DNA from: a virus
Lineage: Duplodnaviria > Heunggongvirae > Uroviricota > Caudoviricetes
DNA: 64,000 nucleotides
Strand: one strand, 5' to 3'
Virus record (IMG/VR): IMGVR_UViG_3300005329_000001
In this document: one piece after another, positions 1 to 64,000 of the stretch
How positions within the stretch are numbered: the stretch's first letter is position 1
How the letters are laid out: the number at the start of each line of letters is the position of its first letter
Position numbers and translations under genes: made by a program
Notes under the pieces: model-generated
The model's database searches: none
The model's input: the letters and a program-made list of their open reading frames with translations, nothing else
What the model was told of the DNA's origin: nothing

Positions 1-1
1 G

Positions 2-457
2 GATGACAGTATCAAGGCGTACATGCTCTCGTTCGTCGAGACTGCCGAGGGACGGTTCGTCTGTGTTCCACTGGCGGCAGGTGTTCTTCAGTTCCAAGAG
101 TATGCCGGCGAGACCGGGCCCGCGTCCAAGCTGAGTGTTGCGGTCGACTGGACGGTCTTCCACACCTATCGGCTCGAGCGCCGCCCGAGAGATGGAGTTT
201 ACCTCTACATCGACAACAAGCTGGCTCTCGTCATCCCGGACACGGCCCGCTACGCTTTCCCACAGACACAGCTCAGCCTTCCTGCTATAGCCTTTGGGCA
301 GTTCTCTCAGGAAGGAGCAGAGACCGTGTGGAAGTTCGTCAGAGGCTCCTTCGGATCTGGCTACGAGATTTCCACGATTCTCGATCGGCCGGAGAGCGAG
401 CTGAACAAGAGACTCAACAACGTCCGGGCAACCATCGTGGTCAGCGCGGGGCCGTAG
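2..457 (+). CDS. 5'-truncated virion structural protein (baseplate region), function unknown
   Basis: Frame is open from the window edge (DDSIKAYM...) to TAG at 455-457. It is beta-rich and coupled to the baseplate-like gene at 459. Confidence 0.5.
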   Translation, partial: DDSIKAYMLSFVETAEGRFVCVPLAAGVLQFQEYAGETGPASKLSVAVDWTVFHTYRLERRPRDGVYLYIDNKLALVIPDTARYAFPQTQLSLPAIAFGQFSQEGAETVWKFVRGSFGSGYEISTILDRPESELNKRLNNVRATIVVSAGP

Positions 458-458
458 C

Positions 459-3400
459 GTGACAATCGATTACGCATACACAACCGAAGAAAGCCCTCAA
501 CTACCGACGGCCATCATCGCGCCCGGTGCCCAAGACACCGTTGTCGGCGCGGTTGTGCGGCTGGACGGCCGCTCCTCGTTCAGCCCCAGCGGACTTGATC
601 TGACCTATCGTTGGAGTTTCGTGCAGGTCCCGATCGGGTCGCAGGTCCTCGTTGACGGCTTCAAGGATCTCGAGGAAGACAGCTCCGTTGTCAGTTTTGC
701 GCCGGACATCATTGGCCTCTACGTCGTTCAGCTCATCGTGAACGATGGCAGCTTCGACTCGGCGCCGGTGACGAGCGACGTCAACACCAAGGTGGTCCTC
801 GTCCCCCAGAATCGCGGCATTGTCCCGGATATGTCTTGGGTCTGGAACTTTCTCTCAGACTTCTGGACAATCGTCGAGCAGCGGGAGCGGTTCGAGACCA
901 TCTGGTCGAGCGCGGTGCAGATCATCGCGGCCGAGCAACTGAAGCTCTGGCAGTACGACTACAACAAGAGCATTCAGGACATCCAAGAAGTCATCCAGAA
1001 GAGGTGGATTGCCTACGAACCGACAATCTCGCTCGATCCCACCCTGTCGTCCTTCGTGCTGGCGGATGACCAGGCAGGTCTGAATGCCTCGACCTTCCTC
1101 ATCGACACGGTGACGAACGGGGCGCAGTCGAATCAGCCGCTGCTGTCGAATCTCATCACCGTGCCGATCGGCGAGGGGAACTTCGCCCTGACGTCCTACG
1201 GTTCCGCCATCGCCACGGGCCGACTCCTGCAGCTCGGCGACCTCGCCTTCACCATGGCTCGCTCCGGCGTCGCTACCAGAGCCGTGAATACTGGAACGGA
1301 CGGGGCAACGTCTGGCTCGAGCGACGCATTCCAAGGCAGCGCCTTCTCTGCCGGCATGGCCGGCATGTTGTTGAAGATCCTGACCGGAGCGTCGGCTGGA
1401 ACGTACTTGATTGCGACGGTCACGAGCTCTTCTGTTATCCATGTCCAGACGCTCACCGGCGGGGCTGTCTCCTTCCCCTCGAGCCAGACGGGCCTGAATT
1501 ACTCGATCTTCCCGAAGACCCCAAACAACAACTCCTTCTTCGCAGACCAGAATCTCGTCCCAACGCGCCTCTCTGCGAGACCGTGGCGCTTCAGCCCAAC
1601 GCTTACGTCGACGCAGTACGACTTCGAAGAGCAGGGAGTGTCCCCGGGTGACATTCTCGTGGTTCAAATCACGAGAGTCGACAATCAGCTCTCGTCGACG
1701 CTGAATTTACAAGTCGTTTCGGTCGATAGGGGCAAGATCGGCTTCGTCTTCAATACGCTCGATCTCGTGGATGGAACTCCGGCTGGCGGGCTGTCGCGCG
1801 ACGATCAGATCAAGCTCTCGATGGACCTGCAGATTCCGGGACTCATGGTCTCGACGGTGGACAACTCCCTGGTGTATACGGACCAGGCCCTCATCATCAA
1901 GACGTTGGTGCAGAGTCCGTCCTTCAAGCGTCAGTTCTACGAGACGTCTCTCACGTCTGTCATTTCCATCAACCTGGGGCCATTCTCGGTCACCCTGACG
2001 CCGCGCTCTGTCATCAGGAACAGCAAGGTGCTCATCGACGCCTCGGTGAAGTCAATCCCATCGCTTCAGGAGTACATCAAGCAGCCTGTGGTGGTGCAGC
2101 AGGACGGAGAACTCTTCCAGGTGTCCGAGAGCAAGTTGTTCCCGCTCGACCACCCTCCGATCGTCGTTTACCAGAACGCCGACTACATCATCGACGATCA
2201 GAGCAACGTCACTGGTACGTGTGCGGTGACGAGTGGGTCTGATCTGGTCTCCGTTCCGTTTGGTGACCTGTTCGACCGAGACATTCGAGAAGGCGACACC
2301 ATCAACATCGAAGATGGCGTCGTTCAGAACGCTTTTCAGATCATCTCTGTCATCGATCCACAAACTCTTCGAGTCGCTCCTACGCCGGCGTTCACAGAGG
2401 CTGTGGCACCGTTCGTCATCTCCAGAGCTGTTCCTGGAACCTTCATCCGGTTCACCGAAGGGACGTTCAGTAAGACGAAGCCGGCGCCAAGTCGTCTTTG
2501 GGCGGAGGTCACCTTCTTCGACAACGAGGATTCGGTCGAGAACAACTTCGGCGTCCTCGTCGGTGTTCTTCGTTCTGACCTGTCTTCAGTCGGGGCGACC
2601 ATCTCCTACAAGAATGCTGTCGCTGGTCTGATGTACGCTCTGACGAACGGACCAACGGTGGCGAACCTGCAGCTCGCATCGCAGATCTTGCTCGGGCTCC
2701 CGTTCACGACCAACGCCGGAACCATCATCGAGATCGACCCGTCCTTCAAGACGAACGCGGACGGGTCACCTCTCGAGGGTCGTATTCTCATCGCCGCTGA
2801 AGATGTCCACGGCACGCCGTTGGGAATCACGAATATCTACTTCTACCCGCAAGGTCGACAGATCCCAGATCCTGCCAATCCAGGGAAGTGGCTGCCAGCG
2901 GACCCGGAGCTCTCCGGCATCGCTATCAATCCTGCGACTGGTGCAGAGTACACCGTCGGCGACCATGTGGATCGATTCGCGGCGTTGTCGAAGGGCACCC
3001 AGGTTCAGGACTATCTCACAACGCCGGACCTGCTCACCCAGGCTCTGAATCAGGGCAACACTGCGTTCGCGATTCAGCGTTACCACTCGTTCCAGCTCAT
3101 CGTGAACGCCGACATCACTACTGCTATCGATACGGACTTGGTGGCGCAGTTCATTAGGAGAGCCAAGCCGACGTACACCAAATTGGCTCTAGCACTCTCG
3201 AAGGCTCTGGAAGACACAGTTGAGGTCGAAGACTCGATGCTCTTCACGGGCACAGTCTTCTTGCACGACAATGCAAGTCAGAACCTTCCCATCTCGGTTG
3301 CGTTCGATCCGCAGAGCGTCGACGGAACGTACCTGAGTGCCGAAGGCGACATGTTCGCCTATTTGATGTATGGGACGGACCTGCAGACTACGCAGGGCAG

Positions 3401-4526
3401 CAAGAGCTTCGTCTCACCAACTGGCGGCTTCGCCTCCACTCTTCCATTCACGAATCACGAGACAAACTGGATTCCGCCGAACGCCCATTTCGAGACAGTG
3501 CTCCAGATCCTCTCTGGCCCCAACGAGGGTAGGTACATTGTCAGCAGCGCAACGAGCGACACGGCCATTCTCGTCCAGAATAACGACTTCGACGGCGACA
3601 CGTTCGAAGTGCAGACGTTGACGGGTCAAGAGTTCGCCATCTACCGGTATGTGGACTGCCGCGTCATTCGCAGCATGCCCATCACCTTCAACAGCACCAC
3701 GGTTGCGGTTACCACAGACCCGATCTTCACGGCGGACGTCTCGACGGGCGACTGGTTCGTCTTCAGGAACGGAACGACCTCGTACAGCCGGCGGTACACC
3801 ATCATCGCAGTCGATCCGGTGGCGAGGACTATGACGCTCTCGCCCGCCGTCATCGAGTCGATCTCTGGGTCGTTCACTGGAGCTGTGATGAGGCCTGGGC
3901 TCATCAACCAGCACTATGGCAGTGCGAATCCCGACGCGATGGTCAATGGCACCGGCGTCATCGGGCAGAACGTCTTCACTCTAAACGGCACGAGCGAGCT
4001 CGACTCTGTGCTCTTCATGCAGCCGGACGATGTCATCGTGAACGTCGCCGACTCCATGGAGTACGTCGTTGTAGACTTCGACCCGGACAACAAGAATGTG
4101 TATGTCCAGCCAGCCCTTGCCTCGACATCCATCATCGGGCGGCTCGAGCGGCAGGACCGTACAGAAGACACCATCTCGCTGGACGTCCTTGACCGGATGC
4201 CCAGCGATTCTCTATTCTTGGGCATCAGAAGAAGGTCCGTCGCGAGCGGTGGCTCTGGGCCGGATCTCACTACAACGAATGCCTCTGCAACTGTTTCTAC
4301 TGTCTCCGGCACCGACTTCGATGCGGACCTTGGGGTCCGTGGTGGAGACTATCTGATCGTGCTCGAGGGAGCAGATGCGACTCGAGACATTGGCTACGGG
4401 GCGGGCATCTTCCCTATCCTTGCCGTCTCAACGACGAGTCTTGTTCTTACTCAGCCACTCACAGTAACCAATGCCGCCCCGGGCATTCTCTACGGCGTCC
4501 AGCGCAGGAGCTCCAATGAGCGATAG
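459..4526 (+). CDS. Large baseplate wedge-like structural protein with N-terminal PKD-like domain and repeated beta-barrel modules
   Basis: N-terminal PKD-type signature (VRLDGRSSFSP...LTYRWSFVQVP...GLYVVQLIVNDG). The segments WSSAVQI...QYDYNKSI and FIRRAKPTYT resemble wedge proteins. About 6 repeats of G-D-x-(L/I)-x-I...G-x-(Y/F)-x-I-x-x-V. Tail gene context. Confidence 0.6.
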   Translation: MTIDYAYTTEESPQLPTAIIAPGAQDTVVGAVVRLDGRSSFSPSGLDLTYRWSFVQVPIGSQVLVDGFKDLEEDSSVVSFAPDIIGLYVVQLIVNDGSFDSAPVTSDVNTKVVLVPQNRGIVPDMSWVWNFLSDFWTIVEQRERFETIWSSAVQIIAAEQLKLWQYDYNKSIQDIQEVIQKRWIAYEPTISLDPTLSSFVLADDQAGLNASTFLIDTVTNGAQSNQPLLSNLITVPIGEGNFALTSYGSAIATGRLLQLGDLAFTMARSGVATRAVNTGTDGATSGSSDAFQGSAFSAGMAGMLLKILTGASAGTYLIATVTSSSVIHVQTLTGGAVSFPSSQTGLNYSIFPKTPNNNSFFADQNLVPTRLSARPWRFSPTLTSTQYDFEEQGVSPGDILVVQITRVDNQLSSTLNLQVVSVDRGKIGFVFNTLDLVDGTPAGGLSRDDQIKLSMDLQIPGLMVSTVDNSLVYTDQALIIKTLVQSPSFKRQFYETSLTSVISINLGPFSVTLTPRSVIRNSKVLIDASVKSIPSLQEYIKQPVVVQQDGELFQVSESKLFPLDHPPIVVYQNADYIIDDQSNVTGTCAVTSGSDLVSVPFGDLFDRDIREGDTINIEDGVVQNAFQIISVIDPQTLRVAPTPAFTEAVAPFVISRAVPGTFIRFTEGTFSKTKPAPSRLWAEVTFFDNEDSVENNFGVLVGVLRSDLSSVGATISYKNAVAGLMYALTNGPTVANLQLASQILLGLPFTTNAGTIIEIDPSFKTNADGSPLEGRILIAAEDVHGTPLGITNIYFYPQGRQIPDPANPGKWLPADPELSGIAINPATGAEYTVGDHVDRFAALSKGTQVQDYLTTPDLLTQALNQGNTAFAIQRYHSFQLIVNADITTAIDTDLVAQFIRRAKPTYTKLALALSKALEDTVEVEDSMLFTGTVFLHDNASQNLPISVAFDPQSVDGTYLSAEGDMFAYLMYGTDLQTTQGSKSFVSPTGGFASTLPFTNHETNWIPPNAHFETVLQILSGPNEGRYIVSSATSDTAILVQNNDFDGDTFEVQTLTGQEFAIYRYVDCRVIRSMPITFNSTTVAVTTDPIFTADVSTGDWFVFRNGTTSYSRRYTIIAVDPVARTMTLSPAVIESISGSFTGAVMRPGLINQHYGSANPDAMVNGTGVIGQNVFTLNGTSELDSVLFMQPDDVIVNVADSMEYVVVDFDPDNKNVYVQPALASTSIIGRLERQDRTEDTISLDVLDRMPSDSLFLGIRRRSVASGGSGPDLTTTNASATVSTVSGTDFDADLGVRGGDYLIVLEGADATRDIGYGAGIFPILAVSTTSLVLTQPLTVTNAAPGILYGVQRRSSNER

Positions 4527-5229
4527 AGTGAGGCACGGCGGTCACGACCTGGTGAGGGTGACCGACCAACTCAACTTTGGATTCTTCGACACCTCGAGAG
4601 GTACTCGAGAGCCGGCGAAGACCGTTATCTGCGCCCCAGAAAAGGAGCTCGTCCAGGTCGAGGGCTTCTTTTCCGCCGTGTGCCGAGAGCGTGGAAAGCT
4701 CGTCTATGGTACGAGGCGGGAGGGCAAGAACATCTGGACTCTGACCGGCCGTGAGTACCTGGCTCAGCTCATGAGCTACTCGGCCTACGGCACCTCAGCA
4801 CACGCCGGTGGAAGCTCGAACCCGGATACGCCGGCACGCGACGATCGCATTCGCTACTTTGGCTTCGGGACGGGAACGCAGCCGGAAGTGAGCTCAGTCT
4901 CGGCGCTCGTCAACCCGATCGCATTCGATGGCGGCGGTAACTTCCTGGCGTCGATCTCCCTGCCGACCTACCCGCTAGCACCAACCCGGACCACCGTCCA
5001 ATACAGCCGTACCTATACGGAGTTGGAGCTCTCGTTTGGCGGGACTGTCACGCTCACCGAGGCGGGCCTCTTCACAGACGGATCCCCGACGGCGAACTAC
5101 GCACCGAGGACGCGAGATGTTACTCTCGCAAATGCCTCTGCCCAAGCGCCGGACGCGTACAAGGCATTCGAGCCGCTGAGGAAGACGCAGAACTTCGTTC
5201 TCGATGTGAGCTGGCAGATCCGCTTCTAG
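4516..5229 (+). CDS. Tail collar / baseplate-fibre junction protein
   Basis: KNIWTLTGREYLAQL...IRYFGFGTG...TLTEAGLF...KTQNFVLDVSWQIRF is the typical tail-collar pattern. Start moved to ATG 4516, which overlaps the upstream stop. Confidence 0.65.
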   Translation: MSDRVRHGGHDLVRVTDQLNFGFFDTSRGTREPAKTVICAPEKELVQVEGFFSAVCRERGKLVYGTRREGKNIWTLTGREYLAQLMSYSAYGTSAHAGGSSNPDTPARDDRIRYFGFGTGTQPEVSSVSALVNPIAFDGGGNFLASISLPTYPLAPTRTTVQYSRTYTELELSFGGTVTLTEAGLFTDGSPTANYAPRTRDVTLANASAQAPDAYKAFEPLRKTQNFVLDVSWQIRF

Positions 5230-5237
5230 GAGAAGTA

Positions 5238-8200
5238 ATGGCGACCAACGTCGATCCTCGTTTCGCCCGCGGCAGCCTCAATGGCAATGCCTCTGTCCCG
5301 CGGCTGTCCAATCCGCAGATTCGCGGCAGTGTGCGAAGGAGCGACCCAGACGGCAGCCACGCCCAGCCGTTCTGGAGTGGGCTGAACGGCACCTCGCTGG
5401 TCGTCGAGGTTGGTACAATTGATGGTGGTATCCTCGCCACCGTCACTATCAACTTCACCAGCAACTTCTATTCGAATACCGTCACGACGGTGAATGCAGC
5501 GTCTCCGACCCACCTGAAGTGGCTCGAGTCGGATGGCTTCCCCTGCATCCAAGATCTGCACTCAGGGGCGAAGAACTACATCAAAATCACTGGAGGCACG
5601 GCGGCTCCCATCTTCGGGATGCCCGTGTTTCCGTCTCCAGGCGGCATGTCGCGAGCAGGCGACCTCCAGCCGGCTCCTGGCGATAAGACGCAGGCCAATC
5701 CGCAGACGACTGAGCTCCTGACCCACGATGAGAACCTGTCGACGGCCGCAGTGAATCGGGCAATCGTCGGCTCTCTTCAGGGCGTGGACCAGATTCTGTC
5801 GGCGCTGGACCGCGAAGTTGCGTGCTGGAGGACGATCGAGTTCACGGAAGACAGCTTCAGCGGAATGCTCGCTCCGACGAACGTGAACTCGGATCCCACC
5901 ATCGCCAATCTTCGCGTCCACACCGGCGCCATCGCTCAGGCCATCGCGGACGGGTACAGCTACGCCGACATCATCGAGATTCAGAACTCCTCTCGACAGA
6001 CGTACTACGTCACGAACCTCGGCACGACGAGCAAGGTCGTCCCGCTTGGGGTCTCGTACGGTGGCAACGGTTTCGCTCCGATCAGCGGTCCTATCACCTG
6101 GGGAAGCACCGGCAGTGGCATTCGGCCGGACACAACTGCTGCGGCGCAGTCTCTGAAACAAGCCTCGACGGCAATCACCAGTATCCAGGGATCGACGCTC
6201 ATTGCCTCAGGAGCGACCTTTCAGACGAACCGGATTCAGCCTGGCGACCATATCCTGATCTCTGGTGCCAACAACAACTCGCCACTCAACCATAATGGTG
6301 AATTCGTTGTCATCAACGTCGCATCTGAGACTGAGATCGAGGTGCGGCCTTTGGGCTACACCGAGTCAAAGATCGACCCGGCGAATGACGCCCCTCCGGC
6401 ACTGAACCAGAGCATCAATCCTGGTGAAGTCTACGGCAACATTTCAGTCTACATCGGCTGGGGCTTCCCACTTGGCGGGAAGACCGCGACTACGGCGGAT
6501 AGCTTTCGCATCTGGATCGGCCTTGGTGTGCTCACTGGCGGCACGAATGCGTGGGTTCGTCTCCCCATTGCGACGACCCTGCGCGAAGTCATCTCGAATG
6601 GCTTCCTCGAGAACCCCAACAGCTCTCACGACCCGCAGATCGCCTTCAAGAATCTGGCGAACGAGTTCACCCAGAGGAATCAGTTTGACGCTGGAATCAC
6701 GCTTCCAACCCTTCCTCTGAATGGGGGCTTCGCGCTCGCCTCCCGCGTGCTTGCTCCAGTCACGGGCAACGATGACCCGTTCTTCGTCTTGATGATCGAG
6801 ACGGACGGTGTCGACCTGTTTGGCGCCAACTATCCGATGCGCGTGTACTTCAATCGCACAACGGGTGGCATCACGATCACGACCAACTCGAAGCACAACC
6901 GCTCTACCGACGTCTGGACCAAGGACGTCAACGGCACGGCCGCCAGCAGAATGGATATGAATCCTGCTGGCATAAAATACTTCCAGCAGACGGCATCGGA
7001 CAACTCGCTCATCACTTCCGACGCCTGGCCAGAGATTCCATTCATCATCAGCGCAGCGTCATTGAGCTCTACAACGGGCGGTGCGACACCTCGCTTCGAG
7101 CTTCCTCCGACAAATGAGGGGAGCGGTGCGATCCGTCTTAGCCTTTTGTTTGAGTCCAACACGGTCGGCTCGGTAGGCAAGACTCGACTGTACGTCAACG
7201 CTCAGGCCACTGCGTATGTATTTACTACCAACGCTGTCTGGGATTGGACGTCGCAAACGTGGAGCAAGGACAGCGGTAGTGCCCGGTCGACGAAATTCAC
7301 AATCGGAGTTGCCGCTGGCCTGTCTGGATTCGAGTGCCGCGGCCGAAGCACCGCAGGTGGCACGTGGAACGACAGCTCTTGGGATGAGATCGCTCTCTCC
7401 CAATTCGACGCGAATATCGGGTACACCATCAAGGGAATCGTCTCCCTAATTTCGGTCGGAACCCCGAATACGCCACTTCTGTTCTTCGACGGCATCAATG
7501 ACCAGCTCCTGTCGAAGGTCAATGACAACGTCGGCGGCAGCATCAGGGTCTACAACCGCTCGAGCAGTGGCATTGTAATTTCTGCGAACTGCTCTTGGTC
7601 GACGGGCGGCGGCGGAGTTTGGACGGCAGATACGCCAGGCAATGGCGGATCGGCGATCAAGCTCATCGGCAGCCAGGTCCAGTTCTTCTACAACACCGGT
7701 GGAACGACGTGGAACGACTCCCTCGTCGGTGGTGGTTGGACGGGCTACAACTTCCTGATCAACCCGACAGGTCTCGATCTTCCGCATTCGCTCGTCAACT
7801 TGGGACTCTCTCTTACTGGAGCGAGCGGGGCGCGTACCGCAAGAATCTCGGGCCCCACGTATGGTGCCGGAGAGGGTTCATCCCTCCTAGTCACGCTTCT
7901 CGAGGAGTGGGATCCTGCCGTTGGCGGTGCCAAGTCGCGCATCTATTCTGGCGATACGAACCTCGAGCGTCGGCACGTCATCAACGCTCGGTGGGACGGT
8001 ACGAACTGGAACCAGGACAACGCGGCGCTCGCTTCGTACTTTTACCAGTTCGGCAGCACGGAGAGAGTTGGCTTCAAGGCGGCGGGCTCATCCCCTTGGA
8101 CCGAGGCCAACTGGTCCATCGTCGACAGCCGAGATTTGTCTACTGGCAACCAGTTGGTGAAGTCGCTGAAGAGCGATCTCACACCTCTGTTCCGAGCACA

Positions 8201-8924
8201 GAACGCTGGAGGCAAGAATCGCTTTGCGCTTGGAGCGCACGGCTATCCGACCGGCTACACGTTCGATATCGCCGAGTACTGGGATCCTGTCCTAGTCAAG
8301 CGCTGGCTTTCGACCGGGGCATACCCGCGCGTCAGCCCGACATCGGGTAACCTGACTACGGCCGGTCAGCCAAGCACGTCTTGGCTGCAGGTTGCTGGCA
8401 CTCCGCTCGCCATGCTGAATAATGGCTGGGGCTGGGGCTGGAACTCGTATCTCGATCTGATCATCCCGTTCCACATCATGATGACCGATCAGGTGAACGG
8501 TCATTTCGAGATGATCATGGACGACAATACCGGAGGAGGAAAGATCATCCTCGGCTACAACTCCGGCTCCATCGGTGGAACCGGATGGCAGGTGTTCTCG
8601 TCGCGAGACGTCTCTCACAACAACATTGCGAGTTTCGGCTCAGCACTTACGAACAGTGCCTGGACGAAGGTCCAGTTTGAGTACCACGGCAGTGCTACAG
8701 CCATCGGGACGGCAAACGGTGCGGCGACAATCCGTGTCTACATTGGTGGTTCTCTTGCCGTCGAAATCATCAATAATCCGGGCGCGTTCATCTATATGCC
8801 GGACAACGACAACGTGGTGAACGAGATTCTCATCAATCTATCGCGCTCCAGTGGAACCGGTAATATCAACCTCGGACCGATGCGCTTCTCATACAACTAC
8901 CTTGATGACAGCATCAACGGCTGA
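5238..8924 (+). CDS. Tail fibre / receptor-binding protein with four internal ~120 aa repeats
   Basis: 1228 aa, rich in G/S/T/N/W. Follows the collar gene. Recurring R(V/L/I)Y...N(A/C/S)xW...W..D units. Confidence 0.6.
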   Translation: MATNVDPRFARGSLNGNASVPRLSNPQIRGSVRRSDPDGSHAQPFWSGLNGTSLVVEVGTIDGGILATVTINFTSNFYSNTVTTVNAASPTHLKWLESDGFPCIQDLHSGAKNYIKITGGTAAPIFGMPVFPSPGGMSRAGDLQPAPGDKTQANPQTTELLTHDENLSTAAVNRAIVGSLQGVDQILSALDREVACWRTIEFTEDSFSGMLAPTNVNSDPTIANLRVHTGAIAQAIADGYSYADIIEIQNSSRQTYYVTNLGTTSKVVPLGVSYGGNGFAPISGPITWGSTGSGIRPDTTAAAQSLKQASTAITSIQGSTLIASGATFQTNRIQPGDHILISGANNNSPLNHNGEFVVINVASETEIEVRPLGYTESKIDPANDAPPALNQSINPGEVYGNISVYIGWGFPLGGKTATTADSFRIWIGLGVLTGGTNAWVRLPIATTLREVISNGFLENPNSSHDPQIAFKNLANEFTQRNQFDAGITLPTLPLNGGFALASRVLAPVTGNDDPFFVLMIETDGVDLFGANYPMRVYFNRTTGGITITTNSKHNRSTDVWTKDVNGTAASRMDMNPAGIKYFQQTASDNSLITSDAWPEIPFIISAASLSSTTGGATPRFELPPTNEGSGAIRLSLLFESNTVGSVGKTRLYVNAQATAYVFTTNAVWDWTSQTWSKDSGSARSTKFTIGVAAGLSGFECRGRSTAGGTWNDSSWDEIALSQFDANIGYTIKGIVSLISVGTPNTPLLFFDGINDQLLSKVNDNVGGSIRVYNRSSSGIVISANCSWSTGGGGVWTADTPGNGGSAIKLIGSQVQFFYNTGGTTWNDSLVGGGWTGYNFLINPTGLDLPHSLVNLGLSLTGASGARTARISGPTYGAGEGSSLLVTLLEEWDPAVGGAKSRIYSGDTNLERRHVINARWDGTNWNQDNAALASYFYQFGSTERVGFKAAGSSPWTEANWSIVDSRDLSTGNQLVKSLKSDLTPLFRAQNAGGKNRFALGAHGYPTGYTFDIAEYWDPVLVKRWLSTGAYPRVSPTSGNLTTAGQPSTSWLQVAGTPLAMLNNGWGWGWNSYLDLIIPFHIMMTDQVNGHFEMIMDDNTGGGKIILGYNSGSIGGTGWQVFSSRDVSHNNIASFGSALTNSAWTKVQFEYHGSATAIGTANGAATIRVYIGGSLAVEIINNPGAFIYMPDNDNVVNEILINLSRSSGTGNINLGPMRFSYNYLDDSING

Positions 8925-9496
8925 TGGACTTCACAACTCTTCATAGCTTCGGTGTGGAGCTGCTCAAAATCGCCGAGACGAAGAGCGAACGAGAGCTCTA
9001 CCAGCGCGTCAAGAAACAGTCTCCGGTCGAGGTGAAGAGGCTGGATGAGGCCGCTGAGTACGGCGGTGGCTACTTCGACCCATCAGGTGAAGGTCACATC
9101 GGCGTCTCGGACAAGAAGTTCGACGCCCTCGCTCATGAGGTTGGGCACGCCAAGAATCATCAGAAGATCTGGGGAAAGCTCATCCAGAGTGTTCCGGCTC
9201 GCCTTGCTTTCCAACTCGCTCCTGCTGCTGGCCTCGTTGCAGGCATGGCAGTAGCTAAAGGAAAGAAGTGGCCTCTGATCATCCCTGCAGCCGCGGTGGC
9301 GCCGATCCTCTTGGCAGAGGCTCTGGCGACCAACACGGGCCACAAGGTCTTGGAGAAGGTGAAGGCGAAGCCGGAGGAGGTGGAGAAGTACCGGACGAAC
9401 TTGCGCTCGGCCTTCTCCACCTACCTCCAGACTCCAATTGCTGCTGCGGCTACTGGAACGCTTGGCTACTTGCTGCAGCGGGCGACGGCAGCCTAA
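8924..9496 (+). CDS. Zn-dependent (HExxH) membrane-associated peptidase-like protein with N-terminal F-x-x-E-L-x-K-I-A leader
   Basis: ALAHEVGHAKN, a downstream candidate third ligand in LLAEALA, and hydrophobic helices. N-terminus reads HSFGVELLKIAE. Confidence 0.6.
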   Translation: MDFTTLHSFGVELLKIAETKSERELYQRVKKQSPVEVKRLDEAAEYGGGYFDPSGEGHIGVSDKKFDALAHEVGHAKNHQKIWGKLIQSVPARLAFQLAPAAGLVAGMAVAKGKKWPLIIPAAAVAPILLAEALATNTGHKVLEKVKAKPEEVEKYRTNLRSAFSTYLQTPIAAAATGTLGYLLQRATAA

Positions 9497-9720
9497 CCAT
9501 CTCTCGCTGAGATCGCGACCTTCATGATCACGTCGAGCATCTTGTCTCTCGACCAGGCCGGTACCCCATTCACTACTGGAAGGGTGATGCCGAGCTGGGT
9601 GAGCAGTCCGTAGAGCTCCTGGTCGCTCATCGAGAGAAGCTGCTCGCTGGTGATCTCGGTGAAGTCTTCCGGCTCCTCCGTATTAGGGCGCCGCGGTAGA
9701 GCAACCTGGTCGGCCGGCAC
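9493..9720 (-). CDS. Hypothetical protein, start uncertain
   Basis: The frame looks coding from about 9780 to the stop at 9493. The nearest start codon is GTG at 9720, with a weak SD. Confidence 0.4.
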   Translation of the reverse strand: MPADQVALPRRPNTEEPEDFTEITSEQLLSMSDQELYGLLTQLGITLPVVNGVPAWSRDKMLDVIMKVAISARDG

Positions 9721-9764
9721 AGGATAGTTGCTGACCTGTACCGGCTTCTCGGGCTCTGGCGGCG

Positions 9765-10961
9765 CTACGAAGGGTACGGGAGGCCGATCTCCTTGAACGT
9801 CGCCTCGGTCCCGAGTTGCTGGGGCTGCTGGGGCAACTGCTTCTCGTAGTACGGGCGGATCATGCACGACACCGCCGCGTCCGTGCCCTTGCTCAGATGG
9901 AGAACCTGGCCCACCATCGAGAGAAGGCCCTCGAGCTGTCGGCTCTGGGCGGCGACCAGGCCCTTCAGCTCGTTGATCTGAGCCTGGAGAGCCGCGGTGT
10001 CACCACCACCCTGCTGCTGTTGCGGCTGACCCATGGCCGGAGGCCCGAAGCCAGCCATCGCCGGCGGGGCGCCGAACCCCTGCGGCTGCTGAGCGTTGCC
10101 GAGGGGCAGCGCCTGCTGTCCGGGGAGCACGCCCGGCTGCGGCGGAGCGCCTTCCGCCGCCTTGCCGCGACCACGGCGATTGCTCGGAGCCTGCGCCGGC
10201 GGGGCCGGAGGCTGGCCGGGAGGGGCCATCTGCGGCTGCTGGGGCGGAGCACCCATCGGAGGAGGCGCCATGGTCGGGGGCGCGCCCATCGCCGGCGGAG
10301 GAGCACCCATGGACGGCGGGGCCATCTGCGGGGGCGGGATCGGCGGGGGAGCGCCCTGCGGCGGGAACGAGGGCTGTTGGGGCTGCTGGTACTGCTGAGG
10401 CGGCGGCTGCATCGGGGGCGGCCCGAACCCCTGCTGGGGCGGGGCAAAGCCCTGCTGAGGAGGAGCGTAGCCCTGCGGCGGCTGCTGCGGGGCGTACCCG
10501 GGCGGCTGGGGCGGCGGACCGAACCCGGCCGGAGGCGGAGGCGGGTTGTAGCCGGGAGCGCCGGGGGGCTGACCGTTCGGGGGACCCATCTGCTGGAAAT
10601 CGGCCATGATGATTCCTTCTCCTTCTTTGGGTTGCAGTGCTCGGCCGTCTTGGACGAACACAGCGAGCCTTTGGATGAACGAGTTGAAGTACGAGTCGTC
10701 GGTGTCGAGCTCCGGCTGGATCCCTAGCAGGTCGCCGGCAATCTGCTTCTTGCGGATCAGCTCGTCCAAGATCCAGTGCGTGACGGTGATGGGCTTCATC
10801 ATCCACACGAACTGGTAGTCCAGACCAAGCTGCCCCCACGCGAATCGACGTTGCACGTGTGACGTCTTACAAACGTCGCGCACGTGCTTCTCTGCTTCGA
10901 TTCGGGTGAGCAAGGATCCGTCCGGCTTCGTGAGCTCGAGAGTGGGTAGTCCGTGATGCAT
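9765..10961 (-). CDS. Pro/Gln/Gly-rich low-complexity protein with small folded N-terminal domain and C-terminal coiled coil; probable internal start at 10607
   Basis: SD GAAGGGGAG before the ATG at 10961. About 200 aa of PPQ/GAPP repeats. A second strong SD (AAGGAGAAGGA) precedes the in-frame ATG at 10607. Confidence 0.75.
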   Translation of the reverse strand: MHHGLPTLELTKPDGSLLTRIEAEKHVRDVCKTSHVQRRFAWGQLGLDYQFVWMMKPITVTHWILDELIRKKQIAGDLLGIQPELDTDDSYFNSFIQRLAVFVQDGRALQPKEGEGIIMADFQQMGPPNGQPPGAPGYNPPPPPAGFGPPPQPPGYAPQQPPQGYAPPQQGFAPPQQGFGPPPMQPPPQQYQQPQQPSFPPQGAPPPIPPPQMAPPSMGAPPPAMGAPPTMAPPPMGAPPQQPQMAPPGQPPAPPAQAPSNRRGRGKAAEGAPPQPGVLPGQQALPLGNAQQPQGFGAPPAMAGFGPPAMGQPQQQQGGGDTAALQAQINELKGLVAAQSRQLEGLLSMVGQVLHLSKGTDAAVSCMIRPYYEKQLPQQPQQLGTEATFKEIGLPYPS

Positions 10962-11174
10962 CTACTCCCCCTTCGTGTCGAGATCCGGCGGCCTGTTCAC
11001 AAGAACACGCGCACCGGCGGAGCCGAACTTATACAAGATCTGCTGTCTCGCTGCCACTGCTGCTTCGTGGGCCTCCTTCCAGTCCCCACACATGTAATTG
11101 GTCATGAGCTTCTGCTCGTCGACCTTGGTGCAGTCGCCGAGCTGCTTGCAGTTGACACACGCCGGCTGAATCAT
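10962..11174 (-). CDS. Small Cys-containing hypothetical protein
   Basis: MIQPACVNCKQLGDC...; ATGA overlap with the upstream gene. Confidence 0.6.
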   Translation of the reverse strand: MIQPACVNCKQLGDCTKVDEQKLMTNYMCGDWKEAHEAAVAARQQILYKFGSAGARVLVNRPPDLDTKGE

Positions 11175-11515
11175 TTCAGCGCGAAGTGCGGCTTGGCGTT
11201 CATGTAGCAAGTGAGGTGTCTCCCCTCGGGGCATGCGTAGACCGTGCAGTGCCCCTTCTGCGGACCGCTGCAGGGAAGCTGGGAGTTCACCATCATCCAG
11301 TTCTTGAGAATCCAATCCTGAAGCTCCGCTCTCGACTCCATGTACAGAAAGCTGTCATCAGGAGGATTGCCAGTCTCTATGAAGTAGATGACGGTCTCCC
11401 GTGGCACGGACCGCTTGAGGCGCATTGGACGACTCCAAGCCGAAGAGAGCTCGAGACGGGCAAGCTCCCAGAGTTCGGTGTCGTTCAGGTCCTGCAGATC
11501 TATCTGTCCTTCCAT
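11171..11515 (-). CDS. Hypothetical protein with C-terminal Cys cluster
   Basis: SD GGAGGAAG before ATG 11515. C-terminus LPCSG...HCTVYACPEGRHLTCY. Confidence 0.65.
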   Translation of the reverse strand: MEGQIDLQDLNDTELWELARLELSSAWSRPMRLKRSVPRETVIYFIETGNPPDDSFLYMESRAELQDWILKNWMMVNSQLPCSGPQKGHCTVYACPEGRHLTCYMNAKPHFALK

Positions 11516-11919
11516 TTCTCTTCCTCCCACCAGCCCGGTTCGGTCCTGGGAGTTTTCTGGATGTTCCTGTTGGGGCAACTGCTGCAGTACTCGTACGGGG
11601 AAACGAGTAGGCACTGCTCCCGTCGAACCATCTCGTATTGCGGGATCTTCTTGTCGATTCTGTCGCTTATCGACTTCCAGCGGGGGCAGGCAACCATCTG
11701 CCCGCCGATGTTGTTCTGGAACTTCACGGTGAAGTTTCCGTGCTCGCAGCTTTCACAGGCAGGTAGCGGGCGCCCTAAACAAACAGCCCGAACCTGCTGA
11801 TGAACCTCCGTGCCGGATTTGGGAGCATCGCCATCGCACAGTACTAGGAGTCCGCGAGATCCTCGCTCGACGTCCCCGAAGACACGCTTGTACTCTTTAT
11901 GGTCGTGCCCGTGGGACAT
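11500..11919 (-). CDS. Cys-rich hypothetical protein
   Basis: SD AGGAGG before ATG 11919. Motifs CESC, CPRW and YCSSCP. Confidence 0.65.
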   Translation of the reverse strand: MSHGHDHKEYKRVFGDVERGSRGLLVLCDGDAPKSGTEVHQQVRAVCLGRPLPACESCEHGNFTVKFQNNIGGQMVACPRWKSISDRIDKKIPQYEMVRREQCLLVSPYEYCSSCPNRNIQKTPRTEPGWWEEEKWKDR

Positions 11920-11929
11920 CGAGCACCTC

Positions 11930-12442
11930 CTAGACGCCAAATGTTGCGGGATGAGCCTTCTTCAGACGGATGCAGATCCCGCTGTGGCCTCCAACAAGAT
12001 CGGCGCTGCACTTATCGTGGATCTCACGAAAGTTCAGCGAGTCGTCGAGGGCCAGGGCTTTGAATACTGCGTCCGTCACCAGCTTGATACGGTTTTGTAC
12101 ATCCATCTTCTTGTACCGTGTTTTCGCTGGGTTCTTGACGGCCTTGCCGAACGTGGTGTTTAGGAGATCTTCGTTGTCGAAGAAGAACGTCATCCACATC
12201 TCGAGGATCGAGTTCGGGTCGTTGTCGATCGTCTTGCAGAAGGACTGAATCTGCATCATGTACGGTGCTGCCACCTGCTGCGTGAAGCGATTCTTCCAAG
12301 CCTCGGCGTCTTTGCTCAGAAACCTGCCCCGACCGCCTCTGCCGTTGACGTAGATGTGGTTCGAGCTCGGCGGCAGGAAAGGGATGACGATCTGCAGCCC
12401 GTCAGGTGGCGTGTACTCTGGAGGCGTCGGTAGAGTGAGCAT
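11930..12442 (-). CDS. rusA: RusA-family Holliday junction resolvase
   Basis: PFLPPSSNHIY...GRFLSKDAEAWK and DVQNRIKLVTDAVFKALALDDS, matching the RusA D-x-x-N-x-x-K-x-x-x-D...DD signature. Confidence 0.8.
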   Translation of the reverse strand: MLTLPTPPEYTPPDGLQIVIPFLPPSSNHIYVNGRGGRGRFLSKDAEAWKNRFTQQVAAPYMMQIQSFCKTIDNDPNSILEMWMTFFFDNEDLLNTTFGKAVKNPAKTRYKKMDVQNRIKLVTDAVFKALALDDSLNFREIHDKCSADLVGGHSGICIRLKKAHPATFGV

Positions 12443-13224
12443 CAGGGCATGTTCCCGGCAAACCCGACGGCCCAGTCCTCGAGCATCTTGTTGACGATGT
12501 CCAAGCCCTCGGGGAAGTTGAAGACCTTGCTGAAGCGAGAGTCGGGGATACCTCGCTGCTCCTGCTCACTGCGGTGCCCTTGCAGCCCGACATTGGAGTT
12601 GTCCTGCTTCACTCGAGAGAGTCGTCTCGTCCTGAGTGAGTAGCCTCCGCGGGCCTCCGACTTGTCGAGCTCGTTGATGAAGCGCTGGTCGGGAATGACG
12701 ATGCCATTCTTCGGCGTCCCAGGCTCGATGTTGGTTCGAACTCCAAGATCGGCTTCGTACACGTATCCCTGGGCGAGAAGAGGGAGCTGGACGTCGAACA
12801 AATAGTCCACCCACATGTCCGGGTAGACCTCTCGTCCCCACTCCGTGCCGAGCGTCTGTAGGATGATGCGAGCGGAGATCTTCTCCGGGTACTGCTTCTG
12901 AAGCTGGGTGAACCATCGATGCAGCCCGTCGAACGCTCTGGCGCGAACGTCCGGGCCCAGGCTCTCGGGAACCACTCGAGCGGTGAACTGATGCAGGATG
13001 TGCATCTGCGCCCAGGCCGTGGCCCAAAGTGGCACCGCGTCGAGCGTCTCCTCCCTCTTGCTCGATGGCCCCCAGAGGTTGTCGAAGGGCACGCCGAAGA
13101 GCTGGCGGACGAAGCGCTTCATTGGATCGGCGAAGGCGATCTTCACGAGACCAAGTCGCTGGGCGCACCAGTCGGCGACGTAGTCCTTTCCGTTGTCAGC
13201 TTCGCCGTTGACGGTCAAGAGCAT
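12442..13224 (-). CDS. Deoxynucleoside monophosphate kinase
   Basis: GEADNGKD P-loop, KIAFADPMK, RIILQTLGTEWGR and VIPDQRFINE, typical of phage dNMP kinases. Confidence 0.85.
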   Translation of the reverse strand: MLLTVNGEADNGKDYVADWCAQRLGLVKIAFADPMKRFVRQLFGVPFDNLWGPSSKREETLDAVPLWATAWAQMHILHQFTARVVPESLGPDVRARAFDGLHRWFTQLQKQYPEKISARIILQTLGTEWGREVYPDMWVDYLFDVQLPLLAQGYVYEADLGVRTNIEPGTPKNGIVIPDQRFINELDKSEARGGYSLRTRRLSRVKQDNSNVGLQGHRSEQEQRGIPDSRFSKVFNFPEGLDIVNKMLEDWAVGFAGNMP

Positions 13225-13233
13225 GGTCTTCTC

Positions 13234-13836
13234 CTAGGGGCGATGAAAGAGCGGGCCACTGACGTTGCCCACAGTAGTCTGGCGCTTCTGCCGCTCGATG
13301 TCTTGCTGACGCTGGCTGATGCGGCGAGAGACGGCCGAGTAGCTCTGTTCCGCTGTCTCGGCGATTGCTTTCACGTGGCGATAGTACGTCTCGTGATAGA
13401 TGGCCTCTGCCTGCGCTTCGACGTAGCGCCGGTCGATGAGCACCATCGCCTTTCGCTCCGGCTCCGGTCTCTTCTTCTCACCATCCTTCTTGTGAATCAT
13501 GAGGAGGTGCGCGTTGACGAACTCGAGCTTCTCGTTCGCGATCCGCATCGAAGAGTGTGCCTCAGCGAGCTGCTGCTGGACGTAGTCCATCCAGCCAGAG
13601 AGCAAACCGAGATAGTAGCCGAGCCAATCGTCATTGAGGGCCGTCAGGTCAGTTGGGATCCTGCCATTGAACGGCACCGTCTGACCAGTGGCTTGGTCTT
13701 GGACTTGGGGTGGGTTCGGGGCGCCACCAAAGCCCTTCTGCAGCAGCATGGTCTGGACCTTCATGGGCACCGCGTTGAACATCCTCGACGCCTCCTCGAA
13801 GGAGATGTCGGTTTGGAGATTCTGAAATCCTTGCAC
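13234..13836 (-). CDS. Helical protein, possibly a UvsY-like recombination mediator
   Basis: Long amphipathic helices (ERKAMVLIDRRYVEAQAEAIYHETYYRHVKAIAE...SAVSRRIS) loosely resemble UvsY. Lies in the recombination cluster. Confidence 0.4.
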   Translation of the reverse strand: MQGFQNLQTDISFEEASRMFNAVPMKVQTMLLQKGFGGAPNPPQVQDQATGQTVPFNGRIPTDLTALNDDWLGYYLGLLSGWMDYVQQQLAEAHSSMRIANEKLEFVNAHLLMIHKKDGEKKRPEPERKAMVLIDRRYVEAQAEAIYHETYYRHVKAIAETAEQSYSAVSRRISQRQQDIERQKRQTTVGNVSGPLFHRP

Positions 13837-13837
13837 G

Positions 13838-14737
13838 TTATCTCCTCAGGTTGGGGCCGCAGAGCTTGAGGTAGCCGCACTCCCTGCACTCGCTCGTGTT
13901 GTTCACTGCCGAGGTGATCTCCCAAGGAGGGAGCTGGTCGTTCTCGATGTAGTACTTCACCGTCTGCAGTTTCTGCTCGATCTGCTGCCAGAGGGCGAAG
14001 TCGAAGGGAACGGGGTAGTCGATCTGAGCGCAGGTGTCTTTGTTCAGGTAGAGATAGACGACGAGCGGGACGTCGAAGACGGCCGCATAAATCATCGCCT
14101 GCCACTTGTGCTCCGGCTTCGGCCTCTTCAGGTTCGTGTAGCCGTTGGAGTTGATGGTCTTGTACTCGTGGACCATTCGCACCGCAACATCACCAAGCGT
14201 AGGAACAGCCGGGATGACGTAGCGGTCGATGATGGCGTCAGCCGAGCCCCGAATCCAGAGATTGTTGGCGACTGGGAGGATCGGCCGACCTTGTTCGTCG
14301 AGCGCGTCGGGATCGATGGGCACTTCATCATGGTAGTGCTCTCTCGGCCCCCAGGCCCCGGACTTGCCGTAACTCTGGATGGTGTGGTGCCAGGCGTGCC
14401 CGAGATCGAAGATGCGGCGAACGCGCGGGTCGACGTTGTCCTCCGCATAGGGCGCATAGCCGGCGCAGTCGAACCAGAGCTTCTTGATGCACTTGTTCAC
14501 CTGCGACGGGTGAATGTCGGAATCGTTGCGAGGCGTGTGGAGAACCCAGCCGGGATACTCGCCGTCGCTGCAGCCTTTGCACTGCTTCCACTCCGGTTGG
14601 ATGAGCGTTGGCCTCTTCGTGTTGAGGCTGTCGAGCCAGCGGTCGAGCCGATCTCTGACTCGCAGGGCCTTCAAGATCTCCTCCCGCTGCTGCACGGGGA
14701 GAGACATGAAGTCCCTGATGGTCATGATCTCAAGCAT
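13838..14737 (-). CDS. Cas4-like PD-(D/E)XK exonuclease with Fe-S Cys ligands
   Basis: HPSQVNKCIKKLWF, GHAWH, GSADA, EYKT, QAMIY and C-terminal CRECGYLKLC. Confidence 0.8.
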   Translation of the reverse strand: MLEIMTIRDFMSLPVQQREEILKALRVRDRLDRWLDSLNTKRPTLIQPEWKQCKGCSDGEYPGWVLHTPRNDSDIHPSQVNKCIKKLWFDCAGYAPYAEDNVDPRVRRIFDLGHAWHHTIQSYGKSGAWGPREHYHDEVPIDPDALDEQGRPILPVANNLWIRGSADAIIDRYVIPAVPTLGDVAVRMVHEYKTINSNGYTNLKRPKPEHKWQAMIYAAVFDVPLVVYLYLNKDTCAQIDYPVPFDFALWQQIEQKLQTVKYYIENDQLPPWEITSAVNNTSECRECGYLKLCGPNLRR

Positions 14738-15254
14738 TGGCCCCCTCCAACGTCTTCAGGTAGTCCTTCCAGTAATGCAGACAAAACCACCTATGGTGCG
14801 TTGAGCCGTCGATCTGTCGTTTGGAGAAGACGATGTATATGTTCTTCTTCATGAGCTTGAGGATCGTGCGGTCTCGGTCGATGGTTGTCCGAGCCGAAAA
14901 TGTCTGTAGATCGGCGGCTTGTTGGAACGTGAGCTGCGTCTTAGTGTCGGCCATTGGATAGATGGCAAACTCAGCGACTGGGCGATTGGCGCGATCGACG
15001 AAGCAGAGCTGGAGGACTGCATTGTCCAGCCCTGCCTCGCCGATGATCTTGTCCAGGTCCGATAGCTTGAGGATGTACGAGCTCTTGGCGGTGTACTTCG
15101 CCTCGGCTCGCACCACGCCAAACTTCCGCACGTCGCCCTTCGCCCCAGGGAGAGCGCCGGATGCTGGCTGAGCTCGACCACCGAGATCTTCGGCCATCCT
15201 CTCTTCTTGCTTCCTGCTGACTCTCTTCTGTCGCTTCGACGTGCGGGCGTCCAT
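14730..15254 (-). CDS. Hjc-like PD-(D/E)XK Holliday junction resolvase / nuclease
   Basis: QEERMAEDLGGRAQPASGA...GDVR...AEAKYT motif. Start moved to ATG 15254. Confidence 0.65.
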   Translation of the reverse strand: MDARTSKRQKRVSRKQEERMAEDLGGRAQPASGALPGAKGDVRKFGVVRAEAKYTAKSSYILKLSDLDKIIGEAGLDNAVLQLCFVDRANRPVAEFAIYPMADTKTQLTFQQAADLQTFSARTTIDRDRTILKLMKKNIYIVFSKRQIDGSTHHRWFCLHYWKDYLKTLEGANA

Positions 15255-15421
15255 CAATGCACCTTCACTATGTAGCCGGACTCTTTGAGGATGATGAACA
15301 TGTTCCCCACGAAGAGTGCGCAGCAGATGAACTTCATGCTGATGTTCAAGAGCGTATCCGCCTTGAAGAACAGGCCCATGAAGAGAAAGAAGAGCGCGTT
15401 CAGACAAAGCACTAGTGCCAT
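15254..15421 (-). CDS. 55-aa two-helix membrane protein (not in ORF track)
   Basis: Manual translation MALVLCLNALFFLFMGLFFKADTLLNISMKFICCALFVGNMFIILKESGYIVKVH. It fills the gap exactly, with start/stop overlaps at both ends. Confidence 0.6.
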   Translation of the reverse strand: MALVLCLNALFFLFMGLFFKADTLLNISMKFICCALFVGNMFIILKESGYIVKVH

Positions 15422-15642
15422 CATCCCTTTTCCATCCGCGTCATGATTTGGCTATTCGAGAGGCAGAAGGCTTCGACGTACTTGTTGAGGTACTCGTTCG
15501 CCTGCGCCTCGGAGTCGAATGGCCCGTGCTCGTATGCCCAAGTCTCGTCGAAGAACCACCACGTGCCGTCCTCATGCTTGTGGACGGGATCCTTTGGATC
15601 GCTGTGGTCCTTCTGCCAAGTGGTGTCTTCGCAGAACGACAT
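15421..15642 (-). CDS. Hypothetical protein
   Basis: SD AGGAGGAAG; aromatic-rich (WWFFDETWAYEHGPF). Confidence 0.65.
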   Translation of the reverse strand: MSFCEDTTWQKDHSDPKDPVHKHEDGTWWFFDETWAYEHGPFDSEAQANEYLNKYVEAFCLSNSQIMTRMEKG

Positions 15643-15650
15643 GCTTCCTC

Positions 15651-16937
15651 CTAGAACGTCTCCTTCGTGATGAAATTGAGACCGACCTTGGCGAAGATCG
15701 CCTGCCGGACCGCCTCCAACAGCGTCGGATTGGTCATGAACGCAGCGGCTGCGTTGTCTTGGCCATTGCAGATGGCGGTACCTTGGAAGCCGTACCAGGC
15801 ACCGCTAGCCTCGATGACCCCCGTCTTGACGCCGCACATCAGGAGGTTGTGGTAGACGTCTGCGCCGAAGCCGTAGCCATTCTCGCCGTAGTAGAAGCGG
15901 TACTCGCCCTCTCCTCCGTCGTGGCAGCCAGCCTTGCCCTTGAGGACGCTCCAGTTGATGACCTTGCCGTGGATGATCTCGTTGGGGTACTTCCCCTCCT
16001 TGATCTTCGCCCCCTTCTTCAGGAGCACGTCGACCAGCTTGCCGTGTTTGAGGGCGCGACCACCGGCGATTTGAAGAGGGTTGGCGTACGGACCTGAAGC
16101 CTTGAGGTTCTCGCGATACTGGTTGATGCCGAGAACAGTCGTGGTGTTCGGGCGCCCATACTGGTCAGGCAGGTTGAGAGCGGCGTGGAGTCGATGCATG
16201 AACGACGTGATGACGCCCGACGCACCGCCGTAGTGCCGATCTTCGAGACCACCCTCGGCCTCTGCCTCGGCTGCCGTGAGAAGCGCACCGAAAGAGTCGA
16301 TGAGGACAATCTGGAAGAGGTTCGATTCCACCTGCTGGACGGCTGCCTCCAAGAGCTGCTCTGCCGTCTGAAAGATGGATTCCTGGAAGTGGCCCTTCTG
16401 GAACCGGAGCCAGTCCAGGGTTTGCTGGTCGAGCGGAGGTAGCCCGTGTCGAGCGCGAGACTGCTCGATGATGTCGATCTCCATCTTCGACATCGCGATG
16501 TGCATGCCGCACTTCCACTTCGCGAAGGCCTTGTCGTACTTCTGCTCGGTCATGCAGACGGAGATTGCGGCATCGTCTCCGTAGGTGTTCTGCGCTTCAG
16601 CTATGGTCCTATTCGCCAGGTAGGACTTTCCCGAGTTGTCCTCACCGATGATTTGAGATAGACCGCCGGCGGGCCAACCCCCACCGATGGAGATGTCCAG
16701 GTCGATGATGCCAGTGGGGCGGCGCAGGCCAAAGACGTTGGAGATCTCGTCGCCGCAGAGAACGGCACCCTTCCCCTCGAAGGCCTTGTTGAGGGTCGCC
16801 TGCAAGAGAAGGATGCGCTCCTTGCGGGATAGCGGCACATTCTTCGGAGCCTTCGGCTTGAGCGGAGCTTTGGCTCTCGCCTCCTCCTTCTCTTCCTTCT
16901 TCTCCTTCTTGGCTTTCTCTTTGGCTGCGGACGCCAT
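15651..16937 (-). CDS. recA: RecA/UvsX-family recombinase
   Basis: TGIIDLDISIGGGWPAGG...GEDNSGKS Walker A, VLIDSFGAL Walker B, INQYRE, GGRALKH and GAWY. Start moved to ATG 16937 (TAATG coupling). Confidence 0.92.
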   Translation of the reverse strand: MASAAKEKAKKEKKEEKEEARAKAPLKPKAPKNVPLSRKERILLLQATLNKAFEGKGAVLCGDEISNVFGLRRPTGIIDLDISIGGGWPAGGLSQIIGEDNSGKSYLANRTIAEAQNTYGDDAAISVCMTEQKYDKAFAKWKCGMHIAMSKMEIDIIEQSRARHGLPPLDQQTLDWLRFQKGHFQESIFQTAEQLLEAAVQQVESNLFQIVLIDSFGALLTAAEAEAEGGLEDRHYGGASGVITSFMHRLHAALNLPDQYGRPNTTTVLGINQYRENLKASGPYANPLQIAGGRALKHGKLVDVLLKKGAKIKEGKYPNEIIHGKVINWSVLKGKAGCHDGGEGEYRFYYGENGYGFGADVYHNLLMCGVKTGVIEASGAWYGFQGTAICNGQDNAAAAFMTNPTLLEAVRQAIFAKVGLNFITKETF

Positions 16938-17101
16938 TACGCCACCTGGTCTCCGCCCTCGAATGGGGCGGTGCCGTGAGTTGGGCACTTCGGGGTGGGA
17001 GAGTTGGGATCGAGATCGGCGCCGCAGATGGGGCACTTGCTCCCTTCCGCTGCCGTCTTCTCTCCGTCGTTCTTGCTAGTATCGACGCCGTACTTGTCCA
17101 T
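16937..17101 (-). CDS. 54-aa Zn-ribbon protein (not in ORF track)
   Basis: MDKYGVDTSKNDGEKTAAEGSKCPICGADLDPNSPTPKCPTHGTAPFEGGDQVA, with CxxC...CxxH. SD AAGGAGG. Confidence 0.7.
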   Translation of the reverse strand: MDKYGVDTSKNDGEKTAAEGSKCPICGADLDPNSPTPKCPTHGTAPFEGGDQVA

Positions 17102-17112
17102 TCTATCCTCCT

Positions 17113-17325
17113 TCAGTCGGCCGGACTCGACTTCGCTTCCACGGTGACGGTGAGGAAGTCCGAGATCTTCACGTCTTTCAAGAGCCGCACTTCGCAGTGA
17201 AGCTTCAGCTCACCCTCGATGAGCCTTCCGGCAGCATCGCGCCCTTCGACTTCGAGGGTGATGGCAGTCTTGCCACCCTTGCTGTTCTCCAGGGCCGTGA
17301 GCCGGCCCGTCATCTCGCACTTCAT
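17113..17325 (-). CDS. Small beta-rich hypothetical protein
   Basis: SD AGGAG; packed tightly between polA and the Zn-ribbon gene. Confidence 0.6.
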   Translation of the reverse strand: MKCEMTGRLTALENSKGGKTAITLEVEGRDAAGRLIEGELKLHCEVRLLKDVKISDFLTVTVEAKSSPAD

Positions 17326-17333
17326 GTCGTCTC

Positions 17334-19364
17334 CTACTTCGCGTCGACCCAGGTGTAGCCTGAGCCCGCGGCGGCGGTGAGTCGGACCGAGAGTTCGAAG
17401 TCCGGTCCAAACGGATGCTCCATGATGTCCTGCACGCGCTTCTTGCAGGTGTTGACCTTCTCCGGGTCATCCTCGACTTCGAAGATGAGTTCGTCGTGAA
17501 TCTGCAGCAGCAGTTTGGCGCCGATGCTGTTGAGGACTGGGTCGTACTCGGAGACGATCATCGCCTGCTTCGCGATGTCGGCAGCGGTGCCCTGGATGAT
17601 GGTGTTGACCGCTTGCCGCCGCGCTTCAGCAGCGATACCGCCGCCATCCTCACCGTCGACGCCGCCACCTCCCTTAGCGTTAATGCCAGGCAGCCGGCGG
17701 AAACGACCCATGAGCGTCTGGACATACTCAGTCTCCATGCACCGCTGGTGGGTGCCGTCGATGAAGGCCTTGGCGCCGGGGAACGCCATGAAGTACTTGT
17801 TGATGAGATCTTTGGCCTTCTTGATGTTCTCCTTCAGCTCGGCCTCGTTCCGTGGAGGCTGGAAGACCTTCGCGTCGACGAGCTGAGAGGCGAGCTTCAT
17901 CGGACCGATGCCGTAGATGAGACCGAAGCCGGTGTTCTTGGCGGCCTGGCGGAGAAGGAGGAGATGCTTCTGACGATCCGTCAGCGTCATCTTCTTCTCT
18001 TTGCAGTGCTTCGCCTCGGCGACTTCCTCATAGTTCTCCCCGTACATCAGGGCCACCGTGTAGCAGTGGAGATCCTTGCCCGAGCGGATGGCGCCAATCA
18101 TCTCCGGGTCCTGGGAGAAGTGGGCCATCAGCTTCATCTCGAGCTGGTCGTAGTCGGCGATGACCAGCACGCAGCCGAGAGCGGCGCAGAAGGCAGCGCG
18201 GATCTTGAACTTGTCTTCGTCAGGGCGGGGGATGTTCTGCAGGTTCGGTTCGACCGAGGAGAGTCGGCCGGAGACCGTCACGTGCTGGTTCAGGGTCGTA
18301 TGGATGCGGAAGAACCGATCGACCCAGTCCTGAAGGCCGTCGACGTAGGTGCTCTTAGCCTTCGCAATTTCACGCTGCTTGATCATCAGCGAGGACACCT
18401 TGCACTGCTTGGTGTCCTTGAAGTGGATGAGCGTGTCGGCATCGGTGGAGGGTTGCTTGATGCCGGAGGCTCCACCGTCGGTGTATCGGTGAGGCTCGTA
18501 CCCCATTTGCTCGAAGAAGTACTTTCGAAGCTGAACCGCGGAGTTGGGGTTGATGGGCCAGCCAACGTGGCGGACGATCTCCTTCTCGAGCTCGTGCAGG
18601 TCATGGTCCATCGGCGCGGACTGAGCACGCAGGTGGCCGATGCAGGTGGTGATGCCTCGGCGCTCCATGTTGAAGAGCACGCGAGTGAAGGGGATCTCGG
18701 TGTCGCAGAAGTGCTGCCAGAGAGAGCGATCGGGGAACATCATGATGGCGCTGAGCTGCTCTCTCAGCCACATCTTGACTCGTACAGAGCCCCAAGCGTC
18801 CAAGCCGGCGTACTCGATGCCGCGAAGACTCTCCACCGGGTCAGCCATCACTCGCATGATGGCGTCGCCGGCAGTTTCACCTGGCACCTTCTTGGTCGCC
18901 TTCCTCATCGGGAAGACTTCCTTGAAGTCCTTCATGACGAGACCGCAGTGGTCCTTGGCTGTCTCTTTCAAGCCGTGTCGACCAGTGCGGTTCTCATCAT
19001 AGAGCCAGTCCATGACGAGTGTGTCTTCCAGGTTGCCTTCGATGTGGATTCCGATGTTCGCGCACATGTGCATGTCGAACTTGATCTTTGTGCCGACCTT
19101 CGGAATCTCTGGGTTGCGGAGTACACCTTCGTGAAGCCAGTTCCAGCGAAAGAGGTTCTGAATCCAGAACGCGAATCGGCGGTTTCCGTCCGAGAGTGAC
19201 ATCAGGAGCGGCACGTCCTTGACGAGGTTCGTGCCCGTGGTCTCGGTATCGGTCCCCAGCCCATTCACTCGAGCGTGTTGCTGAAGGTACTCAGCCGCTT
19301 CTTGGGCCTGTGCGTCAGTCTCGATCCACTCAGCCTTCGGGATGAGATTCCACGTGCCGCTCAT
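17334..19364 (-). CDS. polA: Family A DNA polymerase (3'-5' exonuclease plus polymerase, no 5'-3' exonuclease)
   Basis: ExoI DTETTG, ExoII KIKFD, ExoIII YAGLDA; GRLSSVEPNLQNIP; motif A ADYDQLE, motif B RQAAKNTGFGLIYG (Phe at the E. coli 762 position), motif C QIHDEL. Confidence 0.95.
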   Translation of the reverse strand: MSGTWNLIPKAEWIETDAQAQEAAEYLQQHARVNGLGTDTETTGTNLVKDVPLLMSLSDGNRRFAFWIQNLFRWNWLHEGVLRNPEIPKVGTKIKFDMHMCANIGIHIEGNLEDTLVMDWLYDENRTGRHGLKETAKDHCGLVMKDFKEVFPMRKATKKVPGETAGDAIMRVMADPVESLRGIEYAGLDAWGSVRVKMWLREQLSAIMMFPDRSLWQHFCDTEIPFTRVLFNMERRGITTCIGHLRAQSAPMDHDLHELEKEIVRHVGWPINPNSAVQLRKYFFEQMGYEPHRYTDGGASGIKQPSTDADTLIHFKDTKQCKVSSLMIKQREIAKAKSTYVDGLQDWVDRFFRIHTTLNQHVTVSGRLSSVEPNLQNIPRPDEDKFKIRAAFCAALGCVLVIADYDQLEMKLMAHFSQDPEMIGAIRSGKDLHCYTVALMYGENYEEVAEAKHCKEKKMTLTDRQKHLLLLRQAAKNTGFGLIYGIGPMKLASQLVDAKVFQPPRNEAELKENIKKAKDLINKYFMAFPGAKAFIDGTHQRCMETEYVQTLMGRFRRLPGINAKGGGGVDGEDGGGIAAEARRQAVNTIIQGTAADIAKQAMIVSEYDPVLNSIGAKLLLQIHDELIFEVEDDPEKVNTCKKRVQDIMEHPFGPDFELSVRLTAAAGSGYTWVDAK

Positions 19365-19367
19365 GGC

Positions 19368-19739
19368 TCAGCGCTTGTTCCAGGGCTTGAAGTCCTTGAG
19401 CTCCTCGACGCTGGGAAAGATGCCTTCGAACCGCCAGGCACGATCGTCGAGATAAACGAAAGCGATCGGCTTCGTGGAGGAGAACTCCAGCTTGGTGTAG
19501 ACCTCCGCTGGGCAGCCGTGCTCCACGAACCACGCCTTCATCGCCTCGATGCCGGCCGGTTCGGAAGAGCGAGCGGAGTAGATGCAAACGTTGAAGTGCT
19601 CGACATACTGGGCGAGTGCGTCCCATGCATTGGGATGCGGCTTGTCCGAGACAACGTGAATCCCAGTCCACGGCGATTCGTAGAGATGAACCACGCCGTC
19701 GAAGTCGACGCAGAGAGTCTTCTTGCCATTCCAGGTCAT
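19368..19739 (-). CDS. HAD-superfamily phosphatase (nucleotidase-like)
   Basis: CVDFDGVV motif I, IYSAR motif II, KP...YLDDRA motifs III/IV. Confidence 0.8.
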   Translation of the reverse strand: MTWNGKKTLCVDFDGVVHLYESPWTGIHVVSDKPHPNAWDALAQYVEHFNVCIYSARSSEPAGIEAMKAWFVEHGCPAEVYTKLEFSSTKPIAFVYLDDRAWRFEGIFPSVEELKDFKPWNKR

Positions 19740-19753
19740 GAGTCACCTATTGT

Positions 19754-19788
19754 GAAAAGAACGCCCCGACTTTCCCCACGCTCGGGGC
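19754..19788 (-). terminator. Rho-independent terminator (minus strand)
   Basis: GCCCCGA/TCGGGGC stem followed by GTTCTTTTC on the minus strand, downstream of the SSB-like gene. Confidence 0.55.
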
Positions 19789-19838
19789 CACACGTGGCGA
19801 GACATCAGGAGGGAAGGAGAGGACCCTCCTGTCTTGGG

Positions 19839-21323
19839 CTACTGCTTTCCGAAGTTGGGACGACCGCCGAACGGCATGCCCGGAGGCTGCTGTTGCGGGT
19901 ACTGCATGTTACCCGCACCCGACTGAGCAGGCAGCGGTCCGTTGTTCTGGAACGGCTGCTGTTGCGGAGGCGGGTAGCCCGGCACCGGTGCGCCGTACGG
20001 AGGAGGCTGCGGCGCACCATACTGCGGCTGCTGAGGAGGCATCTGGCCGCCGTACTGCTGTGGCGGAGGAGCGTACTGACCAGGCGCCACGCCCTGCTGC
20101 CCCGGGTAGTTCTGGTACTGCTGTTGCTGCTGGGGGGCGAAGGGATTGGGAACCCCGCAAATCCTCGCCTGCTCCTCCAGGTCGATGGGCTTGAACGCGT
20201 CGACGAGGTTGATGCCGCGGACGAGATGCGGCTGCTGGAGGAACTGCTCGAGATCCGTGTTGCCCGTGTGGGTTCGGAAGAACCGGATGGGCGTCGGCGG
20301 GGAGATCACGAGCTTGGTCTGAGTGTCCTGACCTTCCTTGTGAACGAAGAGCACGCAGTCGAAGATCGACATCGGCCGCGGCTCGACGTTCTGAGAGCAT
20401 CCGCCCTGGGGAACCTTGTACATGCCGTTGGGATCGAAGCCGCACTCGTAGGCCGGCTTCGCCAGCCCCACGTGGCCGCAAGAACGGCATTGCTGAGGCG
20501 TCTCGGCGAACTGCTTGAGCTGGTCGTTGACGAACCCGGACTGGGCGACGTTGAGGATCTCGTTGCCGCAGCGGGCGCAGTCGAAGGCGACCTTGATGAG
20601 GCGCGTCATGCAGTTCGCGCAGGTCTGCTCGAGGAAGGTATCGACCTTGAACAGCTCTTCGAGATGGTTCTTGCCGAGCTGGAGGAACTTCGGAGCGCCG
20701 TAGAGGAGCGGCATGTTGCGCTGGCAGTGCTCGCACTGTCCGTTGCGGTTGTTCTTCATGCCGTACAGGCGCTCGCTCGGCGTCCCCACCTGGCACTGCT
20801 GCAGGACCATCACCGGACCGCTGTTGTCCTGCTTCATCCGCATCTGACCGGTCTTCTTGTCGACCAGCGGGATCTCGTGGTAGGGGACGAGGTGCTTGAC
20901 GTTGAAGGCCCACTGCTGGCGGCCATTGCCGACGGTCTTGTTGCCAGCGTCATTCTGCTGGCACCCGACGCAGTTCTGAGGAGCGTGCGGGCTGGGGCCG
21001 GCGGAGCAAGGAAAGTCGCCGTACTTCTCCTTGCCGTTCTCGATACGCTTGACCTGGTGCTGGACGAAGTGAAGAGCCTCGGTCTTCGTGCCCTTCCAGT
21101 TGCCGTGGTCATCGACGTCGTAGATGTCGTCGTAGAGCGGCTCGGGGCGGACGAGCACGATCGGCTCGCCGGGGCTCTCGTTGGGCCGGAGCATGCCCTG
21201 AAGCTGCGGAGTCAGTTGGGGGATGCGGAGCTTGTTGAAGAAGCCACCCTTCCCGCCCTTCCCACCCTTGCTGCTGTTCTCGGTGAACTTCTTCGCGCCC
21301 TGCCGGAGGCTACCAATTCCCAT
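19839..21323 (-). CDS. gp32-like single-stranded DNA-binding protein candidate with multiple Zn-binding Cys motifs and a Q/P/G/Y-rich tail
   Basis: Lies between primase and polA. The N-terminal GGKGGFFNKLRI and C...CxxC...WAFNV pattern resemble gp32-type SSBs. Further CxxC pairs. The last ~100 aa are low complexity. Confidence 0.5.
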   Translation of the reverse strand: MGIGSLRQGAKKFTENSSKGGKGGKGGFFNKLRIPQLTPQLQGMLRPNESPGEPIVLVRPEPLYDDIYDVDDHGNWKGTKTEALHFVQHQVKRIENGKEKYGDFPCSAGPSPHAPQNCVGCQQNDAGNKTVGNGRQQWAFNVKHLVPYHEIPLVDKKTGQMRMKQDNSGPVMVLQQCQVGTPSERLYGMKNNRNGQCEHCQRNMPLLYGAPKFLQLGKNHLEELFKVDTFLEQTCANCMTRLIKVAFDCARCGNEILNVAQSGFVNDQLKQFAETPQQCRSCGHVGLAKPAYECGFDPNGMYKVPQGGCSQNVEPRPMSIFDCVLFVHKEGQDTQTKLVISPPTPIRFFRTHTGNTDLEQFLQQPHLVRGINLVDAFKPIDLEEQARICGVPNPFAPQQQQQYQNYPGQQGVAPGQYAPPPQQYGGQMPPQQPQYGAPQPPPYGAPVPGYPPPQQQPFQNNGPLPAQSGAGNMQYPQQQPPGMPFGGRPNFGKQ

Positions 21324-22386
21324 GAGCTTGTCCCTTTCTCCAATTGGGGTACGTCACAGCGCCTGCGATAGCCGAGGACACGGCCTGAGGAATCAGGTCG
21401 TCCGGTTGACACTCTTCGTGAGCGTCGTCGGGGTAGCAGGCAATCAAGACCCCATTTATCAACTTGTGAAGCTCGGATGCGATCTTCCTGGTGCCTTCTC
21501 TCCCTGCCTGGTTGTTGTCGAGGAAGAAGACGATCTTGTTGTCTCTGACCCTGAGGAGTAGCTGCTTCTGACGATACGAAAGCGAGCTGCCCATCAGTGC
21601 CACCGTGTTCACCCAGCCAGCCTGGATGCACCACATGGCCGCCTTGTAGCCCTCAACGACAACTAGGGTCTGCGGCTCCTTTCCGAAGAAGAGGCGAGGG
21701 TAGACCTTATCGAGTCCCCACAGGTAGTCGTGATTGTCGAACTCGTACCCTTCGTACTGGTAGTCGTCGTCGAACCACGGACCGAAGTTGCTGGGGATGA
21801 CACGGCCTGTGTCTCGCTCCTTCCTCTTACCCAAATAGACGAGGTATTTGGGCTCCTGATAGTCGAACACTCGACCACCAGCGATGCCCGCCAAGTTACC
21901 ATAGAGATCCCGAATCGGATATGTGATTCGATTGTTGAAGCGGTCGTAGCCAACCTCGCAGTACTGCAGGATGGTGGGATCGAACCCGTCCTCCACAAGC
22001 TTGGTTGGAAGGAACTCGTAGGCCGAAAGGATCATCTCCGGGAGGATGTGCTTGGCCTCGAACGGGTTGTTGTTGATGCAATCCGTCCTGCGTCGGTGCC
22101 GCAGGGCATTGAGGTTCGCATCGAACAGAGCTTTGAGGCCCGCAGTCTCGGAATCCACCGTCTGCTTGGGGAGACCAAGCATGGAGAGGAGCTTCTTGAC
22201 GGTGCCGGCGACGTGGCAGGTGAAGCACTGGAATATGCCCGTATCGACATTGATGGAGAACGAGGCCTTCGTCTCCTGTCCACCCTTGTGGAACGGGCAT
22301 TTGATTTTGATGTTCGAGTCGCCCGAGAAACGATAGTTCCCCAGGTCGAGGTGCCGCTCGAGCACCGCGATGACCTGGTCCCTCAT
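21310..22386 (-). CDS. dnaG: DnaG-like DNA primase
   Basis: CHC2 finger CPFH...FQCFTCH, RITYPIRD, Toprim VVVEGYKAAM and FLDNNQAG. Confidence 0.9.
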   Translation of the reverse strand: MRDQVIAVLERHLDLGNYRFSGDSNIKIKCPFHKGGQETKASFSINVDTGIFQCFTCHVAGTVKKLLSMLGLPKQTVDSETAGLKALFDANLNALRHRRRTDCINNNPFEAKHILPEMILSAYEFLPTKLVEDGFDPTILQYCEVGYDRFNNRITYPIRDLYGNLAGIAGGRVFDYQEPKYLVYLGKRKERDTGRVIPSNFGPWFDDDYQYEGYEFDNHDYLWGLDKVYPRLFFGKEPQTLVVVEGYKAAMWCIQAGWVNTVALMGSSLSYRQKQLLLRVRDNKIVFFLDNNQAGREGTRKIASELHKLINGVLIACYPDDAHEECQPDDLIPQAVSSAIAGAVTYPNWRKGQAHGNW

Positions 22387-22395
22387 GTCCGACTC

Positions 22396-23808
22396 CTAGT
22401 ACTGCGCGAAGGGAGGCTTTGGTGCCATGCGCCCGCCACCTGGGAGCATCTGTTGCTGGCCGTTCGACTTCTTGCTGGCACCGTTCTTCTGGCCATTGCT
22501 GCTCTGCTGGGTCTGTCCCTGATTCGGGTCAGCCTGAGGGACCCAGACTCGCTTGAATCCGAAGTTCACGCCGGGAATGCCGTGGATGACGATGTTCTCG
22601 ACTTCGTACTCGCGAGCCGCCGGGAAGCTCATGATGACCTCCGGCTCGTGGGTCTGCGGGTCCTTCTCTTTCTTGACCCGGATGGCCATGTCGCACTCCT
22701 GGCCGAGAGCGTCGGCGAACGCGAGCTCTGCGACGTCTGCCTCTTTGGGTGAGGCTTTGGCGGCGGAGCGGTTGGCCTGAGTGATGCCGATGATGGGGAT
22801 GTTGAGGGTCTTGGCCGTCTCGTTCAGGTCCTGGACGACGGCCGTGACATCCTTCCAGTCGATGGAGCGTGTTTTGTTTCTGTCGTTCCGCAGGCGGTAC
22901 AGGCCATCCACCACGACAAGGGTCGGGCGGAACTCGAAGATCTTGGCCTGCACCAGCCCGATGCCCTCGCCCATGCCGGACATGGCCAAGAACTCCGGGT
23001 GATTGCCACCCGCGTTGGTGACCGTGCGCTCGCCCTGCTTGAGGAACTGCAGCCAGTTGAAGAGACGGTCTCTGTCGTACGGTTGCAGTTGGGCTTTGCG
23101 CCACTTCTGGTAGTCGACCTTGGCGCAGACCGATGCGGCTCGTCGCTGGATGTCGGTGGATGACATCTCCATCGAGATGACGAGCACTCGTTGGTGGGCG
23201 TGTAGATAGGCATGAGATGCGATGGCCAGACCAACCCACGTCTTCATGTTCTTGGGTCGTCCGTACAGGACGATGAACTGCCCTGGCTGCAGGCCCTGAG
23301 TCTCGTCATTGAGCACGTCCCACGGCCACGGGATGCCGAGGAGGCCGTGCCCACTGGCCACCAAGTCGTACTCTTGCTTGAGCACTTCATAGGCGTCCGA
23401 CATGAGCAAGTCGTTGGACCGCTCGTGCATCCCAGAGAGTTGGGATGAGCTCGCACGGACCAGGCTGAGCGCCTCTCTGGGATTCTGCTCGGCGATCTCC
23501 CAGAGCTGCTCTGCAAGTGACTTGATTTGGATGGAGAGCTTCGAGGTGTGAAGCTGCTCGCAGAGGGTAGAGACCGTGTCGTTGTTGTAGACACGCTGGA
23601 AGGCAGGAAATCGCTGAAGGACGATCTCCCAACTCGGGACCGAGCCGTAGGTGTATCGGCTCGTGAAATGATCCCGAATGAAGCAGAAAACCTGGCGACA
23701 AAGCGCCTCGAGGAAGAACTCCTCGGTGATGCGGGCCTTCTGGACTGTGAAGAAATCCTGATAGTCCAAAATACGCGAGATTAGCGCGTATTCCACGTGC
23801 GCTGCCAT
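22396..23808 (-). CDS. dnaB: DnaB-like replicative helicase with Q/N/P-rich tail
   Basis: GLQPGQFIVLYGRPKNMKT, ISMEM, VVVDGLY, IIGITQANR and LGQECD. SD GGGAGG before ATG 23808. Confidence 0.9.
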   Translation of the reverse strand: MAAHVEYALISRILDYQDFFTVQKARITEEFFLEALCRQVFCFIRDHFTSRYTYGSVPSWEIVLQRFPAFQRVYNNDTVSTLCEQLHTSKLSIQIKSLAEQLWEIAEQNPREALSLVRASSSQLSGMHERSNDLLMSDAYEVLKQEYDLVASGHGLLGIPWPWDVLNDETQGLQPGQFIVLYGRPKNMKTWVGLAIASHAYLHAHQRVLVISMEMSSTDIQRRAASVCAKVDYQKWRKAQLQPYDRDRLFNWLQFLKQGERTVTNAGGNHPEFLAMSGMGEGIGLVQAKIFEFRPTLVVVDGLYRLRNDRNKTRSIDWKDVTAVVQDLNETAKTLNIPIIGITQANRSAAKASPKEADVAELAFADALGQECDMAIRVKKEKDPQTHEPEVIMSFPAAREYEVENIVIHGIPGVNFGFKRVWVPQADPNQGQTQQSSNGQKNGASKKSNGQQQMLPGGGRMAPKPPFAQY

Positions 23809-23856
23809 TATCGCGACCTCCCTTTCCCGTGCCTGGATCACGGGTACTGCATGCGA

Positions 23857-24240
23857 CTACTTATCTTGGCAGATAACGGCGATCGATCCTTTGTGGATGA
23901 TGAGCTCGCTCTCTTCGGCGCCGACGAGCAAGTCACCATCCTTGTCATAGATCCGTCCTGCCACTTGCAGTGTGTATCGATCGAGGCTTCGAAGCACGCC
24001 GCGAACATTGTCGCCGGTGACGAGGTAGACCAGCACCTGCTTGCCGATCCACTCCCGCACCGTATTGTTCCACTGACTCTTGTCGTTGACCGTTGCTTCG
24101 AGTGCCTGGATGCGCTTCTCGTTGTCCAGGGACTTGCCGCGGGCCTCATGGACCATGCGGCTAAGCTCACCTGCCTGGGACGGGCTTATCGCCGGCGGGA
24201 TCGATCTGTTGCTGCCCCGGCGATCGTCGTGGTTCCCCAT
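23857..24240 (-). CDS. Hfq/Sm-like protein with N-terminal helical extension
   Basis: KQVLVYLVTGDNVRGVLRSLDRYTLQV (Sm1) and ELIIHKGSIAVI (Sm2) align by eye with Hfq [21 protein letters not shown]...MVYKHAISTV. Alternative start at 24156. Confidence 0.7.
   Translation of the reverse strand: MGNHDDRRGSNRSIPPAISPSQAGELSRMVHEARGKSLDNEKRIQALEATVNDKSQWNNTVREWIGKQVLVYLVTGDNVRGVLRSLDRYTLQVAGRIYDKDGDLLVGAEESELIIHKGSIAVICQDK
24185..24212 (-). promoter_or_regulatory. Candidate phage promoter GCAACA-N16-GATAAG
   Basis: Matches the motif found at five other sites. Upstream of the alternative Hfq-like start at 24156 and of dnaB. Confidence 0.4.
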
Positions 24241-24308
24241 AGGGTCCTCGCGAAACTGTAGTCCTACTCCCAGGCGGGAGAGGAGATCAAGTTTGAACTG
24301 CTATCACG

Positions 24309-24587
24309 CTACATCTGCTCGGGTTCTCGTGCTTGCTCCTGCGGTGGCTGCGGCTCGAACACGTGCTCGAGTGTCTCCGCTTCCATCGCATCCTGCAACT
24401 CTGCGAGCGCGGCGAGAGTGCGAGGACTCCACTCCAGCCGTCGCTGCAGCAACCCAGCCCGCTCCTCGTCATCGCGGATGAGGACGAAATCCGCCGTCAA
24501 CGGGGGCAGGGCTGGATTGACGAAGTTGAGATGCGCCTGCTGAAGCTCGATGCCCACGATCCGGCACTTCGACTTGGACACCAGCAT
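24309..24587 (-). CDS. Hypothetical protein
   Basis: TGATG coupling with the upstream gene. Confidence 0.6.
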   Translation of the reverse strand: MLVSKSKCRIVGIELQQAHLNFVNPALPPLTADFVLIRDDEERAGLLQRRLEWSPRTLAALAELQDAMEAETLEHVFEPQPPQEQAREPEQM

Positions 24588-24970
24588 CAGTACGCCGGCC
24601 TTGCTGGCGCCGCAGGCTTGAGGAGCCCCATGGCTTCGCAGCGCTGCTTCATCTGCTGGAAGTGCTGCTCGATCTGGTAGTCCGCGATCTGCGCTGCCAA
24701 CCCCACGGCGTAGTTGACGGTCTGCGCATCTTGGTTGCAGACGAGGGAGACGGACACGAACACCTTGCCGCCGGAGCCGAAGTCCATCTCGCTCATGTCG
24801 CGCCCGACGGAGACGCGAGCGAGCCCGTCCCCGATGATCGCCTTGTAGTAGTCCTGCTGTTGCTGAGACATGGGAGCCTCTCCTTCAAGAACCTCGTTGT
24901 CTACGTCACGACTGTTCTGACTGTAGACGCGTCGCACAGTGAAGCTTGTGTGAGGGAGAACCACTTCCAT
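24587..24970 (-). CDS. Hypothetical protein (start 24970 or 24871)
   Basis: SD-preceded ATGs at both positions; coding-like composition. Confidence 0.6.
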   Translation of the reverse strand: MEVVLPHTSFTVRRVYSQNSRDVDNEVLEGEAPMSQQQQDYYKAIIGDGLARVSVGRDMSEMDFGSGGKVFVSVSLVCNQDAQTVNYAVGLAAQIADYQIEQHFQQMKQRCEAMGLLKPAAPARPAY

Positions 24971-24974
24971 GGGA

Positions 24975-25274
24975 CTAGTCCTCGGCGATCGGAACTTCTC
25001 CGGGCTCGATTCCACGCGAGAGGCGCGCCTTGAGCTGGACAGTCTCGATGTAGACCGTCCGCTTCTTCGTGGCCTCGATGCGCTGGTCGATGGATGCCTT
25101 GTTGGGAATGCTGTCGCGCGGGTCGTCGTAGACTGTGACGTCCACGAACCCTTCCCGACGCAGGGCCTCTTCGATGAAGCGAGCCACCGTCGTCTTGCCT
25201 CGATTGCACTTGCCAGCGACGGTGATGATGAGGCCTTCCTCGCCTGCTTCCTGTCTCGTCACTTCACGACCCAT
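24975..25274 (-). CDS. Short P-loop-containing protein (kinase-like fragment)
   Basis: IITVAGKCNRGKTTVARFI. At 99 aa it is too short for a complete NMP kinase. Confidence 0.5.
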   Translation of the reverse strand: MGREVTRQEAGEEGLIITVAGKCNRGKTTVARFIEEALRREGFVDVTVYDDPRDSIPNKASIDQRIEATKKRTVYIETVQLKARLSRGIEPGEVPIAED

Positions 25275-25551
25275 TGCCCACCGCCTGGTTGGGATACTTC
25301 ATGTCGTAGGCCTTCTTCGCCGCGTCGAGCAGCCGGAACCCCCAGAAGGACGCCGGCTGGCCGCCCTGCTCGCAGATGTCGAGCTGCCAGATCGAGATGT
25401 ACTGCTGCTCGTCCGGCGTCCCCTTCGGCTTGCGAAGGCCGTACTTCTTCAGGTCATCGATCGGAACGGCGAACTTGAAGGCACGGGTGCCGGGCCAGGT
25501 CTGGCCCTTCTCCAGCTCGTCCAGCGTTGCTTCCAGTCCCATCTTCGGCAT
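25264..25551 (-). CDS. Hypothetical protein
   Basis: SD AGGAG; high GC3 codon usage. Confidence 0.6.
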   Translation of the reverse strand: MPKMGLEATLDELEKGQTWPGTRAFKFAVPIDDLKKYGLRKPKGTPDEQQYISIWQLDICEQGGQPASFWGFRLLDAAKKAYDMKYPNQAVGNGS

Positions 25552-25566
25552 CTATCGCTCCTAGGT

Positions 25567-25599
25567 AAGAAAAGCCCCACCTCCCGAAGGAGGTGAGGT
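25567..25599 (-). terminator. Rho-independent terminator (minus strand)
   Basis: CCTCACCTCC-TTCG-GGAGGTGGGG with a UUCG tetraloop, followed by CTTTTCTT. Confidence 0.75.
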
Positions 25600-25606
25600 T
25601 TGGTGG

Positions 25607-25849
25607 TCACTTGAGCTTGCGCCCGTGGTTCCGTTGCCGGTTCAGCTTGAACTCTTCGAACGCGGTCAGCCTGAAGTAGACTTCTCTCCAAGCCAAGTGA
25701 AAATGCGGACCGAGAAGCTTGAGGCGCCACTCCGCTTCCTTATGAAAGTCGATGGCGAGCTCGAGCTCTTCGTCGGTGAGTCCATCTCCCTTACCGATCT
25801 TCTTGAGAACAGCCTCGAGCTTCTCCTCCTGCTCCTTGTCGATGTTCAC
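25607..25849 (-). CDS. Hypothetical protein
   Basis: GTGA overlap with the upstream gene. Confidence 0.6.
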   Translation of the reverse strand: MNIDKEQEEKLEAVLKKIGKGDGLTDEELELAIDFHKEAEWRLKLLGPHFHLAWREVYFRLTAFEEFKLNRQRNHGRKLK

Positions 25850-26367
25850 TTGCCGGCCTTGAGCTCCTGACCGAATGCCGGGATCGGCTTCGGACCGGAC
25901 ACCGCCGGCGTCATGGCCAGGCCGGGCTCGATGGTGGTGGCGAACTGCTTCTCGAGCCCGTTCTTCTTGAGGAACTCGTTGGCCGCTTCCTGGTTGATCT
26001 CGATCTTCGTGGCGATCGCGCCCTCGTCTTCCATCTGCTTCTTGAAGCCGAGCGACTTGGCGAGGTTGACGAACTCGACCGCGCGGAAGCTGTCCGAGCC
26101 GAACTTCTTCGAGACCTGGAACGGCCCGAACTTGAACGTCTTGTAGCGGGTCGGGTCGAGGCGGGTGGCCTCGCTGCGGAGCATCTTGCCGGCCTCGTCC
26201 AGGTTCACGTTGCGCTCTTCACGAAGCTGGTCGAGCTGGTCGATCTCCTGCTGATGGCGGTCGTAGAACTCGGCCCACGCGGCCTGGTACTTCTGGTCGG
26301 CCGAGAGGAACTTGTTGACGACGTTCTGGGTGTCCTGCGTGGGGATGTAGTCCTTGACCGTGCTCAT
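25846..26367 (-). CDS. Hypothetical coiled-coil protein
   Basis: SD AAGGAG; very high GC3; N-terminal coiled coil. Confidence 0.7.
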   Translation of the reverse strand: MSTVKDYIPTQDTQNVVNKFLSADQKYQAAWAEFYDRHQQEIDQLDQLREERNVNLDEAGKMLRSEATRLDPTRYKTFKFGPFQVSKKFGSDSFRAVEFVNLAKSLGFKKQMEDEGAIATKIEINQEAANEFLKKNGLEKQFATTIEPGLAMTPAVSGPKPIPAFGQELKAGK

Positions 26368-26537
26368 CGCTCGTTCTCCTTGTTCGCCGTAAAGAGATCA
26401 AACTGCTCATCCCAGTCTCCAGCCGGTAATTCGGATGGATACTCTTTGGGCTGTCGCAGAGATCTTTTCTCCCAATGTTGCTCGAATTTGTTGAGCAGTC
26501 GGATCTGCTCCTTGACGTAGGCCTGAAGGGTCATCAT
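26364..26537 (-). CDS. 57-aa hypothetical protein (not in ORF track)
   Basis: MMTLQAYVKEQIRLLNKFEQHWEKRSLRQPKEYPSELPAGDWDEQFDLF...; overlap coupling at both ends. Confidence 0.6.
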   Translation of the reverse strand: MMTLQAYVKEQIRLLNKFEQHWEKRSLRQPKEYPSELPAGDWDEQFDLFTANKENER

Positions 26538-27334
26538 CACTCGTCCTCCCGGCGGTCTGGATGCGGGATGCCGAAGTTGCGGAAGTTGTAGTCGTCCACA
26601 AGCTTTACGGCCCGCAAGAAGTCATGGAACGTCTTGGCCCCCTCTCCTCCCTTTTGGTTGAAGTCGTTCTTCCTCATCAAGTAGCTGGGGTGCAGCGTCG
26701 CGATGAGCGGGTAGGTCAGGTTGCGGCCGAGCAGCCTCCCTGGAACCGGGACGTCGAAGAGCTCACCACGAACTCCAGTGATGGAGATCTTCCTGCCGAG
26801 CAAGCTCTCGACTGCGATGCGGCCTACCGCGATGATGATGACTGGGTCGACGATGTAGATCGTCTCCAGTAACCGCGGCCGGCACGCGGCGACCTCCTTG
26901 GGGGTCGGATCCCGGTTCTCTGGCGGATGGCAGGAGATGACGTTGGTGAAGAAGAACTCTTGGATGAGGAGCTGGCGGAGCTCGTAATCCAGTCGCTGCG
27001 TCCTCTCCGAGCTCGACTCCTTGTTGATCTCGGCCAGCTTCTCCCTGACCTCTGGGCGGGCGCTGACAGAGGCGAGGTACTGATTCAGCAGCATCCCCGA
27101 CTTGCCGACGAAGGGATGACCCTGCTCGTCCTCATTGGCGCCGGGCGCCTCACCAATGATGAGAACCTGACCGCCGAAGCCAATCTGGCGGTTGATGTTA
27201 TGGTCGTAGATCGGGACCTTGTCGAACTGCCCATAGCCGAAGACTACGTTCTTCCTCTCATTGCACAGCAGTGGGCACTTCTGGCAGTTAGACCACTCGT
27301 TGACGAGGGTCTGCAGCCGCTCCAGCTTCTGCAT
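26537..27334 (-). CDS. Family 4 uracil-DNA glycosylase (Fe-S type)
   Basis: CQKCPL, IIGEAPGANED..G.PFVGKSG, FTNVISCHPPENRDP...AACRPRL and LHPSY. Confidence 0.92.
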   Translation of the reverse strand: MQKLERLQTLVNEWSNCQKCPLLCNERKNVVFGYGQFDKVPIYDHNINRQIGFGGQVLIIGEAPGANEDEQGHPFVGKSGMLLNQYLASVSARPEVREKLAEINKESSSERTQRLDYELRQLLIQEFFFTNVISCHPPENRDPTPKEVAACRPRLLETIYIVDPVIIIAVGRIAVESLLGRKISITGVRGELFDVPVPGRLLGRNLTYPLIATLHPSYLMRKNDFNQKGGEGAKTFHDFLRAVKLVDDYNFRNFGIPHPDRREDE

Positions 27335-27341
27335 GACTACC

Positions 27342-28730
27342 TCACGTGAAGTTGGGTGCGTTGAGAACCTGGAACGGATAGCTCCAGCTCCTGAGCTTCG
27401 ACTTCAGCTTCTTGCACATCGCATGGAAGGGCGGGATGTGGACGTCATCGAAGACGATCATCACAGGGTGGCCCTTCTTCAGTTGTGGGTCTCTGGCGCC
27501 GATGCGCCCTTTCGCTTGCTCCAGGTCGTTCTCCGACGAGAACGGCGTGAGAAAGAAAAGCGTGTCAAGCTGCGGGTCGTCCAGACCCTCTACGCCAAGA
27601 CGAGCAATGGCGTAGGTCACCTGGCTGCGCTTCAGTAGTGCAGATCGTTCTTCTTGTGGCGTCTCCTCGATGATGATTGCAGAGCCGGGTGTCTTCTCGT
27701 GTAGTGCCTTGAGTTGCGCTTTCGAGTGAGAGACAGCCAAGATCTTCCGTCCCTCTTTCACAGCCTCCATGATGCAGCGCCAGCGGAACTCGTTGGCCAC
27801 GTCGTCTTTTCCAAGCGCGGAGCGCATCATCGAGACACTGAGCTCTCCCGTCACATCCCTCACCTCACTGTTGCCCTTGCCCAGATCCATTTGCGTTGGG
27901 GTGAGCTGGAAGTAGGTTCTGGGAATCAGGTCTTGCTCTGTGTCTGTGTAGAAGACTGGGCCCAGATGGTAGTGGTAGATGTACTCGAGCCCGTCGAGAC
28001 GCCGCGGTGTCGCGGTTAGCCCAAGACGGTATCCCATGACTGTCGCTGCGGTCTGGGAGAACAGCTTGGCTGCGAGGTGATGAACCTCGTCGTAGATGCC
28101 CACCCCGAAGTGCCGGTCGAAGCCAGGAGGGAGCTTCTTCTCCTTCGCCCGCAGCGCCAACGTATGAATCATGGCGATTACGATTGGCCTCTCCCAGTCA
28201 AGCTCCTTGCCCTGGATGACGCCGATCTTCTCCCCCTTTGGAAGAATAACGTGTTCCTCAATTCGCTCTCTCCACTGTGTAAAGAGATACGAGTTGTGAA
28301 CAACTACCAGTCCTGGACACCCAAGCTCGACTAGACGCTTGAGTGCCAGGACTGTTTTACCCTTGCCGCAGCCGAGGTTGAGGATGCCATTGGGGTTGGC
28401 CTGCATTGCTGCATAGGCCTCGGCTTGCTTCTGATTGCGCAGCTCGATCTTCGTCGACAGCCCACTCTTGGGGAACGATCGGGGCGTCAGATCAACGAAG
28501 GGAAATGGGTAGGACTGGTAGTCGGAGACTTTGAGAAACTCCCGTGGCACGCCGATGTGGTGAGGTGAGTCCTCCCACAGGCGAACGCGCACCGGATCTC
28601 GATCTTCGACATCCCAGAATTCGAGAGTGTCGGTGATCGCCTGCTGCCGGATTCCCCACTTGGGTAGCCACAGCAGGCGATCGATATACGCCTTATCCGG
28701 TGCCCGCACCGGCAGCAGAAGCTTTGACAT
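27342..28730 (-). CDS. Superfamily II DNA helicase (UvsW/XPB-like)
   Basis: LGCGKGKT, DEVHH, GLTATP.R.DG, EGLD and EQAKGRI. Confidence 0.9.
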   Translation of the reverse strand: MSKLLLPVRAPDKAYIDRLLWLPKWGIRQQAITDTLEFWDVEDRDPVRVRLWEDSPHHIGVPREFLKVSDYQSYPFPFVDLTPRSFPKSGLSTKIELRNQKQAEAYAAMQANPNGILNLGCGKGKTVLALKRLVELGCPGLVVVHNSYLFTQWRERIEEHVILPKGEKIGVIQGKELDWERPIVIAMIHTLALRAKEKKLPPGFDRHFGVGIYDEVHHLAAKLFSQTAATVMGYRLGLTATPRRLDGLEYIYHYHLGPVFYTDTEQDLIPRTYFQLTPTQMDLGKGNSEVRDVTGELSVSMMRSALGKDDVANEFRWRCIMEAVKEGRKILAVSHSKAQLKALHEKTPGSAIIIEETPQEERSALLKRSQVTYAIARLGVEGLDDPQLDTLFFLTPFSSENDLEQAKGRIGARDPQLKKGHPVMIVFDDVHIPPFHAMCKKLKSKLRSWSYPFQVLNAPNFT

Positions 28731-28756
28731 TGTCTCCTTCCAGCCCGAAGAAGATC

Positions 28757-29326
28757 CTACGTTGTACCTAAACTAACGGGCCAAGTCCAGTTCGCGAAGA
28801 ACCTCCACAGCTCCTCGAAAATGGCCTTGAGTGCAGACAGGATCACGTTCTTTGCCAGGCGAGATCTCGTTGATTCTCCAGAGTACTGCCACACCCCCGG
28901 GTTGTTGGGATTCGGCCTCTGCAGATACACGATCGGAGCATTCCAGCCGGCCGGAGCGTTCTGCTGATAGGCCAGAGGTGCGTACCCCACAGAAGGTTGC
29001 TGGGGAGCCTGCATCGGCGCTGGCATCGCGGGTCGAGGATAGTTCGTCGGTGGCGGCTGAGGCATTGCCGATCCCGAGTTGTACCCAAACCGCTGTGAGA
29101 AGGTCTGTGGCGGCTGCTGCGGTTGTTGCGGGAACATCGGTAGTGAGTAGCGAGGTTGAGGCAGCATCGACCCTCCCTGCCGCCGGTACGAGTCGAGCAT
29201 CGATCGGTGATTGATCGACTCGGTCCGGCATGTCGTCCTGTCGAACAGGCAGTTCTTGCATTCATCGTCTTCTTCGCCGAATTGCTTCCCCCAGCAATGC
29301 GGTGCTCCGGCTGGTTCGTTGCCCAC
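28757..29326 (-). CDS. Hypothetical protein with N-terminal Cys motif, P/Q-rich middle and C-terminal amphipathic helix
   Basis: SD AAGGAGG before GTG 29326. HCWG...ECKNC...TC; first gene of the minus-strand block. Confidence 0.65.
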   Translation of the reverse strand: MGNEPAGAPHCWGKQFGEEDDECKNCLFDRTTCRTESINHRSMLDSYRRQGGSMLPQPRYSLPMFPQQPQQPPQTFSQRFGYNSGSAMPQPPPTNYPRPAMPAPMQAPQQPSVGYAPLAYQQNAPAGWNAPIVYLQRPNPNNPGVWQYSGESTRSRLAKNVILSALKAIFEELWRFFANWTWPVSLGTT

Positions 29327-29369
29327 TTTGTCCTCCTTCAGTGAAAGAAAATGGCATCCTCTCCAAGCC

Positions 29370-29396
29370 CTTATCCCGGGGATTTGGAGTTTTTGC
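29370..29396 (-). promoter_or_regulatory. Candidate phage promoter GCAAAA-N15-GATAAG driving the replication block
   Basis: Intergenic, about 45 nt upstream of the first gene of the 20 kb minus-strand block. The motif recurs at 35.0, 39.0, 54.3 and 57.4 kb. Confidence 0.6.
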
Positions 29397-29412
29397 ATTC
29401 GGAGGTTTTGCT

Positions 29413-29441
29413 TTGCACCCGACAGTCAGTCCTCGTAGGAT
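29413..29441 (+). promoter_or_regulatory. Sigma70-like promoter TTGCAC-N17-TAGGAT
   Basis: Exact 17-nt spacing; upstream of the head-protein/portal operon. Confidence 0.55.
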
Positions 29442-29473
29442 GAGACCCAGGCTCTCCTCGAGAGGTGTGAAAG

Positions 29474-30892
29474 ATGCGCGGAATCGCAGGCTTCGTGGTG
29501 GATCAGTACGATGATGTTCGAGGCGAGGTGCTGGTCTCGCGATTCCCCACGGCAGAGACAATGCCGGAGTTCGTGAAGACGGCGCATCGCATGACGGCGG
29601 ACGAGAAGGAGACGATGCCGGACGACGCCTTCGCTCTCGTCCTCTTCGACCAGGGCACCAAGATGAAGAAGTTCGCCATGGTCGACAAGGGCAACACTGC
29701 CCTCTCCGTCGTCTACCTGCTCGAGCAGGGGCACCTTCTTCCTCCCGATGCCGTGAAGGTCGCGGCTTCGAACTTGATCGATGCCTGCGAGCACTACGAG
29801 CTCGAGATCCCAGAGAAGCTGAAGGAGGCGGCCAAGAACGGCGTCTCAGGCATTCCTGGGAAGGGCCAGACACCGTACGCTCGAGGAGCGAAGGTCAACA
29901 AGATCCAGTTCAATTCGCCCAAGACGGACAACGGGGCGTATCACGACAACCCAGAGCTCGGCAAGGACGAGGAGGATCACGACCTCAAGTCCCGAGTCAA
30001 CTACGACTCTCCGCAGGGGACGAACTTCATCCAGATCCCCCACTTCTCCACCAAGGAGACCATCAAGGACGACCACGCCGGCTCGACCGACAACATGAAG
30101 CAGGCGATGGTCAAGACCGCTGGCGCCTTCGGTGATGCCCCCGGCCAGGTGGTCGCCAAGCAGAAGGGCTGGCGCGAGGCCCCGCACATGGACATCTCTG
30201 GATGGGATCCTCGCCAGGCCTTCACCAACGTCGAGCCGGAGGCGGTCGAGACGCTCCTCCGAGGTCACTACCCGGTCGATACCTACGACCAGGTGAAGAC
30301 CGCATCGGCCTACTTCGACGAGAACTGGCAGCAGTTCGCAGCGCGCGATCGTCACACCTACTGCGTGAAGCTGGCGCAGAAGCTCGCCTCTCTGGGCCTG
30401 CCGATCTCGGAGGACATCGAGCGGTACGGCTCCACCACCTATGCGGCCGACGTCGACGAGATGACGAATGTCCGTCGCAACCTCGTCCCGGAGGAGTTCC
30501 GCTCGTCTCTCGACATGCTGCTCGAGAAGCGGGCCAGCGTGACGCCGGAGACCTTCGCCGAGGCTCTCAGCGACTTCGACCACATGACCAACCTCCACTT
30601 CCACTGGGGCACCAACCTCATGGACCCGTGGTACACCACCTTCGGCCCATCGAAGGAGAAGCTCGCCTCCGCGACCTGGACTTACGATGAGCTGGGAGCC
30701 AGGACCGACGAGGCCGAGCTCAAGAATCTGGCCATGAACGGCCACCATCTCGTCACCAAGACTTTCGGCGCCAAGTTCGCCGATGAGTTCTCCAAGTCGC
30801 CCAAGGCTTTCTTCGAGGCGCTACCCAAGCCGCAGAAGCTCGTCCTCGCTCGCATGGCGAGTGATCGTCGTTCCGCTACTGGCACGGAGTAA
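29474..30892 (+). CDS. Putative head/core protein with many K-x-A motifs
   Basis: VKTAH, VKVAAS, LKEAAK, VKTAGA, VKTASA, KLAQKLAS, EKRASV and EKLASA. First gene of the portal operon. Confidence 0.6.
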   Translation: MRGIAGFVVDQYDDVRGEVLVSRFPTAETMPEFVKTAHRMTADEKETMPDDAFALVLFDQGTKMKKFAMVDKGNTALSVVYLLEQGHLLPPDAVKVAASNLIDACEHYELEIPEKLKEAAKNGVSGIPGKGQTPYARGAKVNKIQFNSPKTDNGAYHDNPELGKDEEDHDLKSRVNYDSPQGTNFIQIPHFSTKETIKDDHAGSTDNMKQAMVKTAGAFGDAPGQVVAKQKGWREAPHMDISGWDPRQAFTNVEPEAVETLLRGHYPVDTYDQVKTASAYFDENWQQFAARDRHTYCVKLAQKLASLGLPISEDIERYGSTTYAADVDEMTNVRRNLVPEEFRSSLDMLLEKRASVTPETFAEALSDFDHMTNLHFHWGTNLMDPWYTTFGPSKEKLASATWTYDELGARTDEAELKNLAMNGHHLVTKTFGAKFADEFSKSPKAFFEALPKPQKLVLARMASDRRSATGTE

Positions 30893-30895
30893 TCA

Positions 30896-31447
30896 ATGGA
30901 CATCGAGACCTTCAAGGCGTTCGTTCGGCACTCCGCCGAGCGAGACGATGTGCCGGGGGACTATGTCGCCGTGAAGATGGCGGCGATGAAGATGTTCCCC
31001 AAGCTGGCGGCTGGGCTCGACTCGCATGCTCAGCTCGCACAGAGCGTCTACCACAACAACGGAGCCAATGCTCTCGGGCACTTAGCTCAGGCAAACCCGA
31101 CCCATCGGGGAGGGCTGCTTGGAGCCGTGAAGAAGCTGGCGCCCGCCGTTGGTGGAGTTCGGTCATCCGGGACCAACCCGCTTCGGGCCGCGGCTTCGGG
31201 CATCATCCACACCAAGCTGGCGAACCTTGGAGTTGCCGGAGCGGAGCTGGCAGGGCTTGGTGTCCTTGCTCGCCCAAGTGTGAAGGATCTCCGAAACCCA
31301 GCGATGGACCAGACGCACAAGTCACACGCCAAGTACGAACTCGCCGGATTGGGTATACTCGGAGCTCATCCTGCGTACGAGATCGGATCTCACTTCGCTG
31401 GTAAGCTGAGGCCGCTCGCAGCCCAGGCGACTCACATCATCCGCTAG
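30896..31447 (+). CDS. Putative virion internal protein, Ala/Gly/His-rich, with K-x-A motifs
   Basis: VKMAAMK, PKLAAG, TKLANL; hydrophobic GAELAGLGVLA and YELAGLGILGA repeats. Confidence 0.55.
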   Translation: MDIETFKAFVRHSAERDDVPGDYVAVKMAAMKMFPKLAAGLDSHAQLAQSVYHNNGANALGHLAQANPTHRGGLLGAVKKLAPAVGGVRSSGTNPLRAAASGIIHTKLANLGVAGAELAGLGVLARPSVKDLRNPAMDQTHKSHAKYELAGLGILGAHPAYEIGSHFAGKLRPLAAQATHIIR

Positions 31448-31455
31448 GAGAGCTC

Positions 31456-32391
31456 GTGAATAAGAGGCCGGACGAGGCGTTCTTCGAGAGCCTGCAAGAG
31501 ACGAAGAAGCAGAAGATCGCGGCCCCAGTAGGGGCAGTCCTCGACACGTCCGGTGTCTTCTCTCCACCAACACCGGTGTCTTCGAAGAACCTCTTCAGCC
31601 ACCCGGACGCTCATCCGGTTGTCTTGGATATGGCGCTGCTCAAGGTCTTCCAGGTTGAGTGGTTCGACTGGCTGTCCGATACGCTCTTCGCCGAAATCGA
31701 GCGGGAGTTCGATACGCACATCAACGCCGGCAACCGTCTCAAGATCATGGCGGCGAAGACGCTGCATGTGATCGATGCGTTCTGGGACCACTGGGAGGTC
31801 TTCGAGAAAGTCATTGCTGGGCTCAATGGCATCGTGCCGCAGGTGGCCCTTCTGCAGCCGCCCGATCTCGCCGCTCTCTATGCTGGGGTCGATATCGCCA
31901 GCGGCATCCGCCAAGAGACGTACAGCGACGAGGTGAAGCGCTATTGCGCCGCAGTCTTCCTGCATGAAGGCGTGACCTACGCCGCCCCTCCTCTCGACTT
32001 CTGCCAAGAGTACATCTCTCAGCCGATCTATCGCTGCCGCGACTGTGAGCAGACCGGCTCGGCACTTCCGCCGTTCGATGGTCACTGCCCGACCTGCACT
32101 CAGAAGTACGAACAGGACAAGGCCTTCTCCCTCAAGCCCGACCCGGACATGAAGGACAAGACCAAGGGCGTGAACCTCGAGTACCACCTCACCTACGAGT
32201 CTCAGCCGACCAAGAAGCGGTTCGAAGAGCTGAGCAAGCTTCCCGCTGAGCAGGCGGCAGACGCGATCCAGGAGACGGCCGAAGATGTCGAGTCGGCTCG
32301 CCTCATCATCGCCACCGACTTCATGAAGTACCGCTCGATGCAGCTCAAGACCCAGCTCGAGAGCCTCAAGGGCTGGTTGGAGGCATCATGA
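31456..32391 (+). CDS. Hypothetical virion-associated protein with Zn-binding CxxC pairs
   Basis: N-terminal AFFESLQETKKQKIAA; CRDC...CPTC. SD AGGAG before GTG. Confidence 0.6.
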   Translation: MNKRPDEAFFESLQETKKQKIAAPVGAVLDTSGVFSPPTPVSSKNLFSHPDAHPVVLDMALLKVFQVEWFDWLSDTLFAEIEREFDTHINAGNRLKIMAAKTLHVIDAFWDHWEVFEKVIAGLNGIVPQVALLQPPDLAALYAGVDIASGIRQETYSDEVKRYCAAVFLHEGVTYAAPPLDFCQEYISQPIYRCRDCEQTGSALPPFDGHCPTCTQKYEQDKAFSLKPDPDMKDKTKGVNLEYHLTYESQPTKKRFEELSKLPAEQAADAIQETAEDVESARLIIATDFMKYRSMQLKTQLESLKGWLEAS

Positions 32392-32996
32392 TCGACGAGG
32401 TCACCAGAGCAGCCTTCGCTGATGAGCTCGCCAAGATCGCAGGGCTCAAGACTGAGGTTGGCAACGTCATCTCCGCCGGCTGGCACGGCACGCCGCAGAA
32501 TCCTCAGAAGTGGATGGGCGAGGGCCTGAAGATCGCGCCGAAGATGGGACGGCTCGGCAAGGCAATGGAGTACGCGTCTTCTCTCGGCGGCGCGACGAAG
32601 TATCTCCCAGTCGGCGGAAAGTCGATGGCGCTTCTCGGCACCGCGGCTATGGCTCCAATGGCTCTGGCGAAGGAAGACCCGACTGGTCACGGCAAGTCCA
32701 GGTTCGAACGCACTACTGGCCTTGTCGGCAATACTCTCGGCGGTCTGGCGGCCTCCGGTGCGATGATTCGACACGGCATCAAGAACCCCTTCGCTTTGGC
32801 TGCTGGGGGGCTCCTTGGGAGCGTGGGCGGCGAGCGTCTCATCACCTCGCCATTCGCCCTCATCCGGCGCGGCTTCCGTCGTCATCCTCCGGCTGTTCTC
32901 CCGCAGCAATCGAATGATGGCGGCTGGCAGAACACGGCTCCAGGCGGCCTCAATACCACGCCCGACGCAGTCGTCGGCCAAGCACAGGCGATGTAA
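32388..32996 (+). CDS. Glycine-zipper membrane-type virion protein with AFADELAKIA leader
   Basis: N-terminal AAFADELAKIAG followed by three Gly/Ala-rich hydrophobic segments. Confidence 0.6.
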   Translation: MIDEVTRAAFADELAKIAGLKTEVGNVISAGWHGTPQNPQKWMGEGLKIAPKMGRLGKAMEYASSLGGATKYLPVGGKSMALLGTAAMAPMALAKEDPTGHGKSRFERTTGLVGNTLGGLAASGAMIRHGIKNPFALAAGGLLGSVGGERLITSPFALIRRGFRRHPPAVLPQQSNDGGWQNTAPGGLNTTPDAVVGQAQAM

Positions 32997-35045
32997 ATGA
33001 GCGACCTCGGTCTCGCTGGCGGCATTGCCAGATTCGATTCGTTTCACGGTCGCCAAGAGGGCGGCGGAGGCGCTCTTCGTTACCCGTCTCCGTTCTTCGA
33101 CATCGGCCACACGTATCTGCCCACCAGCATCAAGCAGATGTTCCGGTGGTGCCGGTACTACTTCCTCACCAACCCGCTGATCAACGCCGTCACTTACAAG
33201 ATGGCGGAGTACCCGATCACGGACATCATCGTCGACGAGGAAGACTCTGAGCAGCGGGCGAAGTGGATCGAGATGATCGAGCACCAGTTCAAGGTGCGTA
33301 CGGTCGAGATCGAAGCCGGCCTGGACTATTACTGCTACGGCATCGCATTCATTTCGCTGCACTTCCCATTCGACAAGTACCTCGTCTGCCCGCACTGCAA
33401 GACGGAGTACAAGGCCAAGGACAAGCGGACCGAGTTCAAGTTCCGCAACCTCAACTACTTCTTGTCCTGCAAGAAGTGCGAGATGGTCGTCCAGGCCAAG
33501 ATCGTCGACAACTACACGAAGAACTATCGGGACATCAAGGTCATCCGGTGGAACCCGGAGTACGTCACCGCTGAGCACAACGACATCACCGGTGAGACGG
33601 CCTACTTCTTCGACATCCCCATGGCGACGAGGAACGACATCCTCATGGGGAAGCGTCACGTAATCGAGTCGATCCCGGACGTCTACATCGAGTCGCTTCG
33701 CTCCAACAAGAGCCTGCGCCTCACCTCGGACAACATGTTCGTGCTGAAGCGACCAACCATCGCTCAGAAGGACATGGGCTGGGGCATGCCCCTCATCCTG
33801 CCTGTCCTCAAGGACACCTTCTACCTGCAGATCTTGCGGAAGGGGCAGGAGGCGATTGCCCAGCAGCACATCGTTCCGCTCCGCATCCTCTTCCCGCAGG
33901 CTGGTGGCGCCGACGCGAGCCCTTACTCGACGACGGACCTCGGCAATTGGCGCAAGAGGATCGAGCAAGAGCTCGCCAAGCAGCGAGTCGACCCGAACTA
34001 CATCCCCATCATGCCGCTACCGGTGGGCAACGAGACGATCGGAGGCGAGGGCAAGGCACTCATGCTTCACCAGGAGATGCGCGCCTGGTCGGAGCAGATC
34101 GTCGCCGGCATGCACGTTCCCATCGAATTCGTCTTCGGCGGCCTGCAGTACTCTGGCTCCAACGTCTCGATGCGCATGCTCGAGAACCAGTTCCTCGGCT
34201 ACCGCACCAACCTCCTCATCATGGTCCGCGACTTCATTCTCGGGAAGATCGCCGACTACATGGAGTGGAACCGCCCGAAGCTGCACTTCAAGCGCTTCAA
34301 GATGGCGGACGATCTGCAGCGTCTCCAGCTCACCTTCCAGATGAACCAGGCGCAGAAGGTCTCGGACACCACGCTCCTCGACGAGGCCGATCTGGACATC
34401 GTTCAGGAAGAGAAGCACAAGAGCGCCGAGATGGCGAAGCAGATGGACAACCAGCGCAAGCAGATGATGGCCTCCGCCGAGCTCCAAGGCGAGACGCTCC
34501 TTGTCCAGACGCGCTACCAGATCCAGGCCCAGAAGCTCATGCAGGCCGCTGGAATGCCTCCGCCAGACCAAGGCGGTGGTGCCCAGAACCAACAGCTTGG
34601 CGACGCCATGAAGCAGTTCGCCGAGGGCCAGCAATTGGGAGGCCCCGGCGGGCCTGGTGGCGGTGGCGACATGCAGCCCAAGGAAGGTGACGACGCCGCC
34701 CCGGGCTTCCCAGAGGGTGTGAAGGCCTACCCGGAGAAGGGCGGGACCATGCCGAACGAGGGCATCCCGATGGAGATGCAGTCGCCGCTCACCCAGGCGG
34801 CTGGCCAAGGTGCTCTATTCAGTCCGCTCTACCTCGCTCGTCGTGCGGCTACGCACTTCGAGAAGATGGATGAGATGACGAAGAACATCGAGCTCATCAA
34901 GATGAAGGGCAAGAACCCGCAACTCTACGGGCTCACCGTTCAGCTCCTCCAAGACGCGAAGGGCTCTCAGACTGATCCGCTTGACCCCGGTCAGTCGCCC
35001 ATGCCAGACATCAAGCCGCCTCGTCGCAAGAACGCTCTCATCTGA
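32997..35045 (+). CDS. Portal protein with inserted Zn ribbon and low-complexity C-terminal extension
   Basis: WCRYYFLTNPLINAV, LDYYCYGIAF, WGMPLILPVLK and IVAGMHVPIEFVFGG match portal helix patterns. CPHC...CKKC insertion. Confidence 0.75.
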   Translation: MSDLGLAGGIARFDSFHGRQEGGGGALRYPSPFFDIGHTYLPTSIKQMFRWCRYYFLTNPLINAVTYKMAEYPITDIIVDEEDSEQRAKWIEMIEHQFKVRTVEIEAGLDYYCYGIAFISLHFPFDKYLVCPHCKTEYKAKDKRTEFKFRNLNYFLSCKKCEMVVQAKIVDNYTKNYRDIKVIRWNPEYVTAEHNDITGETAYFFDIPMATRNDILMGKRHVIESIPDVYIESLRSNKSLRLTSDNMFVLKRPTIAQKDMGWGMPLILPVLKDTFYLQILRKGQEAIAQQHIVPLRILFPQAGGADASPYSTTDLGNWRKRIEQELAKQRVDPNYIPIMPLPVGNETIGGEGKALMLHQEMRAWSEQIVAGMHVPIEFVFGGLQYSGSNVSMRMLENQFLGYRTNLLIMVRDFILGKIADYMEWNRPKLHFKRFKMADDLQRLQLTFQMNQAQKVSDTTLLDEADLDIVQEEKHKSAEMAKQMDNQRKQMMASAELQGETLLVQTRYQIQAQKLMQAAGMPPPDQGGGAQNQQLGDAMKQFAEGQQLGGPGGPGGGGDMQPKEGDDAAPGFPEGVKAYPEKGGTMPNEGIPMEMQSPLTQAAGQGALFSPLYLARRAATHFEKMDEMTKNIELIKMKGKNPQLYGLTVQLLQDAKGSQTDPLDPGQSPMPDIKPPRRKNALI

Positions 35046-35053
35046 GGCATAAG
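35026..35053 (+). promoter_or_regulatory. Candidate phage promoter GCAAGA-N16-CATAAG upstream of nrdJ
   Basis: Variant of the motif straddling the portal stop codon, 65 nt before the nrdJ start. Confidence 0.45.
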
Positions 35054-35118
35054 CGCGAGCGCTGTGCGTTAGCCAGCATAGAAGGCTTGCGCTCTTTTTT
35101 CACCTTTGGAGGTCGCAC

Positions 35119-37854
35119 ATGCAGACGGCAGCAGAGGACAAGAAGGTGGTGCGCCGAAACGCATCACCGAAGAGGATCCGATTCCAGCGGGTCTTCACCA
35201 CCGAGGGCGTTCATCCGTTCAACACCGTCGAGTGGGTCAGGAAAGATGCAGTAATCTACGGCAGCAAGGGGGACGTGAAGTTCCGTCAAGACGGTGTCGA
35301 AGTCCCCGGGTTCTGGAACGACACCACAGTCAACATCGTCGCTGAGAAGTACTTCCGCACCATCAATGGCGTGAAGGAAGTCTCCGCGAAGCAGATGTTC
35401 GATCGCGTCGCCTATTGGATGGCGCGTCAGGCGATCGACCAAGGGATCTTCGAGCCGGGGCATCTTCACACCTACGGCGCCCCTCCGTCGCCGCCCGATA
35501 CGATGATGTCCGTCGACGGCCAGGTGTTCTACGAGGAGCTTCTCTTCATGCTCCTTCATGGCATGTTCGCCTTCAACTCTCCGGTCTGGTTCAATGTCGG
35601 CGCGGTGGAAGTTCCGCAGTGCTCGGCCTGCTTCATCCAGCAGGTCACCGACGACATGGGCGACATCATGGACCTGGCCAAGAAGGAGGCCATGCTCTTC
35701 AAGGGCGGCTCGGGCACGGGCGGTAACCTCTCGCCCATCCGCGGCAGCATGGAGAAGCTGTCGAACGGTGGCACGGCATCTGGCCCGGTCTCGTTCATGA
35801 AGGGCTTCGACGCCTTCGCCGGCGCCATGAAGTCTGGTGGTGGTACTCGACGTGCCGCCAAGATGGTCGTTCTCAACGTTGACCACCCGGACATCGAGGA
35901 GTTCATCACCTGCAAGTCGAACGCGGAGCAGGTGGCTCACGATCTCTACTCGACGGGGAAGTACACCGCCGAGTTCAACGTTCCGGGCAATGTCTACGAG
36001 TACGTTGGCTTCCAGAACGCCAACAACTCGGTTCGTGTGACCGATGAGTTCATGAAGCTCGTCGAGAGCGACGGTGAGTTCTCGACGAAGTTCGTGAGCA
36101 CGGGCAAGCCGCACAAGAAGTACAAGGCCCGTCATCTTTGGAAGGAGATCGCCAAGGCCGCCTGGATGTGCGGCGATCCGGGTCTGCAGTTCGACACGAC
36201 CACGAACAACTGGCACACCAGCCCTGCTTCGGGCCGCATCAACGCCTCGAATCCGTGCTCGGAGTATCTCTACCTCGACAACACGGCCTGCAATCTCGGA
36301 TCACTGAACCTGCGCAAGTTCGTCAAGCTCGACAACACCTTCGACATCGAAGGCTTCGAGCACGCCTGCTCGATCGCCATCACCGCGATGGAGGCGGTCG
36401 TCGACGCCAGTTCCTACCCGTCGCCGGTCATCACGGAGAACAGCCACAGGTACCGTACACTGGGGCTCGGCTACACGAATCTGGGCGATCTTCTTACCGT
36501 GTGGGGTCTTCCGTACGACTCCAATGACGGTCGGAGTGTCGCCGGCGGCATCACTGCCATCATGGGTGGCGCAGCCCAGAGGCAGTCTGCTCTGCTTGCC
36601 GAAGTCCGCGGTCCGTTCGAGGCGTTCGAGGCCAACCGCGAGCCGATGCTCAACGTGGTCAAGATGCACCTCAATGCGGCCAAACGGATTCCGACGCCGA
36701 TGGCGAAGCAGTATCACGCCATCATCGATCGGGCGCCCGAAGTCTGGACGGAGGCGCTGCAGGCCGGAAAGAAGTTCGGCTACCGCAACGGCCAGGTCAC
36801 AGTGCTCGCCCCGACTGGAACCATCAGCTTCCTCATGTGCGCCGATACTACCGGCGTCGAGCCCAACACGGCTATCGTCCGGTACAAGAAGCTTGTCGGT
36901 GGTGGCATGGAGCGGCTGGCGACTCCCAGTGTCGAGCTCGCTCTCAAAAACCTCGGGTACTCGCCGGAAGTCATCGACGGGATCCTCGAGTACGTCGCTG
37001 AGAACGAGAAGCTTCAGGGCGCGCCGGAGTTCGACTACGAGAAGCACGGTGGCGTCTTCCCGGAAGCTATCGGACCGAACGCCCTGCGTCCAGAAGCTCA
37101 CATCCTCATGATGGCTGCGGTCCAGCCCTTCCTCTCGGGCGGCATCTCGAAGACCGTCAACATGCCAGAGAACTGCACGGTGGAGGACATCGAGAAGATC
37201 TACATGCTGTCCTGGAAGTCTGGTCTGAAGTGCGTGGCCATCTACCGGGACAAGTGCAAGCTCTCTCAGCCCATCTCCACCGAGAACAACACGCTCGAGG
37301 GCCGAGTCAAGTCGCTGGCGTGGGGTGAACGCCGTCGCCTACCGGACGAGCGCGACGCCAAGACGGCGAAAGTCAGCATCGGCGGCACGGAGGTGTACAT
37401 CACTCCGGGCTTCTTCGGGGATGGCTCTCTGGGCGAGATCTTCGTCCGCGTCTCGAAGCAGGGCTCCACGCTGAACGGCATCATGGATGCGTGGGCGACC
37501 GCCTTCAGCATCGGCCTCCAGCACGGCGTTCCGCTGGAGACGTTCATCGAGAAGTTCAGCGACCAGGAGTTCGAACCCAAGGGCTGGACGAGTCACCCGA
37601 TCATCCGCCGCGCTCGGTCCATCCCGGACTTCCTGGCGCAGTGGCTCGCTCTCAACTTCGCACCAAATGCGCAGCATCTTCTCCGACTGCGTGAGGCGCC
37701 GGCTGACGTCAAGCTGCTCACGCCGAAGGAAGAGGAGGCGAAGGCAGAGAAGGCGCCGTCTGGTCCTCCCTGCACTCGCTGCGGCAGTCTCACGAAGCGG
37801 GCAGGCTCGTGCCACCTCTGCCCGAACTGCGGTACCTCGACCGGCTGCGGATAG
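35119..37854 (+). CDS. nrdJ: Class II (adenosylcobalamin-dependent) ribonucleotide reductase
   Basis: FNSP, CSACF, GGSGTG, NASNPCSE, ACNLGSLNL, APTGTIS and GGISKTVN. C-terminal TSCPD-like domain and CxxC...CxxC...C tail. Confidence 0.95.
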   Translation: MQTAAEDKKVVRRNASPKRIRFQRVFTTEGVHPFNTVEWVRKDAVIYGSKGDVKFRQDGVEVPGFWNDTTVNIVAEKYFRTINGVKEVSAKQMFDRVAYWMARQAIDQGIFEPGHLHTYGAPPSPPDTMMSVDGQVFYEELLFMLLHGMFAFNSPVWFNVGAVEVPQCSACFIQQVTDDMGDIMDLAKKEAMLFKGGSGTGGNLSPIRGSMEKLSNGGTASGPVSFMKGFDAFAGAMKSGGGTRRAAKMVVLNVDHPDIEEFITCKSNAEQVAHDLYSTGKYTAEFNVPGNVYEYVGFQNANNSVRVTDEFMKLVESDGEFSTKFVSTGKPHKKYKARHLWKEIAKAAWMCGDPGLQFDTTTNNWHTSPASGRINASNPCSEYLYLDNTACNLGSLNLRKFVKLDNTFDIEGFEHACSIAITAMEAVVDASSYPSPVITENSHRYRTLGLGYTNLGDLLTVWGLPYDSNDGRSVAGGITAIMGGAAQRQSALLAEVRGPFEAFEANREPMLNVVKMHLNAAKRIPTPMAKQYHAIIDRAPEVWTEALQAGKKFGYRNGQVTVLAPTGTISFLMCADTTGVEPNTAIVRYKKLVGGGMERLATPSVELALKNLGYSPEVIDGILEYVAENEKLQGAPEFDYEKHGGVFPEAIGPNALRPEAHILMMAAVQPFLSGGISKTVNMPENCTVEDIEKIYMLSWKSGLKCVAIYRDKCKLSQPISTENNTLEGRVKSLAWGERRRLPDERDAKTAKVSIGGTEVYITPGFFGDGSLGEIFVRVSKQGSTLNGIMDAWATAFSIGLQHGVPLETFIEKFSDQEFEPKGWTSHPIIRRARSIPDFLAQWLALNFAPNAQHLLRLREAPADVKLLTPKEEEAKAEKAPSGPPCTRCGSLTKRAGSCHLCPNCGTSTGCG

Positions 37855-37856
37855 CT

Positions 37857-37903
37857 AAAAAACAAAGGCGGGAAGGAATGCGCAACCTTCCCGCCTTTTC
37901 TTT
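37857..37903. terminator. Bidirectional Rho-independent terminator
   Basis: AAAGGCGGGAAGG...CCTTCCCGCCTTT stem with an A-tract on the left and a T-tract on the right, between convergent genes. Confidence 0.8.
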
Positions 37904-37912
37904 AGCTTGCTC

Positions 37913-38362
37913 CTACGCTGCGCTCTCTTCGAGTATCGCATCCACCATCGCGTCGGCCACCTCTCCGCAGTCAGGGCAGACTGGCATTGCCCCACTTCTG
38001 CACTTGAGGTTCGAGCACTCGTACTCTGCAGGCGGGTCGTCGGGCCGCATCTTATGTTTCGCGCACGCCGCACACAGGTACTGGAGCTCTTCCGCAGCCT
38101 CTGATAGTGCGATCTGCTTCAGGTCGTCGATCTCATCACGTCGAACCTCCAGGAGCACTTCGTTCCTGATGACGTCTCTGAGTTCCTGGTTCTTATAGAC
38201 CCACGATGGAAGGCATGAAAGGTGGATCGTCTCCGGCTTTTCCATGTCGGAGCTGTGGTACATCTGACCTGACTTTTGACCCATCTTGGATGTTCCTGTC
38301 GACCCCTGAAAGGTTGGCTGGTCGATGTAGATGGGGAATCTGCAGTAGTCGCAAAGCATCAA
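37913..38362 (-). CDS. Zn-finger hypothetical protein
   Basis: CDYC...HLSC, CAAC, ECSNLKC and CPDCG. Confidence 0.65.
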   Translation of the reverse strand: MMLCDYCRFPIYIDQPTFQGSTGTSKMGQKSGQMYHSSDMEKPETIHLSCLPSWVYKNQELRDVIRNEVLLEVRRDEIDDLKQIALSEAAEELQYLCAACAKHKMRPDDPPAEYECSNLKCRSGAMPVCPDCGEVADAMVDAILEESAA

Positions 38363-38745
38363 CCGCCCTCCAGCGTGATGTCACCGAGTACGAGTTGGAG
38401 GTGGCTCGCTGGGCGATCCTCCTCATCTCGACGGCAGGCAGGGTTTTGACAGTATCCGTCGGTGTAGTACCCAGGAAGGCGTAGATGCCGACCCACCCCT
38501 TTGGATCGGCTCTTCAGCCTTGCGACGCAGCTCGTACAACACCACCACACTGTTCCTGCAGGGTGGTACGAGAGCTCGTGCTGCATGAGACTGCAGGTGT
38601 CGCAGTCGTACGCTCTGGTGCAGTTCCCGCGAACATGATCATTCCCGAGAACGTTGAAGCGGGGTGATCCGTCGGCGGTGAATGTGCCTCCGTTCGCCCT
38701 CCACAGCAACGGACAGAAAGCCTGCGGCACTCCATCGCCATCCAT
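38359..38745 (-). CDS. Cys-rich hypothetical protein
   Basis: FCPL, GNC...CDTC, WCCTSC and YCQNPAC. Confidence 0.6.
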   Translation of the reverse strand: MDGDGVPQAFCPLLWRANGGTFTADGSPRFNVLGNDHVRGNCTRAYDCDTCSLMQHELSYHPAGTVWWCCTSCVARLKSRSKGVGRHLRLPGYYTDGYCQNPACRRDEEDRPASHLQLVLGDITLEGG

Positions 38746-38748
38746 GAG

Positions 38749-38835
38749 TCACCCCATGCCATACAACAGCCAAAGCATCCACTGCACGCGGATCAGAAAG
38801 AACAGACAGAATGCGAGGCGGACGGCGGTGAGCAT
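38749..38835 (-). CDS. 28-aa hydrophobic peptide (not in ORF track)
   Basis: MLTAVRLAFCLFFLIRVQWMLWLLYGMG; fills the gap between neighbouring genes. Confidence 0.4.
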   Translation of the reverse strand: MLTAVRLAFCLFFLIRVQWMLWLLYGMG

Positions 38836-38836
38836 G

Positions 38837-38962
38837 TCACTCGTCGCCTTCCGGTGTGATTACCCCCGAGATTAGGTCGTCGACAGCCTCCTCGTAATCG
38901 TTGTTCTCGTCCTCCGGTTGGTTCGAGTCGTTGTCACCTGGTTCGAAACTCTCTCGGCCCAT
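38837..38962 (-). CDS. 41-aa highly acidic peptide (not in ORF track)
   Basis: MGRESFEPGDNDSNQPEDENNDYEEAVDDLISGVITPEGDE; SD GAGGGAAG. First gene after the 39.0 kb motif. Confidence 0.55.
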   Translation of the reverse strand: MGRESFEPGDNDSNQPEDENNDYEEAVDDLISGVITPEGDE

Positions 38963-39002
38963 GGCTTCCCTCTCTGCGAAAATAAAGCCTGCCTACGAAA
39001 CT

Positions 39003-39030
39003 CTTATCTCCGGCAATCTCTAGGTTTTAT
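39003..39030 (-). promoter_or_regulatory. Candidate phage promoter ATAAAA-N16-GATAAG
   Basis: Intergenic, about 40 nt upstream of the acidic peptide gene. Confidence 0.55.
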
Positions 39031-39059
39031 TTGACGTCGGATCGTCTTCTGCCTACGCT
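39031..39059 (+). promoter_or_regulatory. Sigma70-like promoter TTGACG-N17-TACGCT upstream of the RNAP gene
   Basis: Near-consensus -35, exact 17-nt spacer and a TAnnnT -10. Confidence 0.6.
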
Positions 39060-39117
39060 GGAGGCACTTGGTCGGCCCGGAGATTGCCGTCAGGCAGAGG
39101 GCTGCAAGGAGATTATC

Positions 39118-42100
39118 GTGGCCGGTACCCCAGCAGAGACCTGGAAGTCCCTCCAAGAGCGTGTCGAGTCAGCAGTGAAGAGCTACTTCCCCTTCGAAGG
39201 AAGAGCGAAGAAGTTGGTTCTTCACAATCTCTCCTTCGATGATAGTGGCGCACCGAGAGATGACATCCGCTCTCAGGAGCAAGCGAAGGATCAGAAGAAG
39301 ACCTGGGGCGCGAACGTCTTCGCCGACGTGAGCCTGATCGACAAAGCCACGGGACATGAGCTCGATCGAACCAAGATCAAGGTCATGACTCTCCCCAAGC
39401 CCACCAACCGCTACAGCTACATCGTCGACGGATCCGAGTGGCAGGTGGATAGCCTCTGGCGCCTGCGTTCGGGCGTCTACGCCCACATCAAGCAGAACGG
39501 CGAAATGGAGACCGAGTTCAACCTCGCCAAGCCGTTCGCGGGTAAGCCTCGTATCAAGATCCCGTTCGATCCAGAGTCTCGCAAGTTTCAGTTCCAGTGG
39601 GGCACCTATCACCCTCCGCTCTACTCCGTTCTCAAGGTTCTCGGCGTTCAAGACGAGGATATGAAGAAGGCGTGGGGCGAGGACATCTACAAGGCCAATG
39701 TCCCGAAGCACCCGGAGAAGGACATTGAAGAGCTCTACGCGAAGATCACCAAGAACTCGAAGCAGCAACTGCAAGGCCTAACCTACGACCAGAAGGCCTC
39801 TGCCGTTGTTGCCGAGTTCCACAAGACGGGTTTGTTGCCAGAGATGACGAAGCTCGTCTTCGGCAAGCCGTTCGACCACGTCAACGGGGAAGCTTTGCTG
39901 CTGGGCTCGCAGCGGATTCTTGGAGTGACCAAGGGCGATATCCCACAGGACGATCGCAACTCACTCGTCTTCAAGACACTGCACGGAACGGACGACTTCC
40001 TGCACGAGCAGCTCACCAAGTCCAAGATGAAGCGGACCCTTGCTGGAAAAGTCGGCAACAACATCGACCGGCAGGATAAGGTTCGCGACATCATCTCCGG
40101 CGACCTCTTCAATCGCCCCATCAAGGAGTTCTTCACGAGCTCCATGCTCTCGAAGAACCCGGAGCAGGTGAACCCGCTCGAGATGATCTCGAATCATCGA
40201 GCGACGACGATCATGGCCGAGGAGGGCGGTATCAAGAAGGAGCAGTCGGTTACGCCCGACATGAAGCTCATCAACCCCTCGCACTTCGGCTATCTCGATC
40301 CGATCCACACGCCGGAGTCGGAGCGCACCGGTATCACTCTGCACTTGCCCATCGGCGTCAAGAAGAGGGGCAACGACCCCATCATGCAGGTCTATGATCT
40401 GAAGGCGAAGCAGTTCGCCAAGGTCACGCCGGCCGAGCTACACCGAGAGAACGTGCTGCTGCCAGATCAGGTCGTCATCAGGGACGGGCGCCCGCATCCG
40501 ATTGCGGACCTCGTGAAGATGAAGGACCCGATAACACACGAGATGCTGGAGAAGCCTTTCTCCGAGGCTCGCTACCTCGTTGTTCAGCCCTCGCAGCTCT
40601 ACGATGAGGCGACCAACCTCATCCCGTTCCTGCAGAACAACCAGGGCAACCGCACGATGACCGCGTCCCGCCAGGGCACGCAGGCCGTCTCTCTGCACAA
40701 TCGCGAGCAGCCTCTCGTTCAGGTTTTGGCAGGCGGGTCTCAGACCTGGGAGAAGCTCACCGGTCTCGACTGGTCCCACAATGCTCATCACGACGGCAAG
40801 GTGGTGGAGATCAAGACCAGCAAGGAGAACGGCCACGCTGAGGCTATCGTCATTCAGGACGCGGCCGGCAAGCGACACGAGGAGCAGATCTACAACCACT
40901 TCCCGCTCAACGACTCGAAGACCTTCATCCACTCGACGCCGCTTGTGAAGGTCGGCGATTCGGTGAAGAAGGGGCAGACCCTCGCCGACACCAACTTCAC
41001 ACGGCAGGGCTCTCTGTCCCTTGGAACGAACCTTCGCGTCGCGTATTTACCGTACAAGGGGTACAACTTCGAGGACGGCATCGTCATCTCCGACTCAGCA
41101 GCAAAGAAGCTGACGTCGGAGCACTTGCACCGTCGGACGCTCGAGACAGATCCCGAGAGGGACGAGATCTCGAAGTCGAGGTTCATCGCCTTCGCCAGCA
41201 CGATGTCAAAGAAGCTGACGAAGGACCAGATGTCCAAGATCGGGACGGACGGTCTGATTCGAGTCGGTCAGCGGGTCGAGCCGGGAGACATCCTCGTTGC
41301 AGCAGTGGGCAAGAAGGACTACGCCGGCGAGACTGGTCGGTTGATGAGTCGTCTGTCGAAGAAGGCCTTCAATCTCCAAGACCGAAGCGTGGTCTGGGAT
41401 TCCGACCACCCGGGTGAGGTGGTGAAGGTCGTCAAGCTCCCGAACAACAAGGGAGCCGTCGTTCACGTCAAGACGCTCGAGTCCGCCGAGGTCGGTGACA
41501 AGATCGTCGGCCGACACGGCAACAAGGCCATCATCACCCGCATCCTGCCCGACCACGAGATGCCTCGCATCGGTGGCGCAGATGGCCAGCACGTCCAGGT
41601 CCTCATGAACCCATCCGGCGTCCCGACCCGCATCAACCTCGGTCAGATGCTCGAGACAGCCGCCTCGAAGGTCGCCGAGAAGACGGGCAAGCCCTATGTC
41701 GTCACCAACTTCGCCGGGCCGCACGTCGACTACACCAGCAAGGTGAAAGAAGACTTGGCGAAGAATGGCATCAGCGATCAAGAAACGCTCTTCGATCCGA
41801 CCAACGGCAAGAAGCTCGGAGACGTACTGACGGGCAATCAGTACATCTTCAAGCTCAAGCACCAGGTCGAGAAGAAGCTCGCCGTCCGAAGCGGAGGTCG
41901 ACAGGGCGGTGGTTCCTACACCGTCGACCACGCTCCCAAGGGCACAGGTGCGGAGCACCCCGGCCAGGGCCTGGGGCAGCTCGAGTTCTACGCTCTGCTC
42001 GCTCACGGAGCGCGCCACAACCTTCGCGAGATGGCCACCTACAAGGCCGACCAGCACCTCGGGGACAATCTCGACGACATGAATCACACCGACTTCTGGG

Positions 42101-45100
42101 ATCGCGTCCGCACGGGCCAGCCGCTGCCGGCTCCTCGCCCGACGTTCGCGTACAAGAAGTTCGAGAACCTGCTCACCGGCCTCGGCGTCAACATCCAGAA
42201 GCAAGGCAACGAGCTCCAGCTCATGCCGTTGACTGACAAGGGCGTGCTCGCTCTCTCGCACGGCGAGATCAAAGACGCTGGTCGCATGCTCCGTGGCAAA
42301 GATGCCAAGGAGCTGGAGAAGGGCCTCTTCGACCCGAAGATCACCGGCGGCCTGCCGGATGACAAGGGCAAGGGACTCTTCTGGTCTCACATCAAGATGG
42401 CCGAGCCGGTTCCCAATCCGGTGTTCGTCGGCTCGAGCAAGTCGCAGCTCGGCCCGGCCGTCATCCTATCCGGTCTTCGGTATGAAGACTTCGAAGCGGT
42501 TGCGAAGGGCAAGAAGGCCCTGCCCAACGGCGAGACAGGTGGTATCGCAATCAACAATCTTCTCAAGAAGATCGACGTCAAGGCCGAGCTGAAGAAGACG
42601 CTCGCTGAGCTCCCGAAGCTGAAGAAGGACGCGCTCAACAAGGCCAACAAGAAGGCGCGCTACCTCATCGCTCTCGACAAGCTCAACATGAAGCCGCACG
42701 AAGCGTACATGATGAACTACCTGCCGGTGCTGCCGCCGGCGTTCCGGCCCATTGTTCCGATGCCGGATGGTTCACTGCGCTACGACGACATCAACCAGTA
42801 CTACCACGCCATCGGTCTCCTCAACGATCGTCTGAAGAACCCGGTCAAGGAGCTCGGCGGTGCCTCGGAGAGGAACGTCCGCGAGCAGCTCTACGACGCC
42901 ATGAGGGCCTACGCTGGCCTCGGTGGGCGTCCGGTCTACGAGTCGAACCGCCCGATGAAGGGCATCCTCGACGTCGTTGCTGGCGATCAGCCGAAGCAAG
43001 GCTACTTCCAGAAGCGGCTCATGAAGCGCCGGCAGGAGCTCTCCATGCGCTCCACCATCATCCCGGAGCCGGCCATGCACCTCGACTACGTGGGCCTACC
43101 GAAGGAAGCGGCGATGGAGCTCTACAAGCCTTTCGTCGTGCGAGAGCTGGGTCAGGTCGGCCTCAACCCGGTCAATGCGCTGAAGGCGGTGAAGGAGAAT
43201 AGGGACATCGCCTGGAAGGCGCTCGAGAAGGCGATGGACAAGCGCCCGGTCCTCCTCAAGCGAGACCCGGCTCTGCACAAGTTCTCGATCATGGCCTTCA
43301 AGCCGAAGATGGTCGAGGGCAAGGCCATCCAGATCCACCCGCTGGTCACCGCTGGCTACAACGCTGACTTCGACGGCGACACCATGTCCGTCTTCGTCCC
43401 GCTCACGGACGAGGCAGTCAAGGAGTCCCACAAGATGTTCCCGTCGAACAACCTCTTCAGCTCGACCAGCGGCGACATCATGTACCAGCCGACGCAGGAG
43501 TCACTGCTCGGTCTTCACCTTCTGACGAAGTGGGGCAAGGAGACTGGTAAGACATTTCCCAACTTCCTCGAAGCACAGAAGGCGAAGGACAGAGGTGCTC
43601 TTGGCATGAACGACGTCTTCACCATCGGTGGCAAGAAGACGACGCTCGGCCGCATGACAATCAATAGCTACTTCCCAGACGGCTTCAAGGCCAACGAGGA
43701 ACTTCTGCACGACTCGAAGTTCACGCTCAAGAAGAAGAACGTGAAGCAGCTCCTGGGTAACCTGGCCCGCCAGGACCCGAAGAGCTTCGCCCTCACCGTC
43801 GACAAGCTGAAGGACTTGGGTAACAACTACTCCTACGAAGCGGGGTTCTCCTTCGGTCTGAAGGACCTTGATGTTCAGAAGGGGCTGCGTGATCACATCC
43901 TCCACCCCTACGATGTCGAGGCGGGAAAGATCAGGTCCAGCAAGCTCTCGAAGGAAGAGAAGGACGCCAAGCTGGTGAAGATCTACTCGATGGCGACCGA
44001 TGAGCTCGAGAAGGAGCTCCTGCCGCACTTCGAGAAGACGGACAACAAGATCTACACGATGGTGTACTCCGGTGCTCGCGGCTCGACGCCGCAGTTCCGC
44101 CAGATCACCATGGCTCCGATGCTCATGAAGGACGGCGCTGGCGGCACCATCCCCACTCCGGTCAAGAAGAGCTATGCGGAGGGTCTCGACGTCGGTGACT
44201 ACTGGACGTCTCTCCACGGCGCCCGCATGGGTACCCTGCAGAAGGTCGAAGGTACCTCTGAGCCTGGAGCTCTCACCAAAGACGTTGCTAACGTCATGAT
44301 GCCGACGCTGATCGTCTCGAACGATTGCGGTACCAAGAACGGCATCACGATGAATGTGGCCGACGTGGAGATCCAGGATCGAGTTCTGGCCAAGGAAGCG
44401 AAAGTGGGTAAGCACACGCTCGCTCCTGGCACGATCATCACTCCAGAGGTGACGGCAACTCTGCAGAAGCACGGCGTCGACAAGATCATCGTGCGGTCTC
44501 CTCTGAAGTGCGCCCACGGGCAGGGCCTGTGCGCCAAGTGCTACGGACTCAGTGAGAACGGACACTTCCACGAAGTCGGCACCAACATCGGCGTGATCGC
44601 CGGACACGCTCTTGGTGAGCCAGCGACGCAGCTCGCCATGGACTCGTTCCACACCGGTGGCGTCGCGGCGTCTCGAGGCGCCGGTGCGGTCGACAAGTTC
44701 ACTCGACTGAACCAGCTTCTCAATGTCCCCAAGATCCTGTCGCACTCTGCTACCCTATCCACCATGGAAGGGACCGTGTCTCGGATCGAGCACGACAAGG
44801 CGACGAACGGTCACTACATCCACATCGGCGGGGAACGGCACTACGTCCCGGCCGTCAACAAGGTCACCGTCGCTGTGGGCGACAAAGTCTTCCCGGGCCA
44901 CGCGCTGTCGGACGGCCCCATCAATCCCCGCGAGCTCTTGCCGCTGACCGACATCCACAATGTGCAGAACTACGTCACGAACAGCCTACACAACGATGTG
45001 TACAAGGACGAGCACGTCAAGCGCCGCAACATCGAGACAGTAGTGCGCTCTCTGACCAACCTCGCTCGCGTCGAGGATCCGGGCGATTCGGCACACCTGC

Positions 45101-45387
45101 ACGGAGACCTCGTCCTTCGCACTGTGGTGGATGAGCACAACCGCAGCCTGAAGCCCGATGAGAAGCCGATCATCGCAAAGCCAGTTATTCGCTCGGCGGA
45201 GCAGGTCGCCCTCGACCAGCACGAAGACTGGATGGCGCGTCTCAACTTCGAGCGTTTGCGGCAGACCATTCTCGAGGGTGCGTCTCGAGGCTGGAAGAGC
45301 AACATCCACGGGCCCAACCCCGTTCCCGCCTATGTCTTCGGTGCGGAGTTCGGCAAGGGCACCAAAGAGAATCCGCACCACTACTAA
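39118..45387 (+). CDS. Single-chain DNA-directed RNA polymerase (fused beta-beta')
   Basis: Beta motifs: SHFGYLDPIHTPE, GYNFEDG, GDKIVGRHGNK, MNPSGVPTRINLGQ, GQLEFYALLAHGA. Beta' motifs: LPVLPPAFRP, LLKRDPALH, YNADFDGDTM (43357-43386), GEPATQLAMDSFHTGG. SD AAGGAG before GTG 39118. Confidence 0.97.
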   Translation: MAGTPAETWKSLQERVESAVKSYFPFEGRAKKLVLHNLSFDDSGAPRDDIRSQEQAKDQKKTWGANVFADVSLIDKATGHELDRTKIKVMTLPKPTNRYSYIVDGSEWQVDSLWRLRSGVYAHIKQNGEMETEFNLAKPFAGKPRIKIPFDPESRKFQFQWGTYHPPLYSVLKVLGVQDEDMKKAWGEDIYKANVPKHPEKDIEELYAKITKNSKQQLQGLTYDQKASAVVAEFHKTGLLPEMTKLVFGKPFDHVNGEALLLGSQRILGVTKGDIPQDDRNSLVFKTLHGTDDFLHEQLTKSKMKRTLAGKVGNNIDRQDKVRDIISGDLFNRPIKEFFTSSMLSKNPEQVNPLEMISNHRATTIMAEEGGIKKEQSVTPDMKLINPSHFGYLDPIHTPESERTGITLHLPIGVKKRGNDPIMQVYDLKAKQFAKVTPAELHRENVLLPDQVVIRDGRPHPIADLVKMKDPITHEMLEKPFSEARYLVVQPSQLYDEATNLIPFLQNNQGNRTMTASRQGTQAVSLHNREQPLVQVLAGGSQTWEKLTGLDWSHNAHHDGKVVEIKTSKENGHAEAIVIQDAAGKRHEEQIYNHFPLNDSKTFIHSTPLVKVGDSVKKGQTLADTNFTRQGSLSLGTNLRVAYLPYKGYNFEDGIVISDSAAKKLTSEHLHRRTLETDPERDEISKSRFIAFASTMSKKLTKDQMSKIGTDGLIRVGQRVEPGDILVAAVGKKDYAGETGRLMSRLSKKAFNLQDRSVVWDSDHPGEVVKVVKLPNNKGAVVHVKTLESAEVGDKIVGRHGNKAIITRILPDHEMPRIGGADGQHVQVLMNPSGVPTRINLGQMLETAASKVAEKTGKPYVVTNFAGPHVDYTSKVKEDLAKNGISDQETLFDPTNGKKLGDVLTGNQYIFKLKHQVEKKLAVRSGGRQGGGSYTVDHAPKGTGAEHPGQGLGQLEFYALLAHGARHNLREMATYKADQHLGDNLDDMNHTDFWDRVRTGQPLPAPRPTFAYKKFENLLTGLGVNIQKQGNELQLMPLTDKGVLALSHGEIKDAGRMLRGKDAKELEKGLFDPKITGGLPDDKGKGLFWSHIKMAEPVPNPVFVGSSKSQLGPAVILSGLRYEDFEAVAKGKKALPNGETGGIAINNLLKKIDVKAELKKTLAELPKLKKDALNKANKKARYLIALDKLNMKPHEAYMMNYLPVLPPAFRPIVPMPDGSLRYDDINQYYHAIGLLNDRLKNPVKELGGASERNVREQLYDAMRAYAGLGGRPVYESNRPMKGILDVVAGDQPKQGYFQKRLMKRRQELSMRSTIIPEPAMHLDYVGLPKEAAMELYKPFVVRELGQVGLNPVNALKAVKENRDIAWKALEKAMDKRPVLLKRDPALHKFSIMAFKPKMVEGKAIQIHPLVTAGYNADFDGDTMSVFVPLTDEAVKESHKMFPSNNLFSSTSGDIMYQPTQESLLGLHLLTKWGKETGKTFPNFLEAQKAKDRGALGMNDVFTIGGKKTTLGRMTINSYFPDGFKANEELLHDSKFTLKKKNVKQLLGNLARQDPKSFALTVDKLKDLGNNYSYEAGFSFGLKDLDVQKGLRDHILHPYDVEAGKIRSSKLSKEEKDAKLVKIYSMATDELEKELLPHFEKTDNKIYTMVYSGARGSTPQFRQITMAPMLMKDGAGGTIPTPVKKSYAEGLDVGDYWTSLHGARMGTLQKVEGTSEPGALTKDVANVMMPTLIVSNDCGTKNGITMNVADVEIQDRVLAKEAKVGKHTLAPGTIITPEVTATLQKHGVDKIIVRSPLKCAHGQGLCAKCYGLSENGHFHEVGTNIGVIAGHALGEPATQLAMDSFHTGGVAASRGAGAVDKFTRLNQLLNVPKILSHSATLSTMEGTVSRIEHDKATNGHYIHIGGERHYVPAVNKVTVAVGDKVFPGHALSDGPINPRELLPLTDIHNVQNYVTNSLHNDVYKDEHVKRRNIETVVRSLTNLARVEDPGDSAHLHGDLVLRTVVDEHNRSLKPDEKPIIAKPVIRSAEQVALDQHEDWMARLNFERLRQTILEGASRGWKSNIHGPNPVPAYVFGAEFGKGTKENPHHY

Positions 45388-45389
45388 TC

Positions 45390-46538
45390 ATGAGCAGACG
45401 CGCTGTAGACGCCTTCCCCAAGAAGCGCTCGTCCTCCACGGCGACGACGGATCTTCGCGACGTTTCCGTTTATCGGGGCCGTGTCGTCAACGTCAACATT
45501 CGGGACTACACGGTGGACACCCGAATGGAGGCTGCGCCCTATACGGTGAAGTTCGACATCCCCTTCATCTCTCCCTACGTGAATCAGAACCAGGGAGAGG
45601 GCATCAACTGGATGCCGGAAGTCGGGTCGGTTTGCTGGGTCTGTGAGCCTTCAGAAGACGGACGAGAGAGCTTCGTTCTTGGCTGGTCTGTGGTGGATGA
45701 GGGCGGCAGCTATCGTGGTGGGCGCTCTCTTCTCAATCCTGGAGACATCGAGCTCAAGACAAGAGACCTGAACTTCGTCACTCTCCGTCGAGGAGGGATC
45801 GTTCAGATCGGCTCTACTCCCATCTGCCAGCGCATCTTCCTACCCATTCGAAACGTGATGCAGGACTTCGCCGAGAACTACGAGCTCCACACCCCGGCTG
45901 GTGACCTCACATGGCAGGTGCAGAGGAAGGATGAAGATTCCGACGGGCACCAGAAGTGTCTGTACCAAATCGCCGCCAAAGAGTTCGCGGACGACTCCAA
46001 TGACAAGACGGTCGCCCTCCTCAAAATCGGTTCCCATGGCGACGGTGACAAGACTATCCTGACGCTGCAAACCCGCGATAAAGGTGGAGGAGACGTCAAG
46101 ATAGGGCTCACCTTCGACAAGGACGGCAACGTCAACTGGACCATGGAAAAGAACTACTCCTTGGTGCTCAACTCAGGTGACCTGACGCTCCAAGCGAAGC
46201 AGGGCAAAGTCTCGGTCTCGTCGAACAAGGCGATGTCGCTCGATAGCCAAGACTCGATGGATCTCCACAGCACAAAGGCGATGGGAATCAAGACGGACGA
46301 CGCGATGACGATCCAGGCCATGCAGAAGCTGGTGCTCAAGGGCACAGCGGGGATCGATATCGACTTGGCGCAATGGCCCGTCTTGCGCAACTCTCCTGAC
46401 TTCATCCAGTTCATCGCTGCAGTCGCTGCTCAGCTTGGAACTCCAGTGACGACGCCCTTCGGCACTCTCGTCGCTGCGAACCCTGGCATCCTCTCGATGA
46501 TTCCCAAAAACCACCAGAACCCGAAGGTGAAGGTCTAA
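45390..46538 (+). CDS. Baseplate central spike (gp5/gpV/VgrG-like) protein
   Basis: N-terminal OB-fold pattern (YRGRVVNV...WMPEVGSVCWV) and C-terminal 8-residue beta-helix periodicity (SMDLHSTK/AMGIKTDD/AMTIQAMQ). Confidence 0.65.
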   Translation: MSRRAVDAFPKKRSSSTATTDLRDVSVYRGRVVNVNIRDYTVDTRMEAAPYTVKFDIPFISPYVNQNQGEGINWMPEVGSVCWVCEPSEDGRESFVLGWSVVDEGGSYRGGRSLLNPGDIELKTRDLNFVTLRRGGIVQIGSTPICQRIFLPIRNVMQDFAENYELHTPAGDLTWQVQRKDEDSDGHQKCLYQIAAKEFADDSNDKTVALLKIGSHGDGDKTILTLQTRDKGGGDVKIGLTFDKDGNVNWTMEKNYSLVLNSGDLTLQAKQGKVSVSSNKAMSLDSQDSMDLHSTKAMGIKTDDAMTIQAMQKLVLKGTAGIDIDLAQWPVLRNSPDFIQFIAAVAAQLGTPVTTPFGTLVAANPGILSMIPKNHQNPKVKV

Positions 46539-46539
46539 C

Positions 46540-48558
46540 ATGAATCTCTTCCTCGATCAGGACTTCAAGCCGACCTTCGAGAAGGTGGCCATGCCGGTGA
46601 AGCTCGGTGACAACACCGAGAACTGGCAGCGGGAGATCGCATCGGAGATCTACAAGCAGCTCCCCTACCTGGCGGACTACTCGGTCAACGTGATGCTCGA
46701 TCGCGTGGATGCCCAGCGGGGCTACGCCTTCGGAGCTGCCGAAGTCACCAATCAGACGGATTCTCCTCTGCCTGATCAGCCGGAGAACTCGGTCAAGATC
46801 CCCATCATCGTCAAGGACCGGCTCATGCAGCCACTGGACGTGATGCTCGATGGCAACGAGGCTCTTCCTCTCAACGAACGCCGCCTGCGGGAGAAGCTCT
46901 TCCGCACGGCCGCCGTCGAGACGTCAACCCGCAAGCCCACCGATCAGGGCATGGTCGACCAGCTCTATCCGCCGATGCGTACCAATTACGGCTACGGCAA
47001 TGCCGTGGCGACTGGCGTTGGTGTTGGCGGCTTCGGCAAGCAGGCGTCAGCGAAGAAGCCCCTGTGCGAGGTGATTGCCTCGACCATCTCTGATCAACAG
47101 TACGAAGCCTTCCTCGAGAAGATCGCCTCCGACGAGGAGACCCGTCTTCTCTTCCTGAAGAACGCGTCGGTTCGGAAGATCTCGAACCGGATGGCGATGG
47201 TTCAGCACATGAGCGTCGAGAAGACGGCTTCGGCGCTGATCCACAGCATCAAGCCGACGGTCGTGCAGATCACCAAGCTCGCCTCGGGCAACTTCAAGGT
47301 GAAGTGGGCCAACGCCGGCGCCTTCGCTCCGCAGGAGATGCAGGCCTCGCCGGACCAGGCTGCCGCCATGGCTGGGCAGGACATGTCGAAAATGCAGCCA
47401 GGTCAGACCATGACGGTCACCACCCAGCGTGCTCAGAAGCAGGGCCTGGACGAGCCGGATGGGGCGCTCATCACTGAGTTCGGTGATTACGCTGTGAAGA
47501 ACGCGGACAGTGGCGAGACTCTGATGGGCACCGTGCTGCCTGTGGTCGACTTCCAGATGCAGCCACTTGAGTTCTTCGTCTTCACTGATGGCCACGGCGC
47601 CTATGGTGCTCAGGACGAGATCATCGGTGTGCGTCAGGAGGGACCTGGCGGCATGGCTCTCGAGGCGGCTCAAGGACAGCAGCCGCAGGGCGACGGCATT
47701 TTCGTCTACCACCCACAGGGTGGTGCCAAGCCATTCTCGACTCTTCCTCTCACCATCGAATCGACCTCGCAGGGCCCGGACGGGATGCTGCAGTACATGG
47801 TCAGCGACGTCTTCGGGGCGCAGATGACCCTCGTCCCCACTCCTGGTATCTCTGCATTCGAGCCGATGGGAGAGGGCGATATGTTCGCCATCCCGGACGA
47901 CATGCAGTGGGTGCCCCTGAGCGGAGAGCCGGTTCACCTGGCCAAGGGTGACACCCCGGACTCGGCGGCCGATGCCAAGAGCTTGCCGAACGAAGTGGCC
48001 GTCAAGTCGACGGGCCCAGGAGAGACGTCTCTCGAGGGCATGCCGGTCATGAAGGTTGCCCGAGACAACCGCTGGTTCTTGAAGACGGCGGAGGCAACGT
48101 TCCTGCTCTGCGCCATGGGCCTTACCCAGGACGAAGCGCAGGAGGTTATCAAGGAAGCGGAGCGTCGCCCCAATAAGCTGGTGAAGCTTGCAGGCCTGAA
48201 CCCCATCGTGCCGCTCGGCGACATCCACGCGAATGCAGAGAAGAAGGCTGCGGCGCTGCTCGAGCAATTCGATTACAGCTTCTGGCGCCGGGACTTGGTG
48301 AAGGAGGCGGCTGCGCTCGAGGACACCGAGACGGCCGACAAGATTCTCGCCATGAACTTCATCAACCCGGAGAACATCTCCATCTTCGCCAGCTACCTCC
48401 CCGACCTCGACACGACATCGACCAAGCTCGCCGAGATGCTGATCGCCTCACGTCTCGGCCTCAACCAGGTCCCGACTGGTGCCGCCGAGCGTGCCATGAA
48501 GAACATGGAAGAGGTGATCGGCGGCCTTCGCTCGCTCCAGCAGAAGGAGCTCGTCTAA
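46540..48558 (+). CDS. Large putative head/core protein with many K-x-A motifs
   Basis: FEKVAM, GKQASA, EKIASD, EKTASA, TKLASG, VKLAGL, EKKAAA and VKEAAA. Confidence 0.6.
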   Translation: MNLFLDQDFKPTFEKVAMPVKLGDNTENWQREIASEIYKQLPYLADYSVNVMLDRVDAQRGYAFGAAEVTNQTDSPLPDQPENSVKIPIIVKDRLMQPLDVMLDGNEALPLNERRLREKLFRTAAVETSTRKPTDQGMVDQLYPPMRTNYGYGNAVATGVGVGGFGKQASAKKPLCEVIASTISDQQYEAFLEKIASDEETRLLFLKNASVRKISNRMAMVQHMSVEKTASALIHSIKPTVVQITKLASGNFKVKWANAGAFAPQEMQASPDQAAAMAGQDMSKMQPGQTMTVTTQRAQKQGLDEPDGALITEFGDYAVKNADSGETLMGTVLPVVDFQMQPLEFFVFTDGHGAYGAQDEIIGVRQEGPGGMALEAAQGQQPQGDGIFVYHPQGGAKPFSTLPLTIESTSQGPDGMLQYMVSDVFGAQMTLVPTPGISAFEPMGEGDMFAIPDDMQWVPLSGEPVHLAKGDTPDSAADAKSLPNEVAVKSTGPGETSLEGMPVMKVARDNRWFLKTAEATFLLCAMGLTQDEAQEVIKEAERRPNKLVKLAGLNPIVPLGDIHANAEKKAAALLEQFDYSFWRRDLVKEAAALEDTETADKILAMNFINPENISIFASYLPDLDTTSTKLAEMLIASRLGLNQVPTGAAERAMKNMEEVIGGLRSLQQKELV

Positions 48559-48573
48559 CCCAGGAGGTCTCTC

Positions 48574-48687
48574 ATGAGTAAGCCGGATGCCGATCGTACG
48601 AAGGAAATGGACGACATCCAAGCAGAGATCCGAAAGGTCGTCGAGCGCATCGACGCTTCATCGAAGAAGAAGACCAAGGAGCCGTGA
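48574..48687 (+). CDS. 37-aa charged peptide (not in ORF track)
   Basis: MSKPDADRTKEMDDIQAEIRKVVERIDASSKKKTKEP; SD AGGAGG; GTGA coupling to the next gene. Confidence 0.6.
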   Translation: MSKPDADRTKEMDDIQAEIRKVVERIDASSKKKTKEP

Positions 48688-49517
48688 CGACACCTCTCTT
48701 CACCGCCTTCTCCGACGAGTTCCAGCAGATCCAGCGACTGAAGCTCGCGAGTCCGCTTGGTGTCGCAAAGTCGTGGTTGAAGGGGCAGTACGCACAGCTC
48801 GGCAACGCCGCGGCCCAGGCATCCCAAGGACACCAGTCCTTCAGCCCGATGCTTGGTCAGCCCGCTCCACCGATCGTCGGAACGATCACCAACTTCCTCG
48901 CCAACAAGCTGCCGACCCCAAAGAAGCCACCGGGGCCGGTCATCGAGGGAGCCAAGCGCCTTCTTAGCTCTAAGCCGGCGAAGACGATCATCCCCCTCAT
49001 CGATCAAACCAGCGAGTTCTTGAAGCTCGCACAGGTCGAGCCCTACCAACAGAAGACACAATACTCATGCTCAGCGGCGTGTCTGAAGGCCGTGCTCGAG
49101 CACTGGGGAGCCGATCGCTTTGCCGAGCACGAGATCATGTACGCCATCGGCGTGCGCGATCGCGGCGGTGCGGAGGTGGACGAGATCACCCGTGGAGCTC
49201 AGAAGCTCGGCTTCGACGCGTACGACAAGTGCTTCTCGTCCCTCGATGAGGCGAAGGCAATCACCGATCAGGGCATCCCGATCATTGCCGACTTCCAAAG
49301 CTTCAACAACCCTGGCAAGGGGCACTACGTCGTCATCACTCAGATCGACGACAATGTGGTCCATCTGATGGACCCCAACACCGATGGCAACCAGCGTGTT
49401 ATTACACGCGCTGAGTGTGAGCAGCGGTGGTGGGACAAGACCATGGCCCCGCCACACAACCTGATGGTGAAGTGGGGAGTGGTGGTCACCCCAAGGAGTG
49501 GCGATGGGACTCGGTGA
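48684..49517 (+). CDS. C39-family cysteine peptidase behind a K-x-A-bounded leader
   Basis: QQKTQYSCSAACL (Cys), GHYVV (His) and LMDP (Asp). Leader begins AFSDEF...KLAS, and EFLKLAQ directly precedes the domain. Confidence 0.85.
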   Translation: MTTPLFTAFSDEFQQIQRLKLASPLGVAKSWLKGQYAQLGNAAAQASQGHQSFSPMLGQPAPPIVGTITNFLANKLPTPKKPPGPVIEGAKRLLSSKPAKTIIPLIDQTSEFLKLAQVEPYQQKTQYSCSAACLKAVLEHWGADRFAEHEIMYAIGVRDRGGAEVDEITRGAQKLGFDAYDKCFSSLDEAKAITDQGIPIIADFQSFNNPGKGHYVVITQIDDNVVHLMDPNTDGNQRVITRAECEQRWWDKTMAPPHNLMVKWGVVVTPRSGDGTR

Positions 49518-49980
49518 CTTCATCAAGACTAACCCACGTGCCTTCCTCACCGGCGTTGGGGCAGTTGCTGGCGGTGCTGGCGGAGCCGTCCGTGGATTGA
49601 CGATGAAGTCCTGGCATGACCAGTGGCGAGATGTAACGCACCACTATGATGCCGAGCAGAGAAAGAAAAACGCGTGGAAGATGGGGCTCGCTGGCGGAAT
49701 CGCTGGCGGTCTCGTCGGGTACACAACTCCCGTTCATACAGTGCCGGCCTCAGCACTCCCCAAAGCAGTCCCGTCGGCCTTCAAAGGCGTAAAGTCGCAG
49801 AAGGACGTGAAGAAGCTCGTCCGCGAGTTCTCGCTCAAGCACCATCCAGATCGCGGCGGTGATGCCAAGAAGTATCGAGAGTTCATCGACGCCTACAACG
49901 CGTTCAAGAAGCATCCCAAGTTCCCGAAGACGGCCATGGTGGCCTTTGTGGACGAGATGCTCCACATCCTCAATCGATGA
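49498..49980 (+). CDS. Membrane-anchored J-domain (DnaJ-type) protein
   Basis: Two Gly-zipper segments, then VKKLVREFSLKHHPDRGGD...YREFIDAYNAF (HPD). C-terminal KTA-MVAFVDEMLHIL. Start may be 49504. Confidence 0.85.
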   Translation: MAMGLGDFIKTNPRAFLTGVGAVAGGAGGAVRGLTMKSWHDQWRDVTHHYDAEQRKKNAWKMGLAGGIAGGLVGYTTPVHTVPASALPKAVPSAFKGVKSQKDVKKLVREFSLKHHPDRGGDAKKYREFIDAYNAFKKHPKFPKTAMVAFVDEMLHILNR

Positions 49981-51434
49981 GTCGTCTCGCTACCAACCTC
50001 GGGAAGATCGCGGGCGTGGCAGGGCTACAGCCCCATCAGCAGCGTGTTGTCGATCGTATCCAGCAGCCTGACCAGCCGGGCTTGGTGGTGGCGCACGGTC
50101 TCGGTTCTGGAAAGACGAGAACTGCGATCGAGGCTCAGAAGGCTCTCAAGATGCCGTCGGACGTCATCGTTCCGGCAGCACTCCAGGCGAATTACCGCAA
50201 GGAGCAGAAGAAGTGGTTGGGCGGAGCCAAGCAGAAGGCTCATGTCCAGTCGATGCAGAACATCACGAGGAAGCGTCAGGCTCCGACGCAGCCCCTGATG
50301 ATCGTCGACGAGGCTCACCGTGCTCGTGAGCCTCAGACGCAGACCTACAAGACGCTGGCGAAGAACGAGGCCGAGAAGCGCCTGCTTCTGACCGGCAGTC
50401 CATTCTACAACCGCCCGTCTGACATTGCGCCACTCGTAGACCTCGCCTCTGGAGCGCCGTTGCTTCCGACGGACCCGGAGCGGTTCAATCAGAGGTTCAT
50501 TCGTCAGAAGAAGATTAGCCCTGGCATCATCAATCGACTCCGCGGCCTCAAGCCGGGTGTCGTTGAAGAGCTGAACCCCAAGCGCCAGGAAGAGCTTCAA
50601 GGCATCTTCGACAAGTGGGTCGACTATCACCCGTCTGCGAAGGAAGACTTCCCCGAGGTCAATCGTGAGGACGTCAAGGTGCCGATGGACCCGAAGCAGC
50701 TCGAGGTCTACGACACCATCCTGAAGAAGGCGCCACCTTGGGTGTCGGCCAAGATCCGCTCTCGTCTGCCTCCCAGCAAGCGGGAATCCCAGCAGCTCAA
50801 CGCCTTCTTGGGGGCCAGTCGGCAAATCGCCAACTCCACTGCTCCCTTTCAGGAGGACGTGAAGAAGGTCTATGAGCCCAAGCTGGACGAAGCCTTCTCT
50901 CGGTTGCAGCAAGAGCTTGCCGCGAACGAGAGGGCAAAGGCTGTCGTCTACTCCAACTACCTCGGCGCAGGCATCAATCCCTACGCCCAGAGGCTTCAAG
51001 AAGCTGGCATCCCCTACGGCGAGTTCACCGGTGAGATGCCGAAGTCGAAGAGGGACGAGCTCGTCAGGCAGTACAACGAGAACAAAATTCGCGCCCTCTT
51101 GCTCTCTTCGGCCGGTGGAGAAGGTCTCGATCTGCAGGGCACTCGACTCATCCAGATGCTAGAGCCTCACTGGAATGATGAGAAGTTGAAGCAGGTTGAG
51201 GGTCGTGGCATCCGTTACAAGAGCCACGCGATGCTTCCCCCAGAAGAGCGGAATGTGAAGGTCCAGCGGTTCTTGGCGACTCGCCGTCCAACCGGCGTTC
51301 TCGAGAAGCTGCGCCTCAAGAAGCCAGGTGGATCGGTCGACGAGTACCTTGCCGCCAGGGCCCAGGAAAAGGAAAACTTGATCCAACAATTCCGGGCCCT
51401 ACTTGAACAACAGCAGCAGCCTGCAGCACAATAG
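49977..51434 (+). CDS. SNF2-related SF2 helicase/ATPase resembling poxvirus D6/D11 (NPH-I)
   Basis: AHGLGSGKT, IVDEAH, LLTGSP, VVYSNY, GGEGLDL, EPHWN and QVEGRGIRYKSH. N-terminal GKIAG. Confidence 0.8.
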   Translation: MSRLATNLGKIAGVAGLQPHQQRVVDRIQQPDQPGLVVAHGLGSGKTRTAIEAQKALKMPSDVIVPAALQANYRKEQKKWLGGAKQKAHVQSMQNITRKRQAPTQPLMIVDEAHRAREPQTQTYKTLAKNEAEKRLLLTGSPFYNRPSDIAPLVDLASGAPLLPTDPERFNQRFIRQKKISPGIINRLRGLKPGVVEELNPKRQEELQGIFDKWVDYHPSAKEDFPEVNREDVKVPMDPKQLEVYDTILKKAPPWVSAKIRSRLPPSKRESQQLNAFLGASRQIANSTAPFQEDVKKVYEPKLDEAFSRLQQELAANERAKAVVYSNYLGAGINPYAQRLQEAGIPYGEFTGEMPKSKRDELVRQYNENKIRALLLSSAGGEGLDLQGTRLIQMLEPHWNDEKLKQVEGRGIRYKSHAMLPPEERNVKVQRFLATRRPTGVLEKLRLKKPGGSVDEYLAARAQEKENLIQQFRALLEQQQQPAAQ

Positions 51435-51439
51435 GCTCC

Positions 51440-52327
51440 ATGCCGATCCGTCATCCTTCAGAGAACTTCATCAAGTTCCTCATCACGACGACTGACCCGC
51501 GAATGCAGGATGACGCCATGGTCAACATGTGGGTGACCATGCTTGGGTTCCCTGAGACGCAGCCGAACTACCTTCAGTGGCTCAGGAACGAAGTCAACCA
51601 GAAGCTCCCGGCTCAGTTCACACCGCACAATCGGTTCCACCGCCCCAGTGTTCGCTTCATGCGACAGGAGGGGATCTACGGCCTCCACAACCCCGACGAA
51701 GCCAGCCATGAGGCGAGCAAGATCACCGTCCACCTTCGCGCCAGGCCACTGGTCGAAGAGCTGCTCCTCGGCCACCACCACTCCGTCACGATAGCTAAAA
51801 AAGTGAATGCCCGCCTCGAGGAGCACTTCACTGCTGATGGGATCGAGGCCTATCGTCACTACTACTGGAACGTGGATCTTCTCCGAGTCGACGAGTGGGC
51901 CATCCTCCTGCAGAACAGAGATGCGCAGCGCTCCAAGACGATGGCCATTCTGCAGGTGGGCCCGGCGATGGCGATGCATCAAGCCGGCTTCTCACAGGAG
52001 ATCGAGGCGAAGGCCATCATGCAGGAGATGCTCGAGGCCAGCTACTTCGACTTCCTCGAGTGGAAGGCCAAGCCGCAGTCGGAGGCGCGGACCAAGATGA
52101 TGGCGACCATCGTCAAGGCTACCGCCCTCCTCGACGAGCGCATGCAAGAAGGTACCTCGTTGGTCAAGGATTCACTCAAGAACTTCGAGAAGTTCCGCAT
52201 GGAGCATGCTCGCAAGAAGGTTCTGGATATGCGGTCTCTGGCTCCAGATGGTAACTTCACAGGGTCAGGGGCGAAGCTGCTCGAAGCACCGGATGAAGAG
52301 AAGGTTGAGAAGAAGGGGAACAAATGA
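51440..52327 (+). CDS. Hypothetical helical protein
   Basis: 295 aa ORF in the operon with typical codon usage; no motif recognised. Confidence 0.6.
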   Translation: MPIRHPSENFIKFLITTTDPRMQDDAMVNMWVTMLGFPETQPNYLQWLRNEVNQKLPAQFTPHNRFHRPSVRFMRQEGIYGLHNPDEASHEASKITVHLRARPLVEELLLGHHHSVTIAKKVNARLEEHFTADGIEAYRHYYWNVDLLRVDEWAILLQNRDAQRSKTMAILQVGPAMAMHQAGFSQEIEAKAIMQEMLEASYFDFLEWKAKPQSEARTKMMATIVKATALLDERMQEGTSLVKDSLKNFEKFRMEHARKKVLDMRSLAPDGNFTGSGAKLLEAPDEEKVEKKGNK

Positions 52328-52881
52328 CGACTCGTGCGGCGTTCGACGAGGCAAAGGACGCCATGGCTTCCATGGACGCCCTCCTCAAGAAGGGGCTCGG
52401 TAAGCCCGGAGTTCAACCACTCGCCGAATTTGTCGGCGGCGGATATGAGCAGGCGATCGAGTACACCCGCGTTGAGCGACCAAAGTACGTCGCCGAAGTC
52501 GGCAAGAGAGATGGGTGCTACATCTACCATTTCTGGCCCCGAACGACTGATCTCTTGCCGACCTTCGGCGACAAGCTGGGCGATGCGATGCTCGCCAGCT
52601 TCAAGTACCCGGAGCGGATAGCCGCGAAGCACGATGAGGTGTGGCGCTGCTTCCAAGGCGACGTAGGCACAACGACAGCTTCGACTCAGCCCCTGTGCCG
52701 CTACTGGGGGGAGGCTGGGGACTTCGCATCAGGGCAGTGCCCAGAGTGCGGCAGCGGCAACGTGGGAGTCTCGATGAGCTCCTGGGCAGTCCGCGTGACG
52801 GGCTATGCAGACAACCCGCTCGCTGACGATCTCGCCGCCAGCGTCTTCGACACCCTAGACCGACTTCTGGAGACCCCATGA
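52324..52881 (+). CDS. Hypothetical protein with CxxC motif
   Basis: ATGA coupling; CPECG. Confidence 0.6.
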   Translation: MTTRAAFDEAKDAMASMDALLKKGLGKPGVQPLAEFVGGGYEQAIEYTRVERPKYVAEVGKRDGCYIYHFWPRTTDLLPTFGDKLGDAMLASFKYPERIAAKHDEVWRCFQGDVGTTTASTQPLCRYWGEAGDFASGQCPECGSGNVGVSMSSWAVRVTGYADNPLADDLAASVFDTLDRLLETP

Positions 52882-53426
52882 GCTACCTCGAGCCGCGCAT
52901 GGATGGGTTCTACGACGAGTTTGAGAAGATCTCAGCTTATTCGAATAAGCGGCTGTTTCGGGATATCGCTCCTCTTATTGGAGGGGCTGGAGCTCTTACC
53001 GGTGCCCTGAGTACTCCATTTGGAAAAAAGACCGACGAGAAGAGCTATGCACTCCGTGCGGGGAAACGAGCACTCGTCGGAGGCGCTATCGGTACTGGTC
53101 TGTCTTTGGGAGGGTCAGCACTCGCAAAGATGGCGCACGAGCTCACCCAGAGCGAGCGCACCGACTTCGCTCAGCCCAAGAAAGAAGAAGAGGGTCACAA
53201 GGGCAAGTACCCCATTCCCGACAAGAAGCACTACGGGATCGCCCTGGGCTTCGCGAAGATGCACCACGATTCTGGCGCCCTGAAGGCCATCCATGCGAAG
53301 GGCAAGGCGATGGGCTACACAAAAGAGGCCGAGGGGTTCGGCTCGCCCAACATCTCCGACGCCGATGAGATGGCGAAGATGGCAGGCCGCAGCCGGCAGA
53401 GGGTCAGCCAGCTTTTTGGGAGATGA
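52878..53426 (+). CDS. Glycine-zipper virion protein with GFYDEFEKIS leader
   Basis: N-terminal DGFYDEFEKISA, two Gly-zipper segments, then AKMAH and TKEAE. Confidence 0.6.
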   Translation: MSYLEPRMDGFYDEFEKISAYSNKRLFRDIAPLIGGAGALTGALSTPFGKKTDEKSYALRAGKRALVGGAIGTGLSLGGSALAKMAHELTQSERTDFAQPKKEEEGHKGKYPIPDKKHYGIALGFAKMHHDSGALKAIHAKGKAMGYTKEAEGFGSPNISDADEMAKMAGRSRQRVSQLFGR

Positions 53427-54009
53427 TCTTCGAGATGAACTGAGTGCGGTGGTGCGGAGTCGCCCCATTCATCTTGAGTCTGGCCTGGTGTAGCGTCGAG
53501 CCGTAGCCCTTGTTCGTCCCCCACACGTAGTTCGGGAACTCCTTGTCGAGCTCGTTCATGAGCCGATCGCGAATGACCTTGGCGAGGATGCTGGCTGCTG
53601 AGACGGGCCAGTACTTCGAATCTGCCTTGGGCTCCACTCTCTGACGGTCGATTGGCCAGCCCCTGATAGAGTACTCGCCGTCCACATAGATCAGGTCGGG
53701 AGGCTGCTTGAGGCAGGCGATGGCCCTCTGGAAGACAACGTCGTTGCACCAGTTGATGCCCTTCTCGTTGATCTCTTCCACCGAGCACTCGCCCAACCCG
53801 AAATCGAGGAGGAACGGCGACGTGAGGATGCGCTTCCACACCTCCTCTCGTTTCCTCTCGGTCGCGAATGACTTCGAGTCGGCCAGGCCCTCGATGGGAG
53901 GGTTGGACATCGTCACCTGACCGTCGAACTTGAAGAGAGCGCACGCGGCCACCAGAGGACCGGCAAGAGCACCACGACCCACTTCATCCACACCTGCGAT
54001 CAGCATCAC
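53404..54009 (-). CDS. rnhB: Ribonuclease HII
   Basis: AGVDEVGRGALAGP, LADSK, IYVDG, KAD, SAASILAKVIRD and NKGYG...H. Confidence 0.93.
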   Translation of the reverse strand: MMLIAGVDEVGRGALAGPLVAACALFKFDGQVTMSNPPIEGLADSKSFATERKREEVWKRILTSPFLLDFGLGECSVEEINEKGINWCNDVVFQRAIACLKQPPDLIYVDGEYSIRGWPIDRQRVEPKADSKYWPVSAASILAKVIRDRLMNELDKEFPNYVWGTNKGYGSTLHQARLKMNGATPHHRTQFISKIISQKAG

Positions 54010-54242
54010 TTCACCTCGGTGATCTTTCCGACGACGTGAGGAGGAATGAAGAGATCTCGGACGGCCTTCTCCGGGATGTTGATGATCAGCTCGCGATTGG
54101 CGGTGTTCGCAAGAGCCTTCTGGTAGTCTTCGGGTAGCTCGCCGCCTAGTGTGTCGACGGTGTACTCATCGACGGCAGCTTTCAACCACGGCACATCGCC
54201 ATCTTCGCAGCCCTCATTGGACCAAACTGTTCGAACTTGCAT
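54006..54242 (-). CDS. Hypothetical protein
   Basis: SD AGAGG; ATGA-type overlap with rnhB. Confidence 0.6.
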   Translation of the reverse strand: MQVRTVWSNEGCEDGDVPWLKAAVDEYTVDTLGGELPEDYQKALANTANRELIINIPEKAVRDLFIPPHVVGKITEVK

Positions 54243-54245
54243 TGG

Positions 54246-54578
54246 CTAACCTCTGTTGGTGAACGGTCCTCGCTTATCGCTCAGCAGCGGATTCTTTTGC
54301 TGAACAGGTCCGAGGCGCCGTTTCGTTCCAACGACGAGGATTAGTTTGTCTGGCTGGTTGTATATGCGCTGCAAGACGCAGTCATTCGCGTTGGCGAAGC
54401 CGTGCGCCAGATTCTGGAAGGGGCGGTAGTTCTCGCCAGTGAGTGGCTCTCTGAGATGGAAGATGACGTTCTTGATGAGTGGGTTGACAGTATCTTCGAT
54501 GGTGTACGTCGAGGAGATGTCAGCCGCTCTGTTGAACGACGCATGGAACTCTCGGACCCAGGCGAGGGAGGGTTGCAT
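54246..54578 (-). CDS. Hypothetical protein
   Basis: 110 aa ORF filling the gap; lower GC than its neighbours; no SD seen. Confidence 0.4.
   Translation of the reverse strand: MQPSLAWVREFHASFNRAADISSTYTIEDTVNPLIKNVIFHLREPLTGENYRPFQNLAHGFANANDCVLQRIYNQPDKLILVVGTKRRLGPVQQKNPLLSDKRGPFTNRG
54273..54300 (-). promoter_or_regulatory. Candidate phage promoter GCAAAA-N16-GATAAG upstream of the rnhB unit
   Basis: Exact motif, 30 nt upstream of ATG 54242. Confidence 0.6.
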
Positions 54579-54606
54579 GGCAAAATCCTAGTGACTTTGT
54601 TAGGAT
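54578..54606 (+). promoter_or_regulatory. Weak sigma70-like promoter TGGCAA-N17-TAGGAT upstream of HNH-terL
   Basis: Same -10 hexamer as the 29.4 kb promoter with 17-nt spacing; -35 matches only 3 of 6. Confidence 0.35.
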
Positions 54607-54622
54607 CCTGGTAGAGGAATCG

Positions 54623-55057
54623 GTGAACAAGATCCGCTACCCACGAAGAACTAAGACTTGTCCACGGTGCAAGAAAGACAAGCCGGCTACGGCTAAGTTC
54701 TTCTGTCCAGACAAGCGAGGCTATATTTGCTGGTGCAGGCGCTGCTCGGCCGACCGAGCGACTGAGTGGGGAAAGACCAATCATCGTCGACAAACGGATA
54801 CTCGATTCAAGAGACGCTACGGCCTCTCCATAGAAGAGTTTGATGCACTAGTCCTACAGCAGAACGGCAAATGCGCCATCTGCGGAGAGGCCCCAAAGGC
54901 CGTGAAGAGCAAACTTCAGGGATTCAACGTGGACCACGACCACAAGACGAAGAAAGTCCGGGGGCTGCTTTGCTTCGGGTGCAACACTGGAATCGGCTGC
55001 CTGAGGGATAACCCTTCCCGGCTGCGGTCTGCTGCCGACTACCTCGAGAGGATGTAA
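54623..55057 (+). CDS. Endonuclease VII-type HNH endonuclease with N-terminal Zn finger
   Basis: CPRCK...CRRC and YGLSIEEF...QNGKCAICG...VDHDH.T.KVRGLLCFGCNTGIG. Confidence 0.9.
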   Translation: MNKIRYPRRTKTCPRCKKDKPATAKFFCPDKRGYICWCRRCSADRATEWGKTNHRRQTDTRFKRRYGLSIEEFDALVLQQNGKCAICGEAPKAVKSKLQGFNVDHDHKTKKVRGLLCFGCNTGIGCLRDNPSRLRSAADYLERM

Positions 55058-56898
55058 TGGCTTACGAGATCGTGGAGGATCTCCACTCCTACCAACGCGA
55101 CCGAGAGCGTCGCGTAATGCTGCTGGATCATGAGGGTCTCTACTCTGGTCCCGAGTTCCCGGAAGAGTGGGATTACGAGCCGGATCCTGGCAACGAGTAC
55201 GGAGCACAGGACTTCAAGGACCTCCAGGATCTCGTCTCGGTGCTCCCTTCGGAGTTCACCGAATTCGCGATCATGATGCCGGACAAAGAGCATCAGACCT
55301 ACAAGAACTACTCCTTTGCCGAGCGCGAGTACCTCCGCCAGATCTACGACACCTCATCGAAGCGGACCCTGCTGAAGTGCGGTCGACAGGTCGAGAAGTC
55401 GACCATGCTCGGCAACAAGCTCCTTTCCTACTCCTGCATCGTCACTGCCCTCAACAGCCTCTACGTCTCGCCGACCAACCAACAATCGAAGGTTTTCTCG
55501 CAGGACCGTCTGAAGGAGCCGATCGAGACCAGTCCATTCTTGAAGAGCTGGACGACCACCAAGCTCTCGGACAACGTCTTCCTCAAGAAGTTCATCAACC
55601 GCTCCCAGATCACTCTCCGCTACGCCTTCATGAACGCCGACCGCTGCCGCGGCATCCCGGCGGACATCATCTGCATCGACGAGCTCCAGGACATCCTCAC
55701 CGACAACATCCCCGTTATCGAGCAGTGTGCTTCGCACTCCGTCATCAATATCGGCGGTGAGTCGCACAAGGGCGGTGTCTTCATCTTCTCTGGCACCCCC
55801 AAGAGCCTCGACAACACAATCGAGGCCTATTGGCAGCAGTACTCCACCCAGAACGAATGGGTGGTCCCCTGCCACGCCCACTCTATGTTTACGGGCGACG
55901 GCAAGATCACCAAGGTCCACTGGAACATCCTCACCGAGGACCACATCGGGGCAAAGAGCCTCATCTGCGACAAGTGCGGCGGCCCCATCGACGCCAAGGA
56001 TCCGATGGCGCAGTGGGCGTCTCTGAACCCAGACATCATCAATCAGATCCCCAAGCCCTATGAGGGCTTCCGCATCCCGCAGCTCATGGTGCCGTGGATT
56101 TCGCACGACGACATCATCCAGAACCTCAAGACCTACCCGCGCGATCGTTTCTACAATGAGGTGCTCGGCCTCTCGTACGATTCGGGCACTCGACCCCTCA
56201 CTCAGCAGGACTTGATCGACAACTGCTCGCAGTACCTCTCACTTGATCCAGCCTCTCTCGAGAAGTACAGGAACCACTTTGGCGGTTCGACACCCATCTA
56301 CGGCGGCATCGACTGGATGGGTGGCGGTGAGCACTCCTTCACCGTCTTCACGATGGGCGCCTATCTGGACGGCAAGTTCCAGGTCTTCTACTACCGTCGA
56401 TTTGAGGGGCGCGAGGCTGAGCCTCAGACGCAGATGGATGAGATCATCGAGACCATCCTCAAGTGGAACGTGCGTAGGATCGGGGTCGACTACGGCGGCG
56501 GCTTCTGGCCGAACGACAAGCTCACCAACCGCTTCGGCCTCAACCGCATCGTTAAGTACCAGTACTCGAATCCGGGCGAGAAGATTCGCTGGGAGGACGG
56601 ACTCAAGCGATTCCTCGTCAACCGTAGCGAAGTGATGAGCGACATCTTCAACGCCATCAAGCGGCGCAACGTCTTCCGCTTCCCGCAGTGGGACCAGTTC
56701 AAAGCGCCATTCGGCGGCGACTTCCTGAACATCTTCGCTGAGTACAACGAGCAGCGGCGCATGATCGAGTACAAGAAGTCGCCCAACGCCAGCGACGACT
56801 CGTTCCACTCCACCCTCTTGTGCTTCATCGTCTCGATGCTGGACTTCCCTCGTCCAGATATCGTGGCGCCGGCTATCACTCCCAGGGCGAATAGCTAA
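55057..56898 (+). CDS. terL: Terminase large subunit
   Basis: LLKCGRQVEKST (Walker A), ICIDELQD (Walker B), SGTPK (motif III), Zn-type insertion PCHAH...CDKC, nuclease GGIDW and DDSFHS. Confidence 0.85.
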   Translation: MAYEIVEDLHSYQRDRERRVMLLDHEGLYSGPEFPEEWDYEPDPGNEYGAQDFKDLQDLVSVLPSEFTEFAIMMPDKEHQTYKNYSFAEREYLRQIYDTSSKRTLLKCGRQVEKSTMLGNKLLSYSCIVTALNSLYVSPTNQQSKVFSQDRLKEPIETSPFLKSWTTTKLSDNVFLKKFINRSQITLRYAFMNADRCRGIPADIICIDELQDILTDNIPVIEQCASHSVINIGGESHKGGVFIFSGTPKSLDNTIEAYWQQYSTQNEWVVPCHAHSMFTGDGKITKVHWNILTEDHIGAKSLICDKCGGPIDAKDPMAQWASLNPDIINQIPKPYEGFRIPQLMVPWISHDDIIQNLKTYPRDRFYNEVLGLSYDSGTRPLTQQDLIDNCSQYLSLDPASLEKYRNHFGGSTPIYGGIDWMGGGEHSFTVFTMGAYLDGKFQVFYYRRFEGREAEPQTQMDEIIETILKWNVRRIGVDYGGGFWPNDKLTNRFGLNRIVKYQYSNPGEKIRWEDGLKRFLVNRSEVMSDIFNAIKRRNVFRFPQWDQFKAPFGGDFLNIFAEYNEQRRMIEYKKSPNASDDSFHSTLLCFIVSMLDFPRPDIVAPAITPRANS

Positions 56899-56925
56899 AA
56901 GAACCAGGCGCAATTGCCTGGTTCT
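56897..56925. terminator. Rho-independent terminator between convergent genes
   Basis: AGAACCAGGC-GCAATT-GCCTGGTTCT stem; T-tract on the minus strand. Confidence 0.7.
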
Positions 56926-56941
56926 GTGCTGCCCCTTGAAA

Positions 56942-57313
56942 CTACGAAACGCGTGCCCCCACAGCCCGCAGCTTCGTCGAACCCGAGAACTCCTTCTCCA
57001 TCTCCTCGTTGACCTTCGCGGTGTCCTTGCGCTGCTTGCGGTCCGTCAGCCGCTTGTAGGCCAGGCCACCCACGATGCCTCCCACGACGGCCACCGCAGC
57101 ATAGCTGCCGATGACTGCCACCCGCTGCCGAGTCGTGAGTACCGGCTTGATGGAGAACTGTCGGATGGCCTCCGGGATGGTGTCCAGAGCGCCTTCCACC
57201 ATCTCGTCGATGTGCTCCTTGCAGAAGTTCTGGAGAGTCTCCATGTCCTGCTTGTTGAGGCCGTGGCGGGGTGGCTGCGGAAGCGAGGACATCTCTTGCT
57301 GCTGGTTTCCCAT
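56942..57313 (-). CDS. Single-pass membrane protein
   Basis: Transmembrane segment VAVIGSYAAVAVVGGIVGGLAY followed by a basic tail. SD GGAGA. Confidence 0.65.
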   Translation of the reverse strand: MGNQQQEMSSLPQPPRHGLNKQDMETLQNFCKEHIDEMVEGALDTIPEAIRQFSIKPVLTTRQRVAVIGSYAAVAVVGGIVGGLAYKRLTDRKQRKDTAKVNEEMEKEFSGSTKLRAVGARVS

Positions 57314-57368
57314 CTGTCGTCTCCATGTGAGGGGTACGAACGAAAAAACGTTCGTTCACGTCACACCT

Positions 57369-57396
57369 CTTATCCCGAGACGTTTCAGTTTTTTGC
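57369..57396 (-). promoter_or_regulatory. Candidate phage promoter GCAAAA-N16-GATAAG
   Basis: Exact motif, about 55 nt upstream of ATG 57313. Confidence 0.6.
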
Positions 57397-58086
57397 AGCG
57401 TATTCTTTCTGCCTTCTCTCGAGCTTATTGAGCAAACGCTTGCTGGGGCGGGCTTCTCGATTGAGCATTGCGTCGAGCTGACGAGGAGAGATTTGCTTTA
57501 TCTCGAACCACACACTCGTCATCATCTGCATGTGCTCTCTGGCAGACGAGAGTTGGATAGAGAGCTCAGTGTTGTAAGGGCGCAGTGCCATTGTCGAGGC
57601 AAGTCGAAGGAAGGGGCGCCAGGGATGTGAGTCCTTGGTCATCCTCTCGATCTGACCGAAGTGCTGCGCATCGATGCGTTGGAGGTACCCGGCCCAAGTC
57701 TCCTCGACATGAGGCGGCCAACCATCACTGGCGTATGTATTGGCCATCTGGTACAACGAGGTAATCTCCAAGTCCGTGAACCTCAGCGGGTCCTTTCGGA
57801 TGTTGAGTACTCGGAGGATCTGATCGACGTCACGCCGGAGGATGCTATTCTCGGTGTGAAGTCGCATCAGCGTCTGGCGGTTGATAGCGAATGGAAGAGC
57901 TTTCTCTCCGTCGCTCTTCCGTTGAGAATCACGGAGAGCGATGACGTCCTCCTCGAGGATGTCTACCCGGTGGCCGTTCTTCACCGTGCGCAACTCCCCT
58001 CGCTGAACCTTGTAGAAGATGGTTCGCTCGCTGCAGCCAAGTACCTTTGCCGCCTCCTTCTTTGTCAAGAATCGGCTTCCCACCAA
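57385..58086 (-). CDS. Excisionase/MerR-like HTH DNA-binding protein with helical C-terminal domain
   Basis: FLTKKEAAKVLGCSERTIFYKVQRGELRT (HTH_17 pattern). SD AGGAGG before TTG. Confidence 0.75.
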   Translation of the reverse strand: MVGSRFLTKKEAAKVLGCSERTIFYKVQRGELRTVKNGHRVDILEEDVIALRDSQRKSDGEKALPFAINRQTLMRLHTENSILRRDVDQILRVLNIRKDPLRFTDLEITSLYQMANTYASDGWPPHVEETWAGYLQRIDAQHFGQIERMTKDSHPWRPFLRLASTMALRPYNTELSIQLSSAREHMQMMTSVWFEIKQISPRQLDAMLNREARPSKRLLNKLERRQKEYAAKN

Positions 58087-58133
58087 GGTCTTCCTCCTAT
58101 GAATATGATGCTAACTCAGAAGCCGGAGAACTC

Positions 58134-59111
58134 ATGGACGTTTTCGAGCAACTTCTGACGTCGGGATCCAGCAAGGGCGTCAGCCCCGAGACGTTGGAAT
58201 ACATCGGTCAGAAGGCCTCGGCTGAGTTCCTGGACAAGAAGACGCCGCTGAACGAGTCGATCGTGAAGCTCGCCTCCCAGCATCCAGAGCTCAACAACGA
58301 GCACATCCACCGCATCGTCGAATTCGCCAACAACTCCACCTTCCAACATCTCTTCGAGAAGAACAAGGACAAGAACGTCCACTTCCCGATTGCAGATCCG
58401 GGAGTGGTGATTCGGGATCTCCGGGATGGCGGATCTCCGGCTCACAGCGGCAAGGTCTTGCACAACAAGGCCGACTACCATCGAGCGCCGATCCGGGAAG
58501 AGAAGGACGGCTCAATGGGGATGGACGGGTCGGGGGCTGGTGATCCCGAATCTGGTCTCGCCGACCTCTTCAACCGCAACAACTCTTCTGGGCAGTTCGG
58601 CCAGGGAGAGCCTGTCGAGAAGGTCGCGAGTGCTGCCGGGCTCGATCCGTCTTGGGAGGGCTCGGCCAATCCGGTCAACGACGTCTATGCCGAGCACCTC
58701 AAGCTCAAGCGCTCCTACGATGAGCTCGCTGCGGCCCACGAAGGTGCGGACCTGATGTACAAGCAGGCCTCGGCCGACTTCTACAAAGCCGCTCGGGAAG
58801 AGGTGCTCAACCCGGAGGGCGCTGGCTTCCGTGGTGTGGTGGAGGCTGTCTCGGTCGTTGCCGCTCTCGGCCGTGAAGACATCACGAAGCTGGCAGAGAG
58901 TCTCCTGCGAGCCGGCGTCTCGGAAGAGCAGCTCAAGAGCCGCACGAAGACTGCCGGCAAGCTGGTCAACCCCAATCACCCACTCGTCGCTTCGGCGTCG
59001 GCGATGATGAAGTGCGCCCATGAGCGTTCGATCGCACATGAGGCACTTCTCGATGTAAAGAAGGGTCTCGATCAGACGACTCAGTTCCTCAAGACGGCGG
59101 CACGGAAGTGA
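58134..59111 (+). CDS. Putative head/core protein with K-x-A motifs
   Basis: VKLASQ, EKVASA, YKQASA, TKLAES, TKTAGK and LKTAAR. SD GGAGA before ATG 58134. Confidence 0.6.
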   Translation: MDVFEQLLTSGSSKGVSPETLEYIGQKASAEFLDKKTPLNESIVKLASQHPELNNEHIHRIVEFANNSTFQHLFEKNKDKNVHFPIADPGVVIRDLRDGGSPAHSGKVLHNKADYHRAPIREEKDGSMGMDGSGAGDPESGLADLFNRNNSSGQFGQGEPVEKVASAAGLDPSWEGSANPVNDVYAEHLKLKRSYDELAAAHEGADLMYKQASADFYKAAREEVLNPEGAGFRGVVEAVSVVAALGREDITKLAESLLRAGVSEEQLKSRTKTAGKLVNPNHPLVASASAMMKCAHERSIAHEALLDVKKGLDQTTQFLKTAARK

Positions 59112-59401
59112 CCTTCCGCCAAGCTGCATATTCCCGTGCTGTCCTCCGCGGGCTCGCCGGCGAGAAGGTCGCGGGTGTGCTCGGCGTAGTGGGAGGAGCA
59201 GCGAAGGGGATCGGCCGTGGTGCCAATTGGGCCTGGCAGAAGTCGATGAAGCAGAACGGCCCGGTGATGGGCACGATCGGTCTTGGTCTGGGTGCCGCCG
59301 GTCTCTACGCTCTCGGCAAGAGAGCAGTCAATCAGACTCAGGCTGCGTACCAGGGATTCAATCCCGAGGTTCAGGCCTACACCCGCCAGTCGCCCTACTA
59401 G
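59108..59401 (+). CDS. Small Gly-rich membrane-type virion protein
   Basis: GEKVAG followed by VLGVVGGAAKGIG and IGLGLGAAGLYALG. Confidence 0.6.
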   Translation: MTFRQAAYSRAVLRGLAGEKVAGVLGVVGGAAKGIGRGANWAWQKSMKQNGPVMGTIGLGLGAAGLYALGKRAVNQTQAAYQGFNPEVQAYTRQSPY

Positions 59402-59410
59402 GAGCTCAAG

Positions 59411-60040
59411 ATGAACAGCACGCAGCTCATGGAGAAGGTCGCGGAAGTCGCGCCCGAGACGTACGACTTCATCATGCAGACCCGCGGCGAGATCAGCGAG
59501 AGCCCGTGGAAGGACGAGTTCCTCGAGGAGTTCGACGGCATCCTGAAGAAGGCTGCCATGGACTGGAAGTCGATCGGCTCGTCTGTCGGGCAAGGAGGTC
59601 TTGCCATGGCCAAGGGTCTGGGTGCCACGGCACTCGGCGGCATCGGCCTGGCGCTCGCTGGTGACGCCTATGATGCCACTCGTCGAGCCATCACCAAGAC
59701 CCGCAACTACAAGCGGATGATGGCGTCGAACCCAGATCTGAAGGACAAGCCGGCGCACCAGGTCCAGGCAATCTTCTCCACCCTTCACCGCTTCAACCCG
59801 GACTTCTCGGGAGACCCGGTCGTCTCTGGAAGCTTCGTCCGTCAGCATGTCGACATGGCCCAGAGCGAAGAAGGTGTGGGTGCGGTCGGTCTCGACGCCA
59901 TGAAGGCCATCGTCGAAGGGCGCAAGGGTATCAATGAGAGCCGCCGGTTGCCCAAGCCGGAGATGCTCAGGATGCCCGATCGCGAGATGGAGATGCTCCA
60001 GAAGTCCAAGCTTCGCCACGACCTGGGCGCCAAGAAGTAA
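59411..60040 (+). CDS. Putative virion protein with acidic leader, KKAA site and Gly-zipper
   Basis: EKVAE; EFLEEFDGILKKAAM; GLAMAKGLGATALGGIGLALAG. Confidence 0.6.
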   Translation: MNSTQLMEKVAEVAPETYDFIMQTRGEISESPWKDEFLEEFDGILKKAAMDWKSIGSSVGQGGLAMAKGLGATALGGIGLALAGDAYDATRRAITKTRNYKRMMASNPDLKDKPAHQVQAIFSTLHRFNPDFSGDPVVSGSFVRQHVDMAQSEEGVGAVGLDAMKAIVEGRKGINESRRLPKPEMLRMPDREMEMLQKSKLRHDLGAKK

Positions 60041-60043
60041 GCG

Positions 60044-62449
60044 ATGCTCGTCAAGCAGGTTCAGTTCTTCGGCAAGAACGATGAGGGGCAGATCTTCTGC
60101 CAGCCCTTGCTCGATGACGGCTTGGTAAAGACTGCCTCTGCCTCATCGCGAGCGAACCTGCATCCTCAGATCGCCGACTTCGTCAGGACTGTTCGCCCCA
60201 GCAAGCACGGCATCTACGTCCTGGTGAACGCCATGGGCGCCGGCGAGATCTGGGGCTCCAACATCAATGGCGACCACTTCCCTGAGAAGGAGCTGATCCA
60301 CTCTCCGAAGGACTGGGAGAAGCTTCCCGCCACGCGGATGAAGGAGATCGGCAAGAGCTGGGAGTACGGCTTCCCCACCTTCATGGGGGCGCATCCGTAC
60401 AAGCACCACGTCAACAAGGACTCGTCGCGGGCATTCGGCTCGGTCGAGCTCGCCGCGTGGAACCCAAAGATGCATCGCGTGGAGCTGGTGGTCTATCTTG
60501 ACCGCGAGCTCTGCAAGCGTTTCGACGCTCAGGATGTGATCGAGAAGATCGAGCGGGGAGAGTTCCCGGACGTCTCAATGGGCTGCAAGGTGCCCTACGA
60601 CGTCTGCTCGATCTGTCAGCACCGGTCGAAGACTCCGAAGGACTACTGCCACCACGCGAAGAGCATGATGAATGTCATCCTGCCAGATGGCAGGAAGGTG
60701 TTCGTCTACAACCCTCGCCCTCGCTTCTTCGACATCTCCTTCGTCTTCATCGGAGCCGACAAGACGGCCAAGGTCATGGCCAAGCTTGCGTCAAAGGGCA
60801 ATCAGGTCTGCATGGGTGAGTACTGCACCATTCCTCGACTCAGCGTCGATGTTGGTGAGCAGTTCTCGAAGTTCGCCGGTGAGCAAGACCCTACGGCCCC
60901 GCTTCGTGAGGAGCATCCTACCTGGCTCGGCAATCACCAGGACGGGATGTACGACCCGACCTTCAACGACTTCATCGGCAACAAGTCTCGTACTCAGATC
61001 ATTCAAGAGACGAAAGCTGCCAAGCCGGCATTCGAGGCGCGGCTCTATCCTCCGGCTCAGCTCGAGGCAAATGAGTCGTATGACGCGCTCGTCAACCTCG
61101 ACGCTGCTCGTGAGAAGACAGCTTCAGTCAAGACGGCCAATGACCCAATTCAGAAGTTCATCCACGTCCAAGGCATCCCGATCATGCTGGAGTGGTTGAA
61201 GGGTCAGACGCGTAAGTACTACTCAAAGGCCGATCCTTCAAAGGTGACCTACCAGAAGCTGATGAAGGCCGATTACGGCTACATCCCAGCGACCGTAGAT
61301 GCCGATGGCGAGCAGCTCGATGTCTATGTGGGGCCGAGCCGCGATTCAGAGTTCGTCTTCATGATCAATCAGCTCAAGGACGACGGCTCGTTCGATGAGC
61401 GAAAGGTCATGATCGGCTATCGCGATGAGGCGGCGGCAAAGAAGAGCTATCTCGACCATATGCCTGAAAGGCGTCTTGGGCAGGTGTCGAGGACGACAAT
61501 GGGTGAGTTCAAGAAGACCCACCTTGTCAGTGCTCGAAAGGCACGCAAGACCCGCGATGCCGAGGCAGTGAAGATCGCGTCAGCGACGTGCGGATGCCAC
61601 GGACTTGGAGATGATTGCGGCGGTACGGCTGAGAAAGTCGCGCACGCCGTCTTTCCAGGTACGCGTAATTCTGAAAAATCCGCTTCCCATAGGAAGCTGA
61701 GTGAGATCATAAAAACAATACCGGCAGGTCCTTTTTCGAAAGAGACATTGCCAAGACTGGAGAAAGGGGAGAGCTCGATCCCAAACAAGGCGCTGGACGA
61801 GATGGGCAAAATGGATCTTACCGAAGCCCTCTCAACCCCCGCTATGATGGGCATCGTTCTTAAGCCCCATGAGTTTCAGAGGGTGATGCTGGTGCGAATC
61901 GGAGAGAAGCCGCTGGCGGATGAACTCGACAGGAAGGGGGAGGTCTTCGGGCCTTCTTCGGACGTCGACGAGTCCCTGCAGGTGAATCCCGATCGCATCG
62001 ATCGTGCTCTCAAAGACCTCCTTCAGGCTCTGGGCATGGTGGGTGAGCGGTCAGTAGCCGCCACTCCTCTTGCTCGTCGAATGGAGCGTCTTGAAGCACG
62101 CCGTGCCGATCCGCGGAAGAGCGTCGAGAAGACCGCCTCCGCCGATCCCCTCATGAAGAAGCTGTCAGCCGCCTACAACGGCTACCGGCGCAGCATCGTG
62201 AAGAAGGCCACCGCCATCCAGAAGTTCCTCGTCTCCGACCCCCAGCTCGCTCCCGAGTCATTCGGTAGCAGCATGGTGCAGGCCTTCGCCGGTGGGGTCG
62301 ACAAGACGGCCAGCTCGAGCGTGTTCAGCCCCGACTCGCTCGCATACCTGACCGGGGCGCACCACACGGACCGGGCCATCCATATCGCCGATCAAGGCGT
62401 TCGGGTGTCCCTCGCCCAGACGGGCGCACTCGCAGAGGCGCTGTACTAG
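60044..62449 (+). CDS. Prohead (maturation) protease polyprotein with inserted InPase-like domain
   Basis: The N-terminal NGDHF...HPYKHH...VELV...DVSMGC...CSIC...FFDISFVFIGAD fits a phage prohead serine protease. The segment GIPIMLEW...YGYI...DADGEQLDVYVGP...FDERKVMIGY resembles the InPase family. About 10 K-x-A motifs. Confidence 0.7.
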   Translation: MLVKQVQFFGKNDEGQIFCQPLLDDGLVKTASASSRANLHPQIADFVRTVRPSKHGIYVLVNAMGAGEIWGSNINGDHFPEKELIHSPKDWEKLPATRMKEIGKSWEYGFPTFMGAHPYKHHVNKDSSRAFGSVELAAWNPKMHRVELVVYLDRELCKRFDAQDVIEKIERGEFPDVSMGCKVPYDVCSICQHRSKTPKDYCHHAKSMMNVILPDGRKVFVYNPRPRFFDISFVFIGADKTAKVMAKLASKGNQVCMGEYCTIPRLSVDVGEQFSKFAGEQDPTAPLREEHPTWLGNHQDGMYDPTFNDFIGNKSRTQIIQETKAAKPAFEARLYPPAQLEANESYDALVNLDAAREKTASVKTANDPIQKFIHVQGIPIMLEWLKGQTRKYYSKADPSKVTYQKLMKADYGYIPATVDADGEQLDVYVGPSRDSEFVFMINQLKDDGSFDERKVMIGYRDEAAAKKSYLDHMPERRLGQVSRTTMGEFKKTHLVSARKARKTRDAEAVKIASATCGCHGLGDDCGGTAEKVAHAVFPGTRNSEKSASHRKLSEIIKTIPAGPFSKETLPRLEKGESSIPNKALDEMGKMDLTEALSTPAMMGIVLKPHEFQRVMLVRIGEKPLADELDRKGEVFGPSSDVDESLQVNPDRIDRALKDLLQALGMVGERSVAATPLARRMERLEARRADPRKSVEKTASADPLMKKLSAAYNGYRRSIVKKATAIQKFLVSDPQLAPESFGSSMVQAFAGGVDKTASSSVFSPDSLAYLTGAHHTDRAIHIADQGVRVSLAQTGALAEALY

Positions 62450-62501
62450 AGATGGAGTCCATCTCGGAGACGACACGCTTTTGTCGAGAAGGAGAAATTA
62501 C

Positions 62502-63494
62502 ATGAGCATGGATACGTGGCTGGCCCAGGCGTACAACACCAACGGCGCGAGCGAGGACCTCGAGAAGATCGCTCAGGCCGAGATGGCGCAGAACATGGCC
62601 CAGCAGGAGGGCCTGGATCTGTCGAACCTCTCGCCCGAGCAGATCGAGGCTCTTGGCCAGGAAGTTCTCGGGCCGCAGGGCCAGGGACAGCAGCCGCAGG
62701 GTGCCGCTCCGGGCGCTCCTCAGCAGCCCGGCGTTCCCCAGCAGGGAATGCAGCCCCAGCAGCCGCAGGCTCCTGGTGCCGAGGGCGGTGGTGAGCTGAC
62801 CGAAGAGCACGTGCAGGAAGCCCAGCAGGTGCTGGCCAACCCGCAGGCCTACGACCCGGCGATCGTCCAGGAAGCCCAGGCGATCATGCAGGTCGTCGAG
62901 CAGATGCAGGCTCAGCAAGCCGGTCAGCCAGGTCCCGAGATGGCCAAGGTCGCCGAGGCCCAGGCCAAGTTCGAGGAGGCCGACTTCCTCGGTCGCGTCA
63001 TGGCGCACGCCTTCAATCAGGAGTCGGAGAAGATCGCCGCCTCCAAGCAGGCGAACATGATGGGCGCCGCAGGTGGCCACCTGAAGCACCTCGGCCAGCA
63101 GGCTGCTCACCACATGGGCGCTGCCGCCGGCGCCGCCAAGCACCACGCTGGCAAGGCGATGGGAGCCGCGGGCGGTCACTTCGCCAAGCACCCGGGTCAT
63201 GCTGCTGCCGCCGGCGCGGTCGGTGGTGCGGCGGCCATGCACGGCGCTCATCACATGATGAACAAGGAAGCCACCGTCGCCGCGATCGAGAAGGCGGCGA
63301 TGCAGCAGGCCGCCAACATCCTGCAGGCCAACGGCATCGACCCGGCGACTGGTCAGCCGGCCCAGCAGGCCGCTCCGCAGATCGCTCCGGCGGGCGCGGT
63401 CCCGGCTCCCCAGCAGAACTCGCAGCAGGCGCTCGGTGAGCTCGTGGAGAAGCGCGCTCATCAGATCCTGCGGGGGCTCGGCTACAACATCTGA
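62502..63494 (+). CDS. Scaffold-like protein, Q/P/A/H-rich, with K-x-A motifs
   Basis: Directly follows the protease; SD AAGGAG. EKIAQ, AKVAE, EKIAASKQAN, NKEAT and EKAA. Confidence 0.55.
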   Translation: MSMDTWLAQAYNTNGASEDLEKIAQAEMAQNMAQQEGLDLSNLSPEQIEALGQEVLGPQGQGQQPQGAAPGAPQQPGVPQQGMQPQQPQAPGAEGGGELTEEHVQEAQQVLANPQAYDPAIVQEAQAIMQVVEQMQAQQAGQPGPEMAKVAEAQAKFEEADFLGRVMAHAFNQESEKIAASKQANMMGAAGGHLKHLGQQAAHHMGAAAGAAKHHAGKAMGAAGGHFAKHPGHAAAAGAVGGAAAMHGAHHMMNKEATVAAIEKAAMQQAANILQANGIDPATGQPAQQAAPQIAPAGAVPAPQQNSQQALGELVEKRAHQILRGLGYNI

Positions 63495-63507
63495 GGTCTC
63501 AGGGTGC

Positions 63508-63541
63508 CCGAGGCGGGAGGGGATGGTCCTTCCCGCCTCGG
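63508..63541 (+). other. Strong intergenic hairpin without U-tract
   Basis: CCGAGGCGGGAGGG...CCTTCCCGCCTCGG; its stem is nearly identical to that of the 37.87 kb terminator. Confidence 0.6.
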
Positions 63542-63559
63542 TTCCTCTCAGGAGAGAAG

Positions 63560-64000
63560 ATGCCGAAGTGGATCCACGATCGTGCGGCACACATCAGGGC
63601 GGAGAACCCCTCCATGCCTGAGAGTGAGTCGTGGGCGATCGCCACTCAGCAGTCCCATGCGACGGGACACTCTCCAAAGGGGTACGGAACGGCGAAGGGG
63701 CGGCACGAGGCTCATCAGAAGTATCCGACGCCCGGTGATGACGAACAGAAGGCGAGTCCCAAATCCAAGACGGCTGGCATTTCGGTGCCCTTCAGCTCGG
63801 ATTTGGTAAGCGGCTTCTGTGAGGAACTGTCTTCGATCTTCCGTGAGAAGACAGCCGGTCTCCTGCCCATGCCGGAGAACGGTCTCACACAGATGAAGCT
63901 GACGAGCCCGAAGCCGACCATGGGCGCGAAGAAGAACATCGCGGCGTACTCGCAGCCGAAGAATCTCCCCTCGACTTCGCCGTCGCAGGGAACTCAACCG
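63560..64000 (+). CDS. 3'-truncated putative virion protein with K-x-A motifs (not in ORF track)
   Basis: SD AGGAGAG. MPKWIHDRAAHI...SKTAG...GFCEELSSIFREKTAG...; the frame stays open to the window end. Confidence 0.7.
   Translation, partial: MPKWIHDRAAHIRAENPSMPESESWAIATQQSHATGHSPKGYGTAKGRHEAHQKYPTPGDDEQKASPKSKTAGISVPFSSDLVSGFCEELSSIFREKTAGLLPMPENGLTQMKLTSPKPTMGAKKNIAAYSQPKNLPSTSPSQGTQP

Follow-up and report, generated by a model that had tools for sequence, protein, structure and literature searches.

The internal proteins of bacteriophage T4 are small and basic. IPI-III as well as Alt and gp24 carry a capsid-targeting sequence (CTS), which is removed by the prohead protease gp21 (Mullaney and Black 1996, reviewed in PMC5694885). 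This sequence (MKTYQEFIAE) is a short N-terminal peptide of 10-20 residues placed on otherwise unrelated proteins, and it ends in the cut motif of the head protease, which cleaves after Glu at (L/I)-x-E. In the phages phiKZ, 201phi2-1 and SPN3US, propeptides of head and ejection proteins are cut by gp21-like proteases at (S/A/G)-x-E (PMC5694885, PMC10052503). These propeptides mostly exceed 100 residues and share no single short consensus. The M-site of the herpesvirus assemblin system is cut at (V/L/I)-x-A|S, and the part of the scaffold tail past the cut attaches to the major capsid protein. Encapsulin cargo-loading peptides, which are usually C-terminal and uncleaved, direct diverse cargo into an HK97-fold shell.

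Here we describe a recurrent peptide with the consensus [A/G/S]-F-x-D-E-L-x-K-I-[A/G/S] at the start of many unrelated, mostly small basic proteins of an uncultured 210-kb phage and its relatives. The analysis started from a stretch of 64,000 nucleotides of this phage, referred to as the window. As with the T4 CTS, a short N-terminal peptide is common to otherwise unrelated proteins of one phage, it ends in a putative cut motif, K-I-[AGS], and small basic cargo occurs together with a protease of the same predicted fold. However, its consensus is unrelated to that of the T4 CTS, with no sequence similarity between the two, and the predicted cut would follow a small residue preceded by K-[I/T/V/L] instead of Glu. 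Unlike T4, the phage belongs to an Arash-like clade, in whose structural operon a fused beta-beta' RNA polymerase is encoded. The likeness to phiKZ, 201phi2-1 and SPN3US lies in a large phage packaging RNA polymerase and many ejection proteins, in multiple cut sites in many head proteins, and in the membrane segment that follows the propeptide in some ejection proteins of that group. In contrast to their long propeptides and their cleavage after Glu, one 10-residue consensus is found here on at least 44 families. No described signal with this consensus was found in the literature searched, in agreement with an earlier note on this DNA.

A recurrent leader peptide in the window

Nine strings in the window had been proposed in the earlier note as copies of one motif. 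All of them are in frame on the plus strand, and the positions assigned to them held for eight; the ninth, in a J-domain protein, starts at 49924 and not at 49927. The nine do not form a single class, as sorting by our own gene calls and by seed HMM bit scores gave three canonical N-terminal leaders, two looser N-terminal ones, three internal copies and one C-terminal copy that was rejected.

The three canonical leaders occupy residues 8-19 of their proteins. The leader MDFTTLHSFGVELLKIA (8924-8974, plus strand; 21.7 bits for the string at 8945) forms the N-terminus of a 190-aa basic protein with an HEVGH motif (gene 8924-9496), and the start of this gene overlaps the stop of the gene upstream. 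A 202-aa Gly-rich basic protein (gene 32388-32996) begins with MIDEVTRAAFADELAKIA (32388-32441, plus strand; 21.9 bits for the string at 32412); GGAGG is located 6 nt upstream of its ATG, and the leader is retained by the orthologues in two relatives, L092 and L096. The highest score among the three, 25.0 bits for the string at 52905, was obtained for MSYLEPRMDGFYDEFEKIS (52878-52934, plus strand), the leader of a basic protein of 182 aa in which one segment resembles a glycine zipper (gene 52878-53426). A loose variant, MNKRPDEAFFESLQETKKQKIA (31456-31521, plus strand; string at 31477), is found on an acidic 311-aa Cys-rich protein (gene 31456-32391), whose orthologues keep F-[FY]-E-x-L followed by K-x-A further on. 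The second looser leader belongs to a C39 peptidase and is discussed below. The gene starts of the leader proteins are backed by Shine-Dalgarno sequences or coupled starts.

In the proteome of 272 proteins the pattern F..E[LF]..I has 11 matches, 7 of which lie at residues 9-11, and this distribution is not due to chance. Three further copies, absent from the earlier note, were located beyond the window, at genome positions 31349, 31564 and 126674.

Conservation and portability among relatives

Among the relatives 98 distinct leader instances were found, 81 of them with an ATG 2-9 codons upstream. The 94 cargo sequences fell into 44 BLAST clusters, which bears out the earlier proposal of a reusable leader on unrelated proteins, and one cargo family occurs both stand-alone with an N-terminal leader and fused behind another module. 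Near-complete genomes contain 5-9 leader matches each, with 6-8 in each of five near-complete relatives. The motif holds in contigs with a GC content of 0.34-0.70 and leader paralogues differ at synonymous sites; thus, selection acts at the protein level. The information content, 3-4 bits at each of the positions F to I, drops to about 0.5 bit after [AGS], the positions beyond I-[AGS] being unconserved. The cargo is net positive in 95% of cases (median charge +7.5; median length 86 aa).

The earlier note had suggested an HMM scan as its own test, and the outcome went in its favour: in this genome all leader genes belong to the late/structural strand, and the 142 minus-strand genes include none. 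All 34 matches in the five most closely related near-complete genomes are on the strand of the major capsid protein (MCP) gene. One relative (G008) has two strong matches on the strand opposite to the MCP gene.

A gp21-fold protease and the K-x-A motif

The candidate enzyme for cutting after K-x-A comprises residues 1-250 (60044-60793, plus strand) of an 801-aa gene product (gene 60044-62449), which matches phrog_18299 with an E-value of 2.4e-6. T4 gp21 (5JBL) was the top match to its AF2 model (pLDDT 75.8) both in Foldseek (probability 0.98) and in VIA-align (Z 9.5, rmsd 2.7, 130 of 165 residues), where the next unrelated fold reached 5.7 and herpes proteases about 5. Judged by this model, the protease has the T4 gp21 fold. 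Three candidate catalytic residues, H121, H122 and S178 (the Ser of DVSMG), show no variation among 27 sequences, and the family was found in all five divergent leader-bearing contigs. The string GADKTAKVMAKLAS is conserved at the end of the protease domain; the proteases of the phiKZ group trim their own C-terminus, to which the conserved KTAKVMAKLAS at this place may be compared. The cultured phage Arash, a distant relative for which virion mass-spectrometry data exist, encodes the same protease family.

The motif K[ITVL]A was observed 104 times in plus-strand proteins as compared to 49 expected (2.1-fold, z 8.5), and 40 times in minus-strand proteins as compared to 34 expected; the reversed motif showed no enrichment. 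The surplus comes from putative core proteins, from the scaffold and from the protease; counts for the tail giants, the RNA polymerase and the portal do not depart from expectation. The K-I-[AGS] at the end of the leader thus matches a motif strongly enriched only in head-module proteins, in keeping with the cut previously suggested. Domain borders carry K-x-A sites as well: one precedes the C39 domain and one follows the protease domain. As in the herpesvirus system, which shares the protease fold, P1 is Ala and P1' frequently Ser (20 of 57 K-x-A sites), but the Lys at P3 is not a herpesvirus feature.

Since the leader ends in this motif, the peptide might be nothing but an extended recognition and cut site of the prohead protease. 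It could, for instance, act as a short pro-sequence holding enzymes or membrane-active proteins inactive until the head matures, while head entry would be set by other parts of the protein. Many N-proximal K-x-A sites in other head proteins indeed have hydrophobic residues at P5 and P9, and two putative peptidases and the glycine-zipper proteins among the cargo might need masking. However, no information is found at P9, P7 or P6 of the 57 other candidate K-x-A sites, while F, D, E, L and I of the leader are nearly invariant, a constraint that exceeds what these sites need and indicates that the leader is more than a cut site. Moreover, Arash has K-x-A-rich head proteins but lacks the leader altogether, and most of the cargo is short, basic and without a match to a known family, with no evident activity to mask. 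We therefore regard this explanation as rather unlikely.

Internal copies and the C-terminal candidate

The peptide is not strictly an N-terminal tag, as internal copies occur in the scaffold and in gene 63560-64030. The helix AFNQESEKIA (63009-63038, plus strand; 9.8 bits) starts at residue 170 of a scaffold-like protein (gene 62502-63494) and falls inside the most conserved island of the scaffold family (KFEEADFLGRVMAHAF.QEL.KIA); the internal ATG preceding it has no Shine-Dalgarno sequence. A degenerate copy, GFCEELSSIFREKTA (63812-63856, plus strand), is preceded by a KTA site and lies at residue 85 of gene 63560-64030, which extends past the window. The orthologues of this gene show the canonical GFSDELQKIA: some are small, basic, stand-alone proteins with this string at the N-terminus, and in others it follows an MPKWIHDRA module as a fusion. 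In a 209-aa glycine-zipper protein (gene 59411-60040), the N-terminal site MNSTQLMEKVA is followed by a second conserved site, FLEEFDGILKKAA (59411-59557 for both, plus strand). The string at 59519 corresponds to residue 37 and is this second K-x-A site; the orthologues carry LM(E/Q)KVA or MNPVEEFLxEKTA together with E-L-D-x-I-x-K-[KT]-A.

The existence of internal copies, one of them in the most conserved island of the scaffold family, would be accommodated by a helix that is never cleaved and serves as a permanent docking element, anchoring small basic proteins to the scaffold, to the portal or to the inner face of the capsid, with K-I-A as part of the interface. The K-I-A of the major capsid protein points the same way, since it lies in an N-terminal stretch conserved throughout and thus gives no sign of a removable propeptide. 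Nevertheless, the sharp drop in conservation directly after [AGS], the small residue required at this position, the K-x-A sites at the domain borders mentioned above and the co-occurrence of the gp21-fold protease with the leader all fit processing better, making permanent docking an unlikely explanation.

The C-terminal candidate in the J-domain protein, PKTAMVAFVDEMLHILNR (49924-49977, plus strand), was rejected. It scores 2.2 bits and lacks K-I-A, and no homologue of the protein was found in five relatives. This copy is thus indistinguishable from chance, and the orientation-independent signal claimed earlier is not supported.

The J-domain protein encoded nearby also bears on the idea that the leader functions outside the virion, by targeting glycine-zipper proteins to the membrane, as a regulated degradation tag or by binding a phage chaperone. 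Glycine-zipper or hydrophobic segments are present in several cargo proteins, but an uncharged stretch of 18 residues is found in only 15% of the cargo, and the leader is acidic and amphipathic rather than hydrophobic. The leader genes are located in head/late operons on the MCP strand, and the relatives that keep the leader have no homologue of the J-domain protein. A role outside the virion thus appears quite improbable.

A C39 peptidase and a helicase among the tagged proteins

The variant leader MTTPLFTAFSDEFQQIQRLKLA (48684-48749, plus strand; 3.5 bits for the string at 48705) is located at the start of a C39 peptidase (gene 48684-49517; Pfam PF03412, E 2.6e-14). A second K-x-A site of this protein, SEFLKLA (49011-49031, plus strand), lies directly ahead of the peptidase domain, and the orthologue in L125 begins with MNLSEIHRRSIEFTKTA immediately before the domain. 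As the protein bears a leader itself, the C39 peptidase looks, on the sequence, like cargo and not like a processing enzyme.

Double-glycine leaders of bacteriocins have the consensus LSxxELxxIxGG. The core E-L-x-x-I of the phage leader is spaced in the same way, so that, given a C39 peptidase in the window, the tagged proteins might be processed by this enzyme or exported by a host C39-ABC exporter instead of being packaged. Apart from the cargo-like appearance of the C39 protein, no Gly-Gly follows the I and the positions past [AGS] are unconserved, and C39 was found in two of five near-complete relatives whereas leaders were present in all five. The last of these observations largely refutes a bacteriocin-type leader, which we consider very improbable.

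An SNF2-type helicase with Pfam helicase domains (gene 49977-51434) has a degenerate leader, MSRLATNLGKIA (49977-50012, plus strand), which the earlier note does not list. Its orthologues in L143, L146, L083 and L130 carry canonical leaders of the AFVDELEKIA type in the same place. Another orthologue, gp217 of Salmonella phage Arash, is abundant in mass spectrometry of a virion preparation, with 38 unique peptides and 1148 spectra (PMC10585845). This particle preparation lists 116 proteins, metabolic enzymes among them, and detection there is thus weak proof of packaging (PMC10585845).

Proposed function and significance

The explanation that we favour, with somewhat better than even confidence and by analogy to T4, is that the leader is a CTS-like N-terminal targeting propeptide in which both the consensus and the putative cut site are new. 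The peptide (M-x(2-9))-[AGS]-F-x-D-E-L-x-K-I-[AGS] would probably fold into an amphipathic helix, one face of which bears F, L and I; this helix would dock the tagged protein into the assembling prohead core. The gp21-fold prohead protease would then cut after K-I-[AGS], and the mostly small, basic cargo would stay inside the head with the DNA. The scaffold may be guessed to serve as the docking partner; its best-conserved helix follows the same consensus. Attachment would in this case be mediated by a short helix that the cut sets free, as by the herpesvirus scaffold tail; however, that tail is C-terminal and restricted to the scaffold, whereas the tag proposed here is N-terminal, portable and present on many cargo proteins. 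Encapsulin cargo-loading peptides are a further likeness as short portable peptides that direct diverse cargo into a shell, but their consensus is unrelated, and binding of the leader to the capsid protein of this phage could not be demonstrated. The leader is missing from the portal and from the large virion RNA polymerase and is thus not the general route into the head.

Overall, and more tentatively, we suggest at somewhat less than even confidence that uncultivated phages of 130-210 kb (GC 0.34-0.70), which make up a large group, share a portable tag for capsid loading. This tag would imitate the best-conserved helix of their own scaffold and be removed by a gp21-fold protease in which cutting after Glu has given way to cutting after K-x-Ala, nearer to the Ala|Ser sites of herpesviruses. 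If true, this would be a second, sequence-unrelated case of the T4 capsid-targeting principle and a new cleavage specificity for the gp21/assemblin protease fold, and it would provide a compact tag for loading (foreign) proteins into large capsids. The tag would then define the set of injected proteins, including the helicase, peptidases and dozens of small basic proteins, and one short motif would make the injected or packaged proteome of a whole uncultured group of large phages legible from sequence.

Genomic setting

The window corresponds to bases 53814-117813 of one 210,330-bp virus contig with a GC content of 60%. A codon-usage model derived from the same genome was used for gene calling and gave 272 genes, with the structural and late genes arranged in plus-strand blocks and the replication genes in minus-strand blocks. 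By family searches, a gpA-type large terminase, a class II ribonucleotide reductase, an SNF2-type helicase and a C39 peptidase were identified in the window, which also encodes a fused beta-beta' RNA polymerase of 2118 aa. The portal gene (32997-35045) matches that of Salmonella phage Arash (OQ632216; E 2e-77), and the major capsid protein (phrog_2522) is encoded just beyond the window (positions 2544-3662 of stretch L004). Arash is the sole cultured relative found, with a capsid-protein identity of 28%; sequence searches of the PDB with the capsid protein gave no match. The reductase gene (35119-37854) lies in a late operon between the portal and RNA polymerase genes, and its product has a TSCPD domain, a single K-x-A site and no leader.

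Leader copies in this genome

The earlier note had grouped nine leader-like strings into one packaging signal that would act independently of orientation. All nine are present and in frame. They do not form a single class, being a mixture of N-terminal leaders, internal copies, a separate K-x-A site and a C-terminal string at chance level. The latter, in the J-domain protein, reaches 2.2 bits, contains no K-I-A and has no homologue in five relatives. It was not accepted, and the proposed independence of orientation was therefore abandoned. The string at 59519 is the second conserved K-x-A site of a protein whose N-terminal site reads MNSTQLMEKVA (MNPVEEFLxEKTA in distant orthologues). The copies at 63009, in the scaffold-like protein, and at 63812, in the product of gene 63560, are genuinely internal. 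Internal translation starts were rejected for both, as the internal ATG in the scaffold gene has no Shine-Dalgarno sequence upstream and in gene 63560 a GTA codon precedes the copy.

The pattern F..E[LF]..I occurs 11 times in the proteome, seven times at protein residues 9-11, where only about 1.3% of positions would fall by chance. Two of these seven, together with the string LFDELTKIA (genome position 126674), lie outside the window. The annotated starts are backed by Shine-Dalgarno sequences or stop-start overlaps. Pfam and PHROGs searches with the leader-bearing proteins gave no family match except C39 for the protein starting at 48684. One of these proteins (190 aa, 8924-9496) contains an HEVGH motif and, after it, two hydrophobic stretches; although it matches no family, it could be a small membrane-associated metallopeptidase.

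Two neighbouring features were also observed. A 272-aa protein (genome 32560-33378, on stretch L002) adjoins two leader-bearing genes and has HVKTA at residues 24-28; it is a homologue of Arash gp10, which is annotated as a sigma factor and was detected by virion mass spectrometry. A module of about 60 residues, MPKWIHDRAxHIxAxNPxMxES..AIATQQxH..KSPKGYGT, is conserved at 63560-63800 and on stretches L130, L013, L017, L019 and L074 and matched no family name. At 63560-63800 it sits before a K-T-A site and the internal leader.

The leader across relatives

A search with the capsid protein retrieved, at 62-88% identity, over 130 contigs from IMG/VR, and several of these have lengths of 177-199 kb. 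The relatives originate from environmental metagenomes. Scanning the six-frame open reading frames of the relatives' contigs with a seed HMM gave 98 distinct leader instances, 81 of which have an ATG 2-9 codons upstream. Their consensus is [AGS]-F-x-D-E-L-x-K-I-[AGS]. The F, D, E, L, K and I positions have an information content of 3-4 bits, which drops to about 0.5 bit after the final [AGS]. The 94 sequences downstream of the leader fall into 44 BLAST clusters. The median length of these cargo proteins is 86 aa; 95% of them are net positive and their median charge is +7.5, as compared to 42% and -1 for the full protein set of the genome. Each of the five closest near-complete relatives contains 6-8 leader matches, and all 34 are on the strand of the capsid gene.

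A degenerate DNA pattern for F-x-D-E-L-x-K-I-A, in which Leu was restricted to CTN and Ala to GCN so that counts are lower bounds, was found in at least 119 stretches. Among the matches listed, the GC content of the contigs ranges from 0.34 to 0.70; in most of these matches F is preceded by [AGS], which the pattern did not require, and an ATG lies a few codons before the match. Selection acts on the peptide, since the leaders of this genome vary at synonymous sites. A string search of the literature gave one match, an unrelated designed protein; no paper of the searched literature mentions the motif.

The K-x-A motif

K[ITVL]A is enriched in plus-strand proteins (104 observed versus 49 expected from shuffles, z 8.5), as compared to 40 versus 34 in minus-strand proteins. 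In the same test, no enrichment was seen for A[ITVL]K or R[ITVL]A. The excess is confined mainly to a few proteins, including the putative core proteins starting at 29474 (7 observed, 0.8 expected), 46540 (8 and 1.0) and 58134 (5 and 0.6), the prohead protease at 60044 (9 and 1.4), the scaffold-like protein at 62502 (3 and 0.4) and a 517-aa protein directly beyond the window (9 and 1.5). The giant tail proteins, RNA polymerase, reductase and portal are at expectation. Family searches with the three proposed core proteins gave no convincing match. K-x-A sites are located at domain borders: SEFLKLA immediately precedes the C39 domain, at which point an orthologue begins with MNLSEIHRRSIEFTKTA, and the invariant GADKTAKVMAKLAS marks the end of the protease domain.

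The leader shares the K-x-small ending of these sites. General K-x-A sites, however, resemble x-[E/V]-K-[L/T/I/V]-A-S-A and carry no information at P9, P7 and P6, whereas F (P9), D (P7), E (P6), L (P5) and I (P2) are fixed in the leader. Thus, the leader is a distinct class. Arash also argues against the leader being only a protease cut site, since its head proteins are rich in K-x-A without a leader (gp220, 9 sites versus 1.4 expected; gp225, 6 versus 0.9). We consider a mere cut site unlikely. Arash gp223 has four K-x-A sites, and the Arash capsid protein, gp226, contains GLVKEAG. The best leader match in Arash reached 6.7 bits on a non-coding frame and was not counted as a match. The putative cut motif is thus older and more widespread than the leader, which again points to a leader function other than that of a cut site.

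The prohead protease

The protease domain comprises residues 1-250 of the product of 60044-62449 and is conserved in about 40 relatives. PDB sequence searches with this domain gave no match. An AF2 model built from 27 sequences (pLDDT 75.8) had T4 gp21 (5JBL) as its best PDB match (Foldseek probability 0.98). VIA-align superimposed 130 residues of the two with a Z of 9.5 and an rmsd of 2.7 Å; the scores were 5.7 for the next unrelated fold and about 5 for herpesvirus proteases. A protease of this family occurs in five of five divergent low-GC contigs carrying the leader.

Herpesvirus proteases cut at Ala|Ser, which is nearer to K-x-Ala than Glu sites are. Phage proteases of the gp21 type cut after Glu, at L/I-x-E in T4 and A/S/G-x-E in phiKZ and SPN3US (PMC5694885). 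In contrast, the cut proposed here follows K-x-Ala and, if it occurs, would be a new specificity for the gp21 fold.

In relatives, the protease domain lies in open reading frames of 529 to more than 1100 aa, a spread suggesting that the C-terminal extension behind the 250-residue domain is highly variable in length. Possibly, the protease is a polyprotein whose passengers can be exchanged. The extension in this genome holds an InPase domain (PF18823) flanked by K-T-A and K-I-A sites; in Arash (OQ632216, 145213-150170), VLEKVA directly follows the protease domain of gp222.

The C39 peptidase

The E-L-x-x-I core of the leader is spaced as in double-glycine leaders, and this genome encodes a C39 peptidase, which would fit a leader processed by C39. 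Against this stand the missing Gly-Gly after the core, the C39 gene having been found in only two of five near-complete relatives, all five of which keep leaders, and the leader on the C39 protein itself. C39 processing is therefore extremely improbable and was rejected; the peptidase itself looks like cargo. The C39 orthologue of a close relative (L125, G002:C1:127728-131324) lies in a 1253-aa open frame broken by one TAG, which could be a fusion, readthrough or an assembly error.

SNF2 helicase and the virion

Orthologues of the SNF2 helicase (gene start 49977) on stretches L143, L146 and L083 have a canonical leader right before the conserved LLPHQQRVV motif, while that on L130 has it behind a fused MPKWIHDRA module. 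The helicase of this genome has a degenerate MSRLATNLGKIA at this place. The Arash orthologue, gp217, was detected in a virion preparation with 38 unique peptides and 1148 spectra, as were both Arash RNA polymerase subunits. As this preparation listed 116 proteins, the link between leader cargo and the virion is suggestive only. That the leader serves a function outside the virion appears very unlikely to us.

Scaffold and proposed role of the leader

The most conserved island in 33 scaffold sequences, KFEEADFLGRVMAHA[FY].QEL.KIA, is the leader consensus within a longer helix. Speculatively, cargo leaders may mimic this island to join the core. A complex prediction of the capsid protein (alignment A3) with the first 40 residues of the protein starting at 32388 scored 0.00, which speaks neither for nor against binding. 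An uncleaved docking helix is, in our judgement, distinctly unlikely. Overall, we read the leader, with moderate confidence and by analogy to the capsid-targeting sequence of T4, as a targeting propeptide that would combine a new consensus with a new putative cut site.

Follow-up and report, generated by a model that had tools for sequence, protein, structure and literature searches.

A Caudoviricetes phage that has not been cultured and has a 210-kb genome carries a family of ~40 predicted promoters built on G-n-GATAAG with an optional upstream GCAAAA box, and these are probably read by the phage's own sigma-70-family factor acting with its own single-chain beta-beta' RNA polymerase (RNAP). 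A preliminary description of one 64,000-nucleotide stretch (the window, the whole of the DNA analyzed there) had listed six sites and taken them for an early promoter read by the phage RNAP or by a phage or alternative sigma factor. All six were located where it had placed them, the variants ATAAAA, GCAAGA/CATAAG, and GCAACA read as described, and the first five lie upstream of gene starts at about the 30 to 65 nt given there, counted from the last G of the motif (Table 1). We found no paper giving the consensus GCAAAA-N16-G-n-GATAAG.

A predicted promoter family across the genome

GCAAAA-N15/16-GATAAG occurs in three exact copies in the window and not once in 100 dinucleotide shuffles, while the whole 210-kb genome holds five exact copies against ~0.01 expected (our estimate from the genome counts of both hexamers). 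Genome-wide, the top intergenic-enriched hexamer is GATAAG itself, with 41 intergenic copies against ~2 expected. The best discriminator of functional from chance GATAAG is a G two bases upstream: G-n-GATAAG is found 34 times in intergenic and 8 times in coding DNA, and 31 of the 34 intergenic copies are sense oriented and at most 120 nt before a start, whereas GATAAG lacking this G falls 7 times in intergenic and 14 times in coding DNA and is sense oriented only once. For G-n-[GT]ATAAG the counts are 40 intergenic and 8 coding, with 36 of the 40 sense oriented and at most 120 nt from a start (p ~3e-32). The GCAAAA box is graded, at least four of its six positions being matched at 18 of 35 sites compared to 10% of random positions. 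The motif is not specific to the window: the six sites are the -35-rich subset of the ~40 predicted promoters, in which GCAAAA is optional, and most family members lie in a small-gene block at 137 to 178 kb of the genome.

Table 1. Predicted promoters, terminator, and genes discussed here (window coordinates unless indicated; distances in the first five rows counted from the last G of the motif)
Feature	Position	Strand	Basis or remark
Predicted promoter GCAAAA-N15-GATAAG heading the DNA replication module	29370..29396	-	Exact match, 44 nt before start of 189-aa ORF
Predicted promoter, weak -35 ATAAAA and strong extended -10 (CCGGAGATAAGA)	39003..39030	-	PWM block B score 19.0; 41 nt from start of 41-aa ORF
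Predicted promoter GCAAAA-N16-GATAAG of 78-aa ORF and RNase HII	54273..54300	-	Exact match, 31 nt from start
Predicted promoter GCAAAA-N16-GATAAG of 123-aa ORF	57369..57396	-	Exact match, 56 nt from start
Variant GCAAGA-N16-CATAAG before nrdJ	35026..35053	+	Conserved, ambiguous; 66 nt from start
GCAACA-N16-GATAAG inside 127-aa ORF	24185..24212	-	Coding DNA, 377 nt from dnaB start
Predicted second-class promoter TTGACG-N17-TACGCT	39031..39059	+	End 59 nt before RNAP start codon
Predicted second-class promoter TTGCAC-N17-TAGGAT, ahead of 472-aa gene block	29413..29441	+	Back to back with 29370 promoter
Family-type terminator downstream of nrdJ, with GC-rich hairpin, T-rich tract, and TTAGC tail	37864..37906	+	Fold energy -24 kcal/mol
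DNA replication and repair unit behind 29370 promoter	9493..29326	-	PHROGs and Pfam
78-aa ORF and RNase HII gene behind 54273 promoter	53404..54242	-	Pfam RNase_HII, E = 7e-32
Putative nrdJ, 911 aa, behind CATAAG variant	35119..37854	+	Gene call; name from the preliminary description
Sigma-70-family factor, 272 aa	Genome 32560-33378, outside window		Pfam and profile alignment
Fused beta-beta' bacterial-type RNAP, 2089 aa	39118..45387	+	Pfam Rpb2_3, Rpb2_6, Rpb2_7, then Rpb1_1 to Rpb1_5

Promoter geometry

The layout consists of the optional GCAAAA, a spacer of 16 bp (occasionally 15 bp), a G at -14, and a B-ATAAG box with G at -7. Counted from the last G of GATAAG, GCAAAA keeps a register of -27 to -22 with a 15- to 16-bp spacer, also in the relatives G001, G002, and G004. 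In promoter coordinates it would occupy -34 to -29 as the -35 element and G/T/C-A-T-A-A-G would occupy -12 to -7 as the -10 element, with the G at -14 making a contact like that of extended -10 promoters. Two blocks at a fixed spacing of ~16 to 18 bp are the geometry of the sigma-70 family, and the -35 box and the extended -10 flank trade off against each other (rho = -0.43, p = 0.009).

At many sites the start codon stands only 16 to 22 nt downstream of GATAAG with a Shine-Dalgarno sequence in between, which makes GATAAG the start-proximal element. Transcription would start ~7 nt past its last G; ribosome-binding sites begin 6 to 14 nt past GATAAG, which is compatible with initiation 6 to 8 nt beyond the -10 element. 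Genome-wide, TTAGC lies 31 to 47 nt past stop codons, behind hairpins, and family promoters directly follow such terminators. The motif also heads divergent pairs, at 29370/29441 in the window and at 163325/163366 and 177060/177100 in the genome. This back-to-back arrangement and the order of terminator and then promoter point to new initiation.

Base -7 is G in all family members, next to a -35 box of GCAAAA. Host-type promoters normally have an invariant T at -7, and the family departs from them there.

Target genes and a second promoter class

As had been claimed, the targets are nonstructural, comprising the replication module, RNase HII, nrdJ, and small genes, and the head and tail operons have no family promoters. 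The unit behind the 29370 promoter encodes, by PHROGs and Pfam, DnaB helicase, primase, DNA polymerase, a UvsX-like recombinase, a Cas4-type exonuclease, dNMP kinase, UDG, and a helicase. Both G001 and G002 have GGGATAAG conserved at the position orthologous to this promoter; in G001 the -35 register holds GCAATT. The 39003 promoter diverges from the RNAP gene and has a 148-aa ORF downstream in addition to the 41-aa ORF; a CATAAG variant occupies the orthologous divergent position in G001 and G002. GAGATAAG stands ahead of the RNase HII orthologue in both of these relatives, and the leader behind the 57369 site contains a hairpin (predicted -16.2 kcal/mol).

At the variant before the putative nrdJ, whose G001 and G002 orthologues are 53 to 54% identical, ggCATAAG sits right behind the upstream stop codon and is kept in G000, G001, and G002; between it and the ribosome-binding site lies a terminator-like hairpin with T6 (-21 kcal/mol). 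At the 24185 site, which is possibly an internal promoter, position -14 is G and only 0.3% of random positions attain its -35 score, a combination unlikely to arise by chance. The hairpin after the nrdJ variant and the position of this one site in coding DNA are points against a reading by the phage's sigma and RNAP.

Other genes carry a second, sigma-70-like class, TTGnCn-N17/18-TAnnnT, with 9 intergenic copies against 1.1 expected in a pattern scan. The counterpart of the 39031 promoter at the same place in G001 is TTGACT-N18-TACTCT, and the positions orthologous to the 29413 promoter hold TTGCCA-N18-TAGACT in G001 and TTGGCA-N18-TAGGAT in G002.

Phage sigma factor and RNA polymerase

The 272-aa sigma factor scores 29.2 bits against Pfam Sigma70_r3 (cutoff, 25.3); its regions 2 and 4 match weakly, below the Pfam cutoffs, and its profile aligns over residues 57 to 265 with solved RpoS/RpoD chains. 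Its DNA-reading segments are invariant in 22 family members. The fused RNAP has the bacterial domain order in a single chain, is ~30% identical to bacterial RpoB/RpoC, and is catalytically intact, with NADFDGD at residue 1415. The Pfam domains in which the flap and clamp regions lie are likewise retained. Its orthologues in G001 and G002 are 60 to 61% identical, and Arash and G004 match too. A single-subunit RNAP (PF00940) gave no match in the genome, a negative that carries no weight because the same search was empty in all 14 of 14 control genomes.

Conservation in relatives

The same promoter design is found in relatives of 41 to 60% GC, with promoter footprints at orthologous positions and a strand bias of the clade motif of 23:0, 20:1, and 1:28. 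In Salmonella phage Arash (OQ632216.1), GGTATAAG occurs 24 times in intergenic DNA versus once in coding DNA and the equivalent motif ctGGTATAAG precedes small minus-strand genes; a T-G 6 to 7 nt downstream of the motif is conserved in Arash and G002. Arash and the phage described here have 18 proteins in common, encoded in conserved order; among them are the sigma factor, which is 29% identical and encoded within the structural module, as well as the RNAP, the neighboring helicase, the terminase, and head proteins. Sigma and RNAP co-occur in G001, G002, G004, and Arash.

Virion mass spectrometry identified RNAP beta, beta', and sigma in the particles of Arash (PMC10585845) and of Yersinia phage YerA41 (PMC7354516). 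Both phages encode beta and beta' separately and have T at -12, whereas in the phage described here they are fused and -12 is G. The word "promoter" is absent from the main texts of both papers, and the YerA41 GenBank record has only predicted sigma-70 boxes annotated.

Which enzyme reads the promoters

We consider it probable that the family consists of promoters of the phage's own sigma factor acting with its own single-chain RNAP. If solved holoenzymes are a guide, GCAAAA would be read by region 4 of the 272-aa sigma, the G at -14 by region 3, and GATAAG by region 2, and sigma and beta-beta' would together form a minimal holoenzyme lacking alpha and omega. Such an enzyme would drive the replication module, nucleotide-metabolism genes, and ~30 small accessory genes and not the virion genes, and the G that replaces T at -7 would make it orthogonal to host promoters. 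By analogy with the RNAP- and sigma-containing virions of relatives, it is probably delivered with the DNA, with early genes as its targets. A putative capsid-cargo tag is absent from this phage's RNAP and sigma, so packaging is argued only from distant relatives (sigma 29% identical). The below-cutoff matches of sigma regions 2 and 4 also count against this reading. The fullest version, a self-sufficient, virion-delivered two-protein holoenzyme of beta-beta' and sigma with no alpha or omega, which uses a G at -7 for early transcription orthogonal to the host, we put forward tentatively and regard as somewhat doubtful. The preliminary proposal is partly supported: the geometry, the departure from T at -7, the sigma and RNAP genes, and the conservation point to a promoter read by phage machinery, whereas "early" draws only on the virion proteomics of the two cultured relatives Arash and YerA41.

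The phage sigma might instead redirect host core RNAP to the GATAAG promoters in the manner of SPO1 gp28 or phiEco32 gp36, leaving the fused RNAP to other signals, such as TTGnCn-N17/18-TAnnnT, or to another factor. This is, in our view, unlikely. Precedent is on its side, since no well-studied phage sigma-70-family factor is known to act on anything but host core (compare the reviews PMC7824862 and PMC13282480), and so is the presence of a second conserved promoter class; furthermore, no alpha or omega subunit was found, and the phage RNAP would for that reason not be a standard sigma-binding core. However, the co-occurrence of sigma and fused RNAP in every sufficiently complete relative examined, the presence of both proteins in Arash and YerA41 virions, and the retention of the flap and clamp domains by the RNAP all argue for a phage holoenzyme.

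It is very unlikely that the motif is not a promoter at all and serves either as an operator bound by a phage regulator of the DNA-binding kind or as an RNA-level signal (a processing site or translation enhancer) in leaders. The element does always lie shortly upstream of ribosome-binding sites in the sense orientation, and several leaders have hairpins, but it is asymmetric and not palindromic, it heads divergent units where there is no upstream sense transcript, and it stands directly behind terminators. Its second box at -35 distance moreover trades off with the extended -10, a geometry that an RNA signal would not need.

The sigma-28/FliA consensus is TAAA-N15-GCCGATAA. Least probable of all is that the phage exploits a promoter of a host alternative sigma, for example one of this kind, although the GATAA core is common to both and an A-rich upstream box lies at a similar distance: GATAA is preceded by G-R here and by C-C in GCCGATAA, the CGA core typical of FliA promoters is missing from the Arash motif and relatives use TATAAG, and the motif persists in phages that range from 41 to 60% GC and are unlikely to share hosts, and tracks a phage-borne sigma family with invariant reading helices. 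The FliA/SigD class itself was ruled out on G-R in place of C-C, on TATAAG in relatives, and on the score of the phage sigma against the FliA_WhiG model (25.9 bits; cutoff, 189.6).

Comparison with known systems

Extended -10 promoters of primary sigma factors read TGnTATAAT. The family has in common with them the G at -14, A-T-A-A at -11 to -8, a spacer of ~16 to 17 bp, and the compensation between -35 and extended -10; it differs at -7, where they almost universally have T and it has G, and at -12, where it has G/T/C. Its -35 box, GCAAAA, differs from the TTGACA of primary sigma and the TAAA of sigma-28. A host primary sigma promoter, TTGACA-N17-TATAAT, was ruled out, -7 always being G and the -35 box GCAAAA.

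To our knowledge, all well-studied phage sigma-70-family factors work on host core. SPO1 (gp28 and gp33/34), phiEco32 (gp36), and phage 7-11 (PMC8948821) likewise combine a phage sigma-70-family protein, phage-only two-block promoters, and transcription classes, and their promoters, like those described here, differ from the host consensus. Their sigmas, however, use host core in phages without an RNAP, whereas here sigma is accompanied by a phage beta-beta' fusion; the consensus is also different, and sigma is a virion protein in this phage's relatives.

The RNAPs of phiKZ and AR9 (PMC7598289 and PMC9209446) resemble the proposed enzyme as relatives of cellular RNAP, packaged early enzymes, and readers of phage-specific promoters, but they comprise 4 to 5 polypeptides with gp68 and gp226 instead of a sigma-70-family subunit, and their promoters are AT-rich or depend on template-strand uracil and have no -35/-10 layout. 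A promoter of this type was ruled out here by the single 2089-aa chain, the sigma-70-family gene, and the bipartite, non-AT-rich promoter. The scheme of coliphage N4, in which an injected phage polymerase serves the early genes and later ones have host-type promoters, may be alike, and the second promoter class may, by this analogy, be read by the host enzyme; the N4 virion RNAP, however, is single subunit and T7-like and reads hairpin promoters, whereas the present one is of the bacterial type.

Implications

Reviews divide jumbo phages into two groups, those with a multisubunit RNAP and no sigma and those with a sigma and no RNAP (PMC7824862; PMC13282480). The lineage of this uncultured phage has both, and the promoter family would be the DNA signal that links them. 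The family is a prediction, and phage-specific sigma promoters as such are already familiar. If true, a two-protein holoenzyme would contradict the view that RNAP-encoding jumbo phages lack sigma, would give structural and synthetic biology a minimal sigma-dependent RNAP to work with, and would include a sigma whose -10 reading is unlike that of its family at -7, a position thought to be fixed. The consensus could serve as a handle in the cultured relative Arash and may make it possible to annotate the transcription units of soil and marine phages that have not been cultured and form a widespread group.

Predicted promoter motif and its genome-wide family

The window spans bases 53814-117813 of a 210,330-bp IMG/VR record, a single contig. 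The phage genome has direct terminal repeats and ∼60% GC, and a custom codon-usage model called ∼280 genes covering ∼90% of it. No GenBank phage matched 8 kb of the window in a megablast search. The preliminary description had reported six GCAAAA-N15/16-GATAAG-type sites, and these were correctly identified. The window contains three exact matches (29370-29396, 54273-54300, and 57369-57396), each of them on the minus strand, and 100 dinucleotide-preserving shuffles contained none; genome-wide there are five exact copies versus ∼0.01 predicted from hexamer frequencies. The three variant sites (39003-39030, minus strand; 35026-35053, plus strand, before the 911-aa gene designated nrdJ; and 24185-24212, minus strand) have the sequences originally given. 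The distance between the last G and the start codon is 44, 41, 31, 56, and 66 nt at the 29370, 39003, 54273, 57369, and 35026 sites, respectively (30 to 65 nt in the preliminary description). The 24185 site sits within a 127-aa ORF, but its G at position -14 (the last G of GATAAG being -7) and a -35 score equalled by 0.3% of random positions make a chance origin unlikely.

Enrichment across the whole genome was upheld: in an unbiased k-mer comparison between intergenic and coding DNA, GATAAG ranks first of the hexamers (41 intergenic copies versus 2.2 expected) and is extended by the enriched words GAGATAAGA and GGGATAAG. Alignment of 35 intergenic, gene-directed copies yielded the consensus c-k-G-R-GATAAG-A-r, with the G two bases 5' of GATAAG present in 34 of the 35. 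Genome-wide, G-n-GATAAG is found 34 times in intergenic and 8 times in coding DNA, and 31 of those 34 face a start codon at most 120 nt away; GATAAG without that G is found 7 times in intergenic versus 14 times in coding DNA, with just one copy facing a start. The minor variants TATAAG and CATAAG occur six and three times in intergenic DNA, respectively, and never in coding DNA. Most members are found beyond the window, in a block of small genes at 137-178 kb of the genome.

The GCAAAA box proposed as the upstream half of the motif is real but graded. A weaker g-c-A-A-a patch appears in the 35-copy alignment exactly at its position, with at least four of six positions matching in 18 of 35 copies (background 10%) and at least five in 8 of 35 (background 0.9%). 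The closer the -10 flank comes to TCGGAGATAAGA, the weaker this -35 box is (Spearman -0.43, p = 0.009, or -0.31, p = 0.07, with a simpler count of matches), and the sites first noticed are therefore those members of the family that lean on the -35 box. Such a trade-off between -35 and extended -10 elements is typical of sigma-70-family promoters.

In many cases only 16 to 22 nt separate GATAAG from the start codon, with GGAG in between, and GATAAG must therefore be the start-proximal element. GCAAAA then spans -34 to -29 and GATAAG -12 to -7, with a 16-bp spacer and the G at -14, a layout shared with sigma-70-family promoters that make an extended -10 contact. Three sites beyond the window have an unusual setting (see the table): the antisense promoter in L003 may drive a small RNA, the stretch in L009 may encode a small RNA or contain a very small gene, and the mRNA of the 145-aa gene in L010 would be leaderless if it starts at the position predicted by the geometry.

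Genes, leaders, and terminators

GATAAG sites head divergent units and, in the small-gene block, come directly after terminators. The replication block behind the 29370 site also holds a Cas4-type exonuclease, a dNMP kinase, a UDG-family protein, and a helicase, and a 78-aa ORF and RNase HII lie behind the 54273 site. Beyond the window, box-bearing promoters are found before an AAA ATPase with a VWA partner, a DnaJ-kinase-like protein, and a DNA ligase. As the preliminary description had claimed of structural operons, none of the plus-strand blocks for baseplate, fibre, terminase, head protease/minor head, and major head has a GATAAG promoter.

Predicted promoters, terminators, and associated features. 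L003, L004, L007, L009, and L010 are segments of the phage genome with their own local coordinates
Feature	Position	Strand	Content or context
Replication block headed by the 29370 site	window 9493-29326	-	DnaB helicase, primase, DNA polymerase, UvsX-like recombinase
Perfect GCAAAA-N16-GATAAG	L003:16663-16690	-	antisense in plus-strand gene block; 158-nt gap, genome 16533-16690
GCAAGA-N16-GGGATAAG promoter and family terminator	L009:950-1124; genome 177950-178124	-	terminator ∼140 nt downstream, no called ORF between
Start of 145-aa gene	L010:10620-10631; genome 207620-207631	-	ATG 6 nt past GATAAG
nrdJ leader	window 35054-35118	+	terminator-like hairpin and T6
Leader of 123-aa gene	window 57311-57368	-	hairpin
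232-aa protein	window 57385-58083	-	3' end inside -35 box of 57369 promoter
TTAGC in leader	window 54245-54249	-	
TTAGC in leader	window 35069-35073	+	
TTAGC in leader	window 58110-58114	-	
Family terminator	window 37864-37906	+	hairpin, T/C tract, TTAGC(T)
Family terminator	L007:10740-10776	-	hairpin, T/C tract, TTAGC(T)
Second-class promoter	window 39031-39059	+	before RNAP gene
Second-class promoter	window 29413-29441	+	before 472-aa gene block
Second-class promoter	L004:827-855; genome 20827-20855	+	before tail block containing sigma gene
Helicase	window 49977-51434	+	in RNAP's plus-strand block

At nrdJ, the hairpin and T6 (-21 kcal/mol) lie between ggCATAAG and the ribosome-binding site, so that this variant is either an attenuated promoter or no promoter at all. 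At the corresponding position, the nrdJ leaders of two uncultured relatives, G001 and G002, also carry a hairpin and a T-rich tract, suggestive of an attenuator. A strong hairpin (-16.2 kcal/mol), with a long stem that includes ACGAACG-T6-CGTTCGT, lies in the leader of the 123-aa gene and is not followed by a T-tract. The 232-aa protein encoded upstream has an N-terminal HTH_17 domain and is a possible transcription regulator.

The second enriched intergenic word is TTAGC(T). TTAGCT was considered as a -35 box but discarded: its spacing to GATAAG ranges from 8 to ∼30 nt, and it sits behind hairpins past stop codons, which makes it a terminator tail and not a promoter part. In the design common to the terminators, a GC-rich hairpin is followed by a short T/C tract and then, 31 to 47 nt after the stop, by a fixed TTAGC(T) tail. 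TTAGC also occurs within some leaders and may thus be more than a terminator tail.

Conservation in uncultured relatives and a second promoter class

Four IMG/VR relatives (G001 to G004, of which G003 is just 65% complete) were compared as whole records. GATAAG-type words are among their most intergenic-enriched hexamers, and in the three closer relatives G-n-GATAAG has a strand bias of 23:0, 20:1, and 1:28. Across 41% to 60% GC, their profiles combine an A-rich box in the same register with G-n-[G/T]ATAAG, and orthologous sites are kept before the replication module (GGGATAAG), RNase HII (GAGATAAG), and nrdJ (ggCATAAG). G004 provides an example of an altered element, GTGATAA.

A second motif, TTGnCn-N17/18-TAnnnT, is ∼8-fold enriched in intergenic DNA and looks like a host-type, sigma-70-like promoter class. 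Its sites before the sigma-containing tail block, the 472-aa gene block, and the RNAP gene have counterparts at orthologous positions in G001 to G003. In the cultured Salmonella phage Arash, we saw no host-type promoters at structural genes, and its sigma-70-like sites precede small minus-strand genes; the association of this class with virion genes is therefore limited to the close clade of this phage and G001 to G003.

The phage sigma factor and RNA polymerase

The RNAP (window 39118-45387) is a single chain of 2089 aa with RpoB followed by RpoC domains, an intact NADFDGD motif, and ∼30% identity to bacterial RpoB/RpoC. A 272-aa sigma-70-family protein is encoded within the tail-gene block (genome 32560-33378); its region 3 scores above the Pfam cutoff, with weak matches for regions 2 and 4, and the full length of its family profile can be aligned to solved RpoS and RpoD chains. 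Its metagenomic homologues number more than 160, many of them on contigs of 180 to 211 kb; sigma-family contigs longer than 150 kb number more than 15. The region-4 recognition helix and one region-2 segment are invariant in 22 of 22 aligned members. A search of viral contigs with the single sigma sequence gave no confirmed relative; this required an alignment of homologues. Reading specificity from single region-2 residues was dropped because the alignment to RpoS is too uncertain there. The phage genome yielded no alpha subunit, omega subunit, or second sigma; a search for a T7-like RNAP (PF00940) matched nothing in it but is uninformative, as the control search came up empty too.

Arash has 18 proteins in common with this phage, in conserved order, and its sigma is 29% identical. 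A de novo motif in Arash, GGTATAAG, occurs 24 times in intergenic DNA and once in coding DNA, before small minus-strand genes, with the consensus ctGGTATAAG-tAAagTGTAAa. A putative Arash -35 box, GGTTACAA, was discarded, being the reverse complement of a conserved TGTAA element 6 to 10 nt past TATAAG. The ideal extended -10 promoter of Salmonella is TGnTATAAT, and the T at -7 is nearly invariant in primary-sigma promoters. The Arash motif differs essentially only at -7, a deviation that favours a dedicated sigma over that of the host.

In mass spectrometry of Arash virions, RNAP beta was the most abundant protein; beta' and sigma (100% coverage) were also detected, along with 1148 spectra of the DNA helicase Gp217 (PMC10585845). 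Particles of the Yersinia phage YerA41 contain RNAP subunits and a sigma, the latter a late gene in the structural cluster (PMC7354516). The word "promoter" is absent from the main texts of both papers, and two reviews state that jumbo phages with an RNAP lack sigma (PMC7824862; PMC13282480). Over 468 residues, the helicase in the RNAP block of our phage is 38% identical to the product of Arash 141276-142640, a region close to the RNAP genes of that phage, where Gp217 is listed. Our helicase may belong to a packaged transcription module. Packaging of RNAP and sigma in our phage is what these distant relatives would lead us to infer. The putative capsid-cargo tag F-x-D/E-E-L-x-K-I-A is absent from both proteins, occurring solely on three small proteins, and so lends no support to their packaging here.

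The phage sigma could also work with the host core RNAP. Sigma and the fused RNAP occur together in G001, G002, and G004. We predict that GATAAG marks a real, clade-wide promoter family of sigma-70-type geometry, whose most probable reader is the phage-encoded sigma acting with the fused RNAP.

Follow-up and report, generated by a model that had tools for sequence, protein, structure and literature searches.

A single-chain beta-beta' RNA polymerase gene among the virion genes of a large tailed soil phage that also encodes a candidate sigma70-family factor

The closest described relatives of the enzyme analysed here are the RNA polymerases (RNAPs) of Salmonella phage Arash (Gp206 and Gp216) and of the Vibrio phages D69, D148 and D181, in which a single break within beta', at the equivalent of query residue ~1505, divides the chain into two parts separated by other genes, and for which the corresponding papers give plain 'beta' and 'beta'' annotations and describe no fusion (Arash: PMC10585845). 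To date, characterisation of multisubunit RNAPs from phages has covered those of the jumbo phages phiKZ and AR9. These lack alpha, omega and a sigma70-family factor and consist of 4-5 highly diverged polypeptides, two sets being encoded in each genome. Their virion RNAP is packaged and injected, and infection is rifampicin-resistant (PMC13282480); an SNF2 helicase is often associated with polymerases of this type (PMC7824862). Huge single-polypeptide RNAPs encoded among virion genes are found in N4 (vRNAP), in crAss-like phages (gp66) and in P23-45, where the enzyme is fused to the tape measure (bioRxiv 10.1101/2022.12.01.518664), and all three enter the cell together with the phage DNA to transcribe early genes. 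According to the mReC paper (Weinheimer & Aylward 2020, PMC7481178), metagenomic tailed phages, some of them jumbo, encode a bacterial-type RNAP that can be aligned to COG0085/COG0086 and falls outside the cellular clades, with beta and beta' as separate genes of 900-1,560 aa each in the entries examined, an MCP of the T4 gp23 type (PF07068) and a TerL of PF03237. The initial annotation of the present locus had stated that fused beta-beta' enzymes were reported from this lineage, which those entries contradict; in the same paper 'fused' concerns crAssphage only.

The polymerase described here (P0001) is a variant of the phage multisubunit-type RNAPs. In contrast to the phiKZ and AR9 enzymes, it is one chain, encoded as one set, ~30% identical to bacterial RNAPs and accompanied by a putative sigma70-family partner. 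Unlike the N4 vRNAP it is not T7-like, and unlike the crAss-like and P23-45 enzymes, which are two-barrel proteins without a sigma70-family factor, it is not too diverged to be aligned with bacterial beta and beta'. It shares with mReC the phage type and the bacterial character of the enzyme, but it is a single chain, its phage carries a gpA-type TerL (PF05876), and a Pfam search of the MCP gave no match to PF07068. The resemblance to the Arash and D69-type enzymes extends to the beta-beta' junction and the loss of the zinc ribbon, although these are only ~30% identical to P0001, which is unsplit, and Arash has AADYDGD where P0001 has NADFDGD. The mostly open-access literature searched yielded no account of such a fused beta-beta' enzyme from a phage, and the family is absent from the 2026 jumbo-phage review (PMC13282480) and from the mReC study (PMC7481178).

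The window, that is, the whole 64,000-nucleotide stretch analysed, is part of a complete soil phage genome of 210,330 bp with direct terminal repeats. The following genes in it bear on the analysis:

32997..35045, plus strand, portal protein homologue (31% identity to Arash Gp204, E 4e-79)
35119..37854, plus strand, class II ribonucleotide reductase (PHROGs/Pfam, locus comparison)
39118..45387, plus strand, single-chain beta-beta' RNA polymerase gene, P0001 (ORF, Pfam and PDB matches)
45390..46538, plus strand, central tail-spike protein of 382 aa, P0129 (fold match, locus comparison)
46540..48558, plus strand, conserved 672-aa protein (present in 48 family loci)
49977..51434, plus strand, SNF2-family helicase (37.5% identity to virion-detected Arash Gp217)
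55057..56898, plus strand, terminase large subunit of lambda gpA type, PF05876 (Pfam, homology)
60044..62449, plus strand, head protein with protease-like and InPase domains (homologue of Arash Gp222, structural)

The RNAP gene starts with GTG at 39118, preceded by the ribosome-binding site AAGGAG at 39106-39111, and ends with TAA at 45385-45387. As the initial annotation had noted, only 2 nt separate this stop from the spike gene, whose ATG lies at 45390; the AF2 model of its product (pLDDT 72.9) shows an OB-fold and a beta-helical spike of the gpV/gp5/gp138/VgrG type. The top ~36 Foldseek matches of this model in the PDB are all spikes, with probability 1.00, and the query TM-scores are low (0.2-0.3) because a monomer was modelled. 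The virion-gene setting originally proposed holds across the family: the order portal-RNAP-spike-TerL is conserved across ~77 related loci, with the portal upstream of the RNAP in 56 of the 77 and the spike directly 3' of it in 42, at a median gap of 4 nt. The synteny of portal, spike, TerL and head protease, each kept in 33-56 of the 77 loci, is common to Arash, which has the same portal-RNAP arrangement and homologues of the sigma factor (Gp10), helicase (Gp217), TerL, MCP and head protein. The ribonucleotide reductase between portal and RNAP is a lineage-specific insertion (3/77 loci). PHROGs and Pfam assigned no family to most flanking proteins, and a search of the ESM Atlas with the 672-aa neighbour gave no usable match. 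The SNF2 helicase is patchily distributed, being present in 6 of 13 near-complete family genomes, and was therefore rejected as an obligatory partner of the RNAP. The pair TTGACG-N17-TACGCT ahead of the RNAP gene is not endorsed as a sigma70-like promoter, since a consensus scan of 37800-39200 returned no sigma70-type promoter, nor a terminator.

The product has 2,089 aa, and its Pfam domains (Rpb2_3, Rpb2_6 and Rpb2_7, then Rpb1_1 to Rpb1_5) follow the cellular order of beta and then beta', as the initial annotation of a ~2090-aa reading frame with NADFDGD had stated. The flap, clamp helices, bridge helix and trigger loop named there were all located by alignment with bacterial beta and beta':

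39118..42198, plus strand, beta module, aa 1-1027 (Pfam, alignment, indel list)
40138..40230, plus strand, equivalent of the rifampicin-binding region, aa 341-371 (alignment)
41341..41373, plus strand, flap-tip helix equivalent, aa ~742-752 (alignment)
42199..42258, plus strand, junction of ~20 residues (alignment)
42259..45384, plus strand, beta' module, aa 1048-2089 (Pfam, PDB matches, alignment)
42349..42390, plus strand, deletion site of the bacterial beta' zinc ribbon, CxC...CxxC (alignment)
42796..42903, plus strand, clamp helices, aa 1227-1262 (alignment, complex model)
43360..43380, plus strand, catalytic NADFDGD, aa 1415-1421 (sequence, alignment)
44194..44292, plus strand, bridge helix region, aa ~1693-1725 (alignment)
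44326..44541, plus strand, second zinc site, Cys1737/1798/1805/1808 (alignment)
44578..44667, plus strand, trigger loop without SI3, aa ~1821-1850 (alignment)

Judged from its sequence, P0001 is a bacterial-type RNA polymerase whose catalytic core is made as a single polypeptide. The Rpb2_6 match has an E-value of 2e-61, and the best PDB matches, to bacterial beta' chains, reach 3e-127. The beta module follows bacterial RpoB colinearly from end to end and contains the GDK...GRHGNKG active-site loop and a flap tip equal in length to the bacterial one, but betaSI1, betaSI2 and a portion of the lobe are missing. The junction, ~20 residues long, spans the distance between the final conserved block of beta and G-E-I-K, the first motif conserved in beta'. 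In the beta' module the zinc ribbon, SI3 and the bacterial C-terminal tail are missing, the tail being replaced; the ribbon is likewise deleted in the divergent family members P0079 and L036 and in Arash, and all lineage-specific insertions are absent from P0001. The catalytic and structural motifs are all kept and are invariant over 26 members at 47-100% identity, including NADFDGD (26/26 aligned members) and the four cysteines of the second zinc site. One unusual change, seen in the subclade of P0001, replaces the trigger loop Arg by Asp (MRTFH to MDSFH). Residues 341-371 are substituted at the classic rifampicin-resistance positions, which we take to be those matching the resistance sites of E. 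coli RpoB, and transcription by P0001 is predicted to be probably insensitive to rifampicin.

The initial annotation had listed no alpha, omega or sigma gene in the window. This stands, and alpha and omega are absent genome-wide as well, but a sigma70-family gene lies outside the window:

G000:C1:32668-33378, 21 kb before the window, sigma70-family gene (Pfam, RpoS alignment, Arash homology)

The candidate sigma factor, of 236 aa, matches sigma region 3 at 29.6 bits (Pfam cutoff 25.3), with regions 2 and 4 below the Pfam cutoff and the order 2, 3, 4 kept. It aligns end to end with RpoS (residues 28-234, E 7e-8), has Arash Gp10 as a homologue (E 2e-20) and recurs across the family, in 14 of 16 genomes and in 12 of the 13 that are at least 90% complete; in the complete genome, one RNAP and one sigma were found. 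Since a conserved sigma70-family factor is encoded by the phage, the core is very probably sigma-dependent. The earlier idea of a minimal RNAP is supported as regards the compact single chain and needs correction as regards sigma. When the sigma factor was modelled with a fragment of the beta' clamp, the docking score was 0.61, against 0.00 for the best of three controls; of 80 solved complexes 58 attain this mark, as do 2 of 110 mismatched pairs. At least 38% of contacts agree between the runs, and the partner pLDDT is at least 70. The modelled interface comprises the clamp helices (query residues 1227-1261) and sigma region 2, and the clamp helices are thus the predicted docking surface for this region of the phage sigma. 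The sigma-clamp interface is a textbook one, so the docking pass may reflect likeness to solved holoenzymes. In bacteria, the flap tip is the docking site of sigma region 4.

In order to place P0001 among cellular and viral enzymes, two trees were inferred. In both FastTree (115 rows) and IQ-TREE under LG+C20 (44 rows), all fused and split phage enzymes form one clade (support 100 and 99, respectively), bacteria form another (100), and the phage clade lies outside all 30 bacterial lineages sampled. P0001 is monophyletic with the Arash and D69 enzymes, with which it has the junction and the zinc-ribbon loss in common, and contigs L088 and L090-L093, which have mReC-like gene sizes and the order beta' then beta, group apart on a long branch of their own in both trees. 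All 120 listed clusters of the RNAP family are fused, and the family comprises more than 515 stretches in IMG/VR; by these sequence relationships, P0001 belongs to a large, old, phage-only family of tailed phages with genomes of ~150-220 kb. A megablast search of isolated phages with the RNAP locus gave no match, and the family, abundant in metagenomes, does have cultured members. A recent capture of a host rpoB-rpoC pair, or bacterial DNA mis-binned as viral, could draw on nothing beyond the general similarity to bacterial RNAP, and we regard its probability as negligible: it is refuted by a best cellular identity of 34%, by the position of the clade in the two trees, by the complete genome with its terminal repeats and by flanking phage genes for portal, spike, TerL and MCP. 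The initial expectation that the enzyme would not branch within a bacterial phylum beside a host rpoBC was thereby upheld.

The location of the RNAP gene among late virion genes, with the portal upstream and the spike 2 nt downstream, makes late synthesis, packaging and injection most likely. The explanation that we lean towards, and consider reasonably probable, is that the fused core and the phage sigma are made late, packaged and injected, and support host-independent early transcription with no alpha or omega encoded. A complete beta joined through ~20 residues to a beta' lacking the zinc ribbon would act as a single-chain core and pair with the sigma70-family factor, which would dock on the clamp helices and flap tip that the core retains; the role of the alpha dimer as an assembly platform would fall to the covalent fusion; and core and sigma, synthesised late, would travel in the particle and enter the cell with the DNA, where early genes would be transcribed, probably in a rifampicin-insensitive manner and possibly starting at the GATAAG-type promoter-like sites of the genome. 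By analogy with Arash, the virus particle probably contains P0001. Among the proteins of purified Arash virions, Gp206 (beta and the N-terminal part of beta') gave the most spectra, 3,516; Gp216 gave 1,210, the helicase Gp217 1,148 and the sigma Gp10, at 100% coverage, 467 (PMC10585845). Expressed per residue, the RNAP pieces, sigma and helicase reach 2.0-2.4 spectra, against 1.5 for the portal (calculated from PMC10585845 Table 2). The same preparation, purified on a sucrose gradient only, contained 116 'virion' proteins, kinases, reductases and ligases among them, and its authors allow for carry-over of abundant proteins (PMC10585845). P0001 might therefore instead be a middle- or late-gene transcriptase that is made after the host RNAP has read the early genes and that was detected in Arash through co-expression and carry-over. 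The enzyme shows no recognisable propeptide or N-terminal extension, being conserved across the family from residue ~5, and its plus-strand block also encodes the ribonucleotide reductase, a C39 peptidase and a J-domain protein, all of which fit a non-virion role. We nevertheless consider this role unlikely, if deserving of real weight, given the portal-RNAP-spike order and ~4-nt gap kept in dozens of divergent loci, spectral densities above that of the portal, and the match of a late-expressed sole RNAP to the logic of the N4 and phiKZ virion enzymes.

Bacterial RNAP is thought to need alpha2 for the assembly of beta and beta'. The RpoB-RpoC fusions of Helicobacter and Wolbachia, in which the beta C-terminus is joined to the beta' N-terminus in the same order as in P0001, are cellular enzymes of full size, with the zinc ribbon in place; they still use alpha and are assembled with alpha2 and omega. 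On this precedent, and given beta and beta' regions colinear with the bacterial ones except for the deletions listed, host alpha or omega could bind P0001, and the fused core might recruit alpha2 (and omega) from the host to be assembled or regulated. This seems improbable to us: searches with PF01000, PF01193, PF03118 and PF01192 found no alpha or omega match at E<=1 in the whole 210-kb genome, with positive controls matching, the bacterial beta' C-terminal tail is replaced, and an enzyme that is packaged and injected must function before meeting host subunits. RNAPs of the phiKZ and AR9 types function with neither alpha nor omega (PMC13282480). P0001 would, under the packaged-holoenzyme explanation, work without host alpha, and a natural single-chain core working with sigma only, if true, would directly test the alpha2-assembly rule. 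If the holoenzyme is packaged, it would represent a new solution to starting infection without the host polymerase, and an active enzyme of this type, compact, alignable and probably rifampicin-insensitive, would serve as a model for how holoenzymes are built and how they recognise promoters. A bolder version is put forward tentatively: in this family the single-chain core and its sigma may form a two-protein, sigma-dependent holoenzyme, the simplest known of the cellular type, in which fusion replaces alpha2, zinc ribbon and omega are dispensable, and the whole holoenzyme is loaded into the virion and injected, making hundreds of jumbo phages independent of host RNAP via GATAAG-type extended -10-like promoters.

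The promoter-like motif KGNGATAAGA occurs 21 times in the genome (17 on one strand), versus 2 for a reversed control, mostly 5-40 nt ahead of the RBS-ATG of small genes, and outside this genome its exact form is strong in only a few relatives. The k-mer-derived KGNGATAAG replaced a strict form, CC[GC]G(N)GATAAG, which was not enriched (6 matches versus a shuffled maximum of 6). TTAGC[TC] upstream of GATAAG was rejected as a -35 element, its spacing being variable (7-28 nt), and is read as the tail of upstream terminators; repeat finding on the genome returned chance families only. That P0001 reads the GATAAG motif is a conjecture. The sequence GGAGATAAGA was noted as a candidate promoter-like site, and one copy of the motif lies close to the RNAP gene:

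39003..39011, minus strand, GGAGATAAG, copy of the promoter-like motif (motif scan)

This copy sits in a 155-nt divergent region and points away from the RNAP gene.

The RNA polymerase (RNAP) gene is a single open reading frame of 2,089 codons (39118-45387, plus strand), with a GTG start codon, an AAGGAG ending 6 nt before it and a TAA stop codon at 45385-45387; the ATG of the next gene, at 45390, lies 2 bases past the stop. The window corresponds to positions 53814-117813 of an IMG/VR virus record, a complete genome of 210,330 bp bounded by direct terminal repeats, in which this RNAP locus is the only one. In the encoded protein, the Pfam beta domains Rpb2_3, Rpb2_6 (E = 2e-61) and, in part, Rpb2_7 precede the beta' domains Rpb1_1 to Rpb1_5, and a phmmer search against PDB matched bacterial beta' chains (best E = 3e-127). 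Beta and beta' encoded at loci of Bacillus, Burkholderia, Pelotomaculum and Streptomyces served as references in an alignment with the query protein, two of its divergent relatives and the enzyme of the related Salmonella phage Arash. The beta module is colinear with RpoB from its first residues to the last conserved block, and a junction of about 20 residues leads into the conserved beta' N-terminal G-E-I/V-K motif. The zinc ribbon (CxC...CxxC) that follows this motif in bacterial beta' is deleted in the query, the divergent relatives and Arash, and its loss is therefore ancestral to the family of phage enzymes they represent. The alignment revealed no betaSI1, betaSI2, proteobacterial beta insertion or beta'SI3 in the query; its beta lobe is incomplete, two short segments of beta' are missing, and so is the C-terminal tail found in bacteria. 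The query retains the flap-tip helix, clamp helices, lid/rudder region, NADFDGD, bridge helix, trigger loop and the second zinc site with all four of its cysteines, and the retained elements are mostly invariant across 26 aligned members. The initial annotation, which described a chain of about 2090 residues with beta then beta' motifs (NADFDGD, flap, clamp helices, bridge helix and trigger loop) ending 2 nt from the next gene, thus holds in these respects. The equivalent of the rifampicin pocket is substituted at the positions of E. coli resistance mutations. In the trigger loop, MRTFH is replaced by MDSFH (Arg to Asp; 44638-44652, residues 1841-1845), a change invariant in the query's subclade; the Arg is kept in a more distant member (L036), and Arash differs again.

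With profiles for the alpha N-terminal domain, alpha C-terminal domain and omega, no match at E<=1 was obtained anywhere in the genome; the profiles did give matches in control genomes. The reported lack of these subunits hence extends to the whole genome, but that of sigma does not: a 236-residue sigma factor is encoded 21 kb before the window (G000:C1:32668-33378, complete-genome coordinates). Its region 3 scores above the Pfam cutoff, with regions 2 and 4 in order; it aligns with RpoS over residues 28-234 (E = 7e-8) and is homologous to Arash Gp10 (E = 2e-20). Of 16 family genomes, 14 encode a sigma homologue; among the 13 with a completeness of at least 90%, 12 do so. A complex model of sigma with a beta' clamp fragment scored 0.61 (best of three controls, 0.00), passing a mark reached by 58 of 80 solved complexes and 2 of 110 mismatched pairs, with runs sharing at least 38% of contacts and partner pLDDT of at least 70. 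In the model, sigma region 2 contacts the clamp helices (query residues 1227-1261); because this interface is the textbook one, the score indicates likeness and is no proof of binding.

The gene had been assigned to a virion-structure operon. Portal, spike, TerL and head genes agree with this assignment, but the plus-strand block also holds enzymes, namely a class II ribonucleotide reductase, a C39 peptidase, a J-domain-like protein and an SNF2 helicase. Features of the window include:

35119-37854, plus strand: class II (B12-type) ribonucleotide reductase, between portal and RNAP, in 3 of 77 related loci
38500-38962, minus strand: small gene cassette between reductase and RNAP
39003-39011, minus strand: GATAAG-type motif copy, pointing away from the RNAP gene
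48684-49980, plus strand: C39-family cysteine peptidase and small J-domain-like protein, amid conserved virion genes
60044-62449: head protein, homologue of Arash Gp222, with a protease-like N-terminal part and an InPase (PF18823) domain

Comparison with Arash identified the 682-residue product upstream of RNAP as the portal (E = 4e-79), a 613-residue product as TerL and an 801-residue product as a structural head protein, and located the major capsid protein gene 2.5 kb past the window end. Across 77 family loci, same-strand conservation was observed for the portal (56 loci, about 1.3 kb upstream of RNAP), a 382-residue product (42 loci, median gap 4 nt), a 672-residue product (48), TerL (37) and a 295-residue product (33). 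The 382-residue protein, folded from a 25-sequence alignment (pLDDT 72.9), matched membrane-piercing spikes (P2 gpV, phi92 gp138, R2 pyocin spike, VgrG) in all of its top ~36 PDB hits, in line with the spike gene first proposed downstream. The portal, this predicted fold and the synteny together place the RNAP gene between the portal and a putative central spike, in a conserved late-gene arrangement. The reductase, given its occurrence at no more than 3 of the 77 loci, is a recent insertion into the head module. Few relatives carry the C39 peptidase (3 loci) or the J-domain-like protein (1 locus), and the minus-strand cassette, flanked by a 155-nt divergent control region, has no homologues in the 77 loci. 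The SNF2 helicase, whose gene adjoins beta' in Arash, was rejected as a core RNAP partner because just 6 of 13 relatives have a homologue.

When 5.8 billion proteins were searched, the matches listed comprised at least 120 clusters, all fused and 47-100% identical, many on 180-220-kb contigs and some with intein domains; a profile-guided scan of IMG/VR yielded at least 515 stretches of the family. Open reading frames were extracted from every fetched locus; those of related viruses almost always comprised one RNAP frame of 2,020-2,200 residues, longer where intein-sized inserts are present. In one subclade, which includes Arash and Vibrio phage D69, the enzyme is split once, inside beta', near query residue 1505. 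In 80 of 80 bacterial loci rpoB and rpoC are separate, and the best identity of any to the query is at most 34%. The inserts (300-515 residues, with precomputed LAGLIDADG/Hom_end/intein Pfam hits; L074:9971-20758, L066, L075, L081, L089, L007, L033 and others) lie at catalytic hot spots, directly after NADFDGD (query residue ~1421) and at GRHGNK (~797-807), and also at ~400, ~977, the second-zinc-site cysteines (~1807) and the trigger loop (~1841-1846); one relative's gene (3,596 residues) carries four.

No description of a fused phage beta-beta' RNAP of this type was found in the literature: beta and beta' are treated as ordinary subunits in the Arash paper (PMC10585845), and a 2021 comparative study (PMC7824862) and a 2026 jumbo-phage review (PMC13282480) describe only split, sigma-less enzymes. 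The initial annotation had attributed fused forms to the multisubunit-RNAP-encoding Caudovirales (mReC), but in that paper "fused" refers to crAssphage only (PMC7481178). In the rows of its Supplementary Data 2 considered here, beta (~1,000-1,560 residues) and beta' (~890-1,390 residues) are different proteins, unlike the single chain of the query, and its sheet of non-mReC hits has two-protein contigs only (PMC7481178). Moreover, mReC capsids are of T4 gp23 type and their TerL is PF03237 (PMC7481178), whereas the query phage has a gpA-type TerL and a major capsid protein with no gp23 signal. Six IMG/VR contigs with mReC-like gene sizes, including L088 and L090-L093, have the order beta' then beta; in these five, the separate genes (beta' ~910-930, beta ~1,020-1,070 residues) match published mReC entries in size, and in both trees described below their RNAPs group on a long branch of their own, adjacent to bacteria. 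Thus, on the supplementary entries considered and on capsid and TerL type, the fused family is not the published mReC; a pipeline requiring two proteins would miss it.

Phylogenies were inferred with FastTree (115 concatenated sequences, 2,019 columns) and IQ-TREE under LG+C20+F+G4 (44 sequences, 1,875 columns). In both, a branch separates the fused and split phage RNAPs (support 100 and 99, respectively) from the bacterial RNAPs (support 100). The query therefore falls outside the bacterial phyla rather than beside a host rpoBC, and capture of a host gene, to which the bacterial-type domains might point, is extremely improbable. As both trees are unrooted and the bacterial sample comprises the 30 most similar lineages, no claim is made on donor or age.

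Our preferred reading, which we regard as reasonably probable, is that of a single-chain core in which the fusion would replace alpha-mediated assembly and which a phage sigma would direct; made late and packaged into the particle, the enzyme would be injected and start early transcription independently of the host. In the portion of the Arash proteomic data consulted, sucrose-gradient virions yielded 3,516 spectra for Gp206 (beta plus the N-terminal part of beta'), the most of any protein, 1,210 for Gp216, the other RNAP subunit, 1,148 for the helicase Gp217 and 467, at 100% coverage, for the sigma Gp10; a second Arash sigma, Gp196, does not appear in that portion (PMC10585845). Calculated from that table, these four give 2.0-2.4 spectra per residue, versus 1.5 for the portal. 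Because 116 proteins were detected and the authors caution that abundant enzymes were possibly carried over (PMC10585845), virion packaging in the family is rated as likely only. Such carry-over would suit a non-virion transcriptase, against which stand the per-residue counts and the late-gene position, and we give that alternative a minor but appreciable chance. A hybrid enzyme with host alpha, against which stands the absence of alpha and omega matches in the genome, is less probable still.

Intergenic DNA of the genome is enriched in GATAAG-type words. There are 29 sites of the form [T/G]G-N-GATAAG, and crudely defined intergenic DNA contains 14 of these (2.4 expected); the sites are mostly located 5-40 nt upstream of a ribosome-binding site and ATG. 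KGNGATAAGA has 21 copies, 17 of them on the same strand, compared with 2 copies of the reversed control; it is clustered at G000:C1 3-21 kb and 137-173 kb, mostly shortly before the ribosome-binding site and ATG of small genes, and is moderately enriched in some relatives. The motif is similar to an extended -10 element whose hexamer begins and ends with G, and recognition of these sites by the phage holoenzyme may be conjectured. Another intergenic motif, TTTTAGCTAAGAA, lies directly 3' of GC-rich hairpins (G000:C1, e.g. 147776, 162638, 176432, 194132, 204342) and looks like a conserved terminator tail. Among the relatives, two low-GC (35-37%) sister contigs (L052:10463-15928 and L079:10112-16018) have RNAP frames broken only by in-frame TGA codons, two each, a pattern suggestive of TGA recoding (code 4 or 25) within this sublineage; a single in-frame TGA, at 12065-12067, is present in L031, whose GC content is 53%.
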